Source of the DNA: an uncultured Clostridia bacterium
Lineage (GTDB): Bacteria > CAYTYR01 > UBA6262
Assembly: GCA_964441745.1 (NCBI GenBank)
Contig: CAYTYR010000010.1
Coordinates: forward strand, 11,464 to 75,463
Length of the DNA stretch: 64,000 nucleotides
Direction of reading: 5' to 3'
Part shown: piece by piece, positions 1-64,000 of the stretch
Position numbering within the stretch: position 1 is the first letter of the stretch
How the letters are laid out: each line of letters begins with the position of its first letter
The notes under the pieces: model-generated
The model's input: the letters and a program-made list of their open reading frames with translations, nothing else
Told to the model about the DNA's origin: nothing
The model's database searches: none
Position numbers and translations under genes: made by a program

Positions 1-763
1 TGCCGCAAGCCCAGCCCATACGCCAGCCGGTCATGCAATATGTTTTCGATAATGAATGAAATTCGATTCCGACTTCCTTCGCCCCTTCCACTTCCAGGAA
101 ACTGGCCGGCTTTTCGCCGTCATAATACATCTCACTATAGGCTGCGTCATGGCAAACGATAATGTTATGATGCTGGGCAAATTTCACTGTTTTTTCAAAA
201 AACTTTTTATCACAGCAGGCAGCCGTAGGATTATTGGGGTAATTAATGAACATCAAGGCCGCTTTTTTAGCCACTGCTTCGGGAATAGCATGCAGATCAG
301 GCAGGAAATGGTTTTCTTTTTTCAAGGGCATGAAATAATTCTGTCCCCCGGCAAAAACAGTGCCATTAGCGTAAACCGGATATCCCGGCTCCGGCGCCAG
401 CACATCGTCACTGGGATCCACAAAAGCGTCATGGATATGGTAAATGCCTTCTTTGGAGCCGGCCAGAGCCACTACCTCCGTCGCTGGATCCAGGGTGACA
501 TTAAACCTTTGCTTGTACCAGTCAGCGACTGCCTGCCGGAATTCCAGTAAGCCAACGCCAAAAGGATACCGCTGGTTATCCAGTATCCGCATGGCCTTAT
601 TCGCCGCTTCCACTATATGGTCAGGGGTAGGTATATCCGGGTCACCGACCCCAAGGTCGATCACGTCAACTCCCTTGTCTTTGGCCTGTTTCTTTTTCTT
701 GTCAATTTCAATAAACAAATAAGGCGGTAATTTCTTTAATTTCTCGCTGAAATCGATCTGCAT
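1..763 (-). CDS. dapL: LL-diaminopimelate aminotransferase (truncated by window edge)
   Basis: Missing from the ORF track. Manual translation gives [21 protein letters not shown]...[12 protein letters not shown]...GSKEGI...PGYPVY...FINYPNNPT, a class I PLP aminotransferase of the DapL type. AAAGGAG RBS present; lies at the end of the dap/lys operon. Confidence 0.85.
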
Positions 764-775
764 CCGTAGCTCCTT

Positions 776-1012
776 TTACTTTTTAAAAATATAAATGATT
801 TCCCCGATCACGATTAAGAGAACAACCGCAGCAATAATATTAGTGGTGAGGCTATGCGCTACCATTAACGACCAGAACAGCCAGAATAATAAGCCGATCG
901 ATACAATAACAATGACTACAGTCGCGGCCAGGTTGGCCGGATCCCAACCATCTTCTGTCTCCGGGGTGTTTACGGTTTGCTCTTCCATCTTCGGTTTCTC
1001 TTCTTCAACCAT
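776..1012 (-). CDS. Small two-TM membrane protein (78 aa)
   Basis: Acidic N-terminus followed by two hydrophobic helices. Start moved to MVEEEK after a GGGGAG RBS. Confidence 0.6.
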   Translation of the reverse strand: MVEEEKPKMEEQTVNTPETEDGWDPANLAATVVIVIVSIGLLFWLFWSLMVAHSLTTNIIAAVVLLIVIGEIIYIFKK

Positions 1013-1024
1013 CTTCTCCCCCAA

Positions 1025-1155
1025 ATAATTACAAATTCTAAATTCGAATATCGAAATACTAAACAAATTCAAAATTCTAAACTCAAAATTCTAAACGTTT
1101 TGTGTTTTAAAATTAGATATTGTTTAGAGTTTAGAAATTAGCGCTTAGGATTTGC
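1025..1155. repeat. Imperfect inverted repeat built from AAATTCT-like heptamers
   Basis: acaaattctaaattcgaatatcgaaatactaaacaaattcaaaattctaaa ... tgtttagagtttagaaattag; the two arms are roughly complementary. Confidence 0.7.
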
Positions 1156-1162
1156 TCCAAAA

Positions 1163-3205
1163 CTAGTAAGTCTTGTTTTTCTGCAGCCAATTTTGCCATC
1201 TATCTTTGTCTTCACCATAACTCTTGCCAGTGATCTTTTCGAGCGCCACCGCCGCCACTACCCGTACACTGGCAAACTTATCATTCAACGCTCCAATAAG
1301 AGGCGTAATGGCCTGGCCATCCTTTATTTCCCCCAAGGCCCAGGCGGCTTTTTCCCGTACTCCTGAATTGGGATCTTTTAATACCTCGATCAACGGGATA
1401 GTCGCCTGATTATGACCGATCTCGCCCAGTGATTTGGCTACCTGCTCACGCACTAACTCACTTTCATCCTGCAGGGTTTCAATTAAAGGCTGTACCGCCC
1501 TGGCGTCCCTGATCTTGCCCAGGGCAAAAGCGACATCAGTCCGGATTTCCTTCTTTTCATTCTTTAACGACAGGATCAAAGGTTCGACTGCCCGGCTGTC
1601 ACAGATGATGCCGAGAGTTACAGCCGCCGCGATGCGTACATTTTTGTCAATATCCTTTAACGCGCCGATTAACGGCTCCACTGCCCTGGGATCTTTTATT
1701 TTTCCCAAGGACAAAGCCGCATTCCAGCGCACCATCTCATCCTTGTCTTTCAGCAACTTGACTAATGACTCCAGCACCCGGGGATCTCGCAATTCACCAA
1801 GGGTCAAAGTAGCATAGCTGCGCACCATATCATTACTATCGCTTAAAGAAATGATCAGTGGATCAATCGCCGAGTCCCCTATTTTGACCAAGGCCTCAGA
1901 CGCTCTTTCGCGCACCATTTCATTTTCGTCTTTTAAAGACTGGATCAGAGGAGCAACCGCCCGGCTATCCCGTATTTCCCCTAAAGCCTTAGCCGCATTT
2001 ACCCTTACTTCTGCATCTTCATCTTTTAAAGCTTCGGTCAGGCCTTCCACTGCCAGGTTATCCCGCAATTCTCCTAAGATTATAGCTACATTTTTACGCA
2101 CATTGACATTACTGTCTTTCAGCGCTGAAATCAGCGGATTTACTGCCGGATTGCCAATAATTTTGGTAATCGCCGCAGTCACTGCGTTTTGGATAAACTT
2201 AAAATTCTTTTCATCTTTCATCGCCTCGATCAAAGGCACAACCGCGCGGCTATCCCGTATTTCACCCAAGGCCTTGGCAGCCTGCTCGCGCACCATCTCT
2301 CCTTTATCATATAAAGCCGCGATCAGAGGATCAACCGCCCGGCTATCCCTGATCTCTCCGAGCGCTTTGACCGCTTCTTCCCGGACAATCGCATTTTCAT
2401 CTTTTAAGGCCAGGATCAGCGGTTCTACCGCCCGGGCATCGCCAATTTCGCCCAGAGCTTTGGCTACATATTTGCGGATAAACCATTTATCATCACGCAA
2501 AGCAGTAATTAAAGGATTGACCGCTGGCTTACCGATCTTCACCAGGGATCTGGAAGCATAGCGGCGGGCAATATCATTTTTATCCTTCAAAGCAGTGATC
2601 AAAGCGGCCACTGCCGGCTCGCCAATTTTCTCCAAAGACAAGATCGATTCCCTGAGCACAAAACCATCATCATCTTTTAATCCAGCGACCAGGGCTTCCA
2701 CTGCCCGTCCGTCGCCGATATCACCGAGAGCTTTAGCGGCATGTTCCCTGACCGTGGAATTCTCATCCCGCAGAGCTCCGATCAAAGCTTCCACCGCCCG
2801 GCTATTCCTTAATTCCCCCAGAGCCAGAGCTGCCTGGTCACGGGCATACCACTTTTCCGCCTTCAGCGTGATGATCAGCGGATCAATAGCTGCCTCTCCG
2901 GCAGCTACCAGCGCCTGTCCCGTGACCTCAATAAACTCACGGGAGTCTGTATCGCTTAATAGATCGATCAGGTAGGGAATTGCCGGCACAGCTTTTTCTT
3001 CCATATTCTTGAGCGCAATAATTGCCTGCTGTCTTTCTTCAGGATTTGTAGAATACAGTCCTTCGATATAGCTTCTTAAGTCTCCGGTAATTGAGGCAGG
3101 AATATTTGCAGCTGTGTTGGATATCTGGGCAGACACTGGACTAGCGATGAACATAATGATTCCGATTAACACTCCGAATCGAACCTTGGAGTTAACCGTG
3201 GTCAT
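1163..3205 (-). CDS. Exported HEAT-repeat (PBS-lyase-like) protein, 680 aa
   Basis: N-terminal hydrophobic signal, then many ~31-aa repeats of the form VRxxAAxALGEIRDxRAVxPLIxALKD. Confidence 0.9.
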   Translation of the reverse strand: MTTVNSKVRFGVLIGIIMFIASPVSAQISNTAANIPASITGDLRSYIEGLYSTNPEERQQAIIALKNMEEKAVPAIPYLIDLLSDTDSREFIEVTGQALVAAGEAAIDPLIITLKAEKWYARDQAALALGELRNSRAVEALIGALRDENSTVREHAAKALGDIGDGRAVEALVAGLKDDDGFVLRESILSLEKIGEPAVAALITALKDKNDIARRYASRSLVKIGKPAVNPLITALRDDKWFIRKYVAKALGEIGDARAVEPLILALKDENAIVREEAVKALGEIRDSRAVDPLIAALYDKGEMVREQAAKALGEIRDSRAVVPLIEAMKDEKNFKFIQNAVTAAITKIIGNPAVNPLISALKDSNVNVRKNVAIILGELRDNLAVEGLTEALKDEDAEVRVNAAKALGEIRDSRAVAPLIQSLKDENEMVRERASEALVKIGDSAIDPLIISLSDSNDMVRSYATLTLGELRDPRVLESLVKLLKDKDEMVRWNAALSLGKIKDPRAVEPLIGALKDIDKNVRIAAAVTLGIICDSRAVEPLILSLKNEKKEIRTDVAFALGKIRDARAVQPLIETLQDESELVREQVAKSLGEIGHNQATIPLIEVLKDPNSGVREKAAWALGEIKDGQAITPLIGALNDKFASVRVVAAVALEKITGKSYGEDKDRWQNWLQKNKTY

Positions 3206-3966
3206 AAATTGTTCTCCCCTACTACGTTATTTTTTAAAGTGCCAACACCAGGTATGGTCACTTCCACTGTATCTCCGGCCTTCATCGCTCCCACGCCTGG
3301 AGGAGTCCCGGTGGTAATTACATCTCCCGGCAAAAGGGTCATCACCTGGGAAACAAAACTAACCAGTTGGGGAATGGGAAAAATCAGGTTTTTAGTGCTG
3401 CCAGACTGCTTGACCTGGCCATTCAAACGTAATTCCACGGCGATATCCGCCGGATTAAGGCCGCTGGCGATAAAGGGCCCCAGCGGACTGAAAGTGTCAA
3501 AACTCTTAGACCTGGTCCACTGCCCGTCTTTCTTCTGCAAATCCCGGGCCGTCACATCATTAAAACAGGTAAACCCAAGAATATATTCATTCGCCTGTTC
3601 CGGAGATATATGCCGGCAAACCTTTTTTATGACTACAGCTACTTCCGCCTCGTAATCCAGATGGGTGCACATTTTAGGAGATACTATCTTTTCATCTGGC
3701 CCGATCGCAGAGGTACTGGGCTTAATGAACAAAACCGGCTCTTCAGGAACTGGCATTTTCAGCTCTTTGGCATGGTCAGTATAATTCAATCCCACCGCCA
3801 CGATCTTCGAAGGTAAACAGGGTATCAAGAACTTGCATTGGGATAAAGGATGTTTATGACGACTGGGATAAGAGCTATAATCACCTTCCAATTCCAGGAC
3901 AACATCATCCTTTTCCAGGATCCCATATTTTACTTCATTATTGTGGAAGAACCGTAAATACTTCAT
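3202..3966 (-). CDS. Fumarylacetoacetate hydrolase family protein
   Basis: Motifs KIVAVGLNY, DYEAE, FNDVTARD, KSFDTF, GDVITTGTP. Confidence 0.92.
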   Translation of the reverse strand: MKYLRFFHNNEVKYGILEKDDVVLELEGDYSSYPSRHKHPLSQCKFLIPCLPSKIVAVGLNYTDHAKELKMPVPEEPVLFIKPSTSAIGPDEKIVSPKMCTHLDYEAEVAVVIKKVCRHISPEQANEYILGFTCFNDVTARDLQKKDGQWTRSKSFDTFSPLGPFIASGLNPADIAVELRLNGQVKQSGSTKNLIFPIPQLVSFVSQVMTLLPGDVITTGTPPGVGAMKAGDTVEVTIPGVGTLKNNVVGENNL

Positions 3967-3976
3967 TTAAACATCC

Positions 3977-4081
3977 AATTCTAAATTACAAATTACTCGC
4001 TTCGCTAATGCTAAATTAGGTTTTTGCCTCCATAATTTAGAACAAGTTCCGCAGGAACGATCTAATTCAGCATTTGTAATT
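3977..4081. repeat. Heptamer-type imperfect inverted repeat with embedded short palindromes
   Basis: aattctaaattacaaattac...gctaaatt ... aatttag...aattcagcatttgtaattt; a related copy lies at ~14076-14207. Confidence 0.6.
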
Positions 4082-4864
4082 TTACTTTAAGCCTAAAACA
4101 TCTTGCATATCATAAAAACCTGTTTTAGCGGTAGCCATAAACCTAATGGCCCGCACTACCCCGCGGGCTAAAATATCACGGCTGGAAGCGCGGTGAGTTA
4201 ACTCTATCCTTTCGCCGTGACCAGCAAAGATCACGGTATGATCACCGACTATATCTCCGCCGCGGATCGAATGGATACCGATTTCTTTGGGTTGGCGTTC
4301 TCCGACATTTCCTTTCCTGCCGTATACCAGGTCTTCCTTGGCATTACGGCCAAGAGCCTTGGCAATTTCCTCGGCCAGGGTCATGGCTGTTCCGCTGGGA
4401 GCATCTTTTTTCCGGTTATGATGGGCTTCCACAATTTCCACATCATAAGAATCTCCCAGGATCGGAGCAATATCGCGCACCAGGCGAAACAGCAAATTCA
4501 CGCCAATACTCATATTAGAAGCTAATAAGCACGGGAAATTCTGCGTAATAAACTTGATATTCTTGACCTCATCTTCAGTAAATCCGGTCGTACCGATAAT
4601 AAATGGTTTTTTCAGCCGGGCCAGGACTGCCAAAAAATCCAAAGTGGCCTTAGGTGAGGTAAAATCCACCACCACGTCAGCCTGCGTGGCAACTTCTTCC
4701 AGGTTATGAATGATCTTGATTTCAGGAGTTACCTGCGTACCAAGCATGGGATGATGCGATCCCTCGATTGCGCCTACCAGTTTTATATCTTTTTCCTCAT
4801 GGATCATGCTAATGATCCTCTGCCCCATCCGCCCGGCAGCCCCGCAAATCACAACATTAATCAT
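4082..4864 (-). CDS. dapB: 4-hydroxy-tetrahydrodipicolinate reductase
   Basis: Motifs GAAGRMG, DFT, IGTTG, EAHHNRKKDAPSGTA, HSIRGGDIVGDH. Start set at MINVVICG. Confidence 0.95.
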   Translation of the reverse strand: MINVVICGAAGRMGQRIISMIHEEKDIKLVGAIEGSHHPMLGTQVTPEIKIIHNLEEVATQADVVVDFTSPKATLDFLAVLARLKKPFIIGTTGFTEDEVKNIKFITQNFPCLLASNMSIGVNLLFRLVRDIAPILGDSYDVEIVEAHHNRKKDAPSGTAMTLAEEIAKALGRNAKEDLVYGRKGNVGERQPKEIGIHSIRGGDIVGDHTVIFAGHGERIELTHRASSRDILARGVVRAIRFMATAKTGFYDMQDVLGLK

Positions 4865-4910
4865 ACATCCTCCAAGCGTTAAGCTTCCTCTATACGCCAT
4901 ACGCTATACG

Positions 4911-5783
4911 CTATATTAAACCATAGTCCTTCATTATCTTCTTTAACTTCTGCACATTATTCTCAGCCATCGGGCCTAACGGCAGGAGCATTTCCGCAGA
5001 ACATAATCCCATCAGACCCATGGCTGTCTTCACCGGTATGGGATTAGTCTCAATAAACATGGCTTTCATCAAGTCGAACATCTTAAAATGCATTGACCGA
5101 GACTTATTCAAATCTCCTTTTTCAAAAGCGCTGATCATGGCGGCAATATCGGCTGGGATAATATTAGAGACCACCGAAATTACACCCTTACCACCCAGAG
5201 CCAGGATTGGGAAAGTCAGTGAATCCTCGCCGCTTAAAAGCGTGAAATCATTACTGGTATTCGCTACTATCTGGCTCACTTGTTCCAGGTTACCGCTCGC
5301 TTCCTTGATCCCCACAATATTTTTTACCTGGGATAGCCTGACCACGGTTTCCGGCAATAAATTGACGCTCGTCCGGCCTGGCACATTATACAGGATCTGG
5401 GGAATATCCACTGTTTCCGCTATTTTCTTAAAATGCAGGTACATTCCCTCTTGAGTCGGCTTATTATAATACGGGGTGATCAATAAAGCTCCATCTGCCC
5501 CGGCCTCTTTGGCATATTTGGTTAACATCACCGCTTCATCGGTGCTGTTAGAACCAGTGCCAGCCAGTATTTTCACTCTCTTATTGGCCTTTTGTACACA
5601 GAACCTGATCACCTGATCATGTTCTTCATAGGTCAAAGTAGCCGATTCCCCGGTTGTCCCGCAAGGAACCAAGACCTTGATCCCGTTCTTGATCTGGAAC
5701 TCAATTAATTTTCCCAAAGACTCATAATCAACCTTGCCATTAGCAAAAGGTGTTACTATTGCTGTTCCTGAACCGCTAAACAT
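4911..5783 (-). CDS. dapA: 4-hydroxy-tetrahydrodipicolinate synthase
   Basis: Motifs GTTGES, YYNKP, YNVPGRT, GIKEASG, ETNPIPVK. Confidence 0.96.
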   Translation of the reverse strand: MFSGSGTAIVTPFANGKVDYESLGKLIEFQIKNGIKVLVPCGTTGESATLTYEEHDQVIRFCVQKANKRVKILAGTGSNSTDEAVMLTKYAKEAGADGALLITPYYNKPTQEGMYLHFKKIAETVDIPQILYNVPGRTSVNLLPETVVRLSQVKNIVGIKEASGNLEQVSQIVANTSNDFTLLSGEDSLTFPILALGGKGVISVVSNIIPADIAAMISAFEKGDLNKSRSMHFKMFDLMKAMFIETNPIPVKTAMGLMGLCSAEMLLPLGPMAENNVQKLKKIMKDYGLI

Positions 5784-5797
5784 TTTCTTCCTCCAAA

Positions 5798-5838
5798 GTC
5801 CCCCTGTCAGTTTTGCTCTCTTGCAAAACTAGGGGGAT
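5798..5838. repeat. REP-like ~40 bp hairpin, copy 1 of 3
   Basis: gtcccccTGTCAGTTTTGC...GCAAAACTagggggat; related copies at 34857-34896 and 39985-40024. Confidence 0.8.
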
Positions 5839-5848
5839 CAATTTCTGT

Positions 5849-6691
5849 CTAAATTTCCTTTACTTCCCCTTCAAACACGAATTTCACCCGGCCTTCCATA
5901 TACACATCATAGAAACTCTTTTCCGCCACCTTCATACCCGCATTGAAGGGGGTATTGTGTTTAAAATATACCGTCAGGATGTCGCCTCCGCGGGTATGAA
6001 CCTTTACTGGTGAAGATAAGTTCTTCGCGATCGCACTGCACAAGGCCGCAGCTACCGAACCAGTACCGCAAGCCAGTGTTTCATTCTCTACGCCGCGCTC
6101 ATAGGTACGCATCGCTATCGAGTGCGGACCGGTCTTGCTGACAAAATTAACATTGGCCCCCGCTGGTTTAAAGAGCCGGTGATAACGGACTATCCTGCCC
6201 CACTCAAAGACTGGGACCTGATCAATATTTTGCACAAAGATGACCGCATGAGGCACACCGGTATTAATAAATAATACTTGGCGTTCCTGGCCAGCCAAAG
6301 AGACCTTCAGGTGATCACGAAAACTGTGCGGATCAATCATATGTAATTTAACCTCAGTGCTTTTCACTTGGGCGCTAATCAATCCAGCCATAGTTTCAAA
6401 AACCATGTTACTGCGGGCAATCTTTTTTAAATAAGCAAAACGGGCTATACAGCGGGCGCCGTTACCGCACATTTCCGCCTCACTGCCATCAGGATTAAAG
6501 ATCCGCATCCTGAAATCAGCCTTGGCCGACTTCTCCAGTAAGATCAATCCGTCAGCGCCTATACCGTTTTTGGGCTGACATAATTGTCTCGCTAGTTTCG
6601 CCGCAGCTGCCGGCACAGTCTTCCGCCGATTATCGATCACGACAAAATCATTACCAGCACCGCTCATCTTAGAAAATCTAATTTTTCTCAT
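5849..6691 (-). CDS. dapF: Diaminopimelate epimerase
   Basis: Motifs KMSGAGNDF, EMCGNGARC, NTGVPH, RTYERG, ETLACGTG. Confidence 0.96.
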   Translation of the reverse strand: MRKIRFSKMSGAGNDFVVIDNRRKTVPAAAAKLARQLCQPKNGIGADGLILLEKSAKADFRMRIFNPDGSEAEMCGNGARCIARFAYLKKIARSNMVFETMAGLISAQVKSTEVKLHMIDPHSFRDHLKVSLAGQERQVLFINTGVPHAVIFVQNIDQVPVFEWGRIVRYHRLFKPAGANVNFVSKTGPHSIAMRTYERGVENETLACGTGSVAAALCSAIAKNLSSPVKVHTRGGDILTVYFKHNTPFNAGMKVAEKSFYDVYMEGRVKFVFEGEVKEI

Positions 6692-6709
6692 ATATCCTCT
6701 TTTAAGAAC

Positions 6710-6847
6710 CCTGCCTGCCGGCAGGCAGGGATTACACCGATTTCAAGCAAAAACAATGACTTCGTTTTAACCTGTAATCTGTTTAAATAATCCCTGTCCG
6801 CCTCTGGCGGATGTGCCGCGCCCGCCGACGCTCTTTGGCGGGTAATC
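6710..6847. repeat. Composite of nested short palindromes (REP-like)
   Basis: cctgcctgccggcaggcagg; gattacaccgatt; ccctgtccgcctctggcggat (also ~38134); gcgcccgcc..cgctctttggcgggtaatc (also ~27000). Confidence 0.75.
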
Positions 6848-6851
6848 GTTT

Positions 6852-8108
6852 TTACTTAATATCCAGTAATCTCTCGTTGCTCACCATATCGCCGAACGTT
6901 TCCCTATCCCTGACCATATAATACTTGTTCTTACTGACCACAACCTCACAAGCCCGCGGACGGGCATTATAGTTGGAAGCCATGGAAAAACCGTAGGCAC
7001 CGGTATTAAAGATCGCCAGCAAATCACCTTGCGCTACTGATGGCAAGCTGCGCTTTTTAGCGAAATAGTCGCCACTCTCGCAAATCGGCCCAACTACATC
7101 CGCGATCATTTCGTTCTTACCGGATTCCTTGACCGGCTTGATCTCATGATAGGCATCGTATAATACCGGACGGGAAAGGTCATTCATTCCCGCATCCACG
7201 ATCACGAATTTCTTGGTCTGGGATTCCTTTAAATACAAGATCTTGGTTACTAATATACCTGCGGGCCCGGCAATATACCGGCCCGGCTCAAAAATATACT
7301 GATAATGGGTTTTCCTGATCAAGGGCATCAGCGCCTTAGCTAACTCTTGCGGTGTCGGCGGCGTTTCATCATAATAATTAATCCCCAACCCCCCGCCTAA
7401 ATCTATATACTTTAGCTCAATACCCAGATCCTTGAGTGTTTTCAGCAGCTTGAATACTTTTTCCACTGCTTCGACGAATGGCTCAACCGTCGTTATCTGT
7501 GAACCGATATGAACCTGTACCCCCACCACTTCCAGTGATTTATCCATGCTGGCGCGCTCATAGGCCTCAGCCGCATGATTAATACTGATGCCAAACTTAT
7601 TCTGGGCCAGGCCAGTGGAGATATGACGATGTGTTTTGGGATCAATATCCGGATTTACCCGGAACGAGATCCTGGCTCTCTTGTTCACCTTCTTCGCTAC
7701 CGCGCTGATCAATTCCAGTTCCGGCAGGGATTCCACGTTAAACATCAGGATATTATTCTTTAACGCATAATATATTTCATCTTCAGTTTTGCCGACCCCG
7801 GCAAATACTATTTTTGCCGGTTCGAAGCCGGCGGTAATAGCGCGGTATAATTCACCCGCGCTGACGATATCAGCTCCGGCGCCTATATTAGCTAAAGTCC
7901 GCAAGATCGATAAATTCGCATTTGTCTTCACCGCATAGCAAACCATATGCTTCACTGATGTAAAAGCCTCGTCAAAAGCCTGATAATTTTCTACCAGGGT
8001 CTGGCGGCTATAAAGATAACAAGGGGTCCCTACTTCCCTGATGATCTCACTGACTTTCAGGCCTTCACAGTAGAGCTCACCCTTTTTGTATTCAAACGCT
8101 CCCATCAA
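6852..8108 (-). CDS. lysA: Diaminopimelate decarboxylase
   Basis: Motifs YAVKTN, HIGSQI, DLGGG, EPGR, GPICESGD, GAYG. Confidence 0.96.
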   Translation of the reverse strand: MMGAFEYKKGELYCEGLKVSEIIREVGTPCYLYSRQTLVENYQAFDEAFTSVKHMVCYAVKTNANLSILRTLANIGAGADIVSAGELYRAITAGFEPAKIVFAGVGKTEDEIYYALKNNILMFNVESLPELELISAVAKKVNKRARISFRVNPDIDPKTHRHISTGLAQNKFGISINHAAEAYERASMDKSLEVVGVQVHIGSQITTVEPFVEAVEKVFKLLKTLKDLGIELKYIDLGGGLGINYYDETPPTPQELAKALMPLIRKTHYQYIFEPGRYIAGPAGILVTKILYLKESQTKKFVIVDAGMNDLSRPVLYDAYHEIKPVKESGKNEMIADVVGPICESGDYFAKKRSLPSVAQGDLLAIFNTGAYGFSMASNYNARPRACEVVVSKNKYYMVRDRETFGDMVSNERLLDIK

Positions 8109-8117
8109 CGATCTCCT

Positions 8118-9173
8118 CTATTTAGTAGTTAAAAATGTAATGTTTTTCTGGGCTACATCCCGCATCCAGGATTCACTCTTCAGCGCCAAGACCCTTTGAA
8201 AATCAGCAATGGCCTTCTGGTCTTGATGTAATTGCCTTGCACACCAGCCCCGGCCGATCAAGACCAAAGCGCTTTGGGGATTCATTTCCAGCGCCCGGGT
8301 AAATTGGTTCCTGGCATTTTCCCAGTCGGCGCCAGTGGTATAGATCAACCCGCCGATGGCGTAATTTAAATATTCATTCGGTTCCAGTTTTATCGCTTCC
8401 AGCAATGTAGCGATAGCTTTTTCTTCCTCCTGCAGGTAAAACAGGCAGAGAGCTATAGAACGAAATATCCTGCCTTGCGGTTGCAGGCTGGATATGTATT
8501 GTAGTTCACCCAGGGCCTGGCCATACTCCTTCTTGCGATAATATATATCTGCCAACGCCAGGTGTGCTTCTATGTTCGTTGGTTCCTTGCTAATCACCTG
8601 CTGCAGGGCTTGAAGCGCTTTCTGGTATAAACCCCAGTCCCGGTATAATAAGCCAATAGTTAAGCTATATTCGGATTTTAATTTCTTGGACTTGCTGATG
8701 TTTTCCAGTTCTTGTAAAGCTTCTGGATACATCTTCACATCTTTATATATTCTGGCTAAGCCTAAATAGGCGGGTTCATACTTTCGTTTCAGCTCAATAC
8801 AGTCTTTGAAGTGCCCGATAGCCTGGGCATAGTTCTGCTGGTGATAATTAATCGTGCCAAGCAGTTCATGGGTTGAAAGCTGTTCTGTTTTATTTAGCCT
8901 CTGCTCTAAGGCTTTAAGCAAGTGTTTTTCAGCTTCTGTTTCATTTCCCACTGCCAGATATAGCCGGCCTAAGGCCAAATGCATATTACCGGGATGATAT
9001 CCCTTATCTAATGCTTTTTGGTAATTTTCAATAGCTGCGCTAAAGTCTTTCTTTTGTTCTGCTATTTTCGCATTGGCTAATAAATCTTTCAACTCACGGT
9101 CCGCTGCTTGTGTGCGCTGAACAGGCAGTACCAACATCAAGAACATTAAAGACAACCAGATTTTTTTATTCAT
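8118..9173 (-). CDS. Exported tetratricopeptide-repeat protein
   Basis: Signal peptide followed by multiple TPR-like 34-aa repeats. Confidence 0.85.
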   Translation of the reverse strand: MNKKIWLSLMFLMLVLPVQRTQAADRELKDLLANAKIAEQKKDFSAAIENYQKALDKGYHPGNMHLALGRLYLAVGNETEAEKHLLKALEQRLNKTEQLSTHELLGTINYHQQNYAQAIGHFKDCIELKRKYEPAYLGLARIYKDVKMYPEALQELENISKSKKLKSEYSLTIGLLYRDWGLYQKALQALQQVISKEPTNIEAHLALADIYYRKKEYGQALGELQYISSLQPQGRIFRSIALCLFYLQEEEKAIATLLEAIKLEPNEYLNYAIGGLIYTTGADWENARNQFTRALEMNPQSALVLIGRGWCARQLHQDQKAIADFQRVLALKSESWMRDVAQKNITFLTTK

Positions 9174-10111
9174 TGCAGCTTATCCCAGACTTTATTCAGG
9201 ATCACTTTCTTGATCTGTCTGACCCTGGCTCTGGCTGCTACTATACCGGCATCAACGCATTCTGCGCCGCGATTTAGTTCCGATACGACAATATTTTTTA
9301 TATCCGGACTGATCACCAGATCAGCCAATTTGAGCTGCTCTTCGGATAAAAAATTCCCCCGGATATAGATAACCTGGCTCAATATTAAAAGAGCGTTATT
9401 AGTTTTGGCGATCCCCGTCTGTGCCGTCACGTCTATGACAATGATAATGTCCGCGCCCATGAGCCTGGCCACATCTGCCGGTATATTATCGACTACCCCG
9501 CCGTCCATGAGCAACCGGTGCCGGTATTCTACCGGCTGAAACAAGCCTGGCATGGTGGCGCTGGCCCGGACTGCTGGCGCTACCGGGCCCTCTTTCAGGA
9601 TGACCTTTTCCCCGTTGCGGATATCTACCGCCACACAGGCAAAGGGTATTTTTAGTTCATCAAACCGCTTATTGCCAATATAATTATTGACGAATTCTTC
9701 CATTTTCTTAGTAGAATATAAACCAACCGGTGAGAACTTAAAACTGATTAGTTTGTTCCAGTTCATGTTCTGCGCCATGTCCACAATGGTATCGACAGGC
9801 ACATCAGCGGCATATAATGAGCCGATTAAGGCCCCGACACTGGTCCCAACGATGATATCCACTGGCAACTGTTCTTCAGAAAATACCTGGATGACCCCGG
9901 CATGAGCCAAACCCCGGGCTCCGCCCCCACCCATAACCAGCGCTACTTTAGGTTTTTCTGCCGCCGGTAAAGATAAATATTTTTGCCAGAAAAAATCAAT
10001 CAGTAATTCTTCTTCGTCTATAGTCCCGGCTGATACCGGCAGGGCCAGAGACAAAAGGAGAAAACCAAGAAAAAAATAAATAATAAGTTTTTTACTTTTA
10101 AGCGGGACCAT
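9170..10111 (-). CDS. Patatin-like phospholipase with N-terminal signal
   Basis: Motifs GGGGARG, GTSVG (GxSxG nucleophile) and DGG. Confidence 0.92.
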   Translation of the reverse strand: MVPLKSKKLIIYFFLGFLLLSLALPVSAGTIDEEELLIDFFWQKYLSLPAAEKPKVALVMGGGGARGLAHAGVIQVFSEEQLPVDIIVGTSVGALIGSLYAADVPVDTIVDMAQNMNWNKLISFKFSPVGLYSTKKMEEFVNNYIGNKRFDELKIPFACVAVDIRNGEKVILKEGPVAPAVRASATMPGLFQPVEYRHRLLMDGGVVDNIPADVARLMGADIIIVIDVTAQTGIAKTNNALLILSQVIYIRGNFLSEEQLKLADLVISPDIKNIVVSELNRGAECVDAGIVAARARVRQIKKVILNKVWDKLQ

Positions 10112-28322: not shown

Positions 28323-28398
28323 TAGCGTATAGCGTGTGGCGTATAGCGTTTAGAAAAGCTTTCCTATACGCTACCCGCTAAACGCTTAACGCTACTTA
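28323..28398. repeat. 76-bp hairpin element of TAGCGTA/TACGCTA heptamers, copy 1 (includes the lon stop codon)
   Basis: One mismatch to the copy at 31376-31451. Confidence 0.9.
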
Positions 28399-30731
28399 AC
28401 GAATACTTCCTTAAATACTTCATCGATATGATTTACAGTAATGAATTTGATTTTTTTCTGCACATAATCCGGGATCTCTTCCATATCCTTTTTGTTGTCG
28501 GCCGGAATGATCACGGTTTTAATGCCGGTCCGATAGGCTGCCAGTACTTTTTCTTTCAGCCCGCCGATCGGCAGGACATGGCCGCGCAAGGTGATCTCCC
28601 CGGTCATCGCGACGCTCTTCTTGACTGGTTTATTCGTTAGCGCGGAAAGTATCGCTGTCGCCAGGGTAATACCGGCGCTGGGCCCATCTTTAGGAATGGC
28701 CCCTTCCGGCACATGGACGTGGATCTCTTTGTCTTTCAGGAAATCCTCTTTCAGCTTGTACTTTTTAGCATTGGCCCGGATGAAGCTCAATGCCGCGTGA
28801 GCAGATTCCTGCATCACGTCGCCCAATTTGCCGGTCAGGGTCATTTTCCCTTTGCCTTTCATGATCGATACTTCTATCGCCAGGGTGTCCCCGCCCACTT
28901 CAGTCCAAGCCAGGCCAGTGGCGACTCCCACTTCATTCTCTTCCAGGTGATCTGGATGATATTTGGGTATCCCCAGGAACTTATGGATATTATCTTTCTT
29001 GATATCCAGCGTCTTTTTAACTTTTTCTTTGACGATCTTCTTGGCTACCTTGCGGCACAAGCTGGCAATTTCCCGTTCCAGGTTGCGGACGCCGGCTTCC
29101 CGCGTATATTCAATGATCATTGACTGGATAGTCTCATCATTATAAGTAAACGATTTTTCTTTTAAGCCATTCTCTTTGATCTGTTTGGGAATAATGAACT
29201 GGTTAGCGATCTGGATCTTTTCTTCCGTAGTATATCCGGGGAAATTAATGACTTCCATCCGGTCCAGCAAAGCCGGCGGAATGGAATACAAGGTATTGGC
29301 TGTGGTGATGAACAAGACATCAGACAGGTCAAAATCAACTTCCAGGTAATGATCATTAAAAGCATGGTTTTGCTCCGGATCCAGCACTTCCAGCAAAGCA
29401 GAAGCAGGATCACCGCGGAAATCAAGCCCGATCTTATCCACTTCATCCAGCAAAAATACCGGATTCTTACTCTTGGCTTTGCGCATGGATTGGATGATCC
29501 GTCCAGGCAATGACCCGATGTATGTCCGCCTATGCCCGCGGATCTCGGCTTCGTCCCTCACCCCGCCCAGGGAGATCCGGACAAAATTCCGCTCCATGGC
29601 ATGGGCAATGGAACGGCCCAAAGAAGTTTTCCCGGTACCCGGGGGTCCGACAAAGCAGAGGATGGGCCCTTTGATCTTGCCAGACAGTTTGCAGACAGCC
29701 AGGTACTCCAGGATCCGTTCTTTGGCTTTTTCCAAGCCAAAATGTTCAGCGTTCATTATTTTTTCCGCGTGTTCGATATTAATATTATCCTTGGTCTTGT
29801 TGGACCAAGGTATCGATACCAGCCAGTCCAGGTAGGTACGCACTACTGTCGCTTCAGGCGAATAAGGCATCATCTTTTCCAGGCGTTTCAATTCTTCCCT
29901 GGCTTTTTCCTCTGCCTCTTTGCTCAGCTTGGCGTCTTTCAGCTTGCGGTACAGGTCATCCAGTTCCTTGCCATATTCATCTTTTTGCTTCAATTCTTTT
30001 TGGATAGCTTTCATCTGCTCGCTAAGGTAATATTCTTTTTGCGATTTCTCGATCTGCTGACGTACCCGGCCCTGGATCTTGCGTTCTATGCCCAGAATCT
30101 CATTTTCCGAATTCAGCACTACCATCAGCCGCTCCAAGCGGGCCATGGGCTCATCCAGGGATAAGAGCTCTTGTTTGTCCTTGACCTTTATATTTAAATG
30201 GGCGCAAATGGCATCCACCAGCGCGTCCGGGTTCTCCAGATTGTTGACCGACATCGCCATTTCGATCGGCAAGCGCCGGTTCAGCTTGACATACTGCTCA
30301 AACTGGCTAACCACGTTGCGCATCAACGCTTCCATCTCCGGAGTCTTAACCGCCGGAGAGATAATTTTCTTTATCTTTACTGAAAAGAATTCATTATTAG
30401 GCAGATATTGTTCTACTTTCACCCGCGCGATGCCTTCGACGAATAGCTTGATTGTGCCGTCACCCATTTTCAGCAACTGCAGTATTTCCGCCACTGTCCC
30501 GACATCATAGATATCCGCTGTTTGCGGATCTTCCTGGGCCGCCATCTTCTGGGTGGCCAGGACGATCAAGCGCCCTTTGGCCATAGCTTCATCCAGGGAC
30601 TTGATCGACTTCTGCCGCCCGACAGATAAAGGCACGACCATATAGGGGAAAATAACAATATCCCGTACCGGCAATAATGGTAAACTTTCAGGTATTTCTA
30701 TCTTTTTTTCCGTATTCACTTGATCAACCAT
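28392..30731 (-). CDS. lon: Endopeptidase La (Lon)
   Basis: LPVRDIV.FP, GPPGTGKTS, PKDGPSAG, GGLKEK. Confidence 0.97.
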   Translation of the reverse strand: MVDQVNTEKKIEIPESLPLLPVRDIVIFPYMVVPLSVGRQKSIKSLDEAMAKGRLIVLATQKMAAQEDPQTADIYDVGTVAEILQLLKMGDGTIKLFVEGIARVKVEQYLPNNEFFSVKIKKIISPAVKTPEMEALMRNVVSQFEQYVKLNRRLPIEMAMSVNNLENPDALVDAICAHLNIKVKDKQELLSLDEPMARLERLMVVLNSENEILGIERKIQGRVRQQIEKSQKEYYLSEQMKAIQKELKQKDEYGKELDDLYRKLKDAKLSKEAEEKAREELKRLEKMMPYSPEATVVRTYLDWLVSIPWSNKTKDNINIEHAEKIMNAEHFGLEKAKERILEYLAVCKLSGKIKGPILCFVGPPGTGKTSLGRSIAHAMERNFVRISLGGVRDEAEIRGHRRTYIGSLPGRIIQSMRKAKSKNPVFLLDEVDKIGLDFRGDPASALLEVLDPEQNHAFNDHYLEVDFDLSDVLFITTANTLYSIPPALLDRMEVINFPGYTTEEKIQIANQFIIPKQIKENGLKEKSFTYNDETIQSMIIEYTREAGVRNLEREIASLCRKVAKKIVKEKVKKTLDIKKDNIHKFLGIPKYHPDHLEENEVGVATGLAWTEVGGDTLAIEVSIMKGKGKMTLTGKLGDVMQESAHAALSFIRANAKKYKLKEDFLKDKEIHVHVPEGAIPKDGPSAGITLATAILSALTNKPVKKSVAMTGEITLRGHVLPIGGLKEKVLAAYRTGIKTVIIPADNKKDMEEIPDYVQKKIKFITVNHIDEVFKEVFVK

Positions 30732-30775
30732 ATCTCTCCCTTTTTCACTTTATCACTTACCACTTTACCACTGTC

Positions 30776-31360
30776 TTACTTATGTTCCTTAATGATCTCA
30801 TCCACCAAACCATATTCCTTGGCTTCTTCCGCGCTCATAAAATAATCGCGGTCAGTGTCTTTCTTCACCCGTTCTACCGATTGGCCGGTATGCATCGAGA
30901 TCAATTCATTGATCTTGTCCTGCATCCTGAGAATTTCCTTGGCCTGGATCCCGATATCGCTGGCCTGCCCCTGCGCCCCACCCAGCGGCTGGTGTATCAT
31001 TACCCTGGCATTCGGCAAGATGAATCTCTTGCCCTTGGTGCCGCAGGACAGCAAAACCGCGGCCATGCTGGCAGCCTGTCCCATGCAAATAGTTGATACA
31101 GCCGGCTTGATGAACTGGATCGTGTCATAGATGGCCAATCCTGCCGTCACTGACCCGCCAGGTGAATTCACATAAAGGGAAATATCTTTGTTGGAGTCTT
31201 CAGCCGCCAAAAACAACAACTGGGCAATGATCAAGTTAGCGACATCATCATCGATCGGCGTACCGATAAAGATGATCCGGTCTTTCAAGAGACGGGAATA
31301 AATATCAAACGCTCTTTCACCATGCTGCGATTGCTCCACCACCATCGGTATTAAGCTCAT
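30776..31360 (-). CDS. clpP: ATP-dependent Clp protease proteolytic subunit
   Basis: [31 protein letters not shown]. Start at MSLIP after a GGAGG RBS. Confidence 0.97.
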
Positions 31361-31375
31361 GAGAACCTCCAAGAT

Positions 31376-31451
31376 TAGCGTATAGCGTATGGCGTATAGC
31401 GTTTAGAAAAGCTTTCCTATACGCTACCCGCTAAACGCTTAACGCTACTTA
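31376..31451. repeat. 76-bp hairpin element, copy 2 (includes the tig stop codon)
   Basis: Near-identical to 28323-28398. Confidence 0.9.
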
Positions 31452-32761
31452 TCTTTTTTCTCGTGTTTCTTAGCTACTTCCTTAATATCCGCATTATCAA
31501 GCAGGAATTTAAATACTTTATCTTCGATCATCTGGCTGATTATCTGGCCATGATATTTCTTGAAAAACTCCGCGACTTCATCAGGCGTCTTTTTATATAT
31601 TTCCTGGGTCTTAGCCATTTCCTGGCGCAGTTCTTCTTCAGTTATTTCCATTTTTTCGGCATGGCCGATGGCTTCCAGCAAGAGCAGGGACTTTACCTGC
31701 CGCTCGGCATCATGCTTTACCTTAGCCCGCATAATTTCATCGGTAAGCCCCAGCGCCTCAGTCGTGCCGCCCTGTTGGGCAATATAGTGTTTAGTGCGGT
31801 CCACCAGGTAATCCACCTGCTTTTCTACCAAGACATTCGGCAAGGGGAACTCATGAGCGGCGATCAAGCTGTTCACGATCTGTTCTTCCACTTCTTTCTT
31901 GATCCGTATCTCTTCCTGGCTCAGGATATTTTTCTTGATCCGCTCTCTCAGTTCAGCCAGGGTAATATTCTCACCCAGTTCTTTGACAAACTCATCAGTC
32001 AATTCTGGGAGCTTCTTCTCTTTTATTTCGTTAATAGCTATCTTGACCAGGACTTCCTTACCAGCCAATTCTTTTCTCTTAAAATCAGCCGGCATCGTCA
32101 CATTAATTTCTTTTTGCTCGCCCTTCTTCATTCCCACCATTTGCTCGGCAAATTTAGGCAGCAACTGATCATCTTCCACCTGGGCTATCTGGTTTTGGAC
32201 TTTAGTTTCGCTCACCGGCTGGCCCTCATGGAACATTTCATAATCCATAGCCACGAAATCGCCTTTTTTCACTTCATCATGGCTGGCTACTTCCAGCTTG
32301 GCCGCTCTTTGGCGCAGGTTTTCCAATGCCGCAGCGACCTGCTCGTCAGTAACTTCCAGCTTTTCCTTTTCTACTTTTATCCCTTTGTAATCCTGCAGTT
32401 TGACTTCTGGTTTCACTTCAAAGGTCGCCTTGAACGTCAACTCCTGGTCAAAGTCAAATTCCAATGCTTCTACATTAGTCTCACCGACTGGGTCAAGTTT
32501 ATTCTCCTGGGCTACATGCTCAATCGCCTCTGGCACCAGTTTCTGCAGCATTTCATCCCGGGCTATTTTGGCAAAACTTTTCCGTACCATCTCTGCCGGC
32601 GCTTTGCCCTGCCTGAAGCCAGGCAAGGTCGCCACTTTTTGGATCTGGGAAAATGCCGCCTTTGATCTTTCTTCGATCTTTTCTTTAGGTATGGCTATTT
32701 CCAAGCATACCTTACACGGTTCCGGTCTGGTCACCGTTGCTTTCAAATCAAGTTCGTTCAC
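31445..32761 (-). CDS. tig: Trigger factor
   Basis: LPGFRQGKAP, an FKBP-like middle domain, and position upstream of clpP. Confidence 0.95.
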   Translation of the reverse strand: MNELDLKATVTRPEPCKVCLEIAIPKEKIEERSKAAFSQIQKVATLPGFRQGKAPAEMVRKSFAKIARDEMLQKLVPEAIEHVAQENKLDPVGETNVEALEFDFDQELTFKATFEVKPEVKLQDYKGIKVEKEKLEVTDEQVAAALENLRQRAAKLEVASHDEVKKGDFVAMDYEMFHEGQPVSETKVQNQIAQVEDDQLLPKFAEQMVGMKKGEQKEINVTMPADFKRKELAGKEVLVKIAINEIKEKKLPELTDEFVKELGENITLAELRERIKKNILSQEEIRIKKEVEEQIVNSLIAAHEFPLPNVLVEKQVDYLVDRTKHYIAQQGGTTEALGLTDEIMRAKVKHDAERQVKSLLLLEAIGHAEKMEITEEELRQEMAKTQEIYKKTPDEVAEFFKKYHGQIISQMIEDKVFKFLLDNADIKEVAKKHEKKDK

Positions 32762-32825
32762 ATTCAGCTCCTGTTTTTAAATTAAATACAGTTTCCACTC
32801 TACCACTCTACCACTTACCACTTTA

Positions 32826-34025
32826 TCACTTACCACTGTTTTCCTTTATTCCCATAAATATTTCATCCAGTATTTTTACTCCTGCCTTAATCTCGCTCAG
32901 CTTGGCGGTGATTGGCGGCAGAAGACGTATCACCTTATCCGCGGTGCAGTTTATCAGCAGTCCCTTATCCCGCGCCTGGGTGACAATGTCTGCCCCTGCC
33001 ATCTCCAGCTCAATACCGACCATCATGCCTTTACCGCGCACATCCTTGACAAATTTGTATTTACCTTCAAAGTTCGTCAATTTCTCCAGTAATATTTTAC
33101 CCAGACTGGCCGCGTTATCCAGCAGTTTATCTTCGATAATAGACTGCAACACTGCTTTAGCCGCAGCGCAGCATACCGGATTGCCGCCAAAGGTGGAAGC
33201 ATGATGTCCCGGTTTGAAATACTCGGCTATTTCCGGTACTGCCAGCATCGCGCCGAGAGGCAATCCGCCGCCCAAGGCTTTGGCCAGGGTCATCACATCC
33301 GGCTTCACGCCAAAATGCTCATAAGCAAATAATTTCCCGGTCCGGCCAATGCCAGTCTGCACTTCATCAAAGATCAGCAGGATATTATTGTCATCGCAGA
33401 TCTCCCGCAATCCCTTGATAAAGGATATTTCCCCGATATTGACTCCGCCCTCTCCCTGGATCGGCTCTACCATAATGGCGCAAGTCTTCTTCGTGATCAG
33501 TTTTGTCACTGAACCAAGGTCATTGAACTTGGCATACTTGAATCCCGGAGTCAGCGGCTCAAATCCCTTCTGGTATTTGGTCTGTCCGGTAGCCGTAATG
33601 GTAGTCAAAGTCCGGCCATGAAATGATTCCTCCATGGTAATGATCTCAAACTTGCCACCATGCTCACTGCCCCATTTACGCGCCAGCTTGATCGCTCCTT
33701 CATTAGCTTCCGCGCCGCTGTTGCAGAAGAACACCTTGCCGCCAAAATGAGTGCCCAGGATCTTCGCCACTTCCAGCATCGGCTCAGTCATGAAAATATT
33801 AGAGGTATGCATGATCGTGCCGGCTTGTTCCTTGATGGCCTTCACTATTTTAGCATTGCTATTGCCCAGGTTATTGACTGCCAGGCCGCTGAAAAAATCC
33901 AGGTACTTATTGCCGGCGCTGTCCCACACCCAGGAACCTTTCCCCTTGACCAACAGCAGCGGTTGCCGCTTGTAGGTCGAGAAAATATATTTTTCGTCCA
34001 TCTTTTTAGCTTGCTTAAAATCCAT
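32826..34025 (-). CDS. argD: Acetylornithine aminotransferase
   Basis: NSGAEANE, SFHGRT, EPIQGEGG, FDEVQTG.GRTG, TLAKALGGG, STFGGNP. Confidence 0.93.
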   Translation of the reverse strand: MDFKQAKKMDEKYIFSTYKRQPLLLVKGKGSWVWDSAGNKYLDFFSGLAVNNLGNSNAKIVKAIKEQAGTIMHTSNIFMTEPMLEVAKILGTHFGGKVFFCNSGAEANEGAIKLARKWGSEHGGKFEIITMEESFHGRTLTTITATGQTKYQKGFEPLTPGFKYAKFNDLGSVTKLITKKTCAIMVEPIQGEGGVNIGEISFIKGLREICDDNNILLIFDEVQTGIGRTGKLFAYEHFGVKPDVMTLAKALGGGLPLGAMLAVPEIAEYFKPGHHASTFGGNPVCCAAAKAVLQSIIEDKLLDNAASLGKILLEKLTNFEGKYKFVKDVRGKGMMVGIELEMAGADIVTQARDKGLLINCTADKVIRLLPPITAKLSEIKAGVKILDEIFMGIKENSGK

Positions 34026-34039
34026 ACTAGTCTCCTGTC

Positions 34040-34834
34040 TCATCCTTTTATAAAACGTGTGCCTAATTGATTGGCAGTACTTATTATCTTCAACATCGCG
34101 TGCGGCACCCGACCATCGATGATATCGATCTCGCGCACTCCTCGCAGTAAAGCTTCGCGGCAGGAGCTGATTTTCGGGATCATTCCGCCGCTTACTATCT
34201 TATCCTTGACCAATCCAGCGACCTGGCTGGCCTTGATCACCGGGATAGTAGAAGAAGAGTCTGCCGCGTTAGCCAGCACGCCTTTAACATCAGTCAACAA
34301 TACCAGCCGTTCAGCTTTCAGGGCTTGCGCCACTTTTGTTGCCACCATATCAGCGTTGATATTATAGGTCTGTCCCTTGGCGTCAGCGCCCAGGGAGGAC
34401 ACAACGACTATATGTTCCTTCATCAGGTCCAATAATAGTTTAGTATTTACTTTAGTTACTTCACCGACAAACCCGAGATCATACTGTGTTTTTATCTTCT
34501 TCGCCAGTAATAATTTCCCGTCTTTGCCGCTTAAGCCGATCGCCGAGGCTCCCAGGCTATTCAGGGACCCGACAATATCCTTGTTCACTTTGCCGGAAAG
34601 GACCATTTCCACTATTTCTATCGTCTTGGTATCAGTCACCCTCAAGCCATTGACGAATTTCGGTTCTTGTCCCACTATTTTCAGCATGGCATTTATTTCC
34701 GGCCCGCCGCCATGGCAAATAACCAGATGATAGCCTCTCTCCCACAGAGCGGCAATATCCTTAAAAAATCCCTTTTTTATCGTCTGGTTAACAGCAATAC
34801 TGCCCCCGAACTTTACCACCATTGTTTTTTTCAT
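34040..34834 (-). CDS. argB: Acetylglutamate kinase
   Basis: VKFGGS, HGGGPEI, GLRVTD, NINAD, GGMIPK. Confidence 0.96.
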   Translation of the reverse strand: MKKTMVVKFGGSIAVNQTIKKGFFKDIAALWERGYHLVICHGGGPEINAMLKIVGQEPKFVNGLRVTDTKTIEIVEMVLSGKVNKDIVGSLNSLGASAIGLSGKDGKLLLAKKIKTQYDLGFVGEVTKVNTKLLLDLMKEHIVVVSSLGADAKGQTYNINADMVATKVAQALKAERLVLLTDVKGVLANAADSSSTIPVIKASQVAGLVKDKIVSGGMIPKISSCREALLRGVREIDIIDGRVPHAMLKIISTANQLGTRFIKG

Positions 34835-34856
34835 TTTATTATCCTTATCTACACCT

Positions 34857-34896
34857 GTCCCCCCTGCCAGTTTCGCTCCACGAAACTAGGGGGGAT
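34857..34896. repeat. REP-like ~40 bp hairpin, copy 2 of 3
   Basis: gtcccccctgccagtttcg...cgaaactagggggga. Confidence 0.8.
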
Positions 34897-34974
34897 AAAA
34901 CAACAAGCCCGCATCACCTGCTCTAGCGGGCTGGTTTTATTATACTACAAATTTGCTTGGCTGGCAAGGATAAA

Positions 34975-35640
34975 TTATGCGGTTAGTTGGTCTTTAAGCT
35001 GCCTGGTCAGGATAGTGAAGTTCTTTTCCTGGTAGTATTTCCGCTGGCCCGGCTCAAGCAAAGAACCGAGCTTGACTGCATAATCATTTCTTTGCAATTC
35101 TTCTATCCCCTTAACCAATGCCTTTAACTCTTCAGCCGTAGCGGTAACCGCCACCCCTTTTTTCAGCAAAAACTCCAGGTCATAGACATCCCTGATTTCT
35201 CTCCGGCTCAGGAAAGCCTCGATCTTGGCCCGCATCATTTCTTGCAGACTAACCACCCGCAAGAGGACTTGGACATTGGACTGAGAGCTAAAAGCAATAG
35301 CCGACTCCGTGTTTATTTTCTTAAGTTCTTTCCTGATCTCGATTTTCAGGGAACGCGCATAGGCCGGTGATTTGAGCTCAAAAAGCATGGTATGGAACTT
35401 ATTAGCCGCAGCAGTAATAGTATAGACCTGGGCTAGATAAGTCTTTAATTTCTGGAAATACTCCTTAGGCTCAATATCCTTAATTACCCAGAAATCAAGG
35501 TCCACCGAGTACCGCCCCAGCCCGTGGCAGAGACGCAGCATGGTCCCGCCGCCAAAAACAAGATTCCGGAGAAACCGGCCGCTATTCAGCCGGTCCAGGA
35601 CTTCCAATTCAAATTGTTCGTGCTTTTTCAGATCTTGCAT
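34975..35640 (-). CDS. AbiEii-family nucleotidyltransferase (type IV TA toxin)
   Basis: FGGGTMLRL.HGL.RYSVDLDF, KIEA...R.E.RDVYDL. Confidence 0.9.
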   Translation of the reverse strand: MQDLKKHEQFELEVLDRLNSGRFLRNLVFGGGTMLRLCHGLGRYSVDLDFWVIKDIEPKEYFQKLKTYLAQVYTITAAANKFHTMLFELKSPAYARSLKIEIRKELKKINTESAIAFSSQSNVQVLLRVVSLQEMMRAKIEAFLSRREIRDVYDLEFLLKKGVAVTATAEELKALVKGIEELQRNDYAVKLGSLLEPGQRKYYQEKNFTILTRQLKDQLTA

Positions 35641-36224
35641 ATATTCCTCACTATTTTCCTGGTTTTAGCCGGGTATGGCTTCAGCATTTTGGCTATTTTT
35701 GCTTGATCCAATTTGCTGAGATCCAGGGAATTAAGGTCAATTTTATATTTACCAAAAGAATAAAGATACAGAGCATCCAGAAAGGCCTTTTCCTTGGTCG
35801 CAATGAACAAACTGCCCTGCCTGACAAAATCACCATAATACTTTTGTTGCAGTTTGTAATACTTAAAAACCACTCCGTTAGTTTCATACATAATGGTTCG
35901 TTTCCAGGCCGCGCTCTCTATGAATCCCTGCTGCATTTGGCTGGTCACTTCATAATAAGACAAAGCGCTCATGAAGGAAATATACGAAGGCACTTGCAGG
36001 ATATTGGCGATTTGACGAAGCTCCTGGTCACTGATATTTTGCCATTTCTGGGCAGTAGTAAAATAGTTATTCCTTAACTTGACCAGCAGTCCCTTTTGGA
36101 CATACCGGCTGCAAAACACACTGGCCGAAGGCGCTTGAATCCCCAAAGTCTCAGCCACCTCCGCCACTGTAAAATAAATCTTTTGGCTCAATTCCTGTAT
36201 TTTTAGGCTATTTTTACTAAGCAT
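35628..36224 (-). CDS. AbiEi-family antitoxin
   Basis: N-terminal wHTH-like region, PSYISFMSALSYY, ATKEKAFLD. Overlaps the toxin gene; a TTGACA-17-TATTAT promoter lies just upstream. Confidence 0.85.
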   Translation of the reverse strand: MLSKNSLKIQELSQKIYFTVAEVAETLGIQAPSASVFCSRYVQKGLLVKLRNNYFTTAQKWQNISDQELRQIANILQVPSYISFMSALSYYEVTSQMQQGFIESAAWKRTIMYETNGVVFKYYKLQQKYYGDFVRQGSLFIATKEKAFLDALYLYSFGKYKIDLNSLDLSKLDQAKIAKMLKPYPAKTRKIVRNICKI

Positions 36225-36277
36225 ATATTCTTATCTCCTATGATAATAATATATCCTTAGTAGTATTTTGTCAAGTA

Positions 36278-38008
36278 TTACTTGCTAGTTTTTATCTTCA
36301 GCCAATCGCCATTAGTCGTAAACCGGATATTACCATCCCTCGCTGTACTCCAAATCCTCTCATCCTCCGGCGCCACCCTGCTCGACACCACTAGGTATCC
36401 GCTCTGCGGCAAATCCCCAGCTATCTCCTTGCCATGATTCGGCAGTTGCACTACATCCGCCCATATCCCATCCGGGATACAGCCATCACTGGTAAACAAA
36501 AAGCTCTTCTCCTTATACTTCAGCTTAGTCATAAGACACTGGCCATCACCAGGCAAGTTTTCCAACTGCGTCTCCGGACTTAAATGGAGCGTTTCCCCGC
36601 CCTGCCATTCCTGCAGGTAAATCTTTTTATCCCGTATTTTCATTAGCAGGTCCCGCATATACTCTTGCTGTAGTCCTGATACATCCAGGACTGGCATGAT
36701 CACCTGCCGCACCGTGAATTTATCCAGTACCACCAGCAATCCCTGCACATGATTGTAATGCGGATGAGTTAAGATCACCGTATCCAGCGAGCTGATACCC
36801 TGGTCCCACAGGTATGGCGCTACTCTCCGGTCCGCAATATTATATCCCGGGTCCAGGCCGCCGCCGCCATCGATCAGGACAGCGGTCTGGCCAGGCAAAT
36901 GCACCAGGATACTGTCTCCCTGGCTGACATTCAGGAACGAGACTGCTAATGGCTGGTAAACTGTTTTGTGCGCCGCTGTATTCACCAGTACACAGCCCGC
37001 CAGGCTATAGGCCAGGTATTTCTGCCTGTGCCCGGTCCGCCACCACCAGAGCGCGCCGTAATACACTGCCAGCGTGACTATTCCCGGAGTCGCCAGATAG
37101 ACAAAGGCATACGGGAATTGGTCAAAAAACCGCACGATAGCCAATAATAATACCAGCAAATAATGATTTAATTGTATGAGCACATTGCCCAAAGGAGCAA
37201 ACAGCAGGCGCACAAAATACGAGGCAAAGCCAACCCCGGTGATTACCCCGACCAGCGGCACCACTGCCAGGTTAGACAGCGGCGAAATGATGGAAAACTT
37301 ATGAAAATAATAGATAATGAGCGGAGTCACTGCTGCCTGCGCCCCCAGGGTAACCGCCAAACTACCGCCCACGACTTTTCCCAGCGGCTTGAGCAGGGAC
37401 ATCAGCTTGGGAGTGAATAAAATGATCCCCAGAGTCGCGGCAAAAGAAAGCTGGAATCCGACATTGAACAAGTTGCCAGGGTCATACAACAGTAATAATA
37501 GCGCCGCCAGGCAAAGACTATTCAGCATATCCCGGTCCCGTTCCAGGATTACCGCAGTGAGGCCGACTATCGCCATGACCACTGCCCGGTTGACGCTGGC
37601 TTGCGCGCCAGTCACCTGGGCGAAGATCAGCAAAATAAATATTAAGATGAAAGAAGCCTGCTTTTTCTGACAGCGGCAAAACCTTGTGAGCAGGAAAAAG
37701 AATATCACCGCCACCATCCCCACATTCAAGCCGCTCACCGCCAGGATATGCATCACCCCGGTATCAGCAAACATATCTTTTATCTCCCGGGATATTTCTG
37801 TTTTCTCGCCTAGCATAATACCCCTCAGCAGAGCTGACGATCCTGCCGGCAAGCCATAGCTGATGTTCTGGGCCATATTCTTTTGCAGCGCCTGGACCCA
37901 TGGCGCCTGGGACGGGACAGCGGGAGCAGTCAGGGCCGGATACCACCACCAGTTAGCCGCAATGATCAAACCTATAAACACTAAAGTGATTACCGCTATC
38001 GGCCGCAC
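36278..38008 (-). CDS. comEC: ComEC/Rec2 competence protein (short N-terminus)
   Basis: GVMHILAVSGLNV, SVNRA..M, GFQLSF, FLNVSQGDS, LIDGG, THPHYNH. GTG start chosen downstream of the REP element. Confidence 0.88.
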   Translation of the reverse strand: MRPIAVITLVFIGLIIAANWWWYPALTAPAVPSQAPWVQALQKNMAQNISYGLPAGSSALLRGIMLGEKTEISREIKDMFADTGVMHILAVSGLNVGMVAVIFFFLLTRFCRCQKKQASFILIFILLIFAQVTGAQASVNRAVVMAIVGLTAVILERDRDMLNSLCLAALLLLLYDPGNLFNVGFQLSFAATLGIILFTPKLMSLLKPLGKVVGGSLAVTLGAQAAVTPLIIYYFHKFSIISPLSNLAVVPLVGVITGVGFASYFVRLLFAPLGNVLIQLNHYLLVLLLAIVRFFDQFPYAFVYLATPGIVTLAVYYGALWWWRTGHRQKYLAYSLAGCVLVNTAAHKTVYQPLAVSFLNVSQGDSILVHLPGQTAVLIDGGGGLDPGYNIADRRVAPYLWDQGISSLDTVILTHPHYNHVQGLLVVLDKFTVRQVIMPVLDVSGLQQEYMRDLLMKIRDKKIYLQEWQGGETLHLSPETQLENLPGDGQCLMTKLKYKEKSFLFTSDGCIPDGIWADVVQLPNHGKEIAGDLPQSGYLVVSSRVAPEDERIWSTARDGNIRFTTNGDWLKIKTSK

Positions 38009-38181
38009 TATCCCCCCTAAAAAATATGAAGCGCCACGACTTCGAAAGTCGTGGTTGCGAAATCCGCCTGAGGCGGAAAAAAAACCGCCCGCCAACATTC
38101 CCTGGCGGGCAAATACATCGCCTTAATCTGTGTAATCCCTGTCCGCCTCTGGCGGATCTTTCTAAATCGGTGTAATCGTAC

Positions 38182-38730
38182 TTACAGTTTAAACCCTGCT
38201 CCGATACTCTTCAACTCTGTCACCAATGCGTCTATCTCTTCCTTACTCGCTACTCCCTGCCCGATCTTGCTCTTAATATCTTCCAGCTTAAAGATGATCC
38301 TCTGCAGATGTTCACGGTCACCGACCATCTTTTCTTTGAGCTCATCTATCATACTGTTAAATCTTAAGGCAATTTCCTTAAATTCATCCCCTTTGCGCAA
38401 CTCTATTTTCTGGGTAAAATCACCTTCGGCTATTTTAATCATCCCATTTTCCAGATGCATCAATGGGCCGGCCACTTCATGGGAAATAAAGACACTGACT
38501 ACGATCACGGCTAATAATATCATCGGCAAACTGCGCGCCAGCATTTGGTTATATTTTGTCACCAGATCTACGACATCGCCGGACCTGGTCTTTTCCAGGA
38601 TAATGGAGCCAGCTTCATAATAGAGATTCCAGCCCACTACGGCTACCACGAATAAGATGGCAAAGACCAATAATGCGGCGTATTTGAATTGATAACTGGC
38701 CTTTACCAGGTAATTCCTTCTTCTTAGCAT
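38182..38730 (-). CDS. Two-TM HAMP protein without a recognisable output domain
   Basis: RRRNYLVK..YQ, two TM helices, SHEVAGPL...GDF...LRKGDEF, then a short coiled coil. Confidence 0.8.
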   Translation of the reverse strand: MLRRRNYLVKASYQFKYAALLVFAILFVVAVVGWNLYYEAGSIILEKTRSGDVVDLVTKYNQMLARSLPMILLAVIVVSVFISHEVAGPLMHLENGMIKIAEGDFTQKIELRKGDEFKEIALRFNSMIDELKEKMVGDREHLQRIIFKLEDIKSKIGQGVASKEEIDALVTELKSIGAGFKL

Positions 38731-38748
38731 AGGACACCTTTATGAGGT

Positions 38749-38931
38749 TTAATGCAGGACTTCGTTTCTTTCTTTGGCCATCACACCCTTATACAGATGC
38801 GGACAAAGTTCATATAATTTCTGGTAAGCCTCGTCTAATTCGACATACAAATTTTCTTGTTCCGACTGGCTTCTCTCCAACTCTTCTTCAAGTTCCTGGA
38901 TCTTATTTTCCAAAATCCTGGACGTTTTAAT
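38749..38931 (-). CDS. Possible small acidic coiled-coil protein (non-ATG start)
   Basis: Open frame IKTSRILENKIQELEEELERSQSEQENLYVELDEAYQKLYELCPHLYKGVMAKERNEVLH*. GGAGG lies 6 nt before an ATT; a TTG alternative is at 38913. Confidence 0.35.
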   Translation of the reverse strand: MKTSRILENKIQELEEELERSQSEQENLYVELDEAYQKLYELCPHLYKGVMAKERNEVLH

Positions 38932-39110
38932 TTTCGTCCTCCGATCTGCTATGAGTTTTTCACTCGCGGCAATTTAAAACCTTTGATAATGCTATATTAA
39001 TACGATACTATTAATTAGTCAAGAAAAAAAATAAACAACACTACATCTAGTTTAAACCCGAACTGTACCCGCAATATTTAGCGGTAAAAGTTTTAATAAT
39101 CAATTTTAAT

Positions 39111-39950
39111 TTATTTCATTGCTTTCAATCGTTTATCTGCTTCTTTGGCCCAGGGGCTCTTGGCATATTTTTCCACAATTAGCTGATACTTTTCCTTGGC
39201 TTTGGCCTGGTCCTTCAGTTTGACATCATATGTCGCGCCCATGGTCATCAGCCATACCGGCGACTCCGGGGACTTGGGATATTTAGTCAGCATGGTGTTC
39301 AATATTGACACCAGGTCAGCCCAATCACCCATACGCATATATACTTCAGCCAGCAGATTGCCGGCGCTATACTCTGACTGCGGTATAGCGCTGGCGCCGG
39401 CCATCACTTTCTTGTAATCCTGGATCGCCTGTTGATAAGCAATAGCGGCATTTGCTTTGTCTTTTTTACTCAAATAATAATTCAGCATAAACGCCGGTAT
39501 TTGCAGGCCGGCTTTAGTATCAGGATACTTCTCAAACGCTTCCCTGAATTTTTTGGAAGCTGTGCCCCAGTCATTCATTTGCTGATAGCAGGAAGCTATG
39601 GAGATGAGCGCCTTGGCCTGCAAGTCCTTGTTATCCTTATATAATGACTGGACCTGCTGGTAACTACTTATCGCTTCCTTGAATTTTCCCTGGACGATGA
39701 ACAAATTAGCTGTTAACAAATGCGCTTCTACCGCCTGCGGCGACTGCGGGTATTTGGTAATGATGTCATTAAAATCAGCCTTCGCCTTTTCAAACTTGAA
39801 CGGCGGAATATTCTTGGGGTCCTTAAAAATATCCTCGCTGTATTTAGCTGCCCAGTAAAAAGCTTTTTCCGCTTTATACTGCTGTGAACACCCGGTTAAT
39901 ACAAAGGATAAAAGTATTACTATTAATAAATATTTACAATTTTTCTTCAT
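39111..39950 (-). CDS. TPR-repeat lipoprotein (BamD/YbgF-like repeats)
   Basis: Lipobox LTGC and repeated ...YP.SP.A TPR caps. Confidence 0.8.
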   Translation of the reverse strand: MKKNCKYLLIVILLSFVLTGCSQQYKAEKAFYWAAKYSEDIFKDPKNIPPFKFEKAKADFNDIITKYPQSPQAVEAHLLTANLFIVQGKFKEAISSYQQVQSLYKDNKDLQAKALISIASCYQQMNDWGTASKKFREAFEKYPDTKAGLQIPAFMLNYYLSKKDKANAAIAYQQAIQDYKKVMAGASAIPQSEYSAGNLLAEVYMRMGDWADLVSILNTMLTKYPKSPESPVWLMTMGATYDVKLKDQAKAKEKYQLIVEKYAKSPWAKEADKRLKAMK

Positions 39951-39984
39951 ATTCCCTACAATCTCTCTTTAAAATCTGTGCGAA

Positions 39985-40024
39985 GTCCCCCCTGCCAGTT
40001 TCGCATCGCGAAACTAGGGGGGAT
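39985..40024. repeat. REP-like ~40 bp hairpin, copy 3 of 3
   Basis: gtcccccctgccagtttcgc...gcgaaactaggggggat. Confidence 0.8.
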
Positions 40025-40026
40025 AA

Positions 40027-40902
40027 TCATGTACTTTTAGTCTCTCTCACATTTAGATACAAAATAGTAGAAGATACAGCCACTATCGTATTCACTAAAA
40101 AAGCCAGTAATATTCCAAAGATGGTAATGACCAGGCTGATCTCGGGGAAATACATATCCATTAATCTGGGAATAAATACTTTCAAGACCACCGCCGCCAG
40201 ATAGAATACCACCGGGACCAGCACCAGTAGCACAGAAGTGACAAAATAACGGAATACGGTTTTAATGGATGCGGCGGCCGACCGCCAAAAACCTATATTT
40301 TCGATAATGATCAATACCGGGACATACATCAAAAGGGTTTCTATGCCGACGCTAAATAATATGTTAAATACCGCCAGCCCCACTCCCCATTTGATCTGGC
40401 CCATTTTCAGGAAATACCCTTTACCGGCTACTAATCTGTCTTTGATAAAGATCCCTGAAAAATGCTCCACCAGATAGATTATGATAAAAGTCACCAGGGT
40501 ATAGGCCAACAACGGCAAATACCGGTTAAACGCGATTTTAAAGTTCTTGCCAAAACGCAGGCTCATGCCCTTGGCTTCCTGGTTATACATAGAGATGGCA
40601 ATACCAGTCAACAGCGAGCCGAAGATCACCCCGGCAATGATCTGCCAGATGCGGAATATTTGCGGCAAAGCCAGTAAATGGCCGGGATAATGCAGTGCCG
40701 CTTCTCCATAAAAAGCCCTGATTGGCTGGGCCAGGACCAGGCTCACCGGCCACTGGGGTGAGTAAAAGAGCAGAGCTAATCCAGCCATTTCAATAAATGC
40801 CAAATACAGAAAAGGCTTAAATAAGCTTGGGTGCTTCCGCAGGTTCTGGAAAGTCGCTCTCACCACTGAACTGTAAATTTTCATGCTTTTTATTATCGGC
40901 AT
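40027..40902 (-). CDS. Polytopic membrane protein of unknown function
   Basis: About six hydrophobic segments. Confidence 0.75.
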   Translation of the reverse strand: MPIIKSMKIYSSVVRATFQNLRKHPSLFKPFLYLAFIEMAGLALLFYSPQWPVSLVLAQPIRAFYGEAALHYPGHLLALPQIFRIWQIIAGVIFGSLLTGIAISMYNQEAKGMSLRFGKNFKIAFNRYLPLLAYTLVTFIIIYLVEHFSGIFIKDRLVAGKGYFLKMGQIKWGVGLAVFNILFSVGIETLLMYVPVLIIIENIGFWRSAAASIKTVFRYFVTSVLLVLVPVVFYLAAVVLKVFIPRLMDMYFPEISLVITIFGILLAFLVNTIVAVSSTILYLNVRETKST

Positions 40903-40908
40903 ATTGTT

Positions 40909-40937
40909 ATTATACCCTATTTGGCGTAATCTGTCAA
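40909..40937 (-). promoter_or_regulatory. Perfect consensus sigma70 promoter
   Basis: TTGACA-17 bp-TATAAT. Confidence 0.8.
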
Positions 40938-40943
40938 ATATAA

Positions 40944-40969
40944 AAGGCAGAGAGTTTCCCCTCTGCCTT
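40944..40969 (-). terminator. Terminator after the PEP-CTERM array
   Basis: AAGGCAGAG-loop-CTCTGCCTT followed by TT. Confidence 0.6.
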
Positions 40970-41061
40970 TATATTCATACTATTTGCTTTTCCTGATATC
41001 CTGTTATCCTGATATTCTCTTCCTAATATCCTGATCACCTGATACCCTTTACTATTATTAT

Positions 41062-41643
41062 CTATTTCTTCCCAAACCTTACCTTACCATAACCTACCAA
41101 ACCTACCAATCCACTGCCTAACAGCATCATACTGCCTGGTTCAGGTATCGGAGACATTCCATTATCAACAACGAGATTATCAATCCCGATGTCAAACATG
41201 CCATGGTCAGAGAATGTAAACGTTGTTGCGGGAGAAGCCAATAATATATTTCCGCTACTCCCCTTAGCCAACCATTGATTATAGTTCGCCGAAAAGATTT
41301 GGACACCATCTGCTTTAGCAATAAAGTCAGATCCAGTTGTAGGGTAAAAAACTCCCCAGTCAAATGACAGCGACTGGATTGGTGTTGCAAAAGCTATTGA
41401 AAAATATCCACTTGGTGCCAAGTTCATTATGTAATTATTACCGCCAAGGCCACCTACAACCGCGGTTGTTACGGTTATATCGGATCCGTATAAACCTTCC
41501 ATGTAAGTTTCAATTGCGTTTGACCCTTGCAACAAACTGAGAGCATCAAAATTAAATGTTACCGGGATTGCATATAGAGTCCCAACACAAAATAGTGAAA
41601 CTAATAATAGAAACATTACTGCTATCTTTTTCATCTTTTTCAT
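41062..41643 (-). CDS. PEP-CTERM sorting-domain protein 1
   Basis: Signal peptide and C-terminal PIPEPGSMMLLGSGLVGLVGYGKVRFGKK. Start moved to MKKMKK after a GAGGTG RBS. Confidence 0.92.
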   Translation of the reverse strand: MKKMKKIAVMFLLLVSLFCVGTLYAIPVTFNFDALSLLQGSNAIETYMEGLYGSDITVTTAVVGGLGGNNYIMNLAPSGYFSIAFATPIQSLSFDWGVFYPTTGSDFIAKADGVQIFSANYNQWLAKGSSGNILLASPATTFTFSDHGMFDIGIDNLVVDNGMSPIPEPGSMMLLGSGLVGLVGYGKVRFGKK

Positions 41644-41689
41644 CTTTTTCACCTCGCTTCCTTTCTCACTTTTGTTTGGCAAATAGTGA

Positions 41690-42340
41690 TTATTTTGATT
41701 TCCCAAATCTATACTTGCCATAACCGATCATTCCCAACAATCCACTGCCTAACAGCATCATACTGCCTGGTTCAGGTATCGGGCTAACATTCATAGTTCC
41801 TTTTAAAATAGTAGTATCATAATAGTCTGTCCCGGCAGGAGAAACTCCAAAATATAAAAAGTCATTTGCATTCATGTCAATATTGGCGACATTAAAAGCG
41901 GCTCCATTTAAATTGCTAATATTAGTGCTCCAAAGCAAGGATCCATTCTTCTTTACAAATACATTGATCAAGCCGCCGCCTAACGCCTGGAATTCCCCGG
42001 TGAGATTAAAAATTGAAGCTTCTGAGGCCTTATAACCCAGTACCGCATATTCTGTGCCATATATCGAACCCACATTACTGGCCGGATGCATAGCGATCCA
42101 GGGAGAAGTGCTCCTACTGATTAAAGGTATTGAATATGACTGCCCCGGGGTACTGAAAGCATAAGACCCGGTATCAGCCAGCTGCCGGTAGCTGTTAGTA
42201 TTAGGATTATACGCATAGGCCCAGAAATTATTCTGTCCCTGAGTATCAGGGAAGCCACTCCAGAGATCAACAGTTATAGCAAATGCGCTCTGCACCGCGC
42301 ATAGCGTAAGAAAAATCGCAACTAATACTATCTTTTTCAT
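41690..42340 (-). CDS. PEP-CTERM sorting-domain protein 2
   Basis: Signal peptide; PIPEPGSMMLLGSGLLGMIGYGKYRFGKSK. Confidence 0.93.
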   Translation of the reverse strand: MKKIVLVAIFLTLCAVQSAFAITVDLWSGFPDTQGQNNFWAYAYNPNTNSYRQLADTGSYAFSTPGQSYSIPLISRSTSPWIAMHPASNVGSIYGTEYAVLGYKASEASIFNLTGEFQALGGGLINVFVKKNGSLLWSTNISNLNGAAFNVANIDMNANDFLYFGVSPAGTDYYDTTILKGTMNVSPIPEPGSMMLLGSGLLGMIGYGKYRFGKSK

Positions 42341-42432
42341 CTTCTTCTCCTTCTCCTTCTAAATTCGATTACACAGATTTTCAAAAGAGATTACACCGAT
42401 TAGATCAACCGCGAACTGTTGACTGCGGACCG

Positions 42433-43140
42433 TTAACTTCTTTTCCTGCGTAATCCCACCAGCCCTACCAGTCCCGTTCCTAACAGCATCAGTGTCCCCG
42501 GTTCCGGTACAGGGCGACACACCCTATAACCATCTATATTTCCCGGTAAACCGCCACCAGCATCGCGTTTATCCCAGAAAGGTTCTCCGTTATCCTTACC
42601 ACCCCAAAAATCTATGTCCCAGGTAGCTGGACCTGCTGCTTGCTTGTTATAACGCGAGCCATCCAGTAAGAACCGCCAACAGCCATCCCAAATAGAATCA
42701 GACGCAAAAGAAAAACTAAATAAAGCGCTATCAGCCACGTTAACCGTAGTATCGCCAAAATAACTCATTAAGTAATCTGATAACGGGTCTGGCTGGTCAC
42801 TGATCATATGCAGTGGATGAGACGGATTCCCGGGTATCTCTGCTCCCGGCGCTGCCCTAAAGCAAGCGCCATTCGTGTCCACAAATTCAGAATCATGGGT
42901 CACATACCACTCATCCTGATTAGTTGATAAACCAGTGATCGTGTAAGACGGCAAGATAGGATAAGCTACCAGCGCCCAAATGCCCCAGGCATGTTCATTA
43001 TTGCTTAAAGAATCAGTTAAATAGTTCTTAATATCTCCAGCGGTAAAATCAACAGTATAACTATAAGCCTGAACTGAACCAGCATAGACCGAGACTAAAG
43101 CAACAAAAACTGTCATTGCTAAAAGTAATCTCTTAATCAT
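42433..43140 (-). CDS. PEP-CTERM sorting-domain protein 3
   Basis: Signal peptide; PVPEPGTLMLLGTGLVGLVGLRRKRS (canonical tail). Confidence 0.93.
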   Translation of the reverse strand: MIKRLLLAMTVFVALVSVYAGSVQAYSYTVDFTAGDIKNYLTDSLSNNEHAWGIWALVAYPILPSYTITGLSTNQDEWYVTHDSEFVDTNGACFRAAPGAEIPGNPSHPLHMISDQPDPLSDYLMSYFGDTTVNVADSALFSFSFASDSIWDGCWRFLLDGSRYNKQAAGPATWDIDFWGGKDNGEPFWDKRDAGGGLPGNIDGYRVCRPVPEPGTLMLLGTGLVGLVGLRRKRS

Positions 43141-43168
43141 TTGTAACTCCTGACCCGGCCTGATCTAA

Positions 43169-43984
43169 TTAAACTTTCTTGCCGAATCTCCTCTTGCCGT
43201 AACCGATCATTCCCAACAATCCACTGCCTAACAGCATCAGTGTCCCTGGTTCCGGTATCGGGTTTACATCAGCCGGCAGGTTCAATACATCATTGCCGCA
43301 CTCCATCGTCCAATGCACGTTTAGGTTTTGGGAAGAATTGTTGTTCAACCCAAGGGCGCTCAACGGAATCCCTGCTTCCAATACATAATGGGTATTCTGT
43401 TCTCCGCTATACACAAAATCCACCCAGTCAAAGGTAGATCCCGAGCTTATCCGCCAGGGATTAGAAGCAGCAAACCCGGAATAGTACACATTCTGCCAGT
43501 TGGCCAAAGTCAGGTTCTTATATAATTTAGCTCTTTTATTCACCGCGTCATATTCCCGCACATCTATACCATATTCATATATACCGTCATTATTCAAATC
43601 CAAGCCGATATCTCCGGTATTGAACCAGGGATTACCAGGAGCTGTGGCCCCACCTATCGGGAAACCAGTGATAACCGCCAGATATACATTAGTAGAAGTA
43701 TTATCAAAGTAAATGGCTTCAGTGTCAAACTGATTGCCGGAATAGGAATATCCCGGCCCTACATACTGCCAGGCAGTCTGCGGTCCGGCATTGTCTTCGG
43801 TGATCACATCAATATCCAAGCCACCGGAAGGCAAATTAGTATTCAGATACCCCAGAGCCGAGGCGCCGGCTATAGCCAGGTTCACATTCCAGTCACTAAC
43901 TGAGCCATCTACTACGTATGCCTGCGCTAAGCTAGACACTAGAAGAGTTAATCCAACCACTAAAGTGCATACTATTCTCTTCAT
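43169..43984 (-). CDS. PEP-CTERM sorting-domain protein 4
   Basis: Signal peptide; HWTMECGND motif; PIPEPGTLMLLGSGLLGMIGYGKRRFGKKV. Confidence 0.93.
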   Translation of the reverse strand: MKRIVCTLVVGLTLLVSSLAQAYVVDGSVSDWNVNLAIAGASALGYLNTNLPSGGLDIDVITEDNAGPQTAWQYVGPGYSYSGNQFDTEAIYFDNTSTNVYLAVITGFPIGGATAPGNPWFNTGDIGLDLNNDGIYEYGIDVREYDAVNKRAKLYKNLTLANWQNVYYSGFAASNPWRISSGSTFDWVDFVYSGEQNTHYVLEAGIPLSALGLNNNSSQNLNVHWTMECGNDVLNLPADVNPIPEPGTLMLLGSGLLGMIGYGKRRFGKKV

Positions 43985-44138
43985 TTTACTATCTCCTTTT
44001 TTTTAAATTTTAGTTGCCTTTATAACCACAAAAAACCGCAGAGAGTTTTGCCGCTCTCAGCAGCTCAAAATAGACAATGTTAAAATGATTGTTACAACAT
44101 TACTCAAGTGATTACTCATACTTTTTGAATTTCCTGCA

Positions 44139-44166
44139 CGGTATCAGGGGAATCCCCCTGATACCG
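44139..44166. terminator. Strong GC hairpin after PEP-CTERM protein 5
   Basis: cggtatcagggg-aatc-ccctgataccg. Confidence 0.5.
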
Positions 44167-44202
44167 CACAGACTGATCTAATTCATGCGCATTAACTAAA
44201 TC

Positions 44203-44955
44203 TTATGCTTTCTTTCCAAATCTTACTTTGCCATAACCGATCATCCCCAACAACCCTGTACCTAACAGCATCATACTGCCTGGTTCAGGCACTGGAGATA
44301 CCTTTGTTTCAAAGGTATAATCATCTTTAGGCATTGGTACATCCTGTCCGATCATTAAACCAATATTTGTGACATGAGCCAAGTTGAGACCTGTAATCGA
44401 AGAAAGATTTACCAGCTCTCCATTATAGGTACCGCCCCAAACATAAGCATTGGCAAAGTCCAGCATTATCGTGCTTGAACTGGCGACAGGAACCGTTGTC
44501 CACGTATTCTGGACAAAATAGTTGCTTTCACCGGAATCTGTATAACCTACATTGAAGTAAAGATTATACTTCCAAGCATTCTCATTGACATTTTCAACAT
44601 TTAAAGCATAAGAATCAAATCCTACTAAACTGCCCAATCCTAAGCTTACGTTTGTAGGTGCAGTTCCAGCGGCTCCACCAAATGGTTGACCCCAGAAATT
44701 TGCGCCTATCTGTATTGATCCCCATACAGGGCCAGCATCGTTAGTCCTAATATTGCCAGTGTATTTTGCACCATTTGATAATACTTGAACTGGATTCAAA
44801 TAAGTACCAGCACTGCTAGGATTTTCATAGACCTCATATAGCGCAGCTAACTGCGTTGGGTTCAAAGTAAACGTCAATGCCATAGCAGCTTCTGAAAACG
44901 CCATTAATCCTATCACTAAAACAAGTGATATAATTACTTTTTTCATTATTTTCAC
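44203..44955 (-). CDS. PEP-CTERM sorting-domain protein 5
   Basis: Signal peptide; PVPEPGSMMLLGTGLLGMIGYGKVRFGKKA. Confidence 0.93.
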   Translation of the reverse strand: MKIMKKVIISLVLVIGLMAFSEAAMALTFTLNPTQLAALYEVYENPSSAGTYLNPVQVLSNGAKYTGNIRTNDAGPVWGSIQIGANFWGQPFGGAAGTAPTNVSLGLGSLVGFDSYALNVENVNENAWKYNLYFNVGYTDSGESNYFVQNTWTTVPVASSSTIMLDFANAYVWGGTYNGELVNLSSITGLNLAHVTNIGLMIGQDVPMPKDDYTFETKVSPVPEPGSMMLLGTGLLGMIGYGKVRFGKKA

Positions 44956-45172
44956 CCCCTCCCTTTACTTACATTTGCTTTATGCAATATGTAGTTAATA
45001 TTATATCTTAAACCTTAACTCACCTGTCCCCGCGGCTTTGATTTGTCTCTTAAGACAAATCAGCAGGGGAAAACTTAAAATTCAAAACTCAAACTGCACT
45101 TTGCTCTTACGACCAACTACTCACCACGAATGTCTTTTCGCCTTTCTATCCGCTACACGCTATACGCTATTT

Positions 45173-46081
45173 TTACCGTGCGCCCTTCCCGGTCAGCATC
45201 ACCACAAAGGTACCAAAGATGATCCTCAGGTCCATCAGCAGGCACATCTTCCTGATATATAATAGGTCATAGTGGACTTTCTTCTTCACATCACTCAGGG
45301 TAGAATCATAGTGCTGGCGTACCTGCGCCAATCCGGTAATGCCTGGCTTTACTCTCAGCCGCTTATTATATTTTTTGATTGATTTATTCAAGGTAGGAAT
45401 GATCTGGGCCCTTTCCGGCCTTGGCCCGATCATGCTCATATCTCCCATAAGCACATTGACCAACTGTGGCAATTCATCCAAATGGGTCTTTCTTAAGAAC
45501 CTGCCCACAGAAGTGATCCGGGGGTCATTTTCCTGGCACCAGACAGCGCCGGTTTCTTGCTCTGCATCTATTTTCATAGTCCTGAACTTATACATGGTAA
45601 AAGAGCGCCCAAAGCTTGGCCCAGCCCGGCGGTCAGTGCCCCGGCTCGCTCTGCGTCTCTCGCTATAGCGCTTGTTTTCTCCTACTCGTTCCTGATTGAA
45701 GAATACTGGCCCTTTGGAAGTTAATTTTATAGCAATTGCTATGACTATCCACAAAGGAGCTGTCACGATCATAGCTAATCCAGCCATCACTATATCCATA
45801 CCTCTTTTGATCTGCCGGAAGAATCTCCTGAAACTGGTCGCTAGCAGTCCAAATATGCCACTGCCAAACAATACCATCGTACCAGGTTCTGGAAGGTGGG
45901 CTACTTCAGCCGATAGGTTCTGGACATAAATTTCGCGCTCCAAATCCAAATTCTGTTTGTTGGTATTACCTGCGGTATTAATACTCAAGTCACTCGGTAA
46001 TCCATCTATTACATAAGCCTGCGCCAAGACGGATAATAGAAGAGTCAAGCTGAACACTAAGTAAAATACTATTCTCTTCAT
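45173..46081 (-). CDS. Fusion of signal peptide, PEP-CTERM module and bacterial sugar transferase (priming phosphoglycosyltransferase) domain
   Basis: MKRIVF...AQA signal, LPEPGTMVLFGSGIFGLL+RR, then KRGMDI, YKFRTM, DPRIT.VGRFLRK.HLDELPQL.NVL.GDMS.IGPRPE, VKPGITGLAQV. Confidence 0.92.
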   Translation of the reverse strand: MKRIVFYLVFSLTLLLSVLAQAYVIDGLPSDLSINTAGNTNKQNLDLEREIYVQNLSAEVAHLPEPGTMVLFGSGIFGLLATSFRRFFRQIKRGMDIVMAGLAMIVTAPLWIVIAIAIKLTSKGPVFFNQERVGENKRYSERRRASRGTDRRAGPSFGRSFTMYKFRTMKIDAEQETGAVWCQENDPRITSVGRFLRKTHLDELPQLVNVLMGDMSMIGPRPERAQIIPTLNKSIKKYNKRLRVKPGITGLAQVRQHYDSTLSDVKKKVHYDLLYIRKMCLLMDLRIIFGTFVVMLTGKGAR

Positions 46082-46162
46082 ATCCCCATCTCCCTTTCTT
46101 TTAGAAACGATCACACAGATTTTAAAAAAGATTACACCGATTAAAGCTAACATAAAAATACA

Positions 46163-46211
46163 TGAGATTAACTAATTGTTCAGTTAATCTCACGGCATCG
46201 TGTCAACTAAC
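46163..46211 (-). promoter_or_regulatory. Operator-like inverted repeat plus a motif shared with the HTH-HD-GYP upstream region
   Basis: TGAGATTAAC-10-GTTAATCTCA; GTTAATCTCACG-N5-GTGTCAACTAAC contains a minus-strand TTGACA. Confidence 0.6.
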
Positions 46212-46352
46212 ATCCCTAATCATCAAACTATATAATAGTTGTTTCTTGATAATTTTTTAGGCTTGTGTTTGTACTTTTCTTATCTCTTACTGCCTCTTGC
46301 CTTTACTACTCTTCCGCACGACGTACGACGCACAACATACGACTGCTTCAGA

Positions 46353-46532
46353 CTATTTCATCTTCTCAGTCAACCAAAGCTTTACCCGAATCCCTTCCTG
46401 TATAGCGATATTAATATCGGCATACTTAAGGGATTTGGCTTTACGATATGCGTGCAATATTTCTACTTCATCTTTGGGAATCCCATTAGACCTGCGTTCC
46501 TGCCTTCTGCGTTCATTGGCAGAGTTCTCCAT
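46353..46532 (-). CDS. Small DUF2292 (YezD)-like protein, 59 aa
   Basis: GGAGG RBS; MENSANERRRQERRS...EILHAYRKAKSLKYADINIAIQEG. Confidence 0.6.
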   Translation of the reverse strand: MENSANERRRQERRSNGIPKDEVEILHAYRKAKSLKYADINIAIQEGIRVKLWLTEKMK

Positions 46533-46643
46533 GACTGGCCTCCATTGATGGTGAGCTTTAACGATCTTAAAATACCACAACACTATGCTTTTGTCAACAT
46601 TTATTTTTAAAAATATTCGATTTTATACGATTTTAACCGATAT

Positions 46644-47438
46644 CTAACATTGTATCATTTCTTTCTTGGCGACATTTTCCAAAACAGCGACCAAGTTTGA
46701 CGCAAACTGGATGTTTTCAAATTTCTTTATCTCGTCGATACTGACCTGTATATTTTCTTTACCTTTGGCTTTATTCTTGTACATGATGACATCAAAAGCT
46801 TCAGCCAGGCCGACTATTTGCGCGTCCAGCGGTATCGCGCCCCCTTTCAACCCTTCCGGGTATCCCATACCGTTGTACCATTCATGGTGATGCTTGATGA
46901 TCGGACTGAAAATTTGCAGGTACTCCACATCCTTAACCATTTCTGAGCCAAATTGCGGGTGCTTTTTTAATTCCTTGTATTCATCACGGGTTAGCTTGTC
47001 AGTCTTGCTCAGTATATCATTGTCCACATTCAATTTACCAATATCATGCAGGAGTCCAGCCATATTTAACAATTCGATTTTGTCATCTTTAAACCCCATC
47101 GCCTGGCCGATCAACCGGCATATCTTGGCCACTCTGGCGCTATGTCCCAGAAACATGGGTATTTCTTTGCCTTCAATGGCGCGGACCATGGCCCTGACGA
47201 TCAAGGCGCTCACATCCATTAATTCTTTCAAGTCATTGCCTTTAAGCTCATCAGCCGCTGTTTCCAGTTTTCTATTTACTTCTGATTCCAGAATACGGTG
47301 ATGCCCGCCTGGCGTTTTAAACGACTTGATCTTACCCTGGTAAATATAATTCTTGACCGTCTGAACGCTGACCTTTAGTATGTTGGCAACTTCCCTGATG
47401 GTTAGAACTCTATGTTCGCGAGGAATGTCTTCGATCAT
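46644..47438 (-). CDS. Excisionase-like HTH (HTH_17/MerR-type) fused to an HD-GYP domain
   Basis: LTIREVANILKVS..TV.NY..QGKI...KTPGGHHRI; GHSARV, HDIGK, HHHEWYNGMGYP. Confidence 0.9.
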   Translation of the reverse strand: MIEDIPREHRVLTIREVANILKVSVQTVKNYIYQGKIKSFKTPGGHHRILESEVNRKLETAADELKGNDLKELMDVSALIVRAMVRAIEGKEIPMFLGHSARVAKICRLIGQAMGFKDDKIELLNMAGLLHDIGKLNVDNDILSKTDKLTRDEYKELKKHPQFGSEMVKDVEYLQIFSPIIKHHHEWYNGMGYPEGLKGGAIPLDAQIVGLAEAFDVIMYKNKAKGKENIQVSIDEIKKFENIQFASNLVAVLENVAKKEMIQC

Positions 47439-47516
47439 AATTCTACCCTTTATATTTGAAGTTCAGAGTTCTATATATGTCTATCAAAACAAAAAAAAAC
47501 GTGAAGAAATGCACTG

Positions 47517-47544
47517 GTTAATCTCACGTTTTGTGTCAACTAAC
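47517..47544 (-). promoter_or_regulatory. Second copy of the GTTAATCTCACG-Nx-GTGTCAACTAAC motif
   Basis: Both 12-mers are identical to those at 46183-46211; the spacer is 4 nt rather than 5. Confidence 0.6.
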
Positions 47545-47737
47545 GCTAAACTCTTTGTATTTTATTACTTATATACGCTTTTTATCCCTTCTTGTCAAGC
47601 ATTTTCTTCTAAAATACGATTACACCGATTTTAAAAGCGATTACACCGATTAAAACCAATACCTTAACACTTTACACTTATAACTTTACACTGTTTTTGT
47701 ATTTCTTTTCTTACTGCCAACCGCGAACGGTTTTTAT

Positions 47738-48532
47738 CTACCGTACCATATTCAAAATCATTTCCCGGTCAAATAGCTTTAATTCATTTTTGTCTTCCAG
47801 GAATCGTTCCACATCTTTTCTGGCAGATGACAGATCGATCAAGGCTAGATGTTCCACCATAAATTGCTTAAAATTGCCAGATGTGACCTGCCAATCTTTC
47901 TTCTCTGTTTGGGCAATGGCATTATTCAACAAAAGGTAATTTGGCTCAATCCCTTTGCCCAAATACCAGATCAAATCATAAAAATCACGCCCCTTAGTAA
48001 ATCTCCTGAAAAAGCAGGCATGTAATTTGGCCGCGTACAGGGAGGGCAGATCAAAACTATTCACGGCAAAGACGAACGACCTGGTTACCGGAATTACTAT
48101 TGTTTTCCAGCCAGCAGGCGGATTCGTGTCAATCTCCAGCTTTACTGCCAGCTTTTGCTCTTGTACCTGGCTCAAACCTAATTCTTTCAGCAACCCCGGG
48201 AATTTGATCATACTGCTATGCACTATCTTATCTTGGTCAGGCTCTGCCTCCACTTTAAATCCATAATGCTTCAGCTCAAACAGCAGATCTTTCAGCAGCT
48301 TTTCGAAAGAATAATCCTTCTTCTCTACTAAGCTAAAATCCAAATCCTCGCTATATCGCCGCAGATCATAAAGAACTCTCAAGGCCGTACCGCCTACAAA
48401 CGCCATATTGCCAAAAGCGCCTCGGTCAAACATGATCTTAAGCATCAGTGCCTGCAGTGTTTCCCTGGTCTTATTTACTTTGTCTTCCAGGCTCATCCCC
48501 AGACTAAAACCTTGTTTGATCGATTCAATCAT
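47738..48532 (-). CDS. AbiEii-family nucleotidyltransferase toxin
   Basis: FVGGTALR..Y.L.RYSEDLDF, KLEID.NPP, KLHA...R...KGRD.YDL.WY. Confidence 0.92.
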   Translation of the reverse strand: MIESIKQGFSLGMSLEDKVNKTRETLQALMLKIMFDRGAFGNMAFVGGTALRVLYDLRRYSEDLDFSLVEKKDYSFEKLLKDLLFELKHYGFKVEAEPDQDKIVHSSMIKFPGLLKELGLSQVQEQKLAVKLEIDTNPPAGWKTIVIPVTRSFVFAVNSFDLPSLYAAKLHACFFRRFTKGRDFYDLIWYLGKGIEPNYLLLNNAIAQTEKKDWQVTSGNFKQFMVEHLALIDLSSARKDVERFLEDKNELKLFDREMILNMVR

Positions 48533-48535
48533 TAT

Positions 48536-49174
48536 TTATCTCCACACTTCTTTTACAACTCTCCTCAGCTTGTGACTCTCAAACAACTCGGCATAGCGCA
48601 ATAAATTTCGCTGATCCAGAGTTTCCAGGTTCTGTAAACGGAATGATTCGCTAGCCCTCAGCTTAAATTCATCTTTGAATAAATGAAGGTTCAAATACAG
48701 AAAATCAACCACTGCTTTTTCCGCAACAGCCAGATAATAGGCTAAGCCGGAATCATCTTTCATTTCCCTGAATCCAGTAAAACAGCGCTCTGGCACATGC
48801 TGGTAAACAAACCTGCCGAGAAAATTTTGAAATACGGCTGTCTTTTTGGAAGAAATGCAGGTAATATCCGCGACTCTTTCAGGAATTAGCCCATAAAAAG
48901 CCAAAGCATACTCCATGCTCACATAAGAGGGACTATATAATTCTTTAGAAATATATAAACGGGAAGGATTGATCTTGCGGTCTTCTTCATTGAGAATATA
49001 TAAGCCCTGCCTCAGCCTTAAGAGCTTGCCGGTCTTGACCCAGCGGCTAACTTGATTTTTAAATGACTGTGACTCATCAGCCACTAGTTTTAAGTATTGA
49101 CTGCTGATCAGGGGCACGCCTTTTACTTTTTTCCGTAACTCTTCATATCTCATAGTATTCCTGTTAATAATCAT
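48536..49174 (-). CDS. AbiEi-family antitoxin
   Basis: RW.K.GKLLRLRQGLY, PSYVSMEYAL.FYGLIPE, AEKAVVD.LY. Confidence 0.88.
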   Translation of the reverse strand: MIINRNTMRYEELRKKVKGVPLISSQYLKLVADESQSFKNQVSRWVKTGKLLRLRQGLYILNEEDRKINPSRLYISKELYSPSYVSMEYALAFYGLIPERVADITCISSKKTAVFQNFLGRFVYQHVPERCFTGFREMKDDSGLAYYLAVAEKAVVDFLYLNLHLFKDEFKLRASESFRLQNLETLDQRNLLRYAELFESHKLRRVVKEVWR

Positions 49175-49230
49175 TATTGATTACTTACAGAAACAATAAT
49201 AGCTTATATTCTTCTGTTTGTCAAGCAAAA

Positions 49231-49294
49231 AAATACACCTGCGAGGTGACCACGCTTCCCAGGGGGCTCCTCGGAGGTGGATTCTGGTTGCTTT
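49231..49294. repeat. ~64-bp hairpin/terminator module, copy 1
   Basis: aaatacacct.cgaggtg.ccacgcttcccagggg.ctcct.g.aggtg...ggttgcttt; second copy at 50395-50457. Confidence 0.85.
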
Positions 49295-49361
49295 TTCTGG
49301 TGTCTGGTGTCTAGATTACTTGTGTCCTTTGCTCTTACGACGAACGACGAACGACCAACGG

Positions 49362-50147
49362 CTAACCGCGAACGGATTTTTCTCTTAGCAGGTCAAAGAC
49401 CATCGCTAAAGTCAACGGACTTGGATCCTGTACATCAACTGAACTCCATGCATCCATCATATACTGTTCTATATATGCATACGGCAAATAGCCATACCCG
49501 TCATCTCCCCAGCTTTCAGACCACGAATTTTTAAATTTAACTAACTTCTTCTTATCATCATACCCAACCGGACATATCGCATGCCCACCCAAAGAAGATT
49601 CCTTTCTATTCGGCAAAGGCACTACTCCATTTTTTGCATCCATCATCCCGTTAAATACTTCCACCCCGATCACAGCCGGGCCTTTCTGCGCCAAGCTCAT
49701 CTTCAGCTCTGGCAAATTTAAGATCCTGGCATAGGTTAAAACGCTGAACTTCTTGGCATTGTCTTTGGCCCCAGGCTTGGGCCTATCCTGCTGGTGCGGT
49801 TTGTACGGCCAGTACTTCTCCCGGCAAACCCCCCATTCTTTCAGCACTTTCATGGCGGTACGGATAGTCGTGCCTTCGCCATCAAACCCATCTATTTTCT
49901 TGCACTCATTGTACAGGAACCGCGGAGAAAGTTCTACCAGTTTGCCATAATCCACCTGCTCCTGGTATTCCTTCATCCCCACGGTACTGGCAAACCCGAC
50001 GCATGTGCCTTCATCTCCCTGGTCCCGCACCGGGGACATCTTGCCGGTATGATCAACTTTTACCGGTAATTTTGCCACCGGCAAATACGCCCGCATCAAG
50101 TAATCTCTTTCATCCATCCTATCCCGCACACATCCTAATCTAGTCAT
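49362..50147 (-). CDS. C1 (papain-like) cysteine peptidase, no signal peptide
   Basis: RDQGDEGTCVGFA (Gln/Cys), GGHA (His), KNSW (Asn), WGDDGYGYLPY. Confidence 0.92.
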   Translation of the reverse strand: MTRLGCVRDRMDERDYLMRAYLPVAKLPVKVDHTGKMSPVRDQGDEGTCVGFASTVGMKEYQEQVDYGKLVELSPRFLYNECKKIDGFDGEGTTIRTAMKVLKEWGVCREKYWPYKPHQQDRPKPGAKDNAKKFSVLTYARILNLPELKMSLAQKGPAVIGVEVFNGMMDAKNGVVPLPNRKESSLGGHAICPVGYDDKKKLVKFKNSWSESWGDDGYGYLPYAYIEQYMMDAWSSVDVQDPSPLTLAMVFDLLREKSVRG

Positions 50148-50173
50148 CTCAATACGCTCCTTGCCTCCGGTAT

Positions 50174-50326
50174 TCAGCCAACGAAGTTACCTCTTTTATT
50201 GCTGGCATCCGCGTGACCAGCTTTAAGCTTGGTTAGTAATTTTTTGTCTGAATTGATCTGGGCCTTCTCCACCGAATCTGTAAGATACTCCTCTTCGCTT
50301 AACTGTGTAGTTATCACTTTAGCCAT
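50174..50326 (-). CDS. Small orphan antitoxin-like protein (50 aa)
   Basis: Missing from the ORF track. GGAGAG RBS; MAKVITTQLSEEEYLTDSVEKAQINSDKKLLTKLKAGHADASNKRGNFVG resembles Phd/RelB-type antitoxin C-termini. Confidence 0.5.
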   Translation of the reverse strand: MAKVITTQLSEEEYLTDSVEKAQINSDKKLLTKLKAGHADASNKRGNFVG

Positions 50327-50394
50327 ATTACTCTCCATATTCTAATATATTTAATATGATTCTAACATATTTTAGAGTTCCTGTTAAGCAAATA

Positions 50395-50457
50395 AAATAC
50401 ACCTTCGAGGTGTCCACGCTTCCCAGGGGACTCCTGGAAGGTGTTACCGGTTGCTTT
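50395..50457. repeat. ~64-bp hairpin/terminator module, copy 2
   Basis: Direct repeat of 49231-49294. Confidence 0.85.
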
Positions 50458-51140
50458 CAGTCTTTTAACAAGCTTTCTATTTCGCTTTCATCTATTTCTT
50501 TCACACCTTTTAGTATCTTCTTCTGCCACTTTTCAGGCACTGACTTAAATACTTTCTTTATAACCCTTGATTCACCTTTTTCTATTAGTGCCTTTAGTAT
50601 CCTAACCGCCGCTTCTTTATCTTTCGCTATCTTGTCAGGCTTATTGCGCCTTTGGAAGATAATCAATTTATGCAACGCAAAATTCGCCGGATGCGGCACA
50701 TTAATAGTTAATCCTTCGATCTCAACCTTGATAACATTATCGCTCAAAAAGGTCAGGAACCTTAGGGTAGTAGCATTTACGCCCAACCGCGGCAGAGGAT
50801 ACGGTTTATCTATCCCCTTGCCTTTCTCAGGGACTAGGAACTCTACGATTAAATCCGGATGTTCCAACTTAATATACCCCTTATCTCCCATGAAACCCAC
50901 AACAAATCCTAAATCTTTTAGGATTTCTGGAATATCCGTTTGACATCTAATTCTATGCGGCTCAGGTACTAATATATCAATATCCCTGGTCCTTATTGTT
51001 GGCATAAATTTTGTCCCGGCGAAATAGTTCTTATAAAAGGGCAGACACCAGCTTCCTATAAAAACTATATCGTTTAATACCCCGGCTTTATTCAGCTTCT
51101 TTAAGATATCAACACAAAGCTCATATTGCTTCTTTTCCAC
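50457..51140 (-). CDS. GSU2403-family (NTP_transf_8-like) nucleotidyltransferase-fold protein
   Basis: VFIGSWC..FY, RTRDIDIL, VEFLVP, VPHPA.FALHKLII..RR...K..KD. Confidence 0.8.
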   Translation of the reverse strand: MEKKQYELCVDILKKLNKAGVLNDIVFIGSWCLPFYKNYFAGTKFMPTIRTRDIDILVPEPHRIRCQTDIPEILKDLGFVVGFMGDKGYIKLEHPDLIVEFLVPEKGKGIDKPYPLPRLGVNATTLRFLTFLSDNVIKVEIEGLTINVPHPANFALHKLIIFQRRNKPDKIAKDKEAAVRILKALIEKGESRVIKKVFKSVPEKWQKKILKGVKEIDESEIESLLKD

Positions 51141-51438
51141 GCAAACTGCTCCTTAGGAATTTAATCTGTTTCTTTACTTGAGATAGCATCTTCCGGTACT
51201 TAGCCCTGTACTTTTTTGCTTCCCCATACTTGTGGATATCTTCCCCTGAAACCTTACCTTTATAGAAGAAATTAACCTTATCTTTGTCACGTACTTGTAG
51301 ATAATAGTAATTATGTCCTTTTATATTTTTCTTGACTAAGCTACCCTTAGGCAATTGAGCTAAGGCCTTCTCATAGCTTTCTTTCATATGCAAAGAATTT
51401 TCTAACTCTTCTTTTAAAACTCCTTTTATAGCTCCCAT
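51121..51438 (-). CDS. Small basic partner protein of the nucleotidyltransferase
   Basis: AGGAGA RBS; LPKGSL..K.IKG..YYYLQ.R...KV...Y.G; overlaps the downstream gene. Confidence 0.75.
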   Translation of the reverse strand: MGAIKGVLKEELENSLHMKESYEKALAQLPKGSLVKKNIKGHNYYYLQVRDKDKVNFFYKGKVSGEDIHKYGEAKKYRAKYRKMLSQVKKQIKFLRSSLRGKEAI

Positions 51439-51456
51439 AGCATTCTCCTTTTTAAA

Positions 51457-51556
51457 GTTACCATACATCATCACTAATAATATACCTTGTATGGTAACCA
51501 TTGTCAATAAAAAAGTTACCATACATCTTTTTTTATTACTATATTTGTATGGTAAC
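51457..51556. promoter_or_regulatory. Four copies of GTTACCATACA in alternating orientation around a sigma70 promoter
   Basis: Copies at 51457-51467, 51488-51498 (rc), 51515-51525 and 51546-51556 (rc); minus-strand TTGACA-17-TATATT. Confidence 0.75.
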
Positions 51557-51586
51557 TAACCAGCCAGCCTTTCAAGAGCTATTTAT

Positions 51587-51614
51587 AAAAACACCCCAAG
51601 CTTCCGCCTGAGGT
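51587..51614. repeat. 28-bp terminator-like direct repeat, copy 1 (copy 2 at 52599-52626)
   Basis: aaaaacaccccaagcttccgcctgaggt is identical in both places. Confidence 0.85.
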
Positions 51615-51735
51615 TTTGTTCATTCCCTGATTCCTGTTACCCTGATATCCACTTCCTGATACCCTGATCACCTGATACCCTTCTCTTGCTTTCCTGTCCG
51701 CTGTCCGCTGACCGCTGTTACTCATATCGCTTCAA

Positions 51736-52251
51736 CTACTTCATCTCAAAAACCAACTGTTTATGAAACACTTCTGCAAATCGTTTTAATGTACCTATAC
51801 ATATATTCTCCCGGCCGCTTTCCACTCTGGAAATATATTGCTGGATCACCCCAAGCTTTTTAGCCAACTCCTCTTGAGTATATCCTGATTGTTGCCTCTG
51901 CTTTTTAAGTATCTGAGCTATTTTTATCCTTTCAGGGATGTCACCAGCCTCACGCCGAACCCTAAGACTAATACCCTGTTTCTGCAATAATTCCCGTTCC
52001 AGGGCATATTGTGTCTGCCAGAAAGCAAGCTTGTCTTTATTCCAGGCATCTTTTTCCAGCCGCTTCCTGATTGCCGGCCATTTACGGCAAAAATCCTTCT
52101 GGTTAATAAACCTAAATACTACTTCCGGTTTCTGCGCCCGAGAAATCAATTTCCCGGCATATATAGGAAACCTCGGATTACTGGAATCTTTCAGTATATT
52201 CCGAACTTCCTGCTCATTTAATCTTGTATCCCACAGCCAATTTATTTTCAT
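51736..52251 (-). CDS. XRE-family HTH protein with N-terminal extension
   Basis: C-terminal LKKQRQQSGYTQEELAKKLGVIQQYISRVESG..N; N-terminal WLWD domain. Confidence 0.88.
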   Translation of the reverse strand: MKINWLWDTRLNEQEVRNILKDSSNPRFPIYAGKLISRAQKPEVVFRFINQKDFCRKWPAIRKRLEKDAWNKDKLAFWQTQYALERELLQKQGISLRVRREAGDIPERIKIAQILKKQRQQSGYTQEELAKKLGVIQQYISRVESGRENICIGTLKRFAEVFHKQLVFEMK

Positions 52252-52259
52252 AACCCACC

Positions 52260-52548
52260 CTACCTTTCTATCAACCCCGGCAGTATCCTCAAGATCTGCT
52301 CATCCAGATACCTGATCACATCAGCCGTATCAATATTTTCCACTAAATCTAATAATTCCAATTTTAAGTCTGCCCGGTTGTTGCTGTTTATATTTCTGAC
52401 TAAAGAAATCCAGATCTTCTGAAAATCTATGCTGATAATAGAACGCCAAAGCAGTGCCGCCAGTCAGATAGTAGTCTTTATATTTATCAGTAACTATTCG
52501 GGCTATCCTCTTCTGTTCCCTCTTGATCATATTGATTTTCTTATCCAT
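52260..52548 (-). pseudogene. Internally deleted, frameshifted AbiEii-like nucleotidyltransferase
   Basis: N-terminal YLTGGTALAFYY.HRFSEDLDFF is intact, then the frame breaks. A plausible C-terminus LDLVENIDTADVIRYLDEQILRILPGLIER* sits in another frame, abutting the HTH gene. Confidence 0.75.
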
Positions 52549-52564
52549 ATTACCCTCCGCTATA

Positions 52565-52593
52565 ATAATACTACTTATAAGTAGTATTGTCAA
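52565..52593 (-). promoter_or_regulatory. Sigma70 promoter with a 22-bp perfect palindrome
   Basis: TTGACA-17-TATTAT; AATACTACTTATAAGTAGTATT at 52567-52588. Confidence 0.75.
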
Positions 52594-52732
52594 TTAAAAA
52601 AAACACCCCAAGCTTCCGCCTGAGGTCTTTGCTTTTGCTCTTACGGCCAGCCGCGAGGCCGCTTTGCGGCCGGACCGCGAACCGCCAACGGTCCTTTTCC
52701 TTTCCTATCCGCTATACGCTATACGCTATACG

Positions 52733-55700
52733 CTATTTTACAATTGCCATCTTCCCCGTTTTCTCATGCCCTTCCTCATCCCAGGCATAATAGATATAGA
52801 CGCCGCTGGCCGCATCCTGGCCATCCTCATTCTTGGCGTCCCAAAAAGCTACCCCGCTTTGCTCTTCCAGCTCCCTGACCAGCTCACCTGCTAAATTAAA
52901 TATTTTTATCTTGGCTGTTGGTGTCAAATGCGAGATCGTGATCAATCCGCCGCTGGCTTTCTTCCAGGGATTCGGGAAGCTCCGCACCCGTTCCAGGTTC
53001 ATCACCGGCCCGCTCAATGTTTCCGCACAATTGGATAGCTCGGATACATTGCCCACTGAATCTATAGCTTTTAAGGCAAAATAATAATGCTGCTGGACTG
53101 CCAGGTTATTAATAGTCATCAGTTCTTTTAAACCAGCTTCTTTCGGCGTAGGCGCGTAATCCAGGGCATTTGCCAAGTTCCAAGTACTCGCATCAATATA
53201 ACCAAGTGAATACTTGACAATATAGCTCGCCGCTGTGCCAGTTGTGCCATTGTTGCCCGGCGCCGTCCAGTGCAGCATCACTTGCCCGTCGATATTGCCT
53301 GGCTCGGCCTGCAGGTCCTCTATTTTACCCGGAGCAATTGCATCACTATTAGCGGCAAAAGTTTCAGTCACATTGGATATGACCGAAGCATTATTATCGC
53401 TATCATAGCTTTTGATCGCAAAATAATATTGCTGTCCAGGAGCAAGATTGCTCACAACAAAGCTCTGCGGTTCACCTGGATTGACCGGGGAAGGTGAGGT
53501 TGGATATTTCCCGGCCCCGCTCCATTCTACTTCGCTCTCGCTGAATATCCGCCACAGGTTCACTTCATAAATATGATCTGTAGAATACCGTATCTCATAC
53601 TCTTTGACCTTGCTGGCATCAGCAGAAGCCGGAGCGGTCCAGGATAAAAAAACAGAGCCATTAGCACTGCCTACCTGTCCGGATAGATCATTGATTTTGC
53701 CGGGAGGAATGCCGCCCTTAGCCTTGGCAGCAACAATATTGGATAAAGCAGAAACATTGCTCCCGGTGTCTGAAGACTTAATGCCGAAATAGTATCTTTG
53801 GTTAGCAGTTAGATTAGCGATAGTCAAACTTTGATATGTCCCTGACACTGCCGTACTTGGTGCATTTAATACCCTAACCGCCATCTGCCATCCGCCATCT
53901 GTGATCGTTACTGTTGAATATCTGATATCATACTCTTTCGCCTTGCCGATACTACCGTCATTACCAGACGCAGTCCACCCTATCACTACCTCGCCGATAT
54001 TGGTGCCGGCAGTAGCAGTCAAGTCAGCGATCGCTCCCGGCGCTATCGAGTCTGCGCCTATAGTTACGGTGGCCACATTGGATAAGGCAGATTCATTATC
54101 TGCCCCGTCCGTACTTTTAATAGCGATATAATAGGTCTGCCCAATATCCAGGTCATATATTTTTGCTGATTCTGTAAATCCGGCAGAATTAGGTGCTAGG
54201 GCAACATCCAACAAAGTGCCTTGTGTAAAGTTAGAAGCATTCAAGGCAAAAGAAGCATACCGAATTTCATAATCTAATGCCGTCCCGGCAGAACCATCTC
54301 CGCCGGGAGCTGTCCAGGTGATCGTGGCCTCGCCACCGGCTGTATTGGTGCCTGCCAGCGTAGTGACCTGCCCTGGCGGGGTAGTATCCCCGATAGGATT
54401 ATAGGCCACTGCCTGCGGGACATTGAAGACTCCTGAACCAAAATTACTATTATCAATGGCCTGCACCGCGAAATAGTATTGCTGTCCAGGAGTAAGCCCA
54501 GTCACTACAAATCTTTCCGCGCTTCCTGCCACTTGAGGCTCTGGCTCACTGGAGCATTGCGTAGCACTGCTCCAGGTATAGGCATTGATCAAGGCCTGAG
54601 AATAGCGGATATCATACATCAAAGCTGTGCCAGCACTGCCATCATCACCAGTAGCGGTCCAATTCAAGACCACCTCTCCGCTATGCGCGCCAGAATCTGC
54701 TGAAACATCAGTAATACCAGCCGGAGCAGTAATATCCACTTCCCCGGATTTATATGCCTGGCAGGAAGATATATTGGATAATGCAGATGTATTGAAGCTA
54801 TCATCACTGGTTTTCAGGGCAAAATAATAAGTGGTCCCAGGAGTGAGGCCACTTAAAGTGACTACTTCAGAAGAACCAGCAATTTTAGGCACTGGCTCAC
54901 TTAAATACTGGGTTGCATCTGTCCAATTAGCATCACTTATACTATTTAAAGAATATCGCAAATCATATGAAGAAGCAATACCATTTTCATTATCATCTCC
55001 TGGCGCTGTCCAGCTCACCACTATCCGCCCATCAATGGTCCCAGGCACAGCCGTCAGGTCAGTCACTTCAGCCGGTGCCGTCCCATCACCTGTCTTGGCG
55101 CTCACAGTGTTAGAATTGCCTGAAGTATGTGGTATTGAGTTAGTCGTTTGCATAGCAAAATAATAGGTGGTTTCACTTTGCAGCCCAGTAATCACCATAC
55201 TTTGAGTCGTCCCAGCTACTTGTGGAATTGGTTCGCCACTTACCTGATTTGCTGCATCCCAAGTTGACTCATCTATTGAGACTAATGAATATCTTATATC
55301 ATAAGAAGTAGCAGTCCCGGTATTCTCATCAGATCCTGGCGCAGTCCAAGCCAAGGTCACGCTATTAGTACCAGTATTACTCACTGATAAGTCAGTAATC
55401 ACCGCCGGAGTTGGCCCATAGATACTACTTGGGATGGTATTCCCTAGATATTCCCAGATATATCTGGTTAAAGTAGTCCCCTCAGCGCAGAACCCGCGAT
55501 CCCCAGATACCCCGCCTTCATCATATGCCTTCATCTTACTCCGGATCAAATCCTCATTCGGAAATGGCCACATACTCACTCCGGTATCAGTATTATACCC
55601 AGCTTCACCCCAAAGCGTACCCGGAGTACCGATTAAAGTCGTAATATTTGCTCCAATATCCGCTCCGCTTTCACCCTGCCCTTTTAGATTTGAACCAGTT

Positions 55701-56947
55701 TCAATACGAGTGATATACTTCAACGCCCCTGTCAGATTGGTTGAGGCATTCCAAAGAGGATTAACAGAAGTATTATGTGTACCAGTGACCCCGGTCGCAT
55801 TAGAATTGCCATTTAGGCAATTGTAGTCTTGTCCTTCTACATCATACATTAAAATAGAAGTGCCTGTCTGGTTGTAAATAATATTGTCTTTAACAACACT
55901 ATTGTTCTCGCCTGAATCAGGATCACTACTATTAAAAAATCTCAACCCATTACTAATATTGTTCCCAAAAGTACAATTAAGGACTGAGGTATTTGGCCCA
56001 CGAATAGTATAAAAACCATTCCCATCTACAGTTTTACCATCCCAAACTACACAGTCTTGGAATACAATCTCGTGAGAATCTTTAGCGCTGTTTATACCAC
56101 CAACGGCACAGTTCAGGCCAATACATCTAGTAAAATTTACCCGATTAGCAGACATATCAGTAGAAGGCACAGCAAAACATCCTGCATATTCGCTGGCATT
56201 GATATAATAGCTCGATTGGTCAGAATCGATAGCTATGCAATTTTGCACTTCCCCATCGGAAACAGAATACATAGAATAATTAGCTATTACATCAGGACTA
56301 CCAGGAAAGCTATGCCGATCATGCCTGGCAACACAGTTGCGGAGAATTATATGGTTACTCTGATATGGTTCAAATTTATATCTTCCTGTCCCATAAGAAT
56401 AACAACCTTCTAATAACACATAATCATCATGCCGGATATAGAAGTTGTTAGTGTTTCCGTCGCCACAATCGTATGCTCCACAACGTAGAAACTTGACATA
56501 AGAAGCGTGAATAAGATTTACATTGGGGCCAGGGGTATTACACCAGAGCAATCCCTCAAATTGCCAATATACATTATCAGTAGGAGAACTTACATCTACA
56601 TAATCAAACATTGCATTTTTATCTTGCCCATCAAAAATCGCTTCCCCATCGTGTTCCGCTTTCACAATAGTATAATTACTGGAGGTGCCAAAAGGTGGGA
56701 ACTGATTTCCTGTTCCACCGAAATAGATGGAATTTACATATCCAGTGTATGTACCATCTTTACAGATAAGAGTATCCCCTCCTTTTATACTGGTCATGCC
56801 TTTACTCAGTGTTGCCCAAGGAAGTACGGAAGAACCAGTACCTGAAGAATCATCTCCAGTAGGAGAAATGTAATAGGTAGAGGCAAATAGGCTCGTTGTC
56901 GCAAATAGTAAACTTACGATTGCGAATATAAAACAAAACCTTTTCAT
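52733..56947 (-). CDS. Secreted 1404-aa protein: right-handed beta-helix + 7 FN3-like repeats + FlgD/T9SS-CTD-like C-terminal domain
   Basis: Signal peptide; YYISPTGDD; seven repeats of the form APG.I.DL...W.APG.DG..G.A..Y.IRYS...YYFA; C-terminal FPNPW...IKIFNLAGELVR...WDAKNEDG...ASGVYIY...GKMAIVK. Confidence 0.85.
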   Translation of the reverse strand: MKRFCFIFAIVSLLFATTSLFASTYYISPTGDDSSGTGSSVLPWATLSKGMTSIKGGDTLICKDGTYTGYVNSIYFGGTGNQFPPFGTSSNYTIVKAEHDGEAIFDGQDKNAMFDYVDVSSPTDNVYWQFEGLLWCNTPGPNVNLIHASYVKFLRCGAYDCGDGNTNNFYIRHDDYVLLEGCYSYGTGRYKFEPYQSNHIILRNCVARHDRHSFPGSPDVIANYSMYSVSDGEVQNCIAIDSDQSSYYINASEYAGCFAVPSTDMSANRVNFTRCIGLNCAVGGINSAKDSHEIVFQDCVVWDGKTVDGNGFYTIRGPNTSVLNCTFGNNISNGLRFFNSSDPDSGENNSVVKDNIIYNQTGTSILMYDVEGQDYNCLNGNSNATGVTGTHNTSVNPLWNASTNLTGALKYITRIETGSNLKGQGESGADIGANITTLIGTPGTLWGEAGYNTDTGVSMWPFPNEDLIRSKMKAYDEGGVSGDRGFCAEGTTLTRYIWEYLGNTIPSSIYGPTPAVITDLSVSNTGTNSVTLAWTAPGSDENTGTATSYDIRYSLVSIDESTWDAANQVSGEPIPQVAGTTQSMVITGLQSETTYYFAMQTTNSIPHTSGNSNTVSAKTGDGTAPAEVTDLTAVPGTIDGRIVVSWTAPGDDNENGIASSYDLRYSLNSISDANWTDATQYLSEPVPKIAGSSEVVTLSGLTPGTTYYFALKTSDDSFNTSALSNISSCQAYKSGEVDITAPAGITDVSADSGAHSGEVVLNWTATGDDGSAGTALMYDIRYSQALINAYTWSSATQCSSEPEPQVAGSAERFVVTGLTPGQQYYFAVQAIDNSNFGSGVFNVPQAVAYNPIGDTTPPGQVTTLAGTNTAGGEATITWTAPGGDGSAGTALDYEIRYASFALNASNFTQGTLLDVALAPNSAGFTESAKIYDLDIGQTYYIAIKSTDGADNESALSNVATVTIGADSIAPGAIADLTATAGTNIGEVVIGWTASGNDGSIGKAKEYDIRYSTVTITDGGWQMAVRVLNAPSTAVSGTYQSLTIANLTANQRYYFGIKSSDTGSNVSALSNIVAAKAKGGIPPGKINDLSGQVGSANGSVFLSWTAPASADASKVKEYEIRYSTDHIYEVNLWRIFSESEVEWSGAGKYPTSPSPVNPGEPQSFVVSNLAPGQQYYFAIKSYDSDNNASVISNVTETFAANSDAIAPGKIEDLQAEPGNIDGQVMLHWTAPGNNGTTGTAASYIVKYSLGYIDASTWNLANALDYAPTPKEAGLKELMTINNLAVQQHYYFALKAIDSVGNVSELSNCAETLSGPVMNLERVRSFPNPWKKASGGLITISHLTPTAKIKIFNLAGELVRELEEQSGVAFWDAKNEDGQDAASGVYIYYAWDEEGHEKTGKMAIVK

Positions 56948-57984
56948 AAAGGTACATCCTCACCGCGTTCTAATTGCCTAATAATGTTATACATTCCCCG
57001 CGCAGTTACGTAAAATAGCCTATATTTATTACCATCATTATATTTATTTTCAAGGTAGGTGAACATATTATGTAACCCCTTGTTTAATAATACACCCGAA
57101 TTCGCTTCTTGGCAACCATGTGTGTAAACTTTTATAAATATCCAATCCGGTCGGCCTTTAATCCCTATCCCCTGTTTCACCCATAAATCTATTCTATCAG
57201 GAGTAGGTGGATTATTCGCTGAAAGCTCCCCATTCTCTATTTTCGGCAATACCCCAAATTTCCTATGCTTCCAGTTCAGGCAAAGTGGCCCTTGTATTAT
57301 CATAAGGTCTCCGGAAGGCTTTCTTCCTGCCTCTATATCAATACCCCAATCATGTGATTTTGGCTTATTGGGATCATCTGTAGCATAATAGATACTGTTT
57401 ATCTTTTTAGTTTGGGTATCGCTAGGAGCAGAGGGCATAGTAAAATCAGCATAACAACCTGTTTCCTTTAAAATTGCAATCTCATTATTAACACCGCACC
57501 ACTTTCCGTCCTTTCTCGAATTATCAAGAGCCCAATTGCCATGAACGAAGCCATAGGTTACCTTTCCGTTTTCATCTTTCCCAAGTAAACCATGACTTAC
57601 TAACTTAGTCTTAAAATCTTCTAATTTAACTCTTACTCCTTCAGCCGTATCATTATCATGATGTAAATGTATCTCAACTTCCCCGTAGCCTTTCCGGCAT
57701 AATATAGCTAATTCTTCAATAAACTCTTGCTTATACCACTCCTGCGGATAAAAAAAAGTATATTTAGGTTTATTACCCCTACTATCTTTGTGCTGATCAG
57801 CTATTAAGGGGTAGCGTTCTATCCATTTCCTGATTCTTGCCATCCCAGTCTTTTCATCAGCTTGATTCCACATAGGCTCAAAATGATCACAAATACAAAA
57901 AGCAATATTCTTTATGGAATTTATCTGTTTCCTTTTAAAGCATTGTTTTATATATTCCCACAACCAGATTTCAAGTGTTTTCAT
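56944..57984 (-). CDS. Conserved hypothetical EPS-cluster protein (possible deacetylase/hydrolase fold)
   Basis: Candidate metal-binding motifs CDHFEP, EIHLHH, FVHGNWALDN, YTHG. Confidence 0.6.
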   Translation of the reverse strand: MKTLEIWLWEYIKQCFKRKQINSIKNIAFCICDHFEPMWNQADEKTGMARIRKWIERYPLIADQHKDSRGNKPKYTFFYPQEWYKQEFIEELAILCRKGYGEVEIHLHHDNDTAEGVRVKLEDFKTKLVSHGLLGKDENGKVTYGFVHGNWALDNSRKDGKWCGVNNEIAILKETGCYADFTMPSAPSDTQTKKINSIYYATDDPNKPKSHDWGIDIEAGRKPSGDLMIIQGPLCLNWKHRKFGVLPKIENGELSANNPPTPDRIDLWVKQGIGIKGRPDWIFIKVYTHGCQEANSGVLLNKGLHNMFTYLENKYNDGNKYRLFYVTARGMYNIIRQLERGEDVPL

Positions 57985-59112
57985 CTATTCCTTCCACGCC
58001 ACTTTCTGTTTATTGGTTAAATAGTAATATAGTCCCTTAATTGCCATAATATTAAGAAGACAAAAAGCATAAGGAATGCTAAATATCTTATCTTTGCTAA
58101 GTTTTCTATGTTTGCCAATAAAAGCAAAAAGATAAAAAATAATTTGAACAAATAAAATCATCTTATAAATAATAATATTTAATAAAAATACACTCGTAAA
58201 TAATATCCCAATTAATAAATAAGGCATTATCACCCTTAATAGTTTATGTGAAATTACTTGAAAAGCTATCCTATTTTTGAATGGATTGAGAATCCACGAA
58301 TGCTCTATAAACAACTGCCAATTCCCAACCAATGTTCTTACTTTTCTTGCAGACTCAATATGTGAATTTACACTGATTTGATCAAAAGCCTTAGCTGATT
58401 TATCTAATATGGCTCTGTATCCCTTTTTTACAATCATTAAGGGGATGTATAAATCATCTAATATTATGCTCTCGGGTATTGGAGAAATTAATCCTCTTCT
58501 AATTGCATAAATTGCGCCAGTTGCCCCTATCATAGAATCCAATTGGCTTTCCAATTCCCTTATATGTAGCTCGTAAGACCAATACAAACCTATTCCTTCG
58601 CTAATTGGGCTCTCAGTGTTACTGGCTAATACTAATTCTCCACTCACACATCCTACTTTTTCATCATTAAAATTATTTACCAATTCTTTAATTGCATTTT
58701 TCTCAATTGTTTGCCGCGTATCATTAAATATAAGGATTTCCCCTTTAACATTTTTAACTAATTCATTAATTATACTTGCCTTACCTCTTTGTTCACTCCA
58801 AATAAAGGATTTAATATTACTGTTACTTTTAGAAACTTTCTCCAATATTTCATTTGTTTTATCGGTTGATCCATCGGAACCTAATAGTATTTCTACTTTA
58901 TCCTTTGGGTAATTAATAGCTAAAAGGTTATTTATCTTGTTTTCGATATTATCTTCTTCATTATGAGCGGATATTAGGATAGAAACTGTTGGACTATATT
59001 CTTTTTTATTAATTGGTTTCTTAAGAACTTGTTTCAATAAAACTAATATTAAAAGATATAAAAAATAGGTATAAATAACAATAAATACTAAAACCCAGAA
59101 TACAACAATCAT
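57985..59112 (-). CDS. Glycosyltransferase family 2 with TM helices
   Basis: ISAHNEE, GSDGSTD, GATGAIYAIR, DD. Confidence 0.9.
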   Translation of the reverse strand: MIVVFWVLVFIVIYTYFLYLLILVLLKQVLKKPINKKEYSPTVSILISAHNEEDNIENKINNLLAINYPKDKVEILLGSDGSTDKTNEILEKVSKSNSNIKSFIWSEQRGKASIINELVKNVKGEILIFNDTRQTIEKNAIKELVNNFNDEKVGCVSGELVLASNTESPISEGIGLYWSYELHIRELESQLDSMIGATGAIYAIRRGLISPIPESIILDDLYIPLMIVKKGYRAILDKSAKAFDQISVNSHIESARKVRTLVGNWQLFIEHSWILNPFKNRIAFQVISHKLLRVIMPYLLIGILFTSVFLLNIIIYKMILFVQIIFYLFAFIGKHRKLSKDKIFSIPYAFCLLNIMAIKGLYYYLTNKQKVAWKE

Positions 59113-60221
59113 TATTTAAATTCCTTAAGAAGTATTTTTACAATCCGTTTTGCCGCGTGTCCATCCCAATATTTAGGTATTTTTGACTTTTTATGACGGT
59201 TATTTAATATTTTTCTAAATTCTTTAATAATTTTCTCTTTATTTGTGCCTACTAAGATATTAGTCCCTTCTTTTATTGTGACAGGTCGTTCGGTGTTATT
59301 TCTTAATGTAAGACAAGGAACCCCTAAAACAGTTGTTTCTTCCTGTATGCCCCCAGAATCTGTCAAGACTATTTTGGCATTATTCATTAAATGCATGAAA
59401 TCCAAATACCCAAGGGGATCTGTGAAAATAAGATTATTATCATTCCGCTGACCGGGATTACTATACTTACTATAAATCCCGTATTCTATTAAGCGTTGTT
59501 TTGACCTGGGATGTATAGGATATACAATTTTAATATCCTTTTTTATACATTCAATGATCCTAAATATGTCTTTTAGACTTTTTAGATTATCAACATTACT
59601 TGGCCTATGAAGGGTTAAGAGTGCATATTTCTTTGGCTCCAGATTTAATTCATCTAATATATGTGATTTTTTTGCTCTTTTTATATTTTGCAGCAATGAA
59701 TCTATCATTACGTTCCCTACAAAATGTATCTTTTCCCTTGGGATACCCTCTTTCAATAGATTAATAAAACCACTTCTTTCAGTAACAAAAAGATAATCAG
59801 AGATTGTATCACATAATATTCTATTGATCTCTTCCGGCATAGTACGGTCAAAACTTCTTAATCCTGCTTCCACATGCGCTATAGGGATACCTATTTTTGC
59901 AGACACTAATGAACATGCAATGGTAGAGTTAACATCACCTACAACAATAATTAGATCAGGTTTTTCTTTTATTAACACCTTCTCAAATCCCATCATAACT
60001 TTAGCTGTCTGCTCAGCATGCGTACCAGAGCCTACACCAAGATAAATATCAGGTTTTGGCAGTTTTAAATCAGTGAAAAACAATTTGGACATATTTTTGT
60101 CATAATGCTGTCCAGTATGAACCAATACCTGCTTAATAGTTTTATGTTTTTCCATTTCCCTTACTAATGGGGCGATTTTCATAAAATTTGGCCTAGCACC
60201 TACCACGTTTATTATCTTCAC
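59112..60221 (-). CDS. wecB: UDP-N-acetylglucosamine 2-epimerase (non-hydrolysing)
   Basis: GARPNFMK, HTGQHYD, HVEAGLRS, TDSGGIQEE, TERP. Confidence 0.95.
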   Translation of the reverse strand: MKIINVVGARPNFMKIAPLVREMEKHKTIKQVLVHTGQHYDKNMSKLFFTDLKLPKPDIYLGVGSGTHAEQTAKVMMGFEKVLIKEKPDLIIVVGDVNSTIACSLVSAKIGIPIAHVEAGLRSFDRTMPEEINRILCDTISDYLFVTERSGFINLLKEGIPREKIHFVGNVMIDSLLQNIKRAKKSHILDELNLEPKKYALLTLHRPSNVDNLKSLKDIFRIIECIKKDIKIVYPIHPRSKQRLIEYGIYSKYSNPGQRNDNNLIFTDPLGYLDFMHLMNNAKIVLTDSGGIQEETTVLGVPCLTLRNNTERPVTIKEGTNILVGTNKEKIIKEFRKILNNRHKKSKIPKYWDGHAAKRIVKILLKEFK

Positions 60222-61429
60222 TATTCTTTTCTCCTAACTATGGGATCATATACAGAAAAGTATTTTCCTATTATCTTAGACCAAGCCCTATTATTTTGCA
60301 TCTCTTTCCTGGCCTGTTCTCCTAATTTCTTCCTTAATTTATCATCCATTAGCAGCATAATGCTCTTTGCCGCTAAGTCTTCTATATCTTCTGACTTAAA
60401 TAAGACCCCAGAATACCCATCTCGAATGAGTTCCTTTAACCCTCCAACATCGCTAGCAAGTACTGTTTTACCCATTGCCATTGCTTCCAATGGTTTTAAA
60501 GGAGTAACCATATTTGTTATCCTTAAATTCAGCCTGGGGTAAACCAGAATATCCATAATTGAGTAATACTTTAATATTTCTTCATGGGGGACCTTTCCCA
60601 CAAAAATAACATGTTTCTCTATATTTAATTGATTCGTTAGCTCAAACAGCTTTTTTTCTTCTTTGCCCCCACCTATTATTATACATTTTGCATTACCAAT
60701 TTTTAACAATACCTTTGGCATAGCTTTAATAATACATTCTATGCCTTCAAATTTGTAAAATGACCCTATAAAGCCGATTACTAAGTTTTTTTCAATATTA
60801 AGTTTATTACTGATTCCCATATCCTTGAGTTGAGGAACAAATTTATCTGTATCTACACCATTAGGCACTACATACACTTTATCTTTATTAATGCCTCTAC
60901 TTACAATCTCATCTTTTAATCCTTCACAAATTGTCACAACTGTATTAGCTTGTCTTAATATGATTGTTTCCAGATACTTTGTTATTCTATATCTTAGGTT
61001 TGATTCCTTTGTTCTATTTAAATCTACAGCCGCGTCCTCCCATAAAGCCCTTACTTCATATACTAATGGCAGCTTCATTTTTCTGGCCACTAAAAGCGCC
61101 GGCAATCCACACAAAATAGGTGAATGGGCATGAATAATATTAATACAATTATTATTAACAACTTTCTGAATTTCTTTTTTGAGCTTAAAAATCAATAAAA
61201 GTTCTTTTATATAGGGCATCTTTTTAATAAAGGAACTCTCCGGCAGAGAAGTTCTATAATATGGGATACCATTTATTTCTTCATATTCCTTTACTGATAC
61301 TTGATTGGGTGAAGTTATTACAACCGGCTCTATCCCTGATTTCTTTTGAAACTCAACAATATATCTACTTCTTGAACTATAACCGCTGATATCAGGGGTA
61401 GAACGATCTAATACATGTAATACTTTCAA
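60221..61429 (-). CDS. GT4 glycosyltransferase resembling exosortase/PEP-CTERM-system-associated GT4s
   Basis: LHVLDRS.P..SGY..R, HAHSP, YEVRALWEDAAVD, VTPLKPLEAMA. Confidence 0.85.
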   Translation of the reverse strand: MKVLHVLDRSTPDISGYSSRSRYIVEFQKKSGIEPVVITSPNQVSVKEYEEINGIPYYRTSLPESSFIKKMPYIKELLLIFKLKKEIQKVVNNNCINIIHAHSPILCGLPALLVARKMKLPLVYEVRALWEDAAVDLNRTKESNLRYRITKYLETIILRQANTVVTICEGLKDEIVSRGINKDKVYVVPNGVDTDKFVPQLKDMGISNKLNIEKNLVIGFIGSFYKFEGIECIIKAMPKVLLKIGNAKCIIIGGGKEEKKLFELTNQLNIEKHVIFVGKVPHEEILKYYSIMDILVYPRLNLRITNMVTPLKPLEAMAMGKTVLASDVGGLKELIRDGYSGVLFKSEDIEDLAAKSIMLLMDDKLRKKLGEQARKEMQNNRAWSKIIGKYFSVYDPIVRRKE

Positions 61430-61439
61430 TGCTAACTCC

Positions 61440-62498
61440 TTATTTTATTTCAATTAGCTTAGTTATTATCAAGTAGAGCCCAATGAAGCCAACAAAAAGA
61501 ATAACATATACTATAACTCTATTTTTCCAGCTTTTATTAAAATTGTAAAAAGCTCTTAAAATAATGTATTTAATCCCGGTATGCGGAATACCATTACTTC
61601 CATTTATAATATCCGGTGTATTTTGATAATCTTTATATAGTTCTTTAAAAGACAATATTTGAATGTTATCGTTACTTGCTAAATACTTTAATACTTTTCT
61701 AAATCGATTTAAGGCTTTAATATCTGGTTGATAGTTAATATGCTTCTTATCCCATTTAACGAAACTAAAACTATGAAGGCATAAGACTATTATCTTGAGA
61801 TTACATACCAGAGCATTGTCTACTGCCTTCTTTATCTCAGCATAAATATTAGCATTAATATCAAAAGCCCTGGTAAATTGATGCCCTTTATATTTAAAAT
61901 ATGAATAGACAGTCATGGGTATTTCTACGACACCATCGTAATTGGATGCAGCATTTATAGTTAATATCGGAGTATTAAGCTCACATAATGGCCATTGATA
62001 AAGCATAGAGCTATCAATAGGGATCTTATTCTCTTTTAAGGCTATTAGAGTATTGTAATCAACTCCAAAATCACCTCCCCTGTGCGCTATTGGATACTCA
62101 TTTAGCCATTTATATATTAGCTCTTTGCCTTCGCTAATGATTTTCTTTTGTTCCGCTAATGAATACAGAGCCATATGCCCCCTGCTGCGGTCATATGCCC
62201 AAAATGGATGCGTATGTAGCTGTACATCATGGCCTCTTCCTTTTACTAACAGACAAATATCCTTCATTGCCTGTTCACCAAAATGCTTAAACTCATAAAC
62301 ATCAACAAAAAATGTTGCCTTAACGCTATATTCATCACAGATATCCATTATTTTTTCTATACCGTAGTATTTATCTCCAATACGCCCATAAACCATATCC
62401 TCAAGATTTAATGGCATTTTATTATATGTACTTGCTTCGGTATCAATACTTATGATGATAATTGTTTTTTCAATTTTAGCGCTCATTTTTATTTCCAT
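61440..62498 (-). CDS. Polysaccharide deacetylase family protein
   Basis: ISIDTE, ATFFVD, HDVQLHTHP, HRGG. Confidence 0.8.
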   Translation of the reverse strand: MEIKMSAKIEKTIIIISIDTEASTYNKMPLNLEDMVYGRIGDKYYGIEKIMDICDEYSVKATFFVDVYEFKHFGEQAMKDICLLVKGRGHDVQLHTHPFWAYDRSRGHMALYSLAEQKKIISEGKELIYKWLNEYPIAHRGGDFGVDYNTLIALKENKIPIDSSMLYQWPLCELNTPILTINAASNYDGVVEIPMTVYSYFKYKGHQFTRAFDINANIYAEIKKAVDNALVCNLKIIVLCLHSFSFVKWDKKHINYQPDIKALNRFRKVLKYLASNDNIQILSFKELYKDYQNTPDIINGSNGIPHTGIKYIILRAFYNFNKSWKNRVIVYVILFVGFIGLYLIITKLIEIK

Positions 62499-63687
62499 AA
62501 TTTTTTATTGCTATTAATAACTCCTGAAAACATTCTTTTGCACAATTCTCCCAGGTAAAAGGTTTAATATGATCTTTTAAGGTATCAACATCCCATGATC
62601 TGTTTATAGCCTCAATAATAGCCCGTGCCAATAAATCAGCGTTACCAGGAGGCACTAAGATACCATATTTATCAGAACTAATGATCTCCGGGATTCCTCC
62701 TATATCAGAAGCTACCACCGGTGTCCCACATGCTAGAGACTCTAATATTACATTAGGCATACCTTCCCTAATACTTGGAAGACACAGGACATCACTACTA
62801 TTAATCCATAGCGGGATATCTTCATGTTTTATTTCGTCTGCAAATTGAACATATTCATTCAGCATATTTTTGTTGATAAATTCTATAATATCCTGTTTTA
62901 GATAACCTTTCCCAATAATAATAAGATGCACCTTTTTATTTATCGTATTTATCTTTAGAAAAGCCTCTAAAAGATACCTAGTTCCTTTTACTTCATCAAG
63001 AGAACCTATAAACAATACTACTTTCTCATACTTTAAAATATCTAATTTCGTTTTACATTTATTCTTACCTAAGGGTTTGAATATATTTGTGTCAATCCCA
63101 TTTCTTATTATAGCGATTTTTCCCTTTAATACATTTAAACTTTCTATTTTATTACTAAGAGCTTCGCTCACTACAATAGTTTTACTAGCCTTTTTTAAAC
63201 ACCACTGGATTAGTTTTCTTCTGATATAGTATTTAGTGTAAAGATTGATATCACATCCCCTGGCGTGTAATACAAGTGGCTTTTTGAATTTACGAGCTAA
63301 TAAGGTTGAGGCAAATCCATCCGGATATATCCAAGGTGTATAGATAATCTCAAATGCAAATTTCTTTCTTATCTTTTCTATTTCTCCTTTTATTGAAAAA
63401 TAAAAAAAGAATCCATAAAGCGATCTAAATATTTTCGGGGAAACAAACCAGCGAGGATGATAGACCTTTATTCCATTAATATTTTCCTCTGCTTTAATTC
63501 CCCTATTAAAAGCCCATTTTCTGAATAAGGAACTCTTAAATGGGAACCAAGGCACTGGAGCTACTACCTGAAGCTCTACAAGTTTAGCAAGCTCAAGCAA
63601 TTCCTGTTTGATGAAAATGCCCCTATTAGGTTCTTTACCATTCGGAAATAGGTTAGTTATTACCAATACCTTCAGTTTTTCTTCCAT
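62476..63687 (-). CDS. GT4 glycosyltransferase
   Basis: ITNLFP, YPDG, PSIREGMPNVILESLACGTPVVAS. Confidence 0.9.
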   Translation of the reverse strand: MEEKLKVLVITNLFPNGKEPNRGIFIKQELLELAKLVELQVVAPVPWFPFKSSLFRKWAFNRGIKAEENINGIKVYHPRWFVSPKIFRSLYGFFFYFSIKGEIEKIRKKFAFEIIYTPWIYPDGFASTLLARKFKKPLVLHARGCDINLYTKYYIRRKLIQWCLKKASKTIVVSEALSNKIESLNVLKGKIAIIRNGIDTNIFKPLGKNKCKTKLDILKYEKVVLFIGSLDEVKGTRYLLEAFLKINTINKKVHLIIIGKGYLKQDIIEFINKNMLNEYVQFADEIKHEDIPLWINSSDVLCLPSIREGMPNVILESLACGTPVVASDIGGIPEIISSDKYGILVPPGNADLLARAIIEAINRSWDVDTLKDHIKPFTWENCAKECFQELLIAIKNYGNKNER

Positions 63688-64000
63688 GTAGCCCCTTCAA
63701 TAAAAGACCTGTGCCAAAATTCTAAAAGTACAAGGGAAAATAGCAGCTTACTATGATCGTCAATTCCTGAAGCATGATCGTGAATGATATTTTGCAAAAA
63801 TTCTTTATTGAAATATCCTCTCCTTAGGCTTTTTGAGTCAAGTAATACTTCTTTGGCCTTTTCGCTAAAATTACCCTTAAACCAGGCATTGATGGGTACA
63901 GGAAACCCTTTCTTTTTACGGTTAATAATCCTATCGGGTAATAAGCCAGTTACTGCTTTTTTAAGTAAATATTTCCCCGTCCCATCCCTTAGCTTGTATT
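63672..64000 (-). CDS. asnB: Asparagine synthase-like glutamine amidotransferase, C-terminal part (truncated by window edge)
   Basis: Missing from the ORF track. Manual translation gives GKYLLKKAVTGLLPDRIINRKKKGFPVPINAWF...LLEFWHR. Confidence 0.82.
   Translation of the reverse strand, partial: YKLRDGTGKYLLKKAVTGLLPDRIINRKKKGFPVPINAWFKGNFSEKAKEVLLDSKSLRRGYFNKEFLQNIIHDHASGIDDHSKLLFSLVLLEFWHRSFIEGATWKKN

Follow-up and report, generated by a model that had tools for sequence, protein, structure and literature searches.

Intergenic heptamer arrays in an uncultured bacterium as probable STRR-like hairpin elements tolerated past stop codons

Heptamer arrays have long been known from cyanobacteria, and the period-7 tracts lying between the genes of the window (the whole 64-kb stretch of DNA analyzed) can probably be seen as repeats of this STRR-like kind, i.e., dispensable copy-and-replace hairpin elements tolerated just past stop codons. 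They behave as inserted elements with a quick turnover, and there is little evidence for a purpose-built device for stopping translation. The underlying periodicity is strong: across 8.8 kb of non-coding DNA, bases 7 nt apart match at a frequency of 0.307, against 0.264 ± 0.004 after shuffling (z = 10.6), with a further signal at lag 14 (z = 4.4), whereas coding DNA shows a period-3 signal alone in the same lag analysis, bearing out the original prediction of a period-7 excess. Tandem Repeats Finder (TRF) placed period-7 arrays at almost every locus where one had been predicted, with a weak tandem-repeat signal near 22880, 26445 and 46315; the description of the units as heptamers holds for most of these loci but not for 24118, 30746, 32795 and 40991, which are of period 8 or mixed 7–9. 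Once overlaps were removed, period 7 accounted for 26 of 57 arrays, period 8 for 9 and period 9 for 8, and a strict detector returned 7 tracts of period 7 versus 0–2 for each other period in the range 4 to 13. At a laxer cut-off, the window holds 10 period-7 tracts versus 7 in 1.48 Mb of 78 unrelated Lon loci—a density about 30 times that in unrelated genomes. Tracts are borne by nearly half of the spacers of at least 10 nt (23 of 51), and the coding DNA holds only one (53880–53901, 21 nt, in frame).

Table 1. Repeat tracts of the window, with their strand and setting
Tract	Position	Strand	Setting and structure
AAATTCT-type imperfect palindrome	1032..1154		57-nt arms; downstream of HEAT-repeat gene 1163-3205; TRF, inverted pair, fold z = -2.5
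(TAGCGTA) x3.7 single-arm array	4890..4915	-	fills dapA–dapB spacer; first TAG is the dapA stop codon (4911-4913)
(GTGGTAA) x4.6 single-arm array	12829..12860	-	unstructured, fold z = -0.1; first unit contains argG stop TAA; argH Shine-Dalgarno site comes next
AAATTAC / TAGAATT-armed hairpin	14076..14205		tRNA-Leu to argG; TRF, inverted pair
AGTGTTA + AAACTCA arrays	14575..14696		tRNA-Arg / tRNA-Lys spacer; TRF
GGTTGTAG-family hairpin element, ~110 nt	22810..22925	-	between ferredoxin gene and hcp
TGCTCAA / TTTGAACA arms	24110..24283		inside 83-nt module, tandemly duplicated; downstream of tRNA-His (24288-24362, minus strand), upstream of Rrf2 gene
GTTGATAG / AACTATC hairpin	24375..24476		between split tRNA and tRNA-His
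GCTTATG / CCATACG hairpin	26393..26465		tRNA-Val / tRNA-Asp spacer; z = -3.4
GGCTTAT / GCCATAC hairpin	26558..26646		tRNA-Glu / tRNA-Val spacer; z = -4.0
TAGCGTA-family hairpin element	28320..28394	-	abuts lon stop; TAG is the element's first triplet
(AGTGGTAA) x3.5 array	30746..30775	-	fills clpP–lon spacer
TAGCGTA-family hairpin element	31373..31447	-	abuts tig stop; z = -5.7
(GTGGTAA / GTGGTAGA) array	32789..32837	-	encodes argD stop and last three codons
ATCAGG-family array (+ strand CCTGATA)	40991..41048	-	z = -7.9; between stop codon and canonical terminator 40970-40943, then promoter 40937-40909
Composite 3' UTR	45023..45170	-	(TAGCGTA) x3.6 at stop, ACGACCA-type run, (AAAACTC) array with nested GC-rich hairpin 45023-45069
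(TGTAAAG) x4.3 array	47663..47692	-	45 nt past AbiEii gene stop
(ACGACGA) x3.4 + (TCTGGTG) x2.4	49296..49360	-	ACGACGA starts 1 nt past stop; upstream of terminator 49248-49236, promoter 49224-49196
ATCAGG-family array + (CTGTCCG) x3.6	51632..51718	-	upstream of terminator 51614-51593
(TAGCGTA) x4.6 array	52705..52736	-	first TAG is stop of 1404-aa FN3 protein gene; then terminator 52626-52605, promoter 52593-52565

A few families, namely TAGCGTA, GTGGTAA, ATCAGG, GGTTGTAG, AAACTCA and ACGACGA, cover the tracts (Table 1). The initial view that periodicity and not sequence is conserved is thus only partly right: the order of multiple units is conserved within families, and these recur at non-orthologous junctions both in the window and among eleven syntenic loci of related assemblies. 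The TAGCGTA copies after lon and after tig share 96% identity across 85 nt, and two loci of the window hold a 51-nt ATCAGG module, the ATCAGG-family array within 51632..51718 being 90% identical to 40999–41049. A 24-nt GTGGTAA string at argD–tig in the window has an exact match at HAMP–comEC in the related locus L107, which also carries half a TAGCGTA element at clpP–lon, and the GGTTGTAG element preceding hcp in the window lies at tig–clpP, clpP–lon and lon–DUF1015 in L110.

The orthologous junctions were compared among the eleven loci (lon nucleotide identity of 86–94% among those compared), all drawn from metagenome assemblies, whose contigs break at these repeats, and covering a single syntenic region; one relative, MAG GCA_016218565.1, bears the source name 'Elusimicrobia bacterium'. 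The junctions are either empty (11–28 nt or overlapping genes) or filled by different families. Thus, clpP–lon is 11–15 nt long and repeat-free in L111, L114 and L115, while in other loci it spans 44–183 nt and is filled in six or more different ways; tig–clpP measures 12 nt in L114 and is an overlap in L115; argD and tig overlap in L111 and L115; and lon–DUF1015 is 26–28 nt in L111 and L114, which have the TCTAGGAGTCA flank in common with the filled allele of the window. L107 shares the ATCAGG array at 40991, which L105 and L110 lack. Between L083 and L110, whose flanking genes are about 99% identical, the clpP–lon elements differ, a strain-level event that is a complex replacement rather than a simple insertion. 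The elements also overwrite C-termini, in that the tails of the ArgD, Tig and Lon proteins vary with the element present. The proposal that the tracts are footprints of insertion and excision is therefore upheld as to the filled, empty and replaced alleles and has to be amended in that the tracts are themselves the inserted material. Close relatives do without the elements, which are dispensable. A single outgroup locus (L115, 7.5 kb) points to the empty state as ancestral, and this state could partly reflect secondary deletion.

Many tracts are imperfect palindromes of 60–120 nt, and the facing arms foreseen to form hairpins were recovered as inverted pairs (including 1032–1154, 14076–14205, 28323–28394 and 31376–31447) with minimum free energy z-scores of −2.5 to −7.9; the arrays at 12829 and 32795 are single-stranded runs without a hairpin. 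A start at the stop codon, likewise anticipated, was found for dapA, argG, argD, tig, lon and the FN3 gene, and also for clpP and the genes ending at 25385, 45173 and 49362, the distance from tract start to stop codon for these ten genes being −12 to +3 nt. Where spacers are long, the stop codon is followed by the array and then by a canonical terminator and a consensus promoter, which makes the arrays 3'-UTR or intercistronic sequence.

These patterns are best explained if short tandem heptanucleotide arrays of the STRR or long-simple-sequence-repeat kind, belonging to few families, became dispersed through the genome, with two facing arrays in many elements producing the palindromes. Such elements would insert into otherwise compact operon junctions and into 3' UTRs, slippage would add or remove whole units, and copies of entire modules would enter junctions, or take the place of older modules there, about as fast as strains and species diverge. 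The preferred candidate for the copying step is break repair at fragile palindromes, templated by other copies with nearby ones favored; an alternative candidate is hairpin-specific transposition. Against this account, no transposase or REP-associated tyrosine transposase (RAYT) was found in the window, a clean target-site duplication is not visible, and the single strain-level event is a complex replacement. A tolerance filter would best explain the start at stop codons, the richness in stop triplets and the C-poor coding-strand RNA: a tolerated insert would leave intact the Shine-Dalgarno site downstream, or else the terminator and promoter, and one overwriting the last codons would need a quick end of translation. 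The elements would be transcribed as intercistronic or 3'-UTR hairpins and as pre-tRNA spacers and probably influence RNA processing or stability, with a putative stabilizing or processing role for the hairpins being plausible.

The form of the elements invites comparison with REPINs, i.e., miniature transposons whose hairpin doublets are moved by a RAYT or by an enzyme of the IS200/IS605 type that works on single-stranded hairpins. REP, BIME and REPIN elements, which are considered mobile, are similarly extragenic, mostly downstream of ORFs, with several families per genome and inverted doublets folding into long hairpins (PMC3116915, PMC3733652), and the lineage-specific family bursts, the filled and empty sites and the GTAG and CGTC strings inside some units fit such an origin. 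However, REP units are palindromes of 20–40 bp that bear a GTAG or CGTC tag and go with a RAYT, whereas the arms here are tandem heptamers and a terminal unpaired tag is not evident; neither the window nor the gene tables of the fetched loci contain a RAYT; and the strain-level event seen is a messy replacement. Such a transposon is thus an unlikely source. Purely local slippage in place after each stop, with no copying between loci, would account for the differing unit numbers (at argD–tig the window has two 8-nt units more than L105) and for the periods of 8 and 9 occurring beside the dominant 7, and in many bacteria heptamers are reported to outnumber the other long simple-sequence repeats, a finding put down to polymerase slippage (PMC4679880, PMC4692102). 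As the sole explanation it is distinctly unlikely: the same order of variant units recurs across loci and genomes, as in the strings GCGTTTAGCGGGTAGCGTATAG, the 110-nt GGTTGTAG element and the ATCAGG module with its GGAAGTGGA center, and slippage cannot give rise to a complementary second arm.

The other two alternatives posit selection at the level of the transcript. The hairpins might be selected RNase III/RNase E processing sites or 3'-exonuclease barriers that would set how strongly tig, clpP-lon, DUF1015 and the tRNAs are expressed relative to one another. Their long stable structures, found upstream of canonical terminators and in every tRNA spacer, would suit such a role, as would the finding that in three lineages tig–clpP and lon–DUF1015 each time carry one and the same family. 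In the Coxiella intervening sequence, the first heptamer is a site of RNase III cleavage (PMC4990558), and STRRs have been proposed to act in this way (PMC2670836). Such selection is nevertheless quite improbable, given that the elements are entirely absent from close relatives with the same operon, that the families are interchangeable, that the single-arm arrays are unstructured, and that the sense and antisense strands fold about equally, an absence of asymmetry which provides no specific pointer to an RNA-level role. Highly improbable is the reading of the tracts as three-frame translational insulators selected to halt ribosomes in any frame past the gene. Stops in all three frames occur on the coding strand of 14 of 33 tracts; the opposite strand has 3 such tracts, and units with permuted columns give 9.2 ± 2.2 (P = 0.02). 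This modest excess makes some selection for stop content possible; against it, the 90 coding-strand stop triplets (49 on the other strand) do not significantly exceed the 80.5 ± 7.1 of the permuted units (P = 0.11), which come so near the observed count that base composition accounts for most of the excess. The insulation first suggested is thus weakly supported. The ClpP of L120, 5 aa longer than that of all relatives (tail ...KTVVK), may be read as a 1-nt deletion running the ORF into a GTGGTAA array in which a TGA ends it, as an insulator would. Yet stops are scarce or missing on the coding strand of the ATCAGG, ACGACGA, CTGTCCG and TCTGGTG arrays, the relatives' empty junctions work, and arithmetic alone puts the stops of any repeated stop-bearing heptamer in three frames.

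Cyanobacterial STRRs are 7-bp repeats forming hairpins between genes (PMC2670836), and the likeness to them extends to short tandem arrays in intergenic or intercistronic positions, many copies per genome and hairpins between co-transcribed genes, for which a role in transcript stability or translational coupling has been suggested (PMC2670836, PMC4692102). The present arrays differ in their units and in their host, an uncultured lineage outside the cyanobacteria, and they form part of larger palindromic modules that are dispersed and occur as filled, empty and replaced alleles. A parallel might also be struck with heptanucleotide long simple-sequence repeats, such as TAACTGA in Beggiatoaceae, Microcystis and Bacteroidetes and GGGAATC in Xanthomonas, which likewise show an intergenic heptamer excess, mixed-kind assemblages, some inverted pairs, and lengths and sequences that differ among close relatives, some of which have none (PMC4679880, PMC4692102); in Bacteroidetes, heptamer assemblages are missing from close relatives (PMC4679880). 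In Beggiatoaceae one dominant unit lies upstream of start codons, whereas here several families lie mainly directly past stops and lack G-quadruplex potential. In Coxiella, the intervening sequence of the 23S gene likewise has variable heptamers, which precede its S23p ORF for a four-helix-bundle protein (PMC4990558). Genes of the four-helix-bundle and GxxExxY kinds, the suggested neighbors of such tracts in other bacteria, occur neither in the window nor in the fetched loci.

Small dispersed repeats nested in tandem heptamers were reportedly described from Nostoc punctiforme by Elhai et al. in 2008. With no sequence relation to these, a small GC-rich hairpin is likewise nested in heptamer arrays here, in the window (45023–45069), in L105 (17079–17125) and in L110 (8440–8488), its flanks being conserved and its inner stems differing among the three.

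The short runs of approximately 7-nt repeats in the gene spacers of the window are STRR-like heptamer repeats, and the sequences of orthologous gene junctions suggest that, in this lineage, they act as dispensable hairpin modules subject to copying and replacement. The excess of period 7 that had been put forward for this DNA is borne out: TRF recovers period-7 arrays at nearly every place listed in the original prediction and, counted without overlaps, 26 of the 57 arrays are of period 7, 9 of period 8 and 8 of period 9. Autocorrelation of the non-coding DNA of the window gives a lag-7 match of 0.307 versus 0.264 ± 0.004 in shuffles (z = 10.6) and z = 4.4 at lag 14; the coding DNA of the window has period 3 only, with no period-7 signal. 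A strict detector finds 7 period-7 tracts versus 0–2 tracts at any other period between 4 and 13, and at a laxer threshold there are 10 in the 64-kb window versus 7 in 1.48 Mb from 78 unrelated bacterial loci retrieved through Lon, i.e., a density around 30-fold higher. Of the 51 spacers with a length of 10 nt or more, 23 hold tracts, and 32 of the 33 tracts are non-coding. Two Elusimicrobiota loci, L001 and L003, share this heptamer-tract habit (n = 2).

It had been proposed that periodicity rather than sequence is conserved; the former part stands, but the tracts also fall into recurring sequence families, named here by their units. TAGCGTA arrays occur at seven loci in the window, and an 85-nt stretch that runs from the last Lys codon and TAG up to the GGAG of the next gene has 96% identity between the copies behind lon and tig. 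Likewise, the ATCAGG modules at 40999 and 51632 have 90% identity across 51 nt, and the arrays behind the genes that end at 45173 and at 52733 have a common flank, GTAAAA(A)TAGCG, of which the two genes take different triplets as stop codon. The facing hairpin arms that had been described are also real: many tracts have an inverted partner array and a stable fold (z −2.5 to −7.9), the stems being runs of 5–7 bp with an interruption every 7 nt, while the GTGGTAA arrays behind argG and argD are single-stranded. The sense strand folds about as well as the antisense strand, with no consistent asymmetry, and the covariation test on the GGTTGTAG element gave 2 compensatory pairs among 29 from only four copies, which are too few sequences. 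Rfam, run at the gathering threshold across the whole window and at an E-value threshold for two tRNA regions, placed no known RNA family over the tracts and found only tRNAs and one group I intron.

The state of the same junctions in relatives could be followed in 11 syntenic loci (L083, L105, L107–L111, L113, L114, L120 and the more distant L115), which were reached through ClpP homologues at 94–98% identity. Common to all 11 is the gene order HAMP, comEC, (AbiEi/AbiEii), argB, argD, tig, clpP, lon, DUF1015, tRNAs, and lon nucleotide identity among the loci compared is 86–94%. The filled/empty polymorphism that had been envisaged at these junctions is plainly there, the junctions being completely different between loci (Table). 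The terminator and promoter behind the site of the 40991 array are conserved in the window, L107, L105 and L110. The family of the window's element upstream of hcp occupies three junctions of L110, a 24-nt GTGGTAA string from the window's argD–tig junction has an exact match between HAMP and comEC of L107, and the clpP–lon junction of L107 holds half a TAGCGTA element. L083 and L110 have flanking genes ~99% identical and different clpP–lon elements, the change being a complex replacement with no clean insertion. Unit number also varies, with two more TAGAGTGG units in the window than in L105. No period-7 array was found in 7.5 kb of the outgroup L115; the evidence, thin as it is, favours the empty junction as the probable ancestral state. 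Contigs assembled from run SRR13007709 match the window at 100% identity and are hence uninformative on polymorphism, and their ends coincide exactly with repeated elements.

Within each genome (window, L105, L107, L110 and L120), the same hairpin family is present at tig–clpP and at lon–DUF1015, which stand 3 kb apart; between genomes the shared family varies among TAGCGTA, ATCAGG and GGTTGTAG (three lineages).

Table. Junction states, tracts and neighbouring elements; coordinates are those of the window unless a related locus (L-number) is named.
Feature	State or coordinates	Loci or strand
tig–clpP, filled	TAGCGTA hairpin	window, L105, L120
tig–clpP, filled	ATCAGG hairpin	L107
tig–clpP, filled	GGTTGTAG element	L110, L083
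tig–clpP, filled	(CAGCGTA)/(CTGACCG) hairpin	L111
tig–clpP, filled	further family	L113
tig–clpP, empty	12 nt	L114
tig–clpP, empty	genes overlap	L115
clpP–lon, filled	at least six distinct fillings, 44–183 nt	
clpP–lon, empty	11–15 nt	L111, L114, L115
lon–DUF1015, filled		window, L105, L107, L110, L083, L120
lon–DUF1015, empty	26–28 nt; flank TCTAGGAGTCA common to filled window allele	L111, L114
argD–tig, filled	five distinct fillings	
argD–tig, empty	overlap (GTGA)	L111, L115
40991 array	present	window, L107
40991 array	absent	L105, L110
Hairpin copy at tig–clpP	31373–31447	window
Hairpin copy at lon–DUF1015	28320–28394	window
Stop/array, terminator, promoter	52736, 52626, 52593	coding-strand order
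Stop/array, terminator, promoter	49360, 49248, 49224	coding-strand order
Stop/array, terminator, promoter	41048, 40970, 40937	coding-strand order
clpP	30776–31372	window
AbiEi/AbiEii pair	34975–36224	window
Second AbiEii gene	47738–48532	window
AbiEii fragment	52330–52593	window
MITE-like insert, argB–argD	6944–7226	L107
CCCCTGCTGAT/ATCAAAGNCGCGGGGACAGG nested element	45023–45069; 17079–17125; 8440–8488	window; L105; L110
Split tRNA gene	24498–24790; 16315–17040	window, minus strand; L105
Group I intron	24565–24761	window
CCCCCCTAGTTTCGC...GCGAAACTGGCAGGGGGG palindromes	5795–5840, 34857–34898, 39985–40026	window
Region with ATTGAGCTACAGGCGCG repeat	14715–14860 (second copy 14843–14859)	window
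83-nt module, tandem duplicate	24090–24283	window
tRNA-His	24288–24362	minus strand
GATTACACCGATT motif	6740, 38160, 42361, 46614, 47612	window

With respect to genes, tracts begin at stop codons as claimed, this being seen for ten genes with starts at −12 to +3 nt of the stop; in long spacers, the first tract lies at most 17 nt from the stop in 6 of 8. Read along the coding strand, such spacers run from the stop codon through the arrays to a terminator (a canonical GC-rich hairpin with a U-tract), a promoter (consensus TTGACA-17-TATAAT) and the next gene. Since terminator and promoter come after the arrays, the latter are 3′-UTR or intercistronic sequence and not terminators. The further claim that tracts supply the stop codons holds in some cases (argD and the clpP of L120); in other cases the stop pre-existed, since empty alleles already carry one—e.g., that of L114 has TAG ahead of the insertion point. 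ArgD, Tig and Lon have C-terminal tails that vary with the element behind the gene, and in the window the last three codons of ArgD and its stop are repeat units. The ClpP of L120 is 5 aa longer than those of all its relatives (tail ...KTVVK), which is read as a 1-nt deletion whereby the ORF would enter a GTGGTAA array, ended by TGA.

Stop triplets in the 33 tracts number 90 on the coding strand versus 49 on the opposite strand, and tracts with stops in all three frames 14 versus 3, in a window with genes on one strand only, such that transcription strand and replication strand cannot be told apart. Against units with permuted columns, which keep strand composition and periodicity, the total was not significantly raised (90 observed versus 80.5 ± 7.1 expected, P = 0.11), and the three-frame tracts were modestly in excess (14 versus 9.2 ± 2.2, P = 0.02). 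Thus, a purine- and T-rich, C-poor coding strand accounts for most of the stop bias. Sense-strand stops are few or none in the ATCAGG, ACGACGA, CTGTCCG and TCTGGTG families, and the orientation of palindromic elements is uninformative because both strands read alike. Both the position at stop codons and the stop-rich composition could be explained with no dedicated function: compact ancestral junctions would offer free room only in the few bases behind the stop codon, and inserts would be constrained by the need for a quick end to translation and possibly by avoidance of C-rich untranslated RNA.

As with STRRs and other heptanucleotide long simple-sequence repeats, the 7-nt unit is over-represented in the window, and the copies are non-coding and spread over many loci. 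STRR1–3, with the units CCCCAGT, TTGGTCA and CAACAGT, are hosted by a heterocystous cyanobacterium, whereas the units here are others and the relatives are unclassified or Elusimicrobia-labelled MAGs; the window therefore falls in the broader heptamer kind, outside the named cyanobacterial families. Cyanobacterial 7-bp STRRs have long been known as hairpins between genes, with function unknown (PMC2670836), and in many bacteria heptamers are reported to outnumber all other long simple-sequence repeats, with mixed assemblages in Microcystis and Bacteroidetes that are missing from close relatives and GGGAATC in inverted pairs in Xanthomonas (PMC4679880, PMC4692102). What is new here is the presence of STRR-like heptamers in another lineage, with an unusually clear filled/empty/replaced series. 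The extragenic hairpin-doublet design is shared with REP/REPIN elements, and inverted doublets that fold are present in the window; however, the REP/REPIN unit is a 20–40 bp imperfect palindrome, whereas the window arm is a heptamer array that is not itself palindromic. No consistent terminal tag like the unpaired GTAG or CGTC of REP/REPIN was found at boundaries set by empty sites, these tetramers lying inside repeat units only, and the cognate RAYT gene that REP/REPIN genomes carry with repeats at its flanks was found neither in the 64-kb window nor among the genes tabulated for the fetched loci.

MITEs are IS-derived, with terminal inverted repeats and target-site duplications, whereas the window elements are palindromic throughout, filled and empty junctions display no consistent duplication, and the observed replacement is complex. 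An integron cassette array, with attC sites as imperfect palindromes 3′ of promoterless cassettes, a GTTRRRY core and an integrase nearby, was rejected: the tracts lie between the housekeeping genes dapA/dapB, argG/argH and tig/clpP/lon, the small genes at 41–53 kb come with consensus promoters and terminators of their own, and no integrase was found. At the RNA level, intrinsic terminators were rejected given the canonical ones downstream of the arrays, and Rho utilisation sites given a G-rich, C-poor sense RNA; a HutP-like (UAG-N4)n protein-binding site fits the TAGCGTA family only, with no HutP-like protein seen. CRISPR identity was also considered and rejected.

The hairpin modules might be copied when breaks at fragile palindromes undergo templated repair or, alternatively, by a hairpin-specific transposase. 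A bolder proposal, which we deem rather improbable, is that the heptamer palindromes form their own class of miniature mobile DNA in an uncultured Elusimicrobiota-like lineage, which would spread by local hopping or replacement just behind stops via some enzyme or repair pathway. If true, it would account for the sharing of a family by tig–clpP and lon–DUF1015 within genomes and its difference between them, and might also account for heptamer arrays in several phyla. What tandem heptamers do in the intergenic DNA of bacteria, and how they arise, has been an open question since STRRs were described in 1990, and this lineage provides a clean comparative series—one operon with empty, filled and replaced junctions in contigs as close as ~99%—that makes mobility versus slippage, and any effect on operon expression, directly testable. 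In practical terms, the elements break metagenome assemblies, with contigs ending exactly there, and overwritten gene ends confuse start and stop calls, e.g., of dapB and the ArgD and ClpP tails. The first-start ORFs of clpP (TTG) and dapB begin within repeat elements; exact-match gene calls back a clpP start 12 nt downstream of the TTG, an exact-protein look-up gave no match for the TTG-start ClpP and matched the ATG-start version to window-identical contigs, and dapB as called on an identical contig starts 36 nt downstream.

The window has a G+C of ~46%, down to 33–34% beyond 56 kb, with negative GC skew throughout and nearly all genes on the minus strand. Genes confirmed by NCBIfam/Pfam include dapB, dapA, dapF, lysA, argH, argG, hcp, lon, clpP, tig, argD, argB and comEC; PEP-CTERM proteins, two AbiEi/AbiEii toxin-antitoxin pairs, a 1404-aa FN3 protein and a glycosyltransferase cluster are also encoded, and nine tRNAs were detected. 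The window contains neither a transposase or RAYT gene nor a four-helix-bundle or GxxExxY gene. The ClpP of a related MAG (GCA_016218565.1, source name 'Elusimicrobia bacterium') is 96% identical to that of the window, the closest Lon in a scan of species-representative genomes is from an Elusimicrobiota MAG at 63%, with no close relative, and a Tig scan of metagenomes yielded one close contig, L083. The usual arrangement is tig-clpP-clpX-lon; in the window and every related locus, lon directly follows clpP without clpX. An AbiEi/AbiEii pair between comEC and argB is shared with L105 and L110 and absent from L107, L111, L113 and L115.

Beyond this lineage, (TAGCGTA)n arrays, including (TAGCGTA)3, were found in three unrelated IMG/VR contigs (L116–L119), of which L116 (IMGVR_UViG_3300031651_000021) packs six or seven period-7 arrays into 2.7 kb, some of them beginning at TAG between ORFs. 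Scans of viral contigs gave no copy of the 22-nt family signature.

Several other elements were noted. Between argB and argD of L107 lies a 281-nt MITE-like insert, bounded by 25-nt terminal inverted repeats (AGTCTCCTGTCTCACAAATTCCTTT), that looks unlike the heptamer elements; the window, L105 and L110 have no insert at this site, and L111 has an apparent remnant of one end. A small element, CCCCTGCTGAT, stem-loop and ATCAAAGNCGCGGGGACAGG, is nested in heptamer arrays with conserved flanks and wholly different inner stems, recalling the small dispersed repeats nested in heptamers of Nostoc; GGGGACAGG was rejected as a marker motif for the nested GC hairpin, being too rare for use. A split tRNA gene missed by ARAGORN holds the group I intron (Rfam RF00028; 47.5 bits versus a gathering score of 50, E = 2.7e-10), which has no ORF in the window; its ortholog in L105 encodes a 152-aa PD-(D/E)XK (PDDEXK_5) protein, probably a homing endonuclease. 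Of the GC-rich palindromes CCCCCCTAGTTTCGC...GCGAAACTGGCAGGGGGG, the copy at 39985 is an insertion, the spacer there being 76 nt in the window versus 5–9 nt or gene overlap in L105, L107 and L110. The 17-nt ATTGAGCTACAGGCGCG, the 5′ end of tRNA-Arg(CCG), recurs ~70 nt off in what may be a scar of integration or duplication. The duplicated 83-nt module lies just downstream of tRNA-His and upstream of an Rrf2 gene, and the dispersed motif GATTACACCGATT, often doubled, occurs too between HAMP and comEC of L105 and before argB of L120.

What the first reader, a model, noticed from the sequence alone, without database searches (positions are those of the whole stretch)
45173..46081. PEP-CTERM sorting module fused in-frame to the priming phosphoglycosyltransferase
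Seen: one uninterrupted ORF encodes a signal peptide, ~40 exported residues, LPEP + TM + RR, and a complete sugar-transferase (PglC/WbaP C-terminal-type) domain. Its N-terminus (MKRIVFYLVFSLTLLLSVLAQAYVIDG) closely resembles that of neighbouring PEP-CTERM gene 4 (MKRIVCTLVVGLTLLVSSLAQAYVVDG), suggesting duplication, internal collapse and fusion. Established: PEP-CTERM motifs are normally C-terminal and are cleaved by exosortases; priming PGTs start Wzy-type EPS synthesis with a cytoplasmic active site. Inference: the topology is self-consistent (peptide outside, PGT inside), so exosortase processing could gate or report EPS initiation, physically linking protein sorting to EPS synthesis.
Basis: partly seen in the sequence, partly recalled or inferred. 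Interest (0 to 1): 0.85.

Follow-up and report, generated by a model that had tools for sequence, protein, structure and literature searches.

The report
Exosortase sorting tag fused to sugar-priming enzyme
An intact gene joins a signal peptide, a short exported stretch and a PEP-CTERM-type sorting tag to the enzyme that starts exopolysaccharide synthesis; hundreds of uncultivated bacteria share this design, usually next to the exosortase gene, which points to a physical link between protein sorting and polysaccharide initiation.

Summary
On the minus strand, 45173-46081 is one intact 302-aa ORF. It encodes a signal peptide, about 41 exported residues, LPEP + Gly-rich TM + RR, and a complete monotopic phosphoglycosyl transferase (PglC-like fold).

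It is not a local accident. In an unbiased homolog search, 117 of 117 N-terminally complete relatives keep P-E-P at a fixed 25-residue distance from the PGT's KRxxD. A DNA-pattern scan of species-representative genomes found at least 112 true cases, mostly labelled Omnitrophota or Planctomycetota. Of 73 loci with enough upstream sequence, 61 carry exosortase + EpsI directly upstream.

A second large class starts directly with "MPEP" and has no exported cargo.

In the window's clade the closest relatives are 481-485-aa "long" forms. Their exported part is a full homolog of the neighbouring 271-aa PEP-CTERM gene. The window's version is an in-frame internal deletion of that domain, shared with UBA6262.

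dN/dS against UBA6262 is 0.83 for the exported remnant, 0.03 for PEP-TM and 0.09 for the PGT.

Best reading: the PEP-TM module is a selected exosortase-recognition element that couples the priming PGT to the sorting machine, more likely by docking than by cargo release. I found no description of it in the literature searched, or in Pfam or NCBIfam.

The parts
45173..46081 (-). Whole ORF (302 aa + stop): signal peptide, exported remnant, PEP-TM-basic module, monotopic PGT
46090..46094 (-). GGGAG ribosome-binding-like site 8 nt upstream of the ATG at 46081
   Evidence: read; homolog starts
46016..46081 (-). Signal peptide, aa 1-22 (MKR / hydrophobic core / AQA-Y). 20 of the first 27 residues are identical to gene 43169-43984
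   Evidence: Cleavage site inferred from the AxA rule (no SignalP tool). dN/dS 0.14
45893..46015 (-). Exported remnant, aa 23-63: what is left of a ~240-aa cargo domain after an in-frame deletion. Predicted disordered
   Evidence: deletion; pLDDT <50 at aa 29-44; dN/dS 0.83
45884..45892 (-). Pro-Glu-Pro motif, aa 64-66
   Evidence: 117/117, 116/117, 111/117
45809..45892 (-). PEP-CTERM-like module, aa 64-91: PEP, Gly-rich TM helix (GTMVLFGSGIFGLLATSF), basic cluster RRFFRQI
   Evidence: dN/dS 0.03
45719..45808 (-). Reentrant membrane helix of the PGT, aa 92-121 (K92 R93 D96 ... P109)
   Evidence: invariant columns; PglC fold match
45176..45808 (-). Monotopic phosphoglycosyl transferase domain (Bac_transf), aa 92-302
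45605..45673 (-). Arg-rich insertion inside the PGT domain, aa 137-159 (KRYSERRRASRGTDRRAGPSFGRS). Specific to this clade
   Evidence: domain matched in two stretches; 27 of 120 homologs have residues here; low pLDDT
45473..45478 (-). Catalytic Asp-Glu dyad, D202-E203, in HLDELPQ
   Evidence: invariant. Its role is from published PglC work, cited from my own knowledge
43169..43984 (-). Stand-alone 271-aa PEP-CTERM protein ('gene 4'). 79% identical to the exported domain of the long-form PGT in L001
41062..44955 (-). Array of five stand-alone PEP-CTERM cargo genes directly downstream of the PGT (44203-44955, 43169-43984, 42433-43140, 41690-42340, 41062-41721)

Best explanation
The gene encodes an active priming phosphoglycosyl transferase. 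Its extra N-terminal membrane anchor is a bona fide, selected PEP-CTERM-type recognition element for exosortase.

Proposed path: the signal peptide drives export of the N-terminus. The PEP motif then sits at the outer face of the inner membrane. The Gly-rich helix crosses the membrane, and the basic cluster and the PGT stay in the cytoplasm.

The module brings the PGT to the exosortase/EpsI machine, so that the first lipid-linked sugar of the exopolysaccharide is made next to the enzyme that processes PEP-CTERM proteins. I think stable docking (substrate or product mimicry) is more likely than release of a functional cargo. Removal of the leader at or near PEP may still occur and would leave a 'PEP-TM-PGT' like the forms other bacteria encode directly.

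Shown: the architecture, its conservation, the synteny with exosortase/EpsI, the selective constraint, and the PGT fold and catalytic residues. Inferred: the topology, the interaction with exosortase, docking versus cleavage, and coupling to EPS initiation.

The window's short version arose by in-frame deletion of the cargo domain from a long form.
For: 1. PEP conservation. In an unbiased search with the whole protein, P64 is kept in 117/117, E65 in 116/117 and P66 in 111/117 relatives. G75 and G78, the RK cluster and the PEP-25 aa-KRxxD spacing are also kept. Residues upstream of PEP are variable.

2. Synteny. The genome scan gave 119 loci, of which 112 have a hydrophobic helix after PEP. Of 73 signal-peptide-class loci with at least 1.5 kb upstream, 61 have exosortase + EpsI immediately upstream on the same strand. 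The figure is 7 of 15 for the MPEP class and 0 of 7 for chance-match PGT loci. The adjacent exosortases keep Cys181, Arg226 and His247 in 77-78 of 78 sequences.

3. Cargo-less class. 84 of 118 homologs of an MPEP query start 'MPEP' across 52-97% identity. PEP is therefore kept even where nothing can be released.

4. Selective constraint. Window versus UBA6262 dN/dS: exported remnant 0.83, PEP-TM-basic 0.03, PGT 0.09, signal peptide 0.14.

5. Cargo turnover. The cargo domain was lost twice independently while the signal peptide and PEP-TM were retained (window/P0002, and P0386). The one relative without a signal peptide (P0018) has also lost PEP.

6. Homology to true sorting tags. The module shares PEP, S/T at +4, L at +7 and G at +9, +11 and +14 with 164 stand-alone PEP-CTERM tails from the same loci. 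Long forms are homologous to a stand-alone PEP-CTERM protein over its full length.

7. The PGT is complete. K92/R93/D96, P109, D202-E203 and P220-R221-P222 are invariant. The AF2 model has pLDDT 80. Foldseek finds PglC 8g1n/8e37 at TM 0.74-0.77 and WbaP 8t53.
Against: - No exosortase or EpsI gene is in the 64-kb window or in the syntenic loci of its closest relatives (L001, L005, L121, L126), even at E <= 10. For this clade the partner is only inferred from the PEP-CTERM gene array.
- Nothing here shows binding or cleavage.
- The PGT-type module differs systematically from cargo tails: K-S-R/H-A before PEP instead of V/P-V/I, and a helix about 2 residues longer. That could mean a different handler or a purely structural role.
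- The DNA scan required PEP, so its hits cannot by themselves show conservation; only searches are unbiased.
- The dN/dS segments are short (28 and 39 codons).
- AF2 draws aa 66-121 as one unbroken helix, which cannot be correct in a membrane. The model therefore does not support the topology.
- Signal-peptide cleavage was judged by eye.
Confidence: 0.55

Rival explanations
1. Cleavage-dependent maturation or gating. Exosortase cuts at PEP as it does for ordinary PEP-CTERM proteins. The exported part is released or attached elsewhere, and the cut switches the PGT on or off, or reports that sorting is active.
For: - Long forms carry a full ~240-aa cargo domain that is 79% identical to a stand-alone PEP-CTERM protein.
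- In L126 the fused copy is the only local cargo.
- The window and long-form modules have a cargo-like 'NPV/HL-PEPGT' N-side.
- The adjacent exosortases look catalytically intact.
- Chained PEP-CTERM 'polyproteins' suggest internal PEP-CTERM modules can be processing sites.
Against: - MPEP forms have nothing to release, yet they keep PEP.
- In the window, the part that would be released evolves nearly neutrally.
- Most short forms have a distinct K-S-R-A-PEP context unlike cargo.
- There is no evidence that a TM-anchored PGT would differ in activity before and after the cut.
Confidence: 0.25
2. Plain extra membrane anchor. The helix was acquired once by fusion with a PEP-CTERM gene and is kept only to anchor or orient the small PGT. 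The PEP is conserved for helix capping or insertion, with no exosortase involvement.
For: - Small monotopic PGTs tolerate added N-terminal helices; large PGTs have four (PMC11626204).
- The window's clade has no adjacent exosortase.
- The PGT-type module differs from cargo tails.
Against: - The three-residue PEP is as invariant as the catalytic residues across about 45% identity, while a generic anchor needs only hydrophobicity.
- The exosortase-EpsI-PGT gene order holds in 61 of 73 loci, against 0 of 7 control PGT loci.
- PEP is lost together with the signal peptide in P0018.
- True small PGTs without the helix exist among close relatives, so the anchor is not needed for PGT function as such.
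Confidence: 0.15
3. Annotation or assembly artefact, or a decaying pseudogene. Two genes are falsely joined, or translation really starts at an internal Met (M69 or M95).
For: Two database entries (P0007, P0017) are called from 'MVLFGSG'. The window's exported segment is a deletion relic.
Against: - The same uninterrupted frame occurs in independent assemblies and in hundreds of relatives.
- dN/dS is 0.03 on PEP-TM and 0.14 on the signal peptide.
- There is an RBS-like GGGAG before the ATG at 46081.
- The 234-aa calls cluster with 482- and 304-aa full forms.
- A start at M95 would remove the invariant K92/R93.
Confidence: 0.03

Closest known systems
PEP-CTERM / exosortase (EpsH, XrtA) protein-sorting system (Haft et al. 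2006, PMC1569441; Pfam PF07589, TIGR02595)
   Same: The module has the PEP tripeptide, a Gly-rich TM helix, a basic cluster and an N-terminal signal peptide. It is encoded next to arrays of PEP-CTERM proteins and, in most relatives, next to exosortase + EpsI and EPS genes.
   Different: The module is internal or N-terminal, with a ~210-aa cytoplasmic enzyme after it, instead of lying within about 10 residues of the C-terminus. Haft 2006 regarded atypically placed copies as probably non-functional. Here the module is the most constrained part of the protein. Its flanks are distinct (K-S-R-A-PEP, longer helix). The adjacent exosortases match only the generic TIGR02602 model, not a named Xrt subtype.
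Small monotopic phosphoglycosyl transferases (PglC of Campylobacter; PDB 8g1n, 8e37) and the catalytic domain of WbaP (8t53)
   Same: Bac_transf domain, reentrant helix with KR..D and Pro break, Asp-Glu dyad, PRP motif, and fold match at TM 0.74-0.77.
   Different: It fits none of the three published architecture classes: small, large (four-helix bundle + nucleotide-binding domain) or bifunctional (PMC11626204). It adds one bitopic helix with a periplasmic PEP, a signal peptide and an exported segment, plus a clade-specific Arg-rich insertion.
TIGR03013 (EpsB_2), the XrtA/PEP-CTERM-system glycosyltransferase of Proteobacteria
   Same: A priming PGT genetically tied to an exosortase system. The catalytic domain is similar (244.7 bits).
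   Different: The score is well below the family cut-off of 393, and only the C-terminal ~190 residues of the 443-position model match. TIGR03013 proteins are large PGTs and are linked to exosortase only by gene neighbourhood, not by carrying the sorting tag.
Sortase / LPXTG with lipid II as acceptor; T9SS C-terminal-domain cargo attached to A-LPS through a linking sugar (PMC7468200)
   Same: Conceptual analogy: a sorting transpeptidase whose acceptor is a polyprenyl-linked glycan intermediate. A PGT tethered to exosortase would fit such a scheme.
   Different: There is no homology, and the acceptor of exosortase is unknown. This is a lead, not a test.

Membership tests
Monotopic PGT superfamily (PF02397 Bac_transf; PglC/WbaP type) | Bac_transf profile above the gathering score | tested here: met
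   220.1 bits against a cut-off of 27
Monotopic PGT superfamily (PF02397 Bac_transf; PglC/WbaP type) | Reentrant membrane helix with N-terminal Lys-Arg..Asp and a Pro break | tested here: met
   K92, R93, D96 and P109 are invariant in 70 relatives. That the helix is actually reentrant is inferred from PglC.
Monotopic PGT superfamily (PF02397 Bac_transf; PglC/WbaP type) | Catalytic Asp-Glu dyad and PRP motif | tested here: met
   D202, E203, P220, R221 and P222 are invariant
Monotopic PGT superfamily (PF02397 Bac_transf; PglC/WbaP type) | PglC-like fold | tested here: met
   AF2 pLDDT 80; Foldseek 8g1n/8e37 E about 1e-12, TM(target) 0.74-0.77; WbaP 8t53 E = 2e-9
Monotopic PGT superfamily (PF02397 Bac_transf; PglC/WbaP type) | Transfers a sugar-1-phosphate to polyprenyl phosphate | not testable with these tools
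   Needs a UMP-release assay
PEP-CTERM sorting domain (PF07589 / TIGR02595) | Pro-Glu-Pro, then a hydrophobic Gly-rich helix, then a basic cluster | tested here: met
   aa 64-91. PF07589 scores 21.5 against 20.7. Shared positions with 164 cargo tails.
PEP-CTERM sorting domain (PF07589 / TIGR02595) | TIGR02595 profile above its cut-off | tested here: not met
   14.8 bits against 16
PEP-CTERM sorting domain (PF07589 / TIGR02595) | Lies at the extreme C-terminus (87% of founders have fewer than 10 residues after it) | tested here: not met
   About 211 residues (the PGT) follow the module. Definition from PMC1569441.
PEP-CTERM sorting domain (PF07589 / TIGR02595) | N-terminal signal peptide on the same protein | tested here: inconclusive
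   MKR + hydrophobic core + AQA-Y, homologous to the leader of a stand-alone PEP-CTERM protein. No signal-peptide predictor was available. The MPEP class has none.
PEP-CTERM sorting domain (PF07589 / TIGR02595) | Exosortase encoded in the same genome | tested here: inconclusive
   None in the 64-kb window or its clade's syntenic loci. The rest of the genome was not available. In the wider family, 61 of 73 loci have it adjacent.
PEP-CTERM sorting domain (PF07589 / TIGR02595) | Cleaved or processed by exosortase | not testable with these tools
   Needs proteomics or genetics
TIGR03013 EpsB_2 (XrtA/PEP-CTERM-system glycosyltransferase) | Full-length match above the cut-off (large PGT architecture) | tested here: not met
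   244.7 bits against 393.35; only model positions 299-443 match
TIGR03025 EPS_sugtrans | Full-length match above the cut-off | tested here: not met
   289 bits against 295.55; only the C-terminal part of the 445-position model matches

The most novel reading that the evidence does not exclude
The periplasm-exposed PEP-TM of the PGT is the resident partner of exosortase. The PGT sits in the enzyme's sorting-signal site as a product or leaving-group mimic. Either the polyprenyl-PP-linked sugar it makes, or the PGT's own exposed N-terminus, is the long-sought acceptor onto which exosortase transfers PEP-CTERM proteins. On this reading the 'long forms' (cargo-PEP-TM-PGT) are the genetically encoded equivalent of that ligation product. 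The three architectures (MPEP, signal peptide-spacer-PEP, cargo-PEP) would converge on one mature species.
Probability: 0.15. Interest if true: 0.9.

Novelty: new variant of a known kind. Interest (0 to 1): 0.7.

Why it matters
Exosortases and PEP-CTERM proteins are widespread in biofilm and floc formers. Twenty years after their discovery it is still unknown what exosortase attaches its substrates to, and why the system always travels with EPS genes.

A conserved 'Rosetta-stone' fusion puts the sorting tag on the enzyme that makes the first lipid-linked sugar. It is encoded directly after exosortase and EpsI in most cases. This gives a concrete, testable physical link: PGT-exosortase docking, and a lipid-linked glycan as candidate acceptor.

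It also shows that an internal or N-terminal PEP-CTERM module can be under strong selection, contrary to the early view that misplaced copies are non-functional. It adds a fourth architecture to the monotopic PGT superfamily. The three-gene cassette is small enough to reconstitute in E. coli.

Tried and rejected
- The search for related loci with the junction alignment A2 failed because no stretch was conserved enough. I replaced it with a hand-built, codon-degenerate fixed-spacing DNA pattern. My first version was mistyped and missed the window's own gene.
- 7 of the 119 scan hits are chance PEPs in non-hydrophobic linkers (L014, L018, L037, L050, L086, L097, L105). I used them as a small negative control.
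- I looked for exosortase or EpsI in the window by Pfam and NCBIfam on about 50 ORFs and with custom HMMs at E <= 10. None was found.
- I tried to extend the window's contig through its last gene, but only a 4.8-kb Logan contig came back.
- The 291-aa polytopic protein (40027-40902) was considered as a divergent exosortase and rejected. It has no Cys, no Pfam or NCBIfam hit and no custom-HMM hit.
- An exact look-up of P0007 was not on record; its cluster mate resolved the question.
- Papers I could not obtain: Haft 2012 on archaeosortases/exosortases and O'Toole 2021 on the monoPGT network. One literature search was wasted on the ambiguous term 'EpsI'.
- The representative-library profile search cannot size the family. 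Its 1614 hits at E <= 1e-10 include generic PGT helices. About 50 of the best 150 hits include the PEP position.
- The AF2 single-chain model says nothing reliable about how the TM helix and the reentrant helix are arranged.
Full report
**1. What is in the sequence**

The finding lies on the minus strand. ORF 45173..46081 is uninterrupted and encodes 302 aa beginning MKRIVFYLVFSLTLLLSVLAQA|YVIDG. A longer in-frame start at 46153 exists. Homologs begin at MKR(I/V)V, and a GGGAG lies 8 nt before the ATG at 46081.

Pfam finds PEP-CTERM (PF07589, aa 64-86, 21.5 bits against a cut-off of 20.7) and Bac_transf (PF02397, 220 bits, split by an insertion). NCBIfam matches only the C-terminal catalytic part of the large EPS phosphoglycosyl transferase models: TIGR03025 at 289 against 295.55, and TIGR03013 at 245 against 393. 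TIGR02595 is just below its cut-off.

The anatomy is:
- signal peptide, aa 1-22
- exported segment, aa 23-63
- L-PEP-GTMVLFGSGIFGLLATSF-RRFFRQI, aa 63-91
- the PGT from K92-R93-G-M-D96 onward

The three downstream genes, and two more beyond them, are ordinary PEP-CTERM proteins. The N-terminus is 20/27 identical to that of gene 43169-43984 (blastn 74% over 97 nt, E = 1e-13).

**2. The PGT is complete**

In an alignment of 70 relatives the following are invariant: the reentrant-helix signature (K92, R93, D96, P109), the Asp-Glu dyad (D202-E203) and P220-R221-P222. An AlphaFold2 model (mean pLDDT 80) finds only PglC (8g1n, 8e37; TM 0.74-0.77) and WbaP (8t53) in the PDB. The exported segment is predicted disordered.

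The model draws aa 66-121 as one helix. That cannot hold in a membrane, so it does not bear on topology. An Arg-rich insertion (aa 137-159) is present in 27 of 120 relatives.

**3. The fusion is a large, conserved family**

A search with the whole protein returned 120 relatives at 44-90% identity. The few that carry an organism name are labelled Omnitrophota/Omnitrophica or simply 'bacterium'. Every N-terminally complete one has the same junction. P64 is present in 117/117, E65 in 116/117 and P66 in 111/117. G75 is in 117/119 and G78 in 107/119. An R/K pair follows, with a fixed 25 residues between PEP and KRxxD. The dozen residues before PEP are variable. This search was not conditioned on PEP.

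I then scanned one genome per GTDB species with a codon-degenerate pattern: PEP-25 aa-KRxxD-25 aa-SxG-5 aa-QxRxG. It carries about 44 bits and gave 0 hits in shuffles of the window. I validated it on the window and five loci first. 112 of them have a hydrophobic helix after PEP and 7 are chance hits. Labels are mostly Candidatus Omnitrophota and 'uncultured Planctomycetales/Planctomycetota'. Brocadiia, Auribacterota, PVC, Elusimicrobia and a few probably mis-binned names also occur.

No curated NCBIfam model is specific for these proteins. No paper in the searchable library connects PEP-CTERM with a PGT fusion. Haft et al. 2006 state that PEP-CTERM is 'virtually without exception' C-terminal and that atypically placed copies 'may represent non-functional examples'. 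The 2024 survey of monotopic PGTs lists only small, large and bifunctional classes. Two relevant papers could not be read.

**4. Genomic link to exosortase**

For two distant members (P0065, P0045) the called genes run exosortase (PF09721, ~270 aa), EpsI (PF11984), PEP-PGT, then PEP-CTERM proteins.

I built HMMs from those two exosortases and EpsIs and searched all ORFs of all loci. Results:
- Signal-peptide class with at least 1.5 kb of upstream sequence: 61 of 73 loci have exosortase + EpsI immediately upstream on the same strand. EpsI typically ends 200-400 bp before the PGT.
- MPEP class: 7 of 15.
- Chance-match PGT loci: 0 of 7.

These exosortases keep the Cys/Arg/His signature in 77-78 of 78 sequences. 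They match only the generic exosortase model, not a named Xrt type. The same loci hold 164 stand-alone PEP-CTERM tails.

**5. A cargo-less class**

About twenty scan hits are ORFs that begin 'M-PEP...' with no room for a signal peptide, even allowing GTG or TTG starts. Because that scan required PEP, I repeated the test without bias by searching with one such protein. Of 118 homologs:
- 84 begin MPEP (52-97% identity, several sub-families)
- 1 begins MPDP
- 17 have PEP behind an N-terminal extension
- about 6 are true small PGTs without the helix

PEP is therefore maintained where there is nothing to release. After Met removal, which is expected before Pro from the known specificity of methionine aminopeptidase (my own knowledge), these proteins would start with PEP itself.

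**6. History of the window's copy**

The closest relatives (P0003 86%, P0385, P0004, P0008, P0010-16, down to P0077 at 47%) are 471-497-aa 'long forms'. Their exported part is a full-length homolog of the window's stand-alone gene 43169-43984, including its PEP region. That gene is 80% nt and 79% aa identical to nt 1-770 of the L001 long form, and L001 has no separate ortholog of it.

Window nt 1-109 and 190-909 align to long-form nt 1-109 and 736-1455. Window nt 140-237 still resemble the 3' end of the cargo gene. So the window's gene is a long form with an in-frame loss of about 180 codons.

The same collapsed gene, at 83% identity, sits in a syntenic locus of 'Elusimicrobia bacterium UBA6262', so the deletion is inherited and not an assembly error. 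P0386 (304 aa) is a different, independent collapse. L126 has a long form and no stand-alone cargo genes at all. UBA6262 also has a second paralog with an unrelated short leader (L121).

The long-form and window modules are cargo-like on the N-side of PEP (NPV-PEPGT) and PGT-like on the C-side (F+19, RR+21/22, F+24). The common short forms have K-S-R/H-A-PEP. This fits recombination inside the homologous PEP-CTERM coding segment.

'Local fusion after duplication of gene 4' is not.

**7. Selection**

Between the window and UBA6262, dN/dS (NG86) is:
- signal peptide: 0.14
- exported remnant: 0.83 (39 codons)
- PEP-TM-basic module: 0.03 (28 codons)
- PGT: 0.09

The exported 40 residues behave as a spacer. 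The sorting-tag-like helix is the most constrained part of the gene. The one relative without a signal peptide (P0018) has IPGLGN in place of VPEPGT.

**8. Interpretation**

The shown facts are:
- a complete PGT
- a homologous PEP-CTERM-type module under strong constraint
- fixed geometry
- a conserved exosortase-EpsI-PGT-cargo gene order
- exchangeable or absent cargo

From these I infer that the module is recognised by exosortase and couples EPS priming to PEP-CTERM sorting (confidence about 0.55). Docking fits the MPEP class and the neutral spacer best. A mere anchor (about 0.15) explains neither PEP invariance nor the synteny. An artefact is essentially excluded.

The main weakness for this particular window is that neither it nor its clade's syntenic loci contain exosortase or EpsI. 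The partner is assumed to lie elsewhere in the genome.

**9. Verdict**

This is a real, previously undescribed (as far as I could check) variant at the junction of two known systems. It is of clear interest to specialists in exosortases and PGTs. I file it as 'new variant of a known kind', interest 0.7.

Noticed in passing
proteins P0121 (2500 aa), P0164 (1375 aa), P0185, P0190: These are single ORFs made of 4-10 head-to-tail PEP-CTERM protein units. Each unit's '...VPEPSTALLLGLGLVGLVARRRR' runs straight into the next unit's signal-peptide-like segment, with no stop and no Met. They look like PEP-CTERM 'polyproteins', which would be another context with internal PEP-CTERM modules.
   Followed up: partly
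window 46353-46532 (-), and hairpin 46161-46194 (-): A 59-aa ORF between the regulator and the PGT is 95% identical in the window, L005, L126 and L127. That is far more conserved than the PGT itself (77-86%). It has no Pfam hit. It is followed by a terminator-like hairpin with a 15-bp stem, about 80 nt before the PGT start.
   Followed up: partly
window 46644-47438 (-); L007 2908-3291 (-): There is a c-di-GMP theme. In the window's clade the gene upstream of the PGT is an HTH + HD (HD_5/HDOD-type) protein with a partial match to a c-di-GMP phosphodiesterase model. In the Planctomycetota MPEP cassettes examined (L007, L027, L031, L048, L095), a homologous small ORF sits between EpsI and the PGT; the L007 copy matches the PilZ domain.
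   Followed up: partly
window 38182-40902 (-): A Cys-less 291-aa polytopic membrane protein with no family hit, a YbgF/BamD-like TPR protein and a small HAMP protein follow the PEP-CTERM gene array. They are syntenic in L001, L005 and L126, with 79-83% identity for the membrane protein in L001 and L005.
   Followed up: partly
window 47738-49174 (-) and 34975-36224 (-): Two AbiEi/AbiEii-like toxin-antitoxin pairs flank the locus. One is inserted between the PGT region and the upstream peptidase and glycosyltransferase genes (AbiEii Pfam hits in the syntenic loci).
   Followed up: no
window 52733-56947 (-): A 1404-aa protein with multiple fibronectin-III domains, a beta-helix region and a weak CHU_C (type IX secretion) C-terminal match lies next to GT2, GT4, UDP-GlcNAc 2-epimerase and deacetylase-like genes at 56944-63687.
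   Followed up: no
L023 and L121 (UBA6262); L064 and L108 (JBAZMA010000001.1): Some genomes carry two PEP-PGT paralogs with different exported leaders. In one Omnitrophota MAG the two copies lie in adjacent 8-kb chunks of one contig.
   Followed up: no
short-form relatives: The exported leaders of the common short forms carry subgroup-specific conserved motifs just after the signal peptide, such as 'AWATLSFVKPxD' or 'LLEPxxRDKLTFAVTYFDNPKV'. A variable hydrophilic linker then leads to K-S-R-A-PEP.
   Followed up: no

What the first reader, a model, noticed from the sequence alone, without database searches (positions are those of the whole stretch)
46163..47544. Putative c-di-GMP-linked regulon: HTH-HD-GYP regulator and the PGT fusion share a bipartite upstream motif
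Seen: GTTAATCTCACG-N4/5-GTGTCAACTAAC occurs upstream of both the HTH-HD-GYP gene (47517-47544) and the PEP-CTERM-PGT fusion (46183-46211). At the second site it is half of a 10-bp inverted repeat. The regulator has intact HD and GYP motifs on a small DNA-binding HTH. Established: HD-GYP domains hydrolyse or bind cyclic dinucleotides, and c-di-GMP commonly controls EPS and biofilm. Inference: a one-component, autoregulated, c-di-GMP-responsive transcription factor controlling a PEP-CTERM/EPS locus.
Basis: partly seen in the sequence, partly recalled or inferred. Interest (0 to 1): 0.65.

Follow-up and report, generated by a model that had tools for sequence, protein, structure and literature searches.

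The report
Shared attenuator hairpin upstream EPS genes
The repeated 28-base motif is real and conserved in related genomes, but it lies in the apparent transcribed leaders of the regulator gene and the sugar-transferase gene and overlaps a terminator hairpin, so it most likely acts as an RNA switch on transcription rather than as a DNA docking site for the regulator.

Summary
GTTAATCTCACG-N4/5-GTGTCAACTAAC occurs exactly twice in the window, against 0 expected by chance. One copy precedes the HTH_17+HD-GYP gene and the other precedes the PEP-CTERM/phosphoglycosyl-transferase fusion. Both copies are kept at the same positions in relatives whose regulators are 40-88% identical. A scan of 185,579 species genomes found the motif on only 5 contigs, all Elusimicrobia-type MAGs and each at this locus where its context was examined. 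It is therefore not a dispersed repeat.

The anatomy argues against a classical operator. Read in the gene direction, the motif is A (GTTAGTTGACAC)-N4-6-B (CGTGAGATTAAC). At the regulator gene it starts about 20 nt downstream of a conserved TTGACA-17-TATATA promoter. In all 18 motif-matching copies, B is followed by a loop of variable length, a segment C that pairs with B, and a T-run. That arrangement is an intrinsic terminator. A pairs with B (95% of cells), which would exclude the terminator. Supporting details are the variable spacers, a 41:4 excess of G·U over A·C, and compensatory changes.

Best reading: a terminator/antiterminator leader switch, not in Rfam, whose conserved A:B hairpin is read by an unidentified factor. 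The link to c-di-GMP remains inference.

The parts
47533..47544 (-). Segment A of the regulator-gene leader (GTTAGTTGACAC in the gene direction). It forms the 5' half of the conserved A:B hairpin.
47517..47528 (-). Segment B of the regulator-gene leader (CGTGAGATTAAC). It pairs either with A or with the downstream TTCACG.
47491..47505 (-). Short segment C (TTCACG, 47505-47500) followed by a T9 run (47499-47491). Together with B this makes a weak terminator-like hairpin (-6.8 kcal/mol).
   Evidence: the RNA model trained only on other sites finds it at E 7.5e-5
47570..47598 (-). Conserved sigma-70-type promoter of the regulator gene: TTGACA (47598-47593), a 17-nt spacer, then TATATA (47575-47570). 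It places the motif at about +20 to +47 of the transcript.
   Evidence: sequence and invariant columns in the 6-genome alignment. The transcription start is inferred, not mapped.
47446..47554 (-). Other conserved blocks of the regulator leader: AGAGTT (47554-47549), AACTCT (47470-47465) and the Shine-Dalgarno AGGG (about 47448). They could form an anti-SD / anti-anti-SD arrangement.
   Evidence: Conserved in sequence, with no covariation, so this is inference only.
46644..47438 (-). Gene for the HTH_17 (BldC/excisionase-like) + HD-GYP protein, 264 aa.
46569..46597 (-). Promoter-like site (TTGACA-17-TATTTT with an upstream TG) ahead of the small ORF. It is the nearest scan-detected upstream promoter for the transcript that runs into the second motif copy.
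   Evidence: Equivalent TTGACA promoters occur in L008, L010 and L017.
46353..46532 (-). Conserved small ORF (59 aa, core YRKAKxLKYADIxIAIQEGxRVKLWLTEK) of unknown function. It lies next to the motif in 9 of 10 lineages.
46200..46211 (-). Segment A of the PGT-gene leader (GTTAGTTGACAC).
46183..46194 (-). Segment B of the PGT-gene leader (CGTGAGATTAAC). It is shared between the A:B hairpin (-10.3 kcal/mol) and the terminator (-18.3 kcal/mol).
46151..46172 (-). Segment C (GTTAATCTCATG, 46172-46161) plus the T-rich tail TATTTTTATG (46160-46151). This is the 3' arm and tail of the intrinsic terminator.
45173..46081 (-). Fusion gene encoding signal peptide, PEP-CTERM motif and phosphoglycosyl transferase (Bac_transf). 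It is the first gene downstream of the switch and is followed by six PEP-CTERM protein genes.

Best explanation
The bipartite motif is the conserved part of a transcription-attenuation switch that acts in RNA. In the gene direction each copy has five parts: segment A (GUUAGUUGACAC), a 4-6-nt loop, segment B (CGUGAGAUUAAC), a variable loop, and segment C, which is complementary to B and is followed by a U-run. B:C plus the U-run is an intrinsic terminator that sits between a promoter and the coding sequence. A:B is a smaller hairpin of 7 + 3-4 bp with a conserved NA/A internal loop. It sequesters B and so precludes the terminator. A:B is the weaker structure at the PGT site (-10.3 against -18.3 kcal/mol); at the regulator site the two are close (-7.8 against -6.8 kcal/mol). 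Its sequence is conserved far more tightly than pairing alone requires. The most likely logic is therefore that termination is the default, at least at the PGT site, and a trans-acting factor that binds the A:B hairpin stabilises it and allows read-through into the genes. The same module precedes the HTH-HD-GYP gene, the PEP-CTERM/PGT gene and, in relatives, further PEP-CTERM genes, so one factor would gate the whole set, with feedback on the regulator gene. Shown here: the anatomy, the conservation, the pairing statistics and the restriction to this locus. Inferred: transcription start sites, actual termination, the direction of the switch and the identity of the factor. The locally encoded HTH-HD-GYP protein and the 59-aa protein are the obvious candidates, and neither has a known RNA-binding fold.
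For: (1) Position. At the regulator gene an invariant TTGACA-17-TATATA promoter lies about 25 nt upstream of the motif in 6 genomes. At the PGT gene the nearest promoter-like site on that strand precedes the small ORF. In L008, a TTGACA promoter lies about 70 nt upstream of the motif with no intervening ORF.
(2) Terminator. The scan calls CGTGAGATTAAC..GTTAATCTCATG+TATTTTTATG at 46194-46161(-), and it folds at -18.3 kcal/mol with z -7.2. Each of the 18 motif-matching copies found in the fetched loci, and the two diverged copies in L009 and L104, has a C arm followed by a T-rich tail.
(3) Pairing of B with C. In 12 sequences 96.5% of cells are paired, 2 pairs show compensatory changes, and only 1 of 500 shuffles reaches the observed values.
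(4) Pairing of A with B. In 18 distinct sequences 95.4% of cells are paired, against 17-39% when partners are slid. No shuffle of 500 reaches the paired percentage. There are 2 compensatory pairs, seen in 2 of 500 shuffles: C-G to U-A in L009 and U-A to A-U in L104. RNAalifold independently picks A:B in the regulator leaders. The isolated motif folds with z -3.1 and -4.8.
(5) Signature of the RNA strand. Non-Watson-Crick cells are G·U on the sense strand 41 times and A·C 4 times. In L017 the C arm pairs with B through three G·U wobbles.
(6) Variable geometry. The A-B spacer is 4, 5 or 6 nt and the B-C loop is 4-11 nt.
(7) An RNA model trained only on PGT-type copies recovers the regulator-type copies (E 1e-6 to 2e-3), the diverged L009 copy (E 3e-5) and the L104 copy (E 0.007-0.08).
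(8) All copies point the same way as a gene that starts about 50-135 nt downstream, either the regulator gene or a signal-peptide/PEP-CTERM gene.
(9) The motif is locus-specific: 5 contigs among 185,579 species genomes.
Against: There is no transcript evidence. Only DNA metagenome runs hold this sequence, so the transcription starts, the termination and the read-through are all inferred. Covariation in A:B is thin: two compensatory events, both in the two most diverged copies. The strong sequence conservation of A and B would fit a DNA site equally well. The terminator at the regulator gene is weak, with a 5-6-bp stem, a 14-16-nt loop and -6.8 kcal/mol (z -0.9). No recognisable RNA-binding antiterminator (CAT/PRD, ANTAR or NusG paralogue) is encoded in the window ORFs that were scanned. 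The one clearly nucleic-acid-binding domain nearby is a DNA-type winged HTH. The HTH residues are highly conserved across the family, which is what a conserved DNA operator would predict.
Confidence: 0.55

Rival explanations
1. The HTH-HD-GYP protein binds the double-stranded motif as a quasi-palindrome (GTTAgTT..CAC / GTG..gATTAAC). From about +20 to +47 it would repress or modulate its own promoter and the PGT promoter in response to a cyclic dinucleotide. The adjacent terminator would be a separate feature.
For: The motif and the regulator co-occur in lineages spanning 40-88% regulator identity. The sequence of A and B is conserved well beyond what pairing needs. The HTH is a DNA-binding type and nearly invariant across the family. 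Operators downstream of a start site are known as roadblocks (established knowledge). Symmetric changes in a palindrome would also look like covariation.
Against: Half-site spacing varies by 2 bp (N4-6), which rotates the half-sites by about 70 degrees. B is always reused as a terminator arm followed by a T-run, which this model has to treat as coincidence at 18 of 18 motif-matching copies. Imperfections are G·U on the sense strand 41 times against 4 A·C. The closest solved relative, BldC, binds AATTNNNNC direct repeats head-to-tail, not inverted repeats. L104 has the module next to the small ORF and a PGT gene with no HTH-HD-GYP gene within 5 kb.
Confidence: 0.25
2. There is no switch. The copies are ordinary intrinsic terminators or leader hairpins that spread by local duplication. 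Segment A would be a passenger or a stabilising 5' extension, and no trans-acting factor would be involved.
For: The hairpin plus T-run alone is enough for a terminator. The extra copies in L003 and L015 lie between consecutive PEP-CTERM genes, where a plain terminator would be expected. PEP-CTERM genes in this cluster are themselves duplicated (families D1, D2 and D4).
Against: A constitutive terminator between a promoter and the start codon of the regulator and PGT genes would silence them. Segment A and its pairing to B are retained at every copy, including the diverged L009 and L104 copies, which carry compensatory changes. Other intergenic terminators in the same cluster have unrelated sequences and no A-like segment.
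Confidence: 0.1
3. A ligand-sensing riboswitch. The A:B hairpin, possibly with the flanking AGAGUU/AACUCU helix in the regulator leader, would bind a small molecule such as a cyclic dinucleotide directly.
For: The leader is conserved and overlaps an expression platform. c-di-GMP riboswitches upstream of EPS and biofilm genes are established in other bacteria (prior knowledge).
Against: Rfam has no match, including the c-di-GMP-I and -II families, even at E up to 10. The element shared by the two sites is only about 29 nt, with a variable apical loop and a 2x1 internal loop. That is smaller and simpler than known aptamers. The flanking conserved blocks are absent from the PGT-site copy.
Confidence: 0.05
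4. A site-specific recombination core. Two directly repeated 28-bp sites (two 12-bp arms around a 4-5-bp spacer) would flank an excisable cassette that carries an excisionase-like HTH gene.
For: The arm-spacer-arm layout and the 'excisionase family' HTH resemble recombinase sites.
Against: The two spacers differ in length and sequence (AAAA against GATGC), which is incompatible with strand exchange. No recombinase is encoded nearby. The third and fourth copies in relatives, and the obligatory C arm plus T-run, are left unexplained.
Confidence: 0.02

Closest known systems
RAT/terminator attenuators read by BglG/SacY/LicT-type antiterminator proteins
   Same: A hairpin of about 29 nt with internal loops and conserved sequence overlaps the 5' arm of a more stable intrinsic terminator in the leader. 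Several operons of one pathway carry the same element, and so does the regulator's own gene.
   Different: There is no sequence similarity to RAT. No CAT/PRD protein is encoded in the window ORFs scanned. The candidate local factors are an HTH-HD-GYP protein and a 59-aa protein of unknown fold. Binding has not been tested.
Antitermination control of polysaccharide loci (RfaH/ops-JUMPstart, LoaP with its leader hairpin, Bacteroides UpxY, Bacillus EAR RNA)
   Same: A leader element upstream of exopolysaccharide or surface-protein genes governs whether RNA polymerase passes terminators.
   Different: Those systems are processive and depend on NusG paralogues or a large RNA. Here each copy has its own overlapping terminator, which is the classical attenuator design, and no NusG paralogue was found among the window ORFs scanned.
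c-di-GMP riboswitches (GEMM-I and c-di-GMP-II) with terminator expression platforms
   Same: They are cis-acting leader RNAs linked to the biofilm/EPS and cyclic-dinucleotide theme, and they use terminator/antiterminator competition.
   Different: There is no Rfam match. The shared element is a simple 29-nt hairpin, so direct ligand binding is unlikely.
BldC (Streptomyces), PDB 6AMA/6AMK
   Same: It is the closest solved relative of the N-terminal HTH (E 9e-5; NCBIfam HTH_BldC E 2e-11).
   Different: BldC is a stand-alone 68-aa protein that binds AATTNNNNC direct repeats head-to-tail (PMC5859096). Here the HTH is fused to an HD-GYP domain, the score is below the family cut-off (43 against 77 bits), and the bipartite motif is not a direct repeat.
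HD-GYP phosphodiesterases: V-cGAP3 (5Z7C), PmGH (4MCW), PA4781 (4R8Z), Bd1817 (3TM8)
   Same: The C-terminal domain aligns over the whole catalytic core, with the HD motif, HHE and GYP present.
   Different: Known members carry REC, GAF or other sensor domains. An N-terminal DNA-type HTH partner has not been characterised. 440 homologues were found, and those listed carry only domain-level or generic names. The substrate, c-di-GMP or 3'3'-cGAMP, cannot be told from sequence.

Membership tests
Intrinsic (Rho-independent) terminator | Stable stem-loop immediately followed by a T/U-run on the transcribed strand | tested here: met
   One search finds a 15-pair stem plus TATTTTTATG at 46194-46151(-). 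One search gives -18.3 kcal/mol and z -7.2. All 18 motif-matching copies have a T-rich tail. The copy at the regulator gene is weak (-6.8 kcal/mol, T9).
Intrinsic (Rho-independent) terminator | Transcripts actually end at the U-run | not testable with these tools
   No RNA runs contain this sequence.
Terminator/antiterminator leader attenuator | The element lies between promoter and start codon, in the transcribed leader | tested here: met
   A conserved TTGACA-17-TATATA promoter lies about 25 nt upstream of the motif at the regulator gene. TTGACA promoters lie upstream in L008, L010 and L017. Start sites are inferred from consensus only.
Terminator/antiterminator leader attenuator | Two mutually exclusive helices that share one strand | tested here: met
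   A:B is 95.4% paired and B:C is 96.5% paired, both helices use segment B, and both show compensatory changes.
Terminator/antiterminator leader attenuator | Read-through responds to a signal or factor | not testable with these tools
   Needs in vitro transcription or reporter assays.
BglG/LicT-type (RAT) or ANTAR-type protein-dependent antitermination | A cognate CAT/PRD or ANTAR RNA-binding protein encoded with the targets | tested here: not met
   No such domain was found in the window ORFs scanned. The ANTAR dual-hexaloop pattern is absent from the motif.
c-di-GMP riboswitch (Rfam GEMM-I, c-di-GMP-II) or any Rfam family | Match to the family covariance model | tested here: not met
   searched 45900-47800 at E up to 10 and returned only chance snoRNA-like hits. 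on the whole window found tRNAs only.
   HTH_17 at E 5e-13 plus HD_5 at E 9e-28. The architecture is shared by most of the best 120 of 440 homologues.
   The spacer is 4, 5 or 6 nt, and the motif lies downstream of the conserved promoter.
   Requires EMSA or DAP-seq with and without ligand.
HD-GYP cyclic-dinucleotide phosphodiesterase | Conserved metal-ligand set: H, HD, H, HH(E), D and the GYP loop | tested here: met
   H99, H131-D132, H160, H184-H185-E186, D216 and G192-Y193-P194 are invariant in 14 homologues. The domain aligns to V-cGAP3 at 1e-26 and PmGH at 5e-19. Activity and substrate were not tested.
BldC family regulator | Score above the NCBIfam HTH_BldC cut-off, and a stand-alone wHTH | tested here: not met
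   43.3 bits against a cut-off of 77, and the HTH is fused to HD-GYP.
Dispersed repeat (REP/MITE) | Many copies at unrelated loci in a genome | tested here: not met
   2 copies in 64 kb. Only 5 contigs in 185,579 species genomes, with 1-2 exact copies each, at this locus where context was examined.

The most novel reading that the evidence does not exclude
The conserved A:B RNA hairpin is bound by the locally encoded HTH-HD-GYP protein, or by the 59-aa protein acting with it. Binding would be controlled by the cyclic dinucleotide that the HD-GYP domain binds or hydrolyses. That would make it a second-messenger-controlled protein antiterminator gating a PEP-CTERM/exopolysaccharide regulon, and an RNA-binding use of an excisionase/BldC-type HTH.
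Probability: 0.1. Interest if true: 0.8.

Novelty: new member of a known kind. Interest (0 to 1): 0.5.

Why it matters
Regulation of PEP-CTERM/exosortase loci is poorly understood outside a few Proteobacteria, and nothing is known about it for Elusimicrobia-type uncultured bacteria. This locus offers a compact, testable cis-element of about 60 nt that links a cyclic-dinucleotide enzyme gene to the first committed EPS enzyme and to PEP-CTERM surface proteins. If the switch is confirmed, it adds an undescribed leader-RNA family. It also raises a concrete question: which factor reads the hairpin? It further shows how a shared upstream motif can be mistaken for a transcription-factor site when it is in fact the conserved half of a terminator/antiterminator pair.

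Tried and rejected
(1) TTGACA inside the motif as a -35 box. Rejected because it is not conserved (TTAACA, TTCACA and TTGATA in orthologues) and no -10 follows at a usable distance.

(2) Rfam. No family matches at the motif, even at E up to 10.

(3) Transcript evidence. Only DNA metagenome runs hold the sequence.

(4) A metagenome scan with the regulator alignment returned only relatives of 38% identity or less, without the motif. Terminator scans of two of them showed no similar module.

(5) The small 59-aa protein. It has no Pfam hit at E up to 10 and no PDB sequence hit. The AlphaFold model (pLDDT 70, helix plus beta-hairpin) gave no Foldseek match below E 2. Its arginine-rich N-terminus (ERRRQERR) is not conserved in L017, L099 or L104, so the idea of a lambda-N-like arginine-rich motif was dropped. 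A resemblance to YezD/DUF2292, recalled from memory, was not confirmed by HMM.

(6) GATTACACCGATT pairs as the 'real' regulon motif. There are 10 hits in the window against 1.4 expected. However, they occur in both orientations, next to GC-rich hairpins, at non-orthologous positions in relatives. This looks like a REP-like dispersed element. It loosely fits the BldC AATTNNNNC repeat, which is a lead only.

(7) Recombination-site reading. Rejected because the spacers are unequal and there is no recombinase.

(8) Literature. No paper links PEP-CTERM to antitermination, and none describes an HTH-HD-GYP transcription factor.
Full report
OBSERVATION. The two copies are exactly as described: 46183-46211 (spacer GCATC) and 47517-47544 (spacer TTTT), both on the + strand. 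Allowing up to 3 mismatches finds no further copy in the 64-kb window, and shuffled sequence gives none. Each 12-mer half on its own is not enriched. The 11-of-12 inverted partner at 46161-46172 is also real. All genes here are on the minus strand. ORF 46644-47438 encodes HTH_17 plus HD-GYP. ORF 46353-46532 encodes a 59-aa protein. ORF 45173-46081 encodes a signal peptide, a PEP-CTERM motif and a Bac_transf (phosphoglycosyl transferase) domain. Six PEP-CTERM protein genes follow. Upstream lie an AbiEii/AbiEi toxin-antitoxin pair, a papain-like peptidase gene, a 1404-aa fn3 protein gene and a glycosyltransferase/epimerase cluster. The EPS/PEP-CTERM context is therefore correct. In the gene direction the motif reads A = GTTAGTTGACAC, a spacer, then B = CGTGAGATTAAC.

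THE MOTIF IS CONSERVED AND LOCUS-SPECIFIC. The regulator has 440 homologues, and most of the best 120 listed share its architecture. A close clade at 52-88% identity comes from Elusimicrobia-type and unclassified MAGs. Contigs that encode these relatives keep the gene order peptidase, HTH-HD-GYP, small ORF, PGT, PEP-CTERM genes. The motif is present at both orthologous positions in L002, L003, L005, L006 and L010, whose regulators are 68-88% identical. It is present before the PGT gene in L008 (59% identity). It is also present before a PEP-CTERM-type gene in L017, where the regulator is only 40% identical. A degenerate pattern scanned over one genome from each of 185,579 species matched only 5 contigs. 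All are Elusimicrobia-type or unclassified MAGs, with 1-2 copies each, and each copy sits at this locus where its context was examined. A looser search of the fetched loci found extra copies between consecutive PEP-CTERM genes in L003 and L015, giving 18 distinct instances.

THE ANATOMY POINTS TO RNA. Four features stand out.
- At the regulator gene, an invariant TTGACA-17-TATATA promoter (47598-47570) lies upstream of the motif. This puts the motif at about +20 to +47 of the transcript.
- In every motif-matching instance, B is followed by a loop of 4-11 nt (14-16 nt in the regulator leaders), a segment C complementary to B, and a T-run. The terminator scan calls the 46194-46151(-) copy, and it folds at -18.3 kcal/mol with z -7.2.
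- A pairs with B as 7 outer pairs, a conserved NA/A internal loop and 3-4 inner pairs. The isolated motif folds at -7.8 and -10.3 kcal/mol (z -3.1 and -4.8). RNAalifold chooses this hairpin as the consensus structure of six regulator leaders.
- A:B and B:C share B, so they exclude each other. This is the classical antiterminator/terminator layout.

PAIRING STATISTICS. For B:C, 96.5% of cells are paired in 12 sequences, 2 pairs have compensatory changes, and 1 of 500 shuffles reaches the observed values. For A:B, 95.4% of cells are paired in 18 distinct sequences, against 17-39% when partners are slid. No shuffle of 500 reaches the paired percentage, and 2 pairs have compensatory changes. Those two changes come from the most diverged copies. 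One is L009, where the regulator is 52% identical and the arms read CATGAGACAAAT/TTTGTCTCATG. The other is L104, from a GC-richer genome. A covariance model built only from PGT-type copies found both of them, and it also found all regulator-type copies. Non-Watson-Crick cells are G·U on the sense strand 41 times and A·C 4 times. In L017 the C arm pairs with B through three G·U wobbles. The A-B spacer is 4, 5 or 6 nt. All copies point the same way as a gene that starts about 50-135 nt downstream, either the regulator gene or a signal-peptide/PEP-CTERM gene. None of this is expected for a dimeric protein site of fixed geometry on duplex DNA.

WHAT STAYS OPEN. A and B are conserved in sequence far more than pairing requires, while C and the loops drift. 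Something therefore reads A:B in a sequence-specific way. It could be an RNA-binding factor, which is my preferred reading. That works like RAT/BglG-LicT antitermination, where a weak conserved hairpin that overlaps a strong terminator is stabilised by a protein. No CAT/PRD, ANTAR or NusG-paralogue protein is encoded among the window ORFs scanned. The local candidates are the HTH-HD-GYP protein and the 59-aa protein.

The HTH is a DNA-type winged helix. Its closest solved relative is BldC (6AMA, E 9e-5), which binds AATTNNNNC direct repeats head-to-tail (PMC5859096). The bipartite motif does not have that pattern.

The 59-aa protein defines a family of 94 unnamed proteins with no Pfam, PDB or Foldseek relative. 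Elsewhere it sits directly upstream of glycosyltransferase, epimerase or PGT genes, sometimes with no HD-GYP gene nearby. In L104 it lies next to a diverged copy of the module. L008 keeps the module and the regulator but has no small ORF within the fetched region. So neither protein is strictly linked to the motif.

The HD-GYP domain has all catalytic and GYP residues. Its best solved match is the 3'3'-cGAMP phosphodiesterase V-cGAP3 (1e-26), followed by PmGH. The nucleotide involved cannot be assigned from sequence. No transcript data exist for this organism, so the start sites, the termination and the direction of the switch are all inferred.

THE REGULATOR LEADER HAS MORE STRUCTURE. AGAGTT (47554-47549), AACTCT (47470-47465) and the Shine-Dalgarno region are invariant or nearly so across six genomes. 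They could form an anti-SD / anti-anti-SD pair around the hairpin. There is no covariation to support this, so it remains an idea.

COMPARISON AND NOVELTY. The element works like a protein-dependent leader attenuator. It fits the general theme that polysaccharide loci are controlled after initiation, as with RfaH, LoaP, UpxY and EAR. It matches no Rfam family, and I found no paper on it. I file it as a new member of a known kind: an undescribed attenuator family with a narrow phylogenetic range. The HTH-HD-GYP architecture is common in Elusimicrobia and Omnitrophica MAGs but uncharacterised.

VERDICT. My confidence is 0.55 for the RNA terminator/antiterminator switch with an unknown trans factor, 0.25 for the DNA operator, about 0.1 for passive terminators, 0.05 for a riboswitch and 0.02 for a recombination site.

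Noticed in passing
window 6730-6742, 38125-38177(-), 42367-42401, 46109-46142, 47618-47651: GATTACAC[CA]GATT occurs mostly as pairs 21-22 bp apart (40 bp at 38125/38165). It gives 10 hits against 1.4 expected, and the 9 with at most one mismatch, plus the 46109 copy, are intergenic. It appears in both orientations and often next to a GC-rich hairpin (ccgccagaggcgg). In relatives it sits at non-orthologous positions, so it looks like a REP/MITE-like dispersed element. It loosely fits the BldC-type AATTNNNNC 9-bp direct repeat, so it could instead be a DNA site for the HTH protein.
   Followed up: partly
window 45173-46081(-); also 43881-44004 vs 45978-46101: The PGT is fused behind a signal peptide, a short secreted segment and a PEP-CTERM motif. 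The conserved N-terminus (MK[RK]IV...AQAYVVDG) recurs in the homologous 440-485-aa proteins of several relatives. The 5' end of the gene is 73% identical to that of the neighbouring PEP-CTERM gene 43169-43984. Whether exosortase would cleave the enzyme from its N-terminal part is unclear.
   Followed up: partly
window 46353-46532(-): The 59-aa protein belongs to an unnamed family of 94 proteins with the core YRKAKxLxYADIxIxIQEGxRVKLWLTEK. It has no Pfam or PDB relative. It recurrently sits just upstream of glycosyltransferase, epimerase or PGT genes in several uncultured lineages, sometimes in two or three copies per genome.
   Followed up: partly
window 46600-46640: ATCG is repeated at a 10-bp phase (ATCGGTTAAAATCGTATAAAATCGAAT in the gene direction) just upstream of the -35 of the small-ORF promoter. 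Similar AAAATCG repeats stand at the same place in L008 and L010. This is a candidate protein-binding site on DNA.
   Followed up: no
window 47738-49174(-) and 34975-36224(-): There are two AbiEii/AbiEi type IV toxin-antitoxin pairs. The first is inserted between the peptidase gene and the regulator gene, a slot where relatives carry other TA modules (ParE, PIN, MazEF) or nothing.
   Followed up: partly
window 40969-41049 and 51632-51682: Arrays of an 8-10-nt unit, read on the + strand as TCCTGATA (YATCAGG on the gene strand), are 90% identical between the two places. A similar array follows the small ORF in L003. Function unknown.
   Followed up: no
window 49227-49279 and 50391-50443: A 53-nt intergenic sequence is repeated at 89% identity on either side of the papain-like peptidase gene (AAAAAAATACACCTGCGAGGTG...). 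Unexplained.
   Followed up: no
window 15212-16624(-): A second HD-GYP protein (HAMP + HD_5, 470 aa) sits next to ABC substrate-binding and TonB-receptor genes. No GGDEF or PilZ gene was seen in the window ORFs scanned.
   Followed up: no
window 51456-51557: A long imperfect inverted repeat has 43-nt arms, 74% complementarity and a 16-nt gap. It overlaps the 5' end of ORF 51121-51522 and the intergenic region before the HTH_3 gene (51736-52251).
   Followed up: no
window 14214-14788 and 24289-26911 (-): Nine tRNA genes lie in two clusters on the minus strand. They are the only Rfam matches in the window.
   Followed up: no

What the first reader, a model, noticed from the sequence alone, without database searches (positions are those of the whole stretch)
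47600..52735. Integrase-free cassette array: TA/nucleotidyltransferase modules delimited by repeated terminator + heptamer junctions
Seen: four modules (AbiEi-AbiEii; antitoxin-like + C1 peptidase; small partner + GSU2403-type NTase; AbiEii relic + XRE). Three begin with a TTGACA-17 promoter. Junctions share direct repeats (64 bp at 49231/50395; 28 bp at 52599/51587) that read as hairpin + T-run on the coding strand, usually beside heptamer tracts. No integrase, transposase or attC core is visible. Inference: self-contained expression units may be gained and lost by recombination at shared junction modules, giving an integron-like array inside an EPS/PEP-CTERM locus.
Basis: partly seen in the sequence, partly recalled or inferred. 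Interest (0 to 1): 0.65.

Follow-up and report, generated by a model that had tools for sequence, protein, structure and literature searches.

The report
Toxin-antitoxin hotspot with duplicated terminators
Between two conserved cell-surface genes of an uncultured Elusimicrobia-like bacterium lies a 5-kb hotspot where small self-regulated toxin-antitoxin operons are gained, swapped and eroded; it is a known kind of genomic spot, not an integron, but its module boundaries are unusually tidy.

Summary
Window 47.4-52.7 kb (all genes on the minus strand) holds four units, each with its own promoter. Two repeated junction modules occur twice each: T28 at 51587/52599 and T64 at about 49227/50391. Both fold as hairpin plus T-run.

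Two units are eroded. The "AbiEii relic" is a roughly 300-nt deletion in an AbiEii-like nucleotidyltransferase that pairs with the XRE protein. The 54-aa ORF is a decayed RHH antitoxin whose ParE toxin was deleted, so it is not a partner of the C1 peptidase.

Relatives carry at least eight different contents between the same FN3 and HD-GYP genes. These range from empty, to C1 only, to large TA islands. The order is therefore not invariant.

Several breakpoints and identity jumps sit exactly at the hairpin/T-run/-35 joint; others do not.

There is no integrase, no attC core and no promoterless cassette. Heptamer tracts and two-copy intergenic repeats occur across the whole window.

Best reading: a chromosomal TA/Abi "spot" turned over by general recombination. 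Duplicated intrinsic terminators act as short homology patches, and modules erode toxin-first. This is a new member of a known kind.

The parts
52733..56947 (-). Upstream anchor gene: a 1404-aa surface protein with a beta-helix, many fn3 repeats and a C-terminal sorting-type tail.
   Evidence: Pfam. It is conserved upstream of the hotspot in relatives.
52630..52732 (-). 3'UTR of the FN3 gene (junction A). It contains four TAGCGTA-type heptamers (the fourth reads TAGCGGA) and GTTNGCG-type heptamers. It is hypervariable among relatives.
52599..52626 (-). T28 copy A: a 9-bp stem, GGAA loop and T-run. This is the intrinsic terminator of the FN3 gene.
   Evidence: It is the first hairpin after FN3 in L003, L084/L088 and L086.
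52565..52593 (-). Promoter TTGACA-17-TATTAT with a perfect 20-nt palindrome (52568-52587) between the hexamers. The palindrome is a probable operator.
52330..52548 (-). Truncated AbiEii-like nucleotidyltransferase. A roughly 300-nt deletion between CAACCGG repeats causes a frameshift. The gene is intact (about 197-232 aa) in L003 and L084.
51736..52251 (-). 171-aa protein with a C-terminal XRE HTH domain. It is the downstream partner of the AbiEii-like gene and is now an orphan.
51618..51735 (-). Junction B 3'UTR. It contains CAGCGGA heptamers and an ATCAGG octamer tract that is 90% identical to 40999-41049.
51587..51614 (-). T28 copy B.
   Evidence: It is the left edge of the block that is 99-100% identical to L003. 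It is also the joint of the T28|RHH-promoter variant.
51456..51557 (-). p105 promoter (TTGACA-17-TATATT, 51479-51507), embedded in 43-nt inverted repeats of GTTACCATAC-type operators.
   Evidence: (I1).
51121..51438 (-). 105-aa partner protein with a weak DUF6788 match in its ortholog. It is a candidate antitoxin or regulator.
50457..51140 (-). NTP_transf_8 (PF12281, GSU2403-family) nucleotidyltransferase-fold protein. It is a candidate toxin.
50391..50454 (-). T64 copy C: a long imperfect hairpin plus T-run.
   Evidence: The same module stands before the same promoter in L091.
50359..50387 (-). RHH promoter TTAACA-17-TAGAAT, followed by TTAGAATAT-type direct repeats.
50174..50338 (-). Decayed RHH/DUF6290 antitoxin with an internal deletion of about 80 nt. 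The ParE toxin gene that followed it is deleted; the scar is at about 50150-50173.
49362..50147 (-). Papain-family (C1) cysteine peptidase. It is the oldest resident of the hotspot. Elsewhere it is part of a cluster of a 333-aa protein, C1 and a PLD nuclease.
49291..49361 (-). Junction D 3'UTR with GTTCGTC and AGACACC heptamers.
49227..49290 (-). T64 copy D. It is absent at this junction in L003 and in the strain found in run X4.
49196..49224 (-). AbiE promoter TTGACA-17-TATTAT, followed by an AACAGAA/TTTCTGT inverted repeat.
47738..49174 (-). AbiEi (48536-49174) and AbiEii (47738-48532), an apparently intact type IV TA / abortive-infection pair.
47439..47737 (-). Junction E. It holds heptamers, two AATCGGTGTAATCG repeats, and the HD-GYP promoter and leader hairpin that are conserved in all relatives.
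46644..47438 (-). Downstream anchor gene: an HTH_17 plus HD-GYP (HD_5) protein.
34975..36224 (-). Second, separate TA insertion in the window: AbiEi-like (35628-36224) plus AbiEii (34975-35640), between ComEC and argB. It has its own TTGACA promoter and no junction hairpin.
   Evidence: Relatives have ComEC and argB adjacent.

Best explanation
The interval between the FN3 surface-protein gene and the HTH-HD-GYP gene is a chromosomal toxin-antitoxin / abortive-infection hotspot (a TA "spot") in an uncultured Elusimicrobia-like lineage.

Each resident is an autonomous operon. It has a near-consensus sigma70 promoter carrying operator-like repeats, two small genes, a repeat-rich 3'UTR, and usually an intrinsic terminator that shields the next promoter from read-through. 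T28 and T64 are such terminators.

Modules enter and leave by the cell's general recombination after DNA exchange between strains, either short-homology or illegitimate. The roughly 22-nt core shared by most junctions is a favoured but not obligatory crossover patch. This core is the 3' arm of the hairpin (GGTGT), the T-run and the (T/A)(G/A)CTTGACA -35 box. Insertions there duplicate the upstream terminator or 3'UTR, which explains why the junction modules occur twice.

Residents then erode toxin-first by deletions at short direct repeats.

Shown here: the anatomy, the variable content, the mosaic identity, the positions of the breakpoints and the erosion.

Inferred: that the hairpins terminate transcription, that general rather than site-specific recombination does the work, and that the intact pairs are active toxin-antitoxin or defence systems.
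For: 1. Autonomy. There are four promoters with palindromic or direct operator-like repeats (I1). Both repeats are hairpins followed by T-runs.

2. T28 behaves as an RNA terminator. In 11 copies the stem is kept, including two G.U pairs and one G.U to A-U change. The loops are GGAA, GGGA or GAAA. The same 22-mer serves as an ordinary terminator in Paenibacillus, in a Flavobacterium MAG and on a viral contig.

3. Hotspot. The anchor genes are conserved and the content varies:
- Empty in L093, and probably in the contig carrying P0009.
- C1 only in L087 and L092.
- Decayed RHH plus C1 in L086.
- NTase-XRE | TIM | RHH'-ParE' in L084/L088.
- ParE' | TIM | AbiE' | RHH-ParE-C1 in L091.
- A large TA island in L090.
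- The window and L003 share one order.

4. Breakpoints at the junction core:
- Runs X3 and X4 hold a form that joins T28 to the RHH promoter and skips 1241 nt. L086 and L002 have the same joint.
- T28 versus T64 stands before the same RHH promoter in different genomes.
- Identity to L003 runs, along the minus strand: 82% in the FN3 end; unalignable in the UTR; 96-98% from T28-A onward; 82-93% in XRE; unalignable in the UTR; 99-100% from T28-B to the NTase8 stop; 84-91% in C1.
- The same mosaic appears in the X4 contig.
- L084/L088 carry a 96-nt duplicate of the FN3 3' end plus T28 on both sides of an insertion.
- L091 has a half T28.

5. In the source sample, T28 and T64 occur only in this array.

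6. Erosion. The ParE deletion scar is shared by the window, L003 and L086. The RHH gene carries different internal deletions in the window, L086 and L003. The NTase deletion lies between CAACCGG repeats.

7. No recombinase is present in the window or in the flanks of relatives.

8. The pattern matches published TA spots with toxin-first decay (PMC13617665).
Against: - No experiment or transcript data show termination or toxicity.
- Selection alone would favour breakpoints that keep a promoter with its genes, so coincidence with terminator/promoter joints is partly expected.
- Several events do not use the hairpins.
- A 22-28-nt patch is at the lower limit for RecA-dependent exchange.
- 3'UTR tracts turn over very fast. 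Some "boundaries at T28" may therefore reflect UTR hypervariability rather than crossover points.
- The relatives are metagenome contigs and MAGs, so strain phylogeny and the direction of events (gain or loss) are not resolved.
Confidence: 0.55

Rival explanations
1. The array is the eroded remnant of successive site-specific integrations of small mobile elements at the 3' end or terminator of one gene. Each integration left a copy of the attachment region (3' end of the gene, UTR and hairpin). Integrases and other cargo were later deleted, and the addictive TA pairs survived.
For: - The duplicated 3' end of FN3 plus T28 flanks NTase-XRE-TIM in L084/L088.
- In L090, five copies of a roughly 300-nt C-terminal fragment of an HD-GYP-like gene separate the TA cassettes. 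This is the pattern left by tandem integration into a gene's 3' end.
- Non-TA passengers are present: the TIM-barrel gene and the orphan C1.
- The streamlining model and the palindromes that flank TA operons are described in PMC13617665.
Against: - No integrase remnant or pseudogene appears in any of about 10 configurations.
- The duplicated segments differ in extent (37 nt, 96 nt plus 31 nt, about 300 nt) and share no common core.
- The joint of TIM to the FN3 end in L084 is an illegitimate fusion inside two coding regions.
- Cassettes of about 1.2 kb were exchanged at 99-100% identity without any element backbone.
Confidence: 0.2
2. The array is a true integrase-free cassette system served in trans. 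A recombinase encoded elsewhere in the genome (Xer-like, integron-like or resolvase-like) recognises the T28/T64 hairpins as recombination sites and inserts or excises the cassettes.
For: - Direct repeats of T28 bracket NTase-XRE, and direct repeats of T64 bracket RHH-C1.
- Genomes without the insert have a single T28.
- L091 has a half T28 with its breakpoint in the loop.
- T28 with its 31-nt upstream tract also stands before a p105 homolog at an unrelated locus in another MAG.
- In the source sample the modules are restricted to the array.
Against: - The T28 stem depends on G.U pairs and has GNRA loops, so it is an RNA-level structure.
- The same 22-mer is a plain terminator in unrelated taxa.
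- There are no attC cores.
- T28 is a 9-4-9 hairpin in direct orientation, unlike an 11-6-11 dif site.
- Cassettes also move without the hairpins.
- L090's TA island uses a quite different junction and has no T28 or T64.
Confidence: 0.1
3. The array is static or an artefact. The repeats are chance or assembly duplications, and the order is simply inherited.
For: The order is identical in the closest relative, L003, and in the strains found in runs X4 and X5.
Against: - Zero matches are expected by chance.
- Independent assemblies from several studies reproduce the junctions.
- Content differs in at least eight configurations.
Confidence: 0.02

Closest known systems
Chromosomal toxin-antitoxin "spots" with acquisition and erosion (Belot et al. 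2026, Mol Biol Evol, PMC13617665)
   Same: - Small clusters of TA operons sit between conserved genes.
- Content is heterogeneous among relatives.
- Loss proceeds toxin-first.
- Some loci carry no mobility genes.
- Some TA operons are flanked by two copies of a 24-28-bp palindrome that is single at the empty locus.
   Different: - Here the palindromes look like intrinsic terminators rather than Tn3 res-like sites.
- The lineage is an uncultured Elusimicrobia-like one.
- The residents are mostly nucleotidyltransferase-type pairs (AbiE, AbiEii-like/XRE, GSU2403-type) plus RHH-ParE.
Core defence hotspots between conserved genes (Pseudomonas aeruginosa cDHS; Johnson et al. 2023, PMC10250203)
   Same: Conserved flanking core genes bracket variable defence or TA cargo at a fixed chromosomal position.
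   Different: I saw only the search listing and did not read the paper in detail. The present spot is much smaller (0-9 kb) and dominated by TA pairs. PADLOC recognises only AbiE here.
Integrons and CALINs (attC clusters lacking an integrase); from general knowledge
   Same: An array of short units in one orientation, separated by imperfect palindromes, with TA cassettes as common cargo.
   Different: - There is no IntI, attI or Pc.
- No GTTRRRY/RYYYAAC cores are present.
- Every unit has its own promoter.
- The hairpins are RNA-type terminators.
pdif (XerC/D) modules of Acinetobacter plasmids; from general knowledge
   Same: Integrase-free modules, often TA pairs, are bounded by repeated 28-bp sites and shuffled by host enzymes.
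   Different: - T28 is a 9-4-9 GC-rich hairpin followed by a T-run, in direct orientation. It is not an 11-6-11 XerC/XerD site in alternating orientation.
- The context is chromosomal.
- No dif consensus is known for this lineage.
AbiE type IV TA / abortive-infection systems; from general knowledge
   Same: An AbiEi antitoxin-regulator sits upstream of an AbiEii nucleotidyltransferase, with inverted repeats in the promoter. The window holds two intact pairs plus one truncated relative.
   Different: Function is not tested here. The truncated AbiEii-like gene has the reverse order, with the nucleotidyltransferase first and the XRE protein second.

Membership tests
Integron / CALIN | An IntI tyrosine recombinase with attI and Pc next to the array (integron only). 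| tested here: not met
   All ORFs of the interval and of the whole window were scanned. The flanks of relatives were also scanned. No recombinase was found.
Integron / CALIN | attC sites at cassette ends, with an RYYYAAC ... GTTRRRY core pair 50-150 nt apart and a bottom-strand fold. | tested here: not met
   No core pairs occur at the five junctions on either strand. The T28 stem needs G.U pairs. The IntegronFinder covariance model itself could not be run.
Integron / CALIN | Cassettes are mostly promoterless. | tested here: not met
   Each unit has a promoter matching 10-11 of 12 consensus positions.
pdif / Xer modules | 28-bp sites built as an 11-nt arm, a 6-nt spacer and an 11-nt arm, in alternating orientation around modules. 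| tested here: not met
   T28 is a 9-4-9 hairpin plus T-run, and all copies are in direct orientation. The dif sequence of this lineage is unknown.
Chromosomal TA / defence hotspot (spot) | The same conserved flanking genes in relatives. | tested here: met
   FN3 and HD-GYP (52-88% identity) flank the interval in L084, L086, L087, L088, L092 and L093.
Chromosomal TA / defence hotspot (spot) | Variable content among relatives, including empty sites. | tested here: met
   At least eight configurations were found. L093 is empty with a 115-nt spacer.
Chromosomal TA / defence hotspot (spot) | Cargo enriched in TA or defence genes. | tested here: met
   Cargo includes AbiE, AbiEii-like/XRE, GSU2403-type NTase, RHH-ParE, MNT/HEPN, PIN and PemK/MazE.
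AbiE (type IV TA) | An AbiEi-family regulator adjacent to an AbiEii (PF08843) nucleotidyltransferase. | tested here: met
   PADLOC E-values are 4.5e-51 and 5.9e-69, and Pfam gives 2.8e-24. Toxicity and phage defence were not tested.
Intrinsic (Rho-independent) terminator | A GC-rich stem-loop directly followed by a U-run on the transcribed strand. | tested here: met
   The stem and GNRA loop are conserved in 11 copies. Termination in vivo cannot be tested with these tools.
REP / MITE-like dispersed palindromes | Many dispersed copies per genome. | tested here: not met
   There are two copies each in the window. In the source run they occur only in the array contig. Related MAGs carry one T28 per hit contig.

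The most novel reading that the evidence does not exclude
This Elusimicrobia-like lineage may run a recombinase-free (or trans-served) cassette system. In it, the terminator/T-run/-35 core, or more generally the 3' end plus terminator of the upstream gene, is the insertion point. That region is duplicated at every insertion, so TA operons stack into arrays delimited by copies of the junction. Examples are T28 and T64 here, the 96-nt FN3-end duplicate in UBA6262, and five roughly 300-nt HD-gene fragments in the NC_groundwater_1672 MAG. Excision between the copies would release circles carrying one junction plus one cassette, which could re-enter at any homologous junction.
Probability: 0.22. 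Interest if true: 0.7.

Novelty: new member of a known kind. Interest (0 to 1): 0.42.

Why it matters
The locus gives a clean natural series, from empty site to six-module island, for how TA and abortive-infection operons are acquired, exchanged as single units and eroded in a little-studied uncultured phylum. It also identifies a concrete, testable crossover patch: the hairpin 3' arm, the T-run and the -35 box. If that patch proves to be used preferentially, it would explain how hotspots without mobility genes keep turning over. If not, the locus is an ordinary TA spot with duplicated terminators.

Tried and rejected
- **Integron/attC reading.** No core pairs were found and no integrase is present.
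- **High-copy REP/MITE reading of T28 and T64.** Copy numbers are too low.
- **Structured RNA family.** Rfam gathering-threshold hits in the window are tRNAs only.
- **Phage or plasmid vector for the cassettes.**
  - T64 is absent from the viral contigs.
  - The single T28 hit there is an unrelated bidirectional terminator.
  - No NTase8 relative occurs on viral contigs.
- **54-aa ORF as a partner or inhibitor of the C1 peptidase.** This is rejected.
  - The intact RHH-ParE pair in L002 and L091 shows its origin.
  - About 70%-identical C1 homologs elsewhere have other neighbours.
- **HD_5 fragments in L090 as copies of the adjacent HD-GYP gene.** They are only 29-41% identical to the window's HD-GYP protein, of which L090's adjacent gene is the 84% ortholog, so they derive from a paralog.
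- **T28 hits in Paenibacillus and Flavobacterium as horizontal transfer of cassettes.** This is rejected because the contexts are housekeeping genes.
- **Solved structures.** PDB sequence search gave nothing for NTase8.
- **Short-sided "joints" in run X1** (for example 45170 to 51632 and 51719 to 52708). These are explained by shared heptamer or octamer tracts, not by rearrangements.

Full report
**What is there.** All genes of the 64-kb window lie on the minus strand. Reading that strand from the FN3 gene (52733-56947) to the HTH-HD-GYP gene (46644-47438), the interval holds four units.

1. A truncated AbiEii-like gene (52330-52548), then a 171-aa protein with a C-terminal XRE HTH domain (51736-52251).
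2. A 105-aa protein (51121-51438), overlapping an NTP_transf_8/GSU2403-type nucleotidyltransferase (50457-51140).
3. A 54-aa ORF (50174-50338), then a papain-family C1 peptidase (49362-50147).
4. AbiEi (48536-49174) and AbiEii (47738-48532).

These assignments rest. PADLOC recognises only the AbiE pair, and does so strongly.

Three units start with TTGACA-17-TAT(T/A)(A/T)T promoters. The fourth starts with TTAACA-17-TAGAAT. Each promoter carries palindromic or direct repeats that look like operators (I1).

**The repeats are real.**
- T28 (ACCTCAGGCGGAAGCTTGGGGTGTTTTT) occurs at 51587-51614 and 52599-52626.
- T64 occurs at about 49227-49290 and 50391-50454, at 89% identity over 53 gapless nt.
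- Each occurs exactly twice in the window, with none expected by chance.
- Both are hairpin plus T-run on the coding strand and fold better than shuffles.

In 11 T28 copies from six related contigs and three unrelated organisms, the 9-bp stem is kept. This includes two G.U pairs and one G.U to A-U change. The loops are GGAA, GGGA or GAAA. That is the signature of an RNA hairpin, that is, an intrinsic terminator.

The same 22-mer closes housekeeping genes in a Paenibacillus, in a Flavobacterium MAG and on a viral contig. The sequence is therefore a convergent terminator solution, not a mobile signature in itself.

**Two of the four units were misparsed.**

*The 54-aa ORF.*
- In L002 and L091 the C1 gene is preceded by an intact 80-aa RHH/DUF6290 antitoxin and a 92-aa ParE-family toxin. 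The toxin's stop codon lies 1 nt before the C1 start codon.
- The window's 54-aa ORF is that antitoxin with its RHH core deleted.
- The ParE gene is gone. The same scar (aataccgga|g.caagg) appears in the window, L003 and L086.
- The antitoxin itself carries three different deletions in those three genomes.

*The relic.*
- It is an AbiEii-like nucleotidyltransferase that is intact in L003 and L084 and is paired with the XRE protein.
- The window has lost about 300 nt between two CAACCGG repeats.

Two units are therefore eroded toxin-first, as described for chromosomal TA systems (PMC13617665). Two units look intact.

**The interval is a hotspot.** The organism is Elusimicrobia-like. Syntenic contigs come from "Elusimicrobia bacterium UBA6262" and "Elusimicrobia bacterium NC_groundwater_1672". 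Using the HD-GYP orthologs and the C1 gene as anchors, I found the following contents between FN3 and HD-GYP.

| Locus | Content between FN3 and HD-GYP |
|---|---|
| L093 | nothing (115-nt spacer) |
| contig of P0009 | probably nothing |
| L087, L092 | C1 only |
| L086 | decayed RHH plus C1 |
| L084/L088 | intact NTase-XRE, a xylose-isomerase-like TIM-barrel gene, a different RHH-ParE pair |
| L091 | ParE', TIM, a different AbiE pair, RHH-ParE-C1 (upstream end not recovered: the contig starts inside the array, before any FN3 gene) |
| L090 | MNT/HEPN, PIN, AAA, PemK/MazE and two PIN pairs (no FN3 gene on the contig; anchored on HD-GYP only) |
| window, L003, strains in runs X4/X5 | the window order |

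**Where the breakpoints lie.** Several coincide with the junction modules.
- Runs X3 and X4 contain, besides the window-like form, a form in which T28 is joined directly to the RHH promoter. It skips 1241 nt, which is exactly promoter-p105-NTase8-T64. L086 and L002 show the same joint.
- As a result, the same RHH promoter is preceded by T28 in L002 and L086, and by T64 in the window and L091.
- Identity between the window and L003 is mosaic:
  - 82% in the FN3 end.
  - Unalignable in the 3'UTR.
  - 96-98% from the first base of T28-A onward.
  - 82-93% in XRE.
  - Unalignable again in the next UTR.
  - 99-100% from T28-B to the NTase8 stop (about 1.17 kb).
  - 84-91% in C1.
- The X4 contig shows the same pattern. 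A single cassette has therefore been exchanged recently between lineages that are otherwise about 88% identical.
- In L084/L088 the NTase-XRE-TIM block is flanked by a 96-nt, 95% duplicate of the FN3 3' end and UTR, plus T28.
- In L091 the TIM gene is followed by only the 3' half of T28.
- Most junctions share a core: GGTGT, a T-run, then (T/A)(G/A)CTTGACA.
- In the source sample, T28 and T64 occur only in this array.

Other events ignore the hairpins.
- The AbiE pair is inserted between the C1 3' end and the HD-GYP -35 box relative to L086, L087 and L091. L003 has no hairpin there.
- L095 has a 5'-truncated XRE abutting the p105 promoter with no UTR or T28, in a different context.
- The window holds a second AbiE pair (34975-36224), inserted between ComEC and argB.
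  - It starts 1 nt after the ComEC stop codon with its own TTGACA promoter.
  - It has no hairpin at either end.
  - Relatives have ComEC and argB adjacent.
- Erosion deletions end inside genes at microhomologies.

**What is not array-specific.**
- Of 34 period-7/8 tandem tracts, 31 lie in the 14% of the window that is non-coding. Most sit right after stop codons or beside tRNA genes.
- Tract families are shared between unrelated 3'UTRs and differ completely between close relatives at the same site.
- Other two-copy intergenic modules occur elsewhere in the window:
  - 94 nt at 28305 and 31358.
  - A 42-nt palindrome at 34857 and 39985.
  - 46 nt at 14564 and 25937.

**Not an integron.** No integrase or transposase occurs anywhere in the window or in the flanks of relatives. 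No attC core pairs occur. Every unit has its own promoter. T28 is not built like a dif site.

**Most likely mechanism.** This is a TA/Abi spot. Autonomous operons are insulated by terminators and exchanged by general recombination. The terminator/T-run/-35 core serves as a favoured short homology patch. Insertion duplicates the upstream terminator or UTR. Residents then erode toxin-first.

I put this reading at 0.55. The rivals are:
- Eroded tandem integrations of small elements whose integrases were lost (0.2). The repeated 300-nt gene-fragment junctions in L090 fit this best.
- A trans-acting site-specific recombinase (0.1).
- A static array or assembly artefact (0.02).

**Closest published parallel and verdict.** The closest parallel is the TA-spot model of Belot et al. 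(PMC13617665). It includes TA operons flanked by two copies of a 24-28-bp palindrome that is single at the empty locus.

This is a new member of a known kind, of moderate interest.

Noticed in passing
window-wide, e.g. 4890-4915, 12829-12860, 24118-24476, 26393-26646, 28323-28394, 31376-31447, 40991-41048, 45070-45170, 52705-52736: Tandem heptamer or octamer tracts of many different units (TAGCGTA, ACTTACC, CGTTTAG, ATCAGG-type and others) sit directly after stop codons and between tRNA genes. 31 of 34 such tracts lie in the 14% of the window that is non-coding. They are completely different in sequence and length at the same site in close relatives, yet families are shared between unrelated 3'UTRs. 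They resemble cyanobacterial STRR repeats and Beggiatoaceae TAACTGA repeats (PMC4679880). I did not find them described for this lineage.
   Followed up: partly
window 34975-36224: A second AbiEi-like/AbiEii pair is inserted between ComEC and argB, which are adjacent in relatives. The insertion starts 1 nt after the ComEC stop codon with its own TACTTGACA-17-TATTAT promoter. It replaces about 70 nt that included the argB -35 box.
   Followed up: yes
window 34857-34898 and 39985-40026: A 42-nt GC-rich palindrome (CCCCCCTAGTTTCG...CGAAACTGGCAGGGGGG) occurs in two copies at 93% identity and has no T-run. One copy lies in the argB 5'UTR, where relative L087 lacks it. It looks like a small palindromic insertion element.
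   Followed up: partly
window 28305-28398 and 31358-31451: A 94-nt composite occurs twice at 93% identity, behind two housekeeping genes. It consists of two heptamer tracts in inverted orientation (TAGCGTA... / ...TACGCTA) that can form a long hairpin.
   Followed up: no
window 45173-46153 (also L090 9923-11245, L093 11042-12457): The polyprenyl-phosphate sugar transferase (Bac_transf) carries an N-terminal segment with a PEP-CTERM motif (residues 88-110). The fusion is conserved in relatives.
   Followed up: partly
window 47616-47659 and 46107-46150; hairpins at about 47490-47525 and 46161-46194: The upstream regions of the HD-GYP gene and of the sugar-transferase gene share two 21-nt-spaced AATCGGTGTAATCG-type repeats (44 nt, 86%) and a GTGAGATTAAC-containing hairpin followed by a T-run. 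This suggests a common regulator and a leader attenuator for the EPS locus. The HD-GYP leader is conserved in all relatives.
   Followed up: no
L004, L010, L021 and other loci around the C1 homolog: About 70%-identical homologs of the C1 peptidase in many metagenomes sit in a conserved cluster: a roughly 333-aa protein with no Pfam match, then C1, then a PLD-like nuclease (PLDc_2, sometimes with an HTH). This is a candidate conflict system of which the window's C1 is an orphan.
   Followed up: partly
L090 405-7170 and 7514-8241: In the NC_groundwater_1672 MAG, the TA island upstream of HD-GYP has five copies (about 62-93% identical to each other) of a roughly 300-nt C-terminal fragment of an HD-GYP-like paralog. 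Each copy separates one TA cassette from the next. A 1.3-kb non-coding stretch follows, with 112-nt inverted repeats at 89% complementarity.
   Followed up: partly
window 43988-46182: Strains in landfill runs X3 and X4 join 43987 to 46183. They thereby lack one PEP-CTERM protein gene and the sugar-transferase gene. The joint lies in a 124-nt repeat (43881-44004 / 45978-46101, 73%).
   Followed up: no
window 50457-51140: The GSU2403-type nucleotidyltransferase family is very widespread. 1637 clustered proteins match at E<=1e-40, mostly at 60-65% identity, in Omnitrophota, Clostridia and others. It has no solved structure detectable by sequence and no PADLOC model. Its small upstream partner has only a weak DUF6788 match.
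   Followed up: partly
window 17569-17841 and 20725-20950: Repeats of 131 nt (95%) and 106 nt (92%) lie at the starts and upstream regions of two paralogous ABC substrate-binding protein genes that flank a TonB-dependent receptor gene.
   Followed up: no
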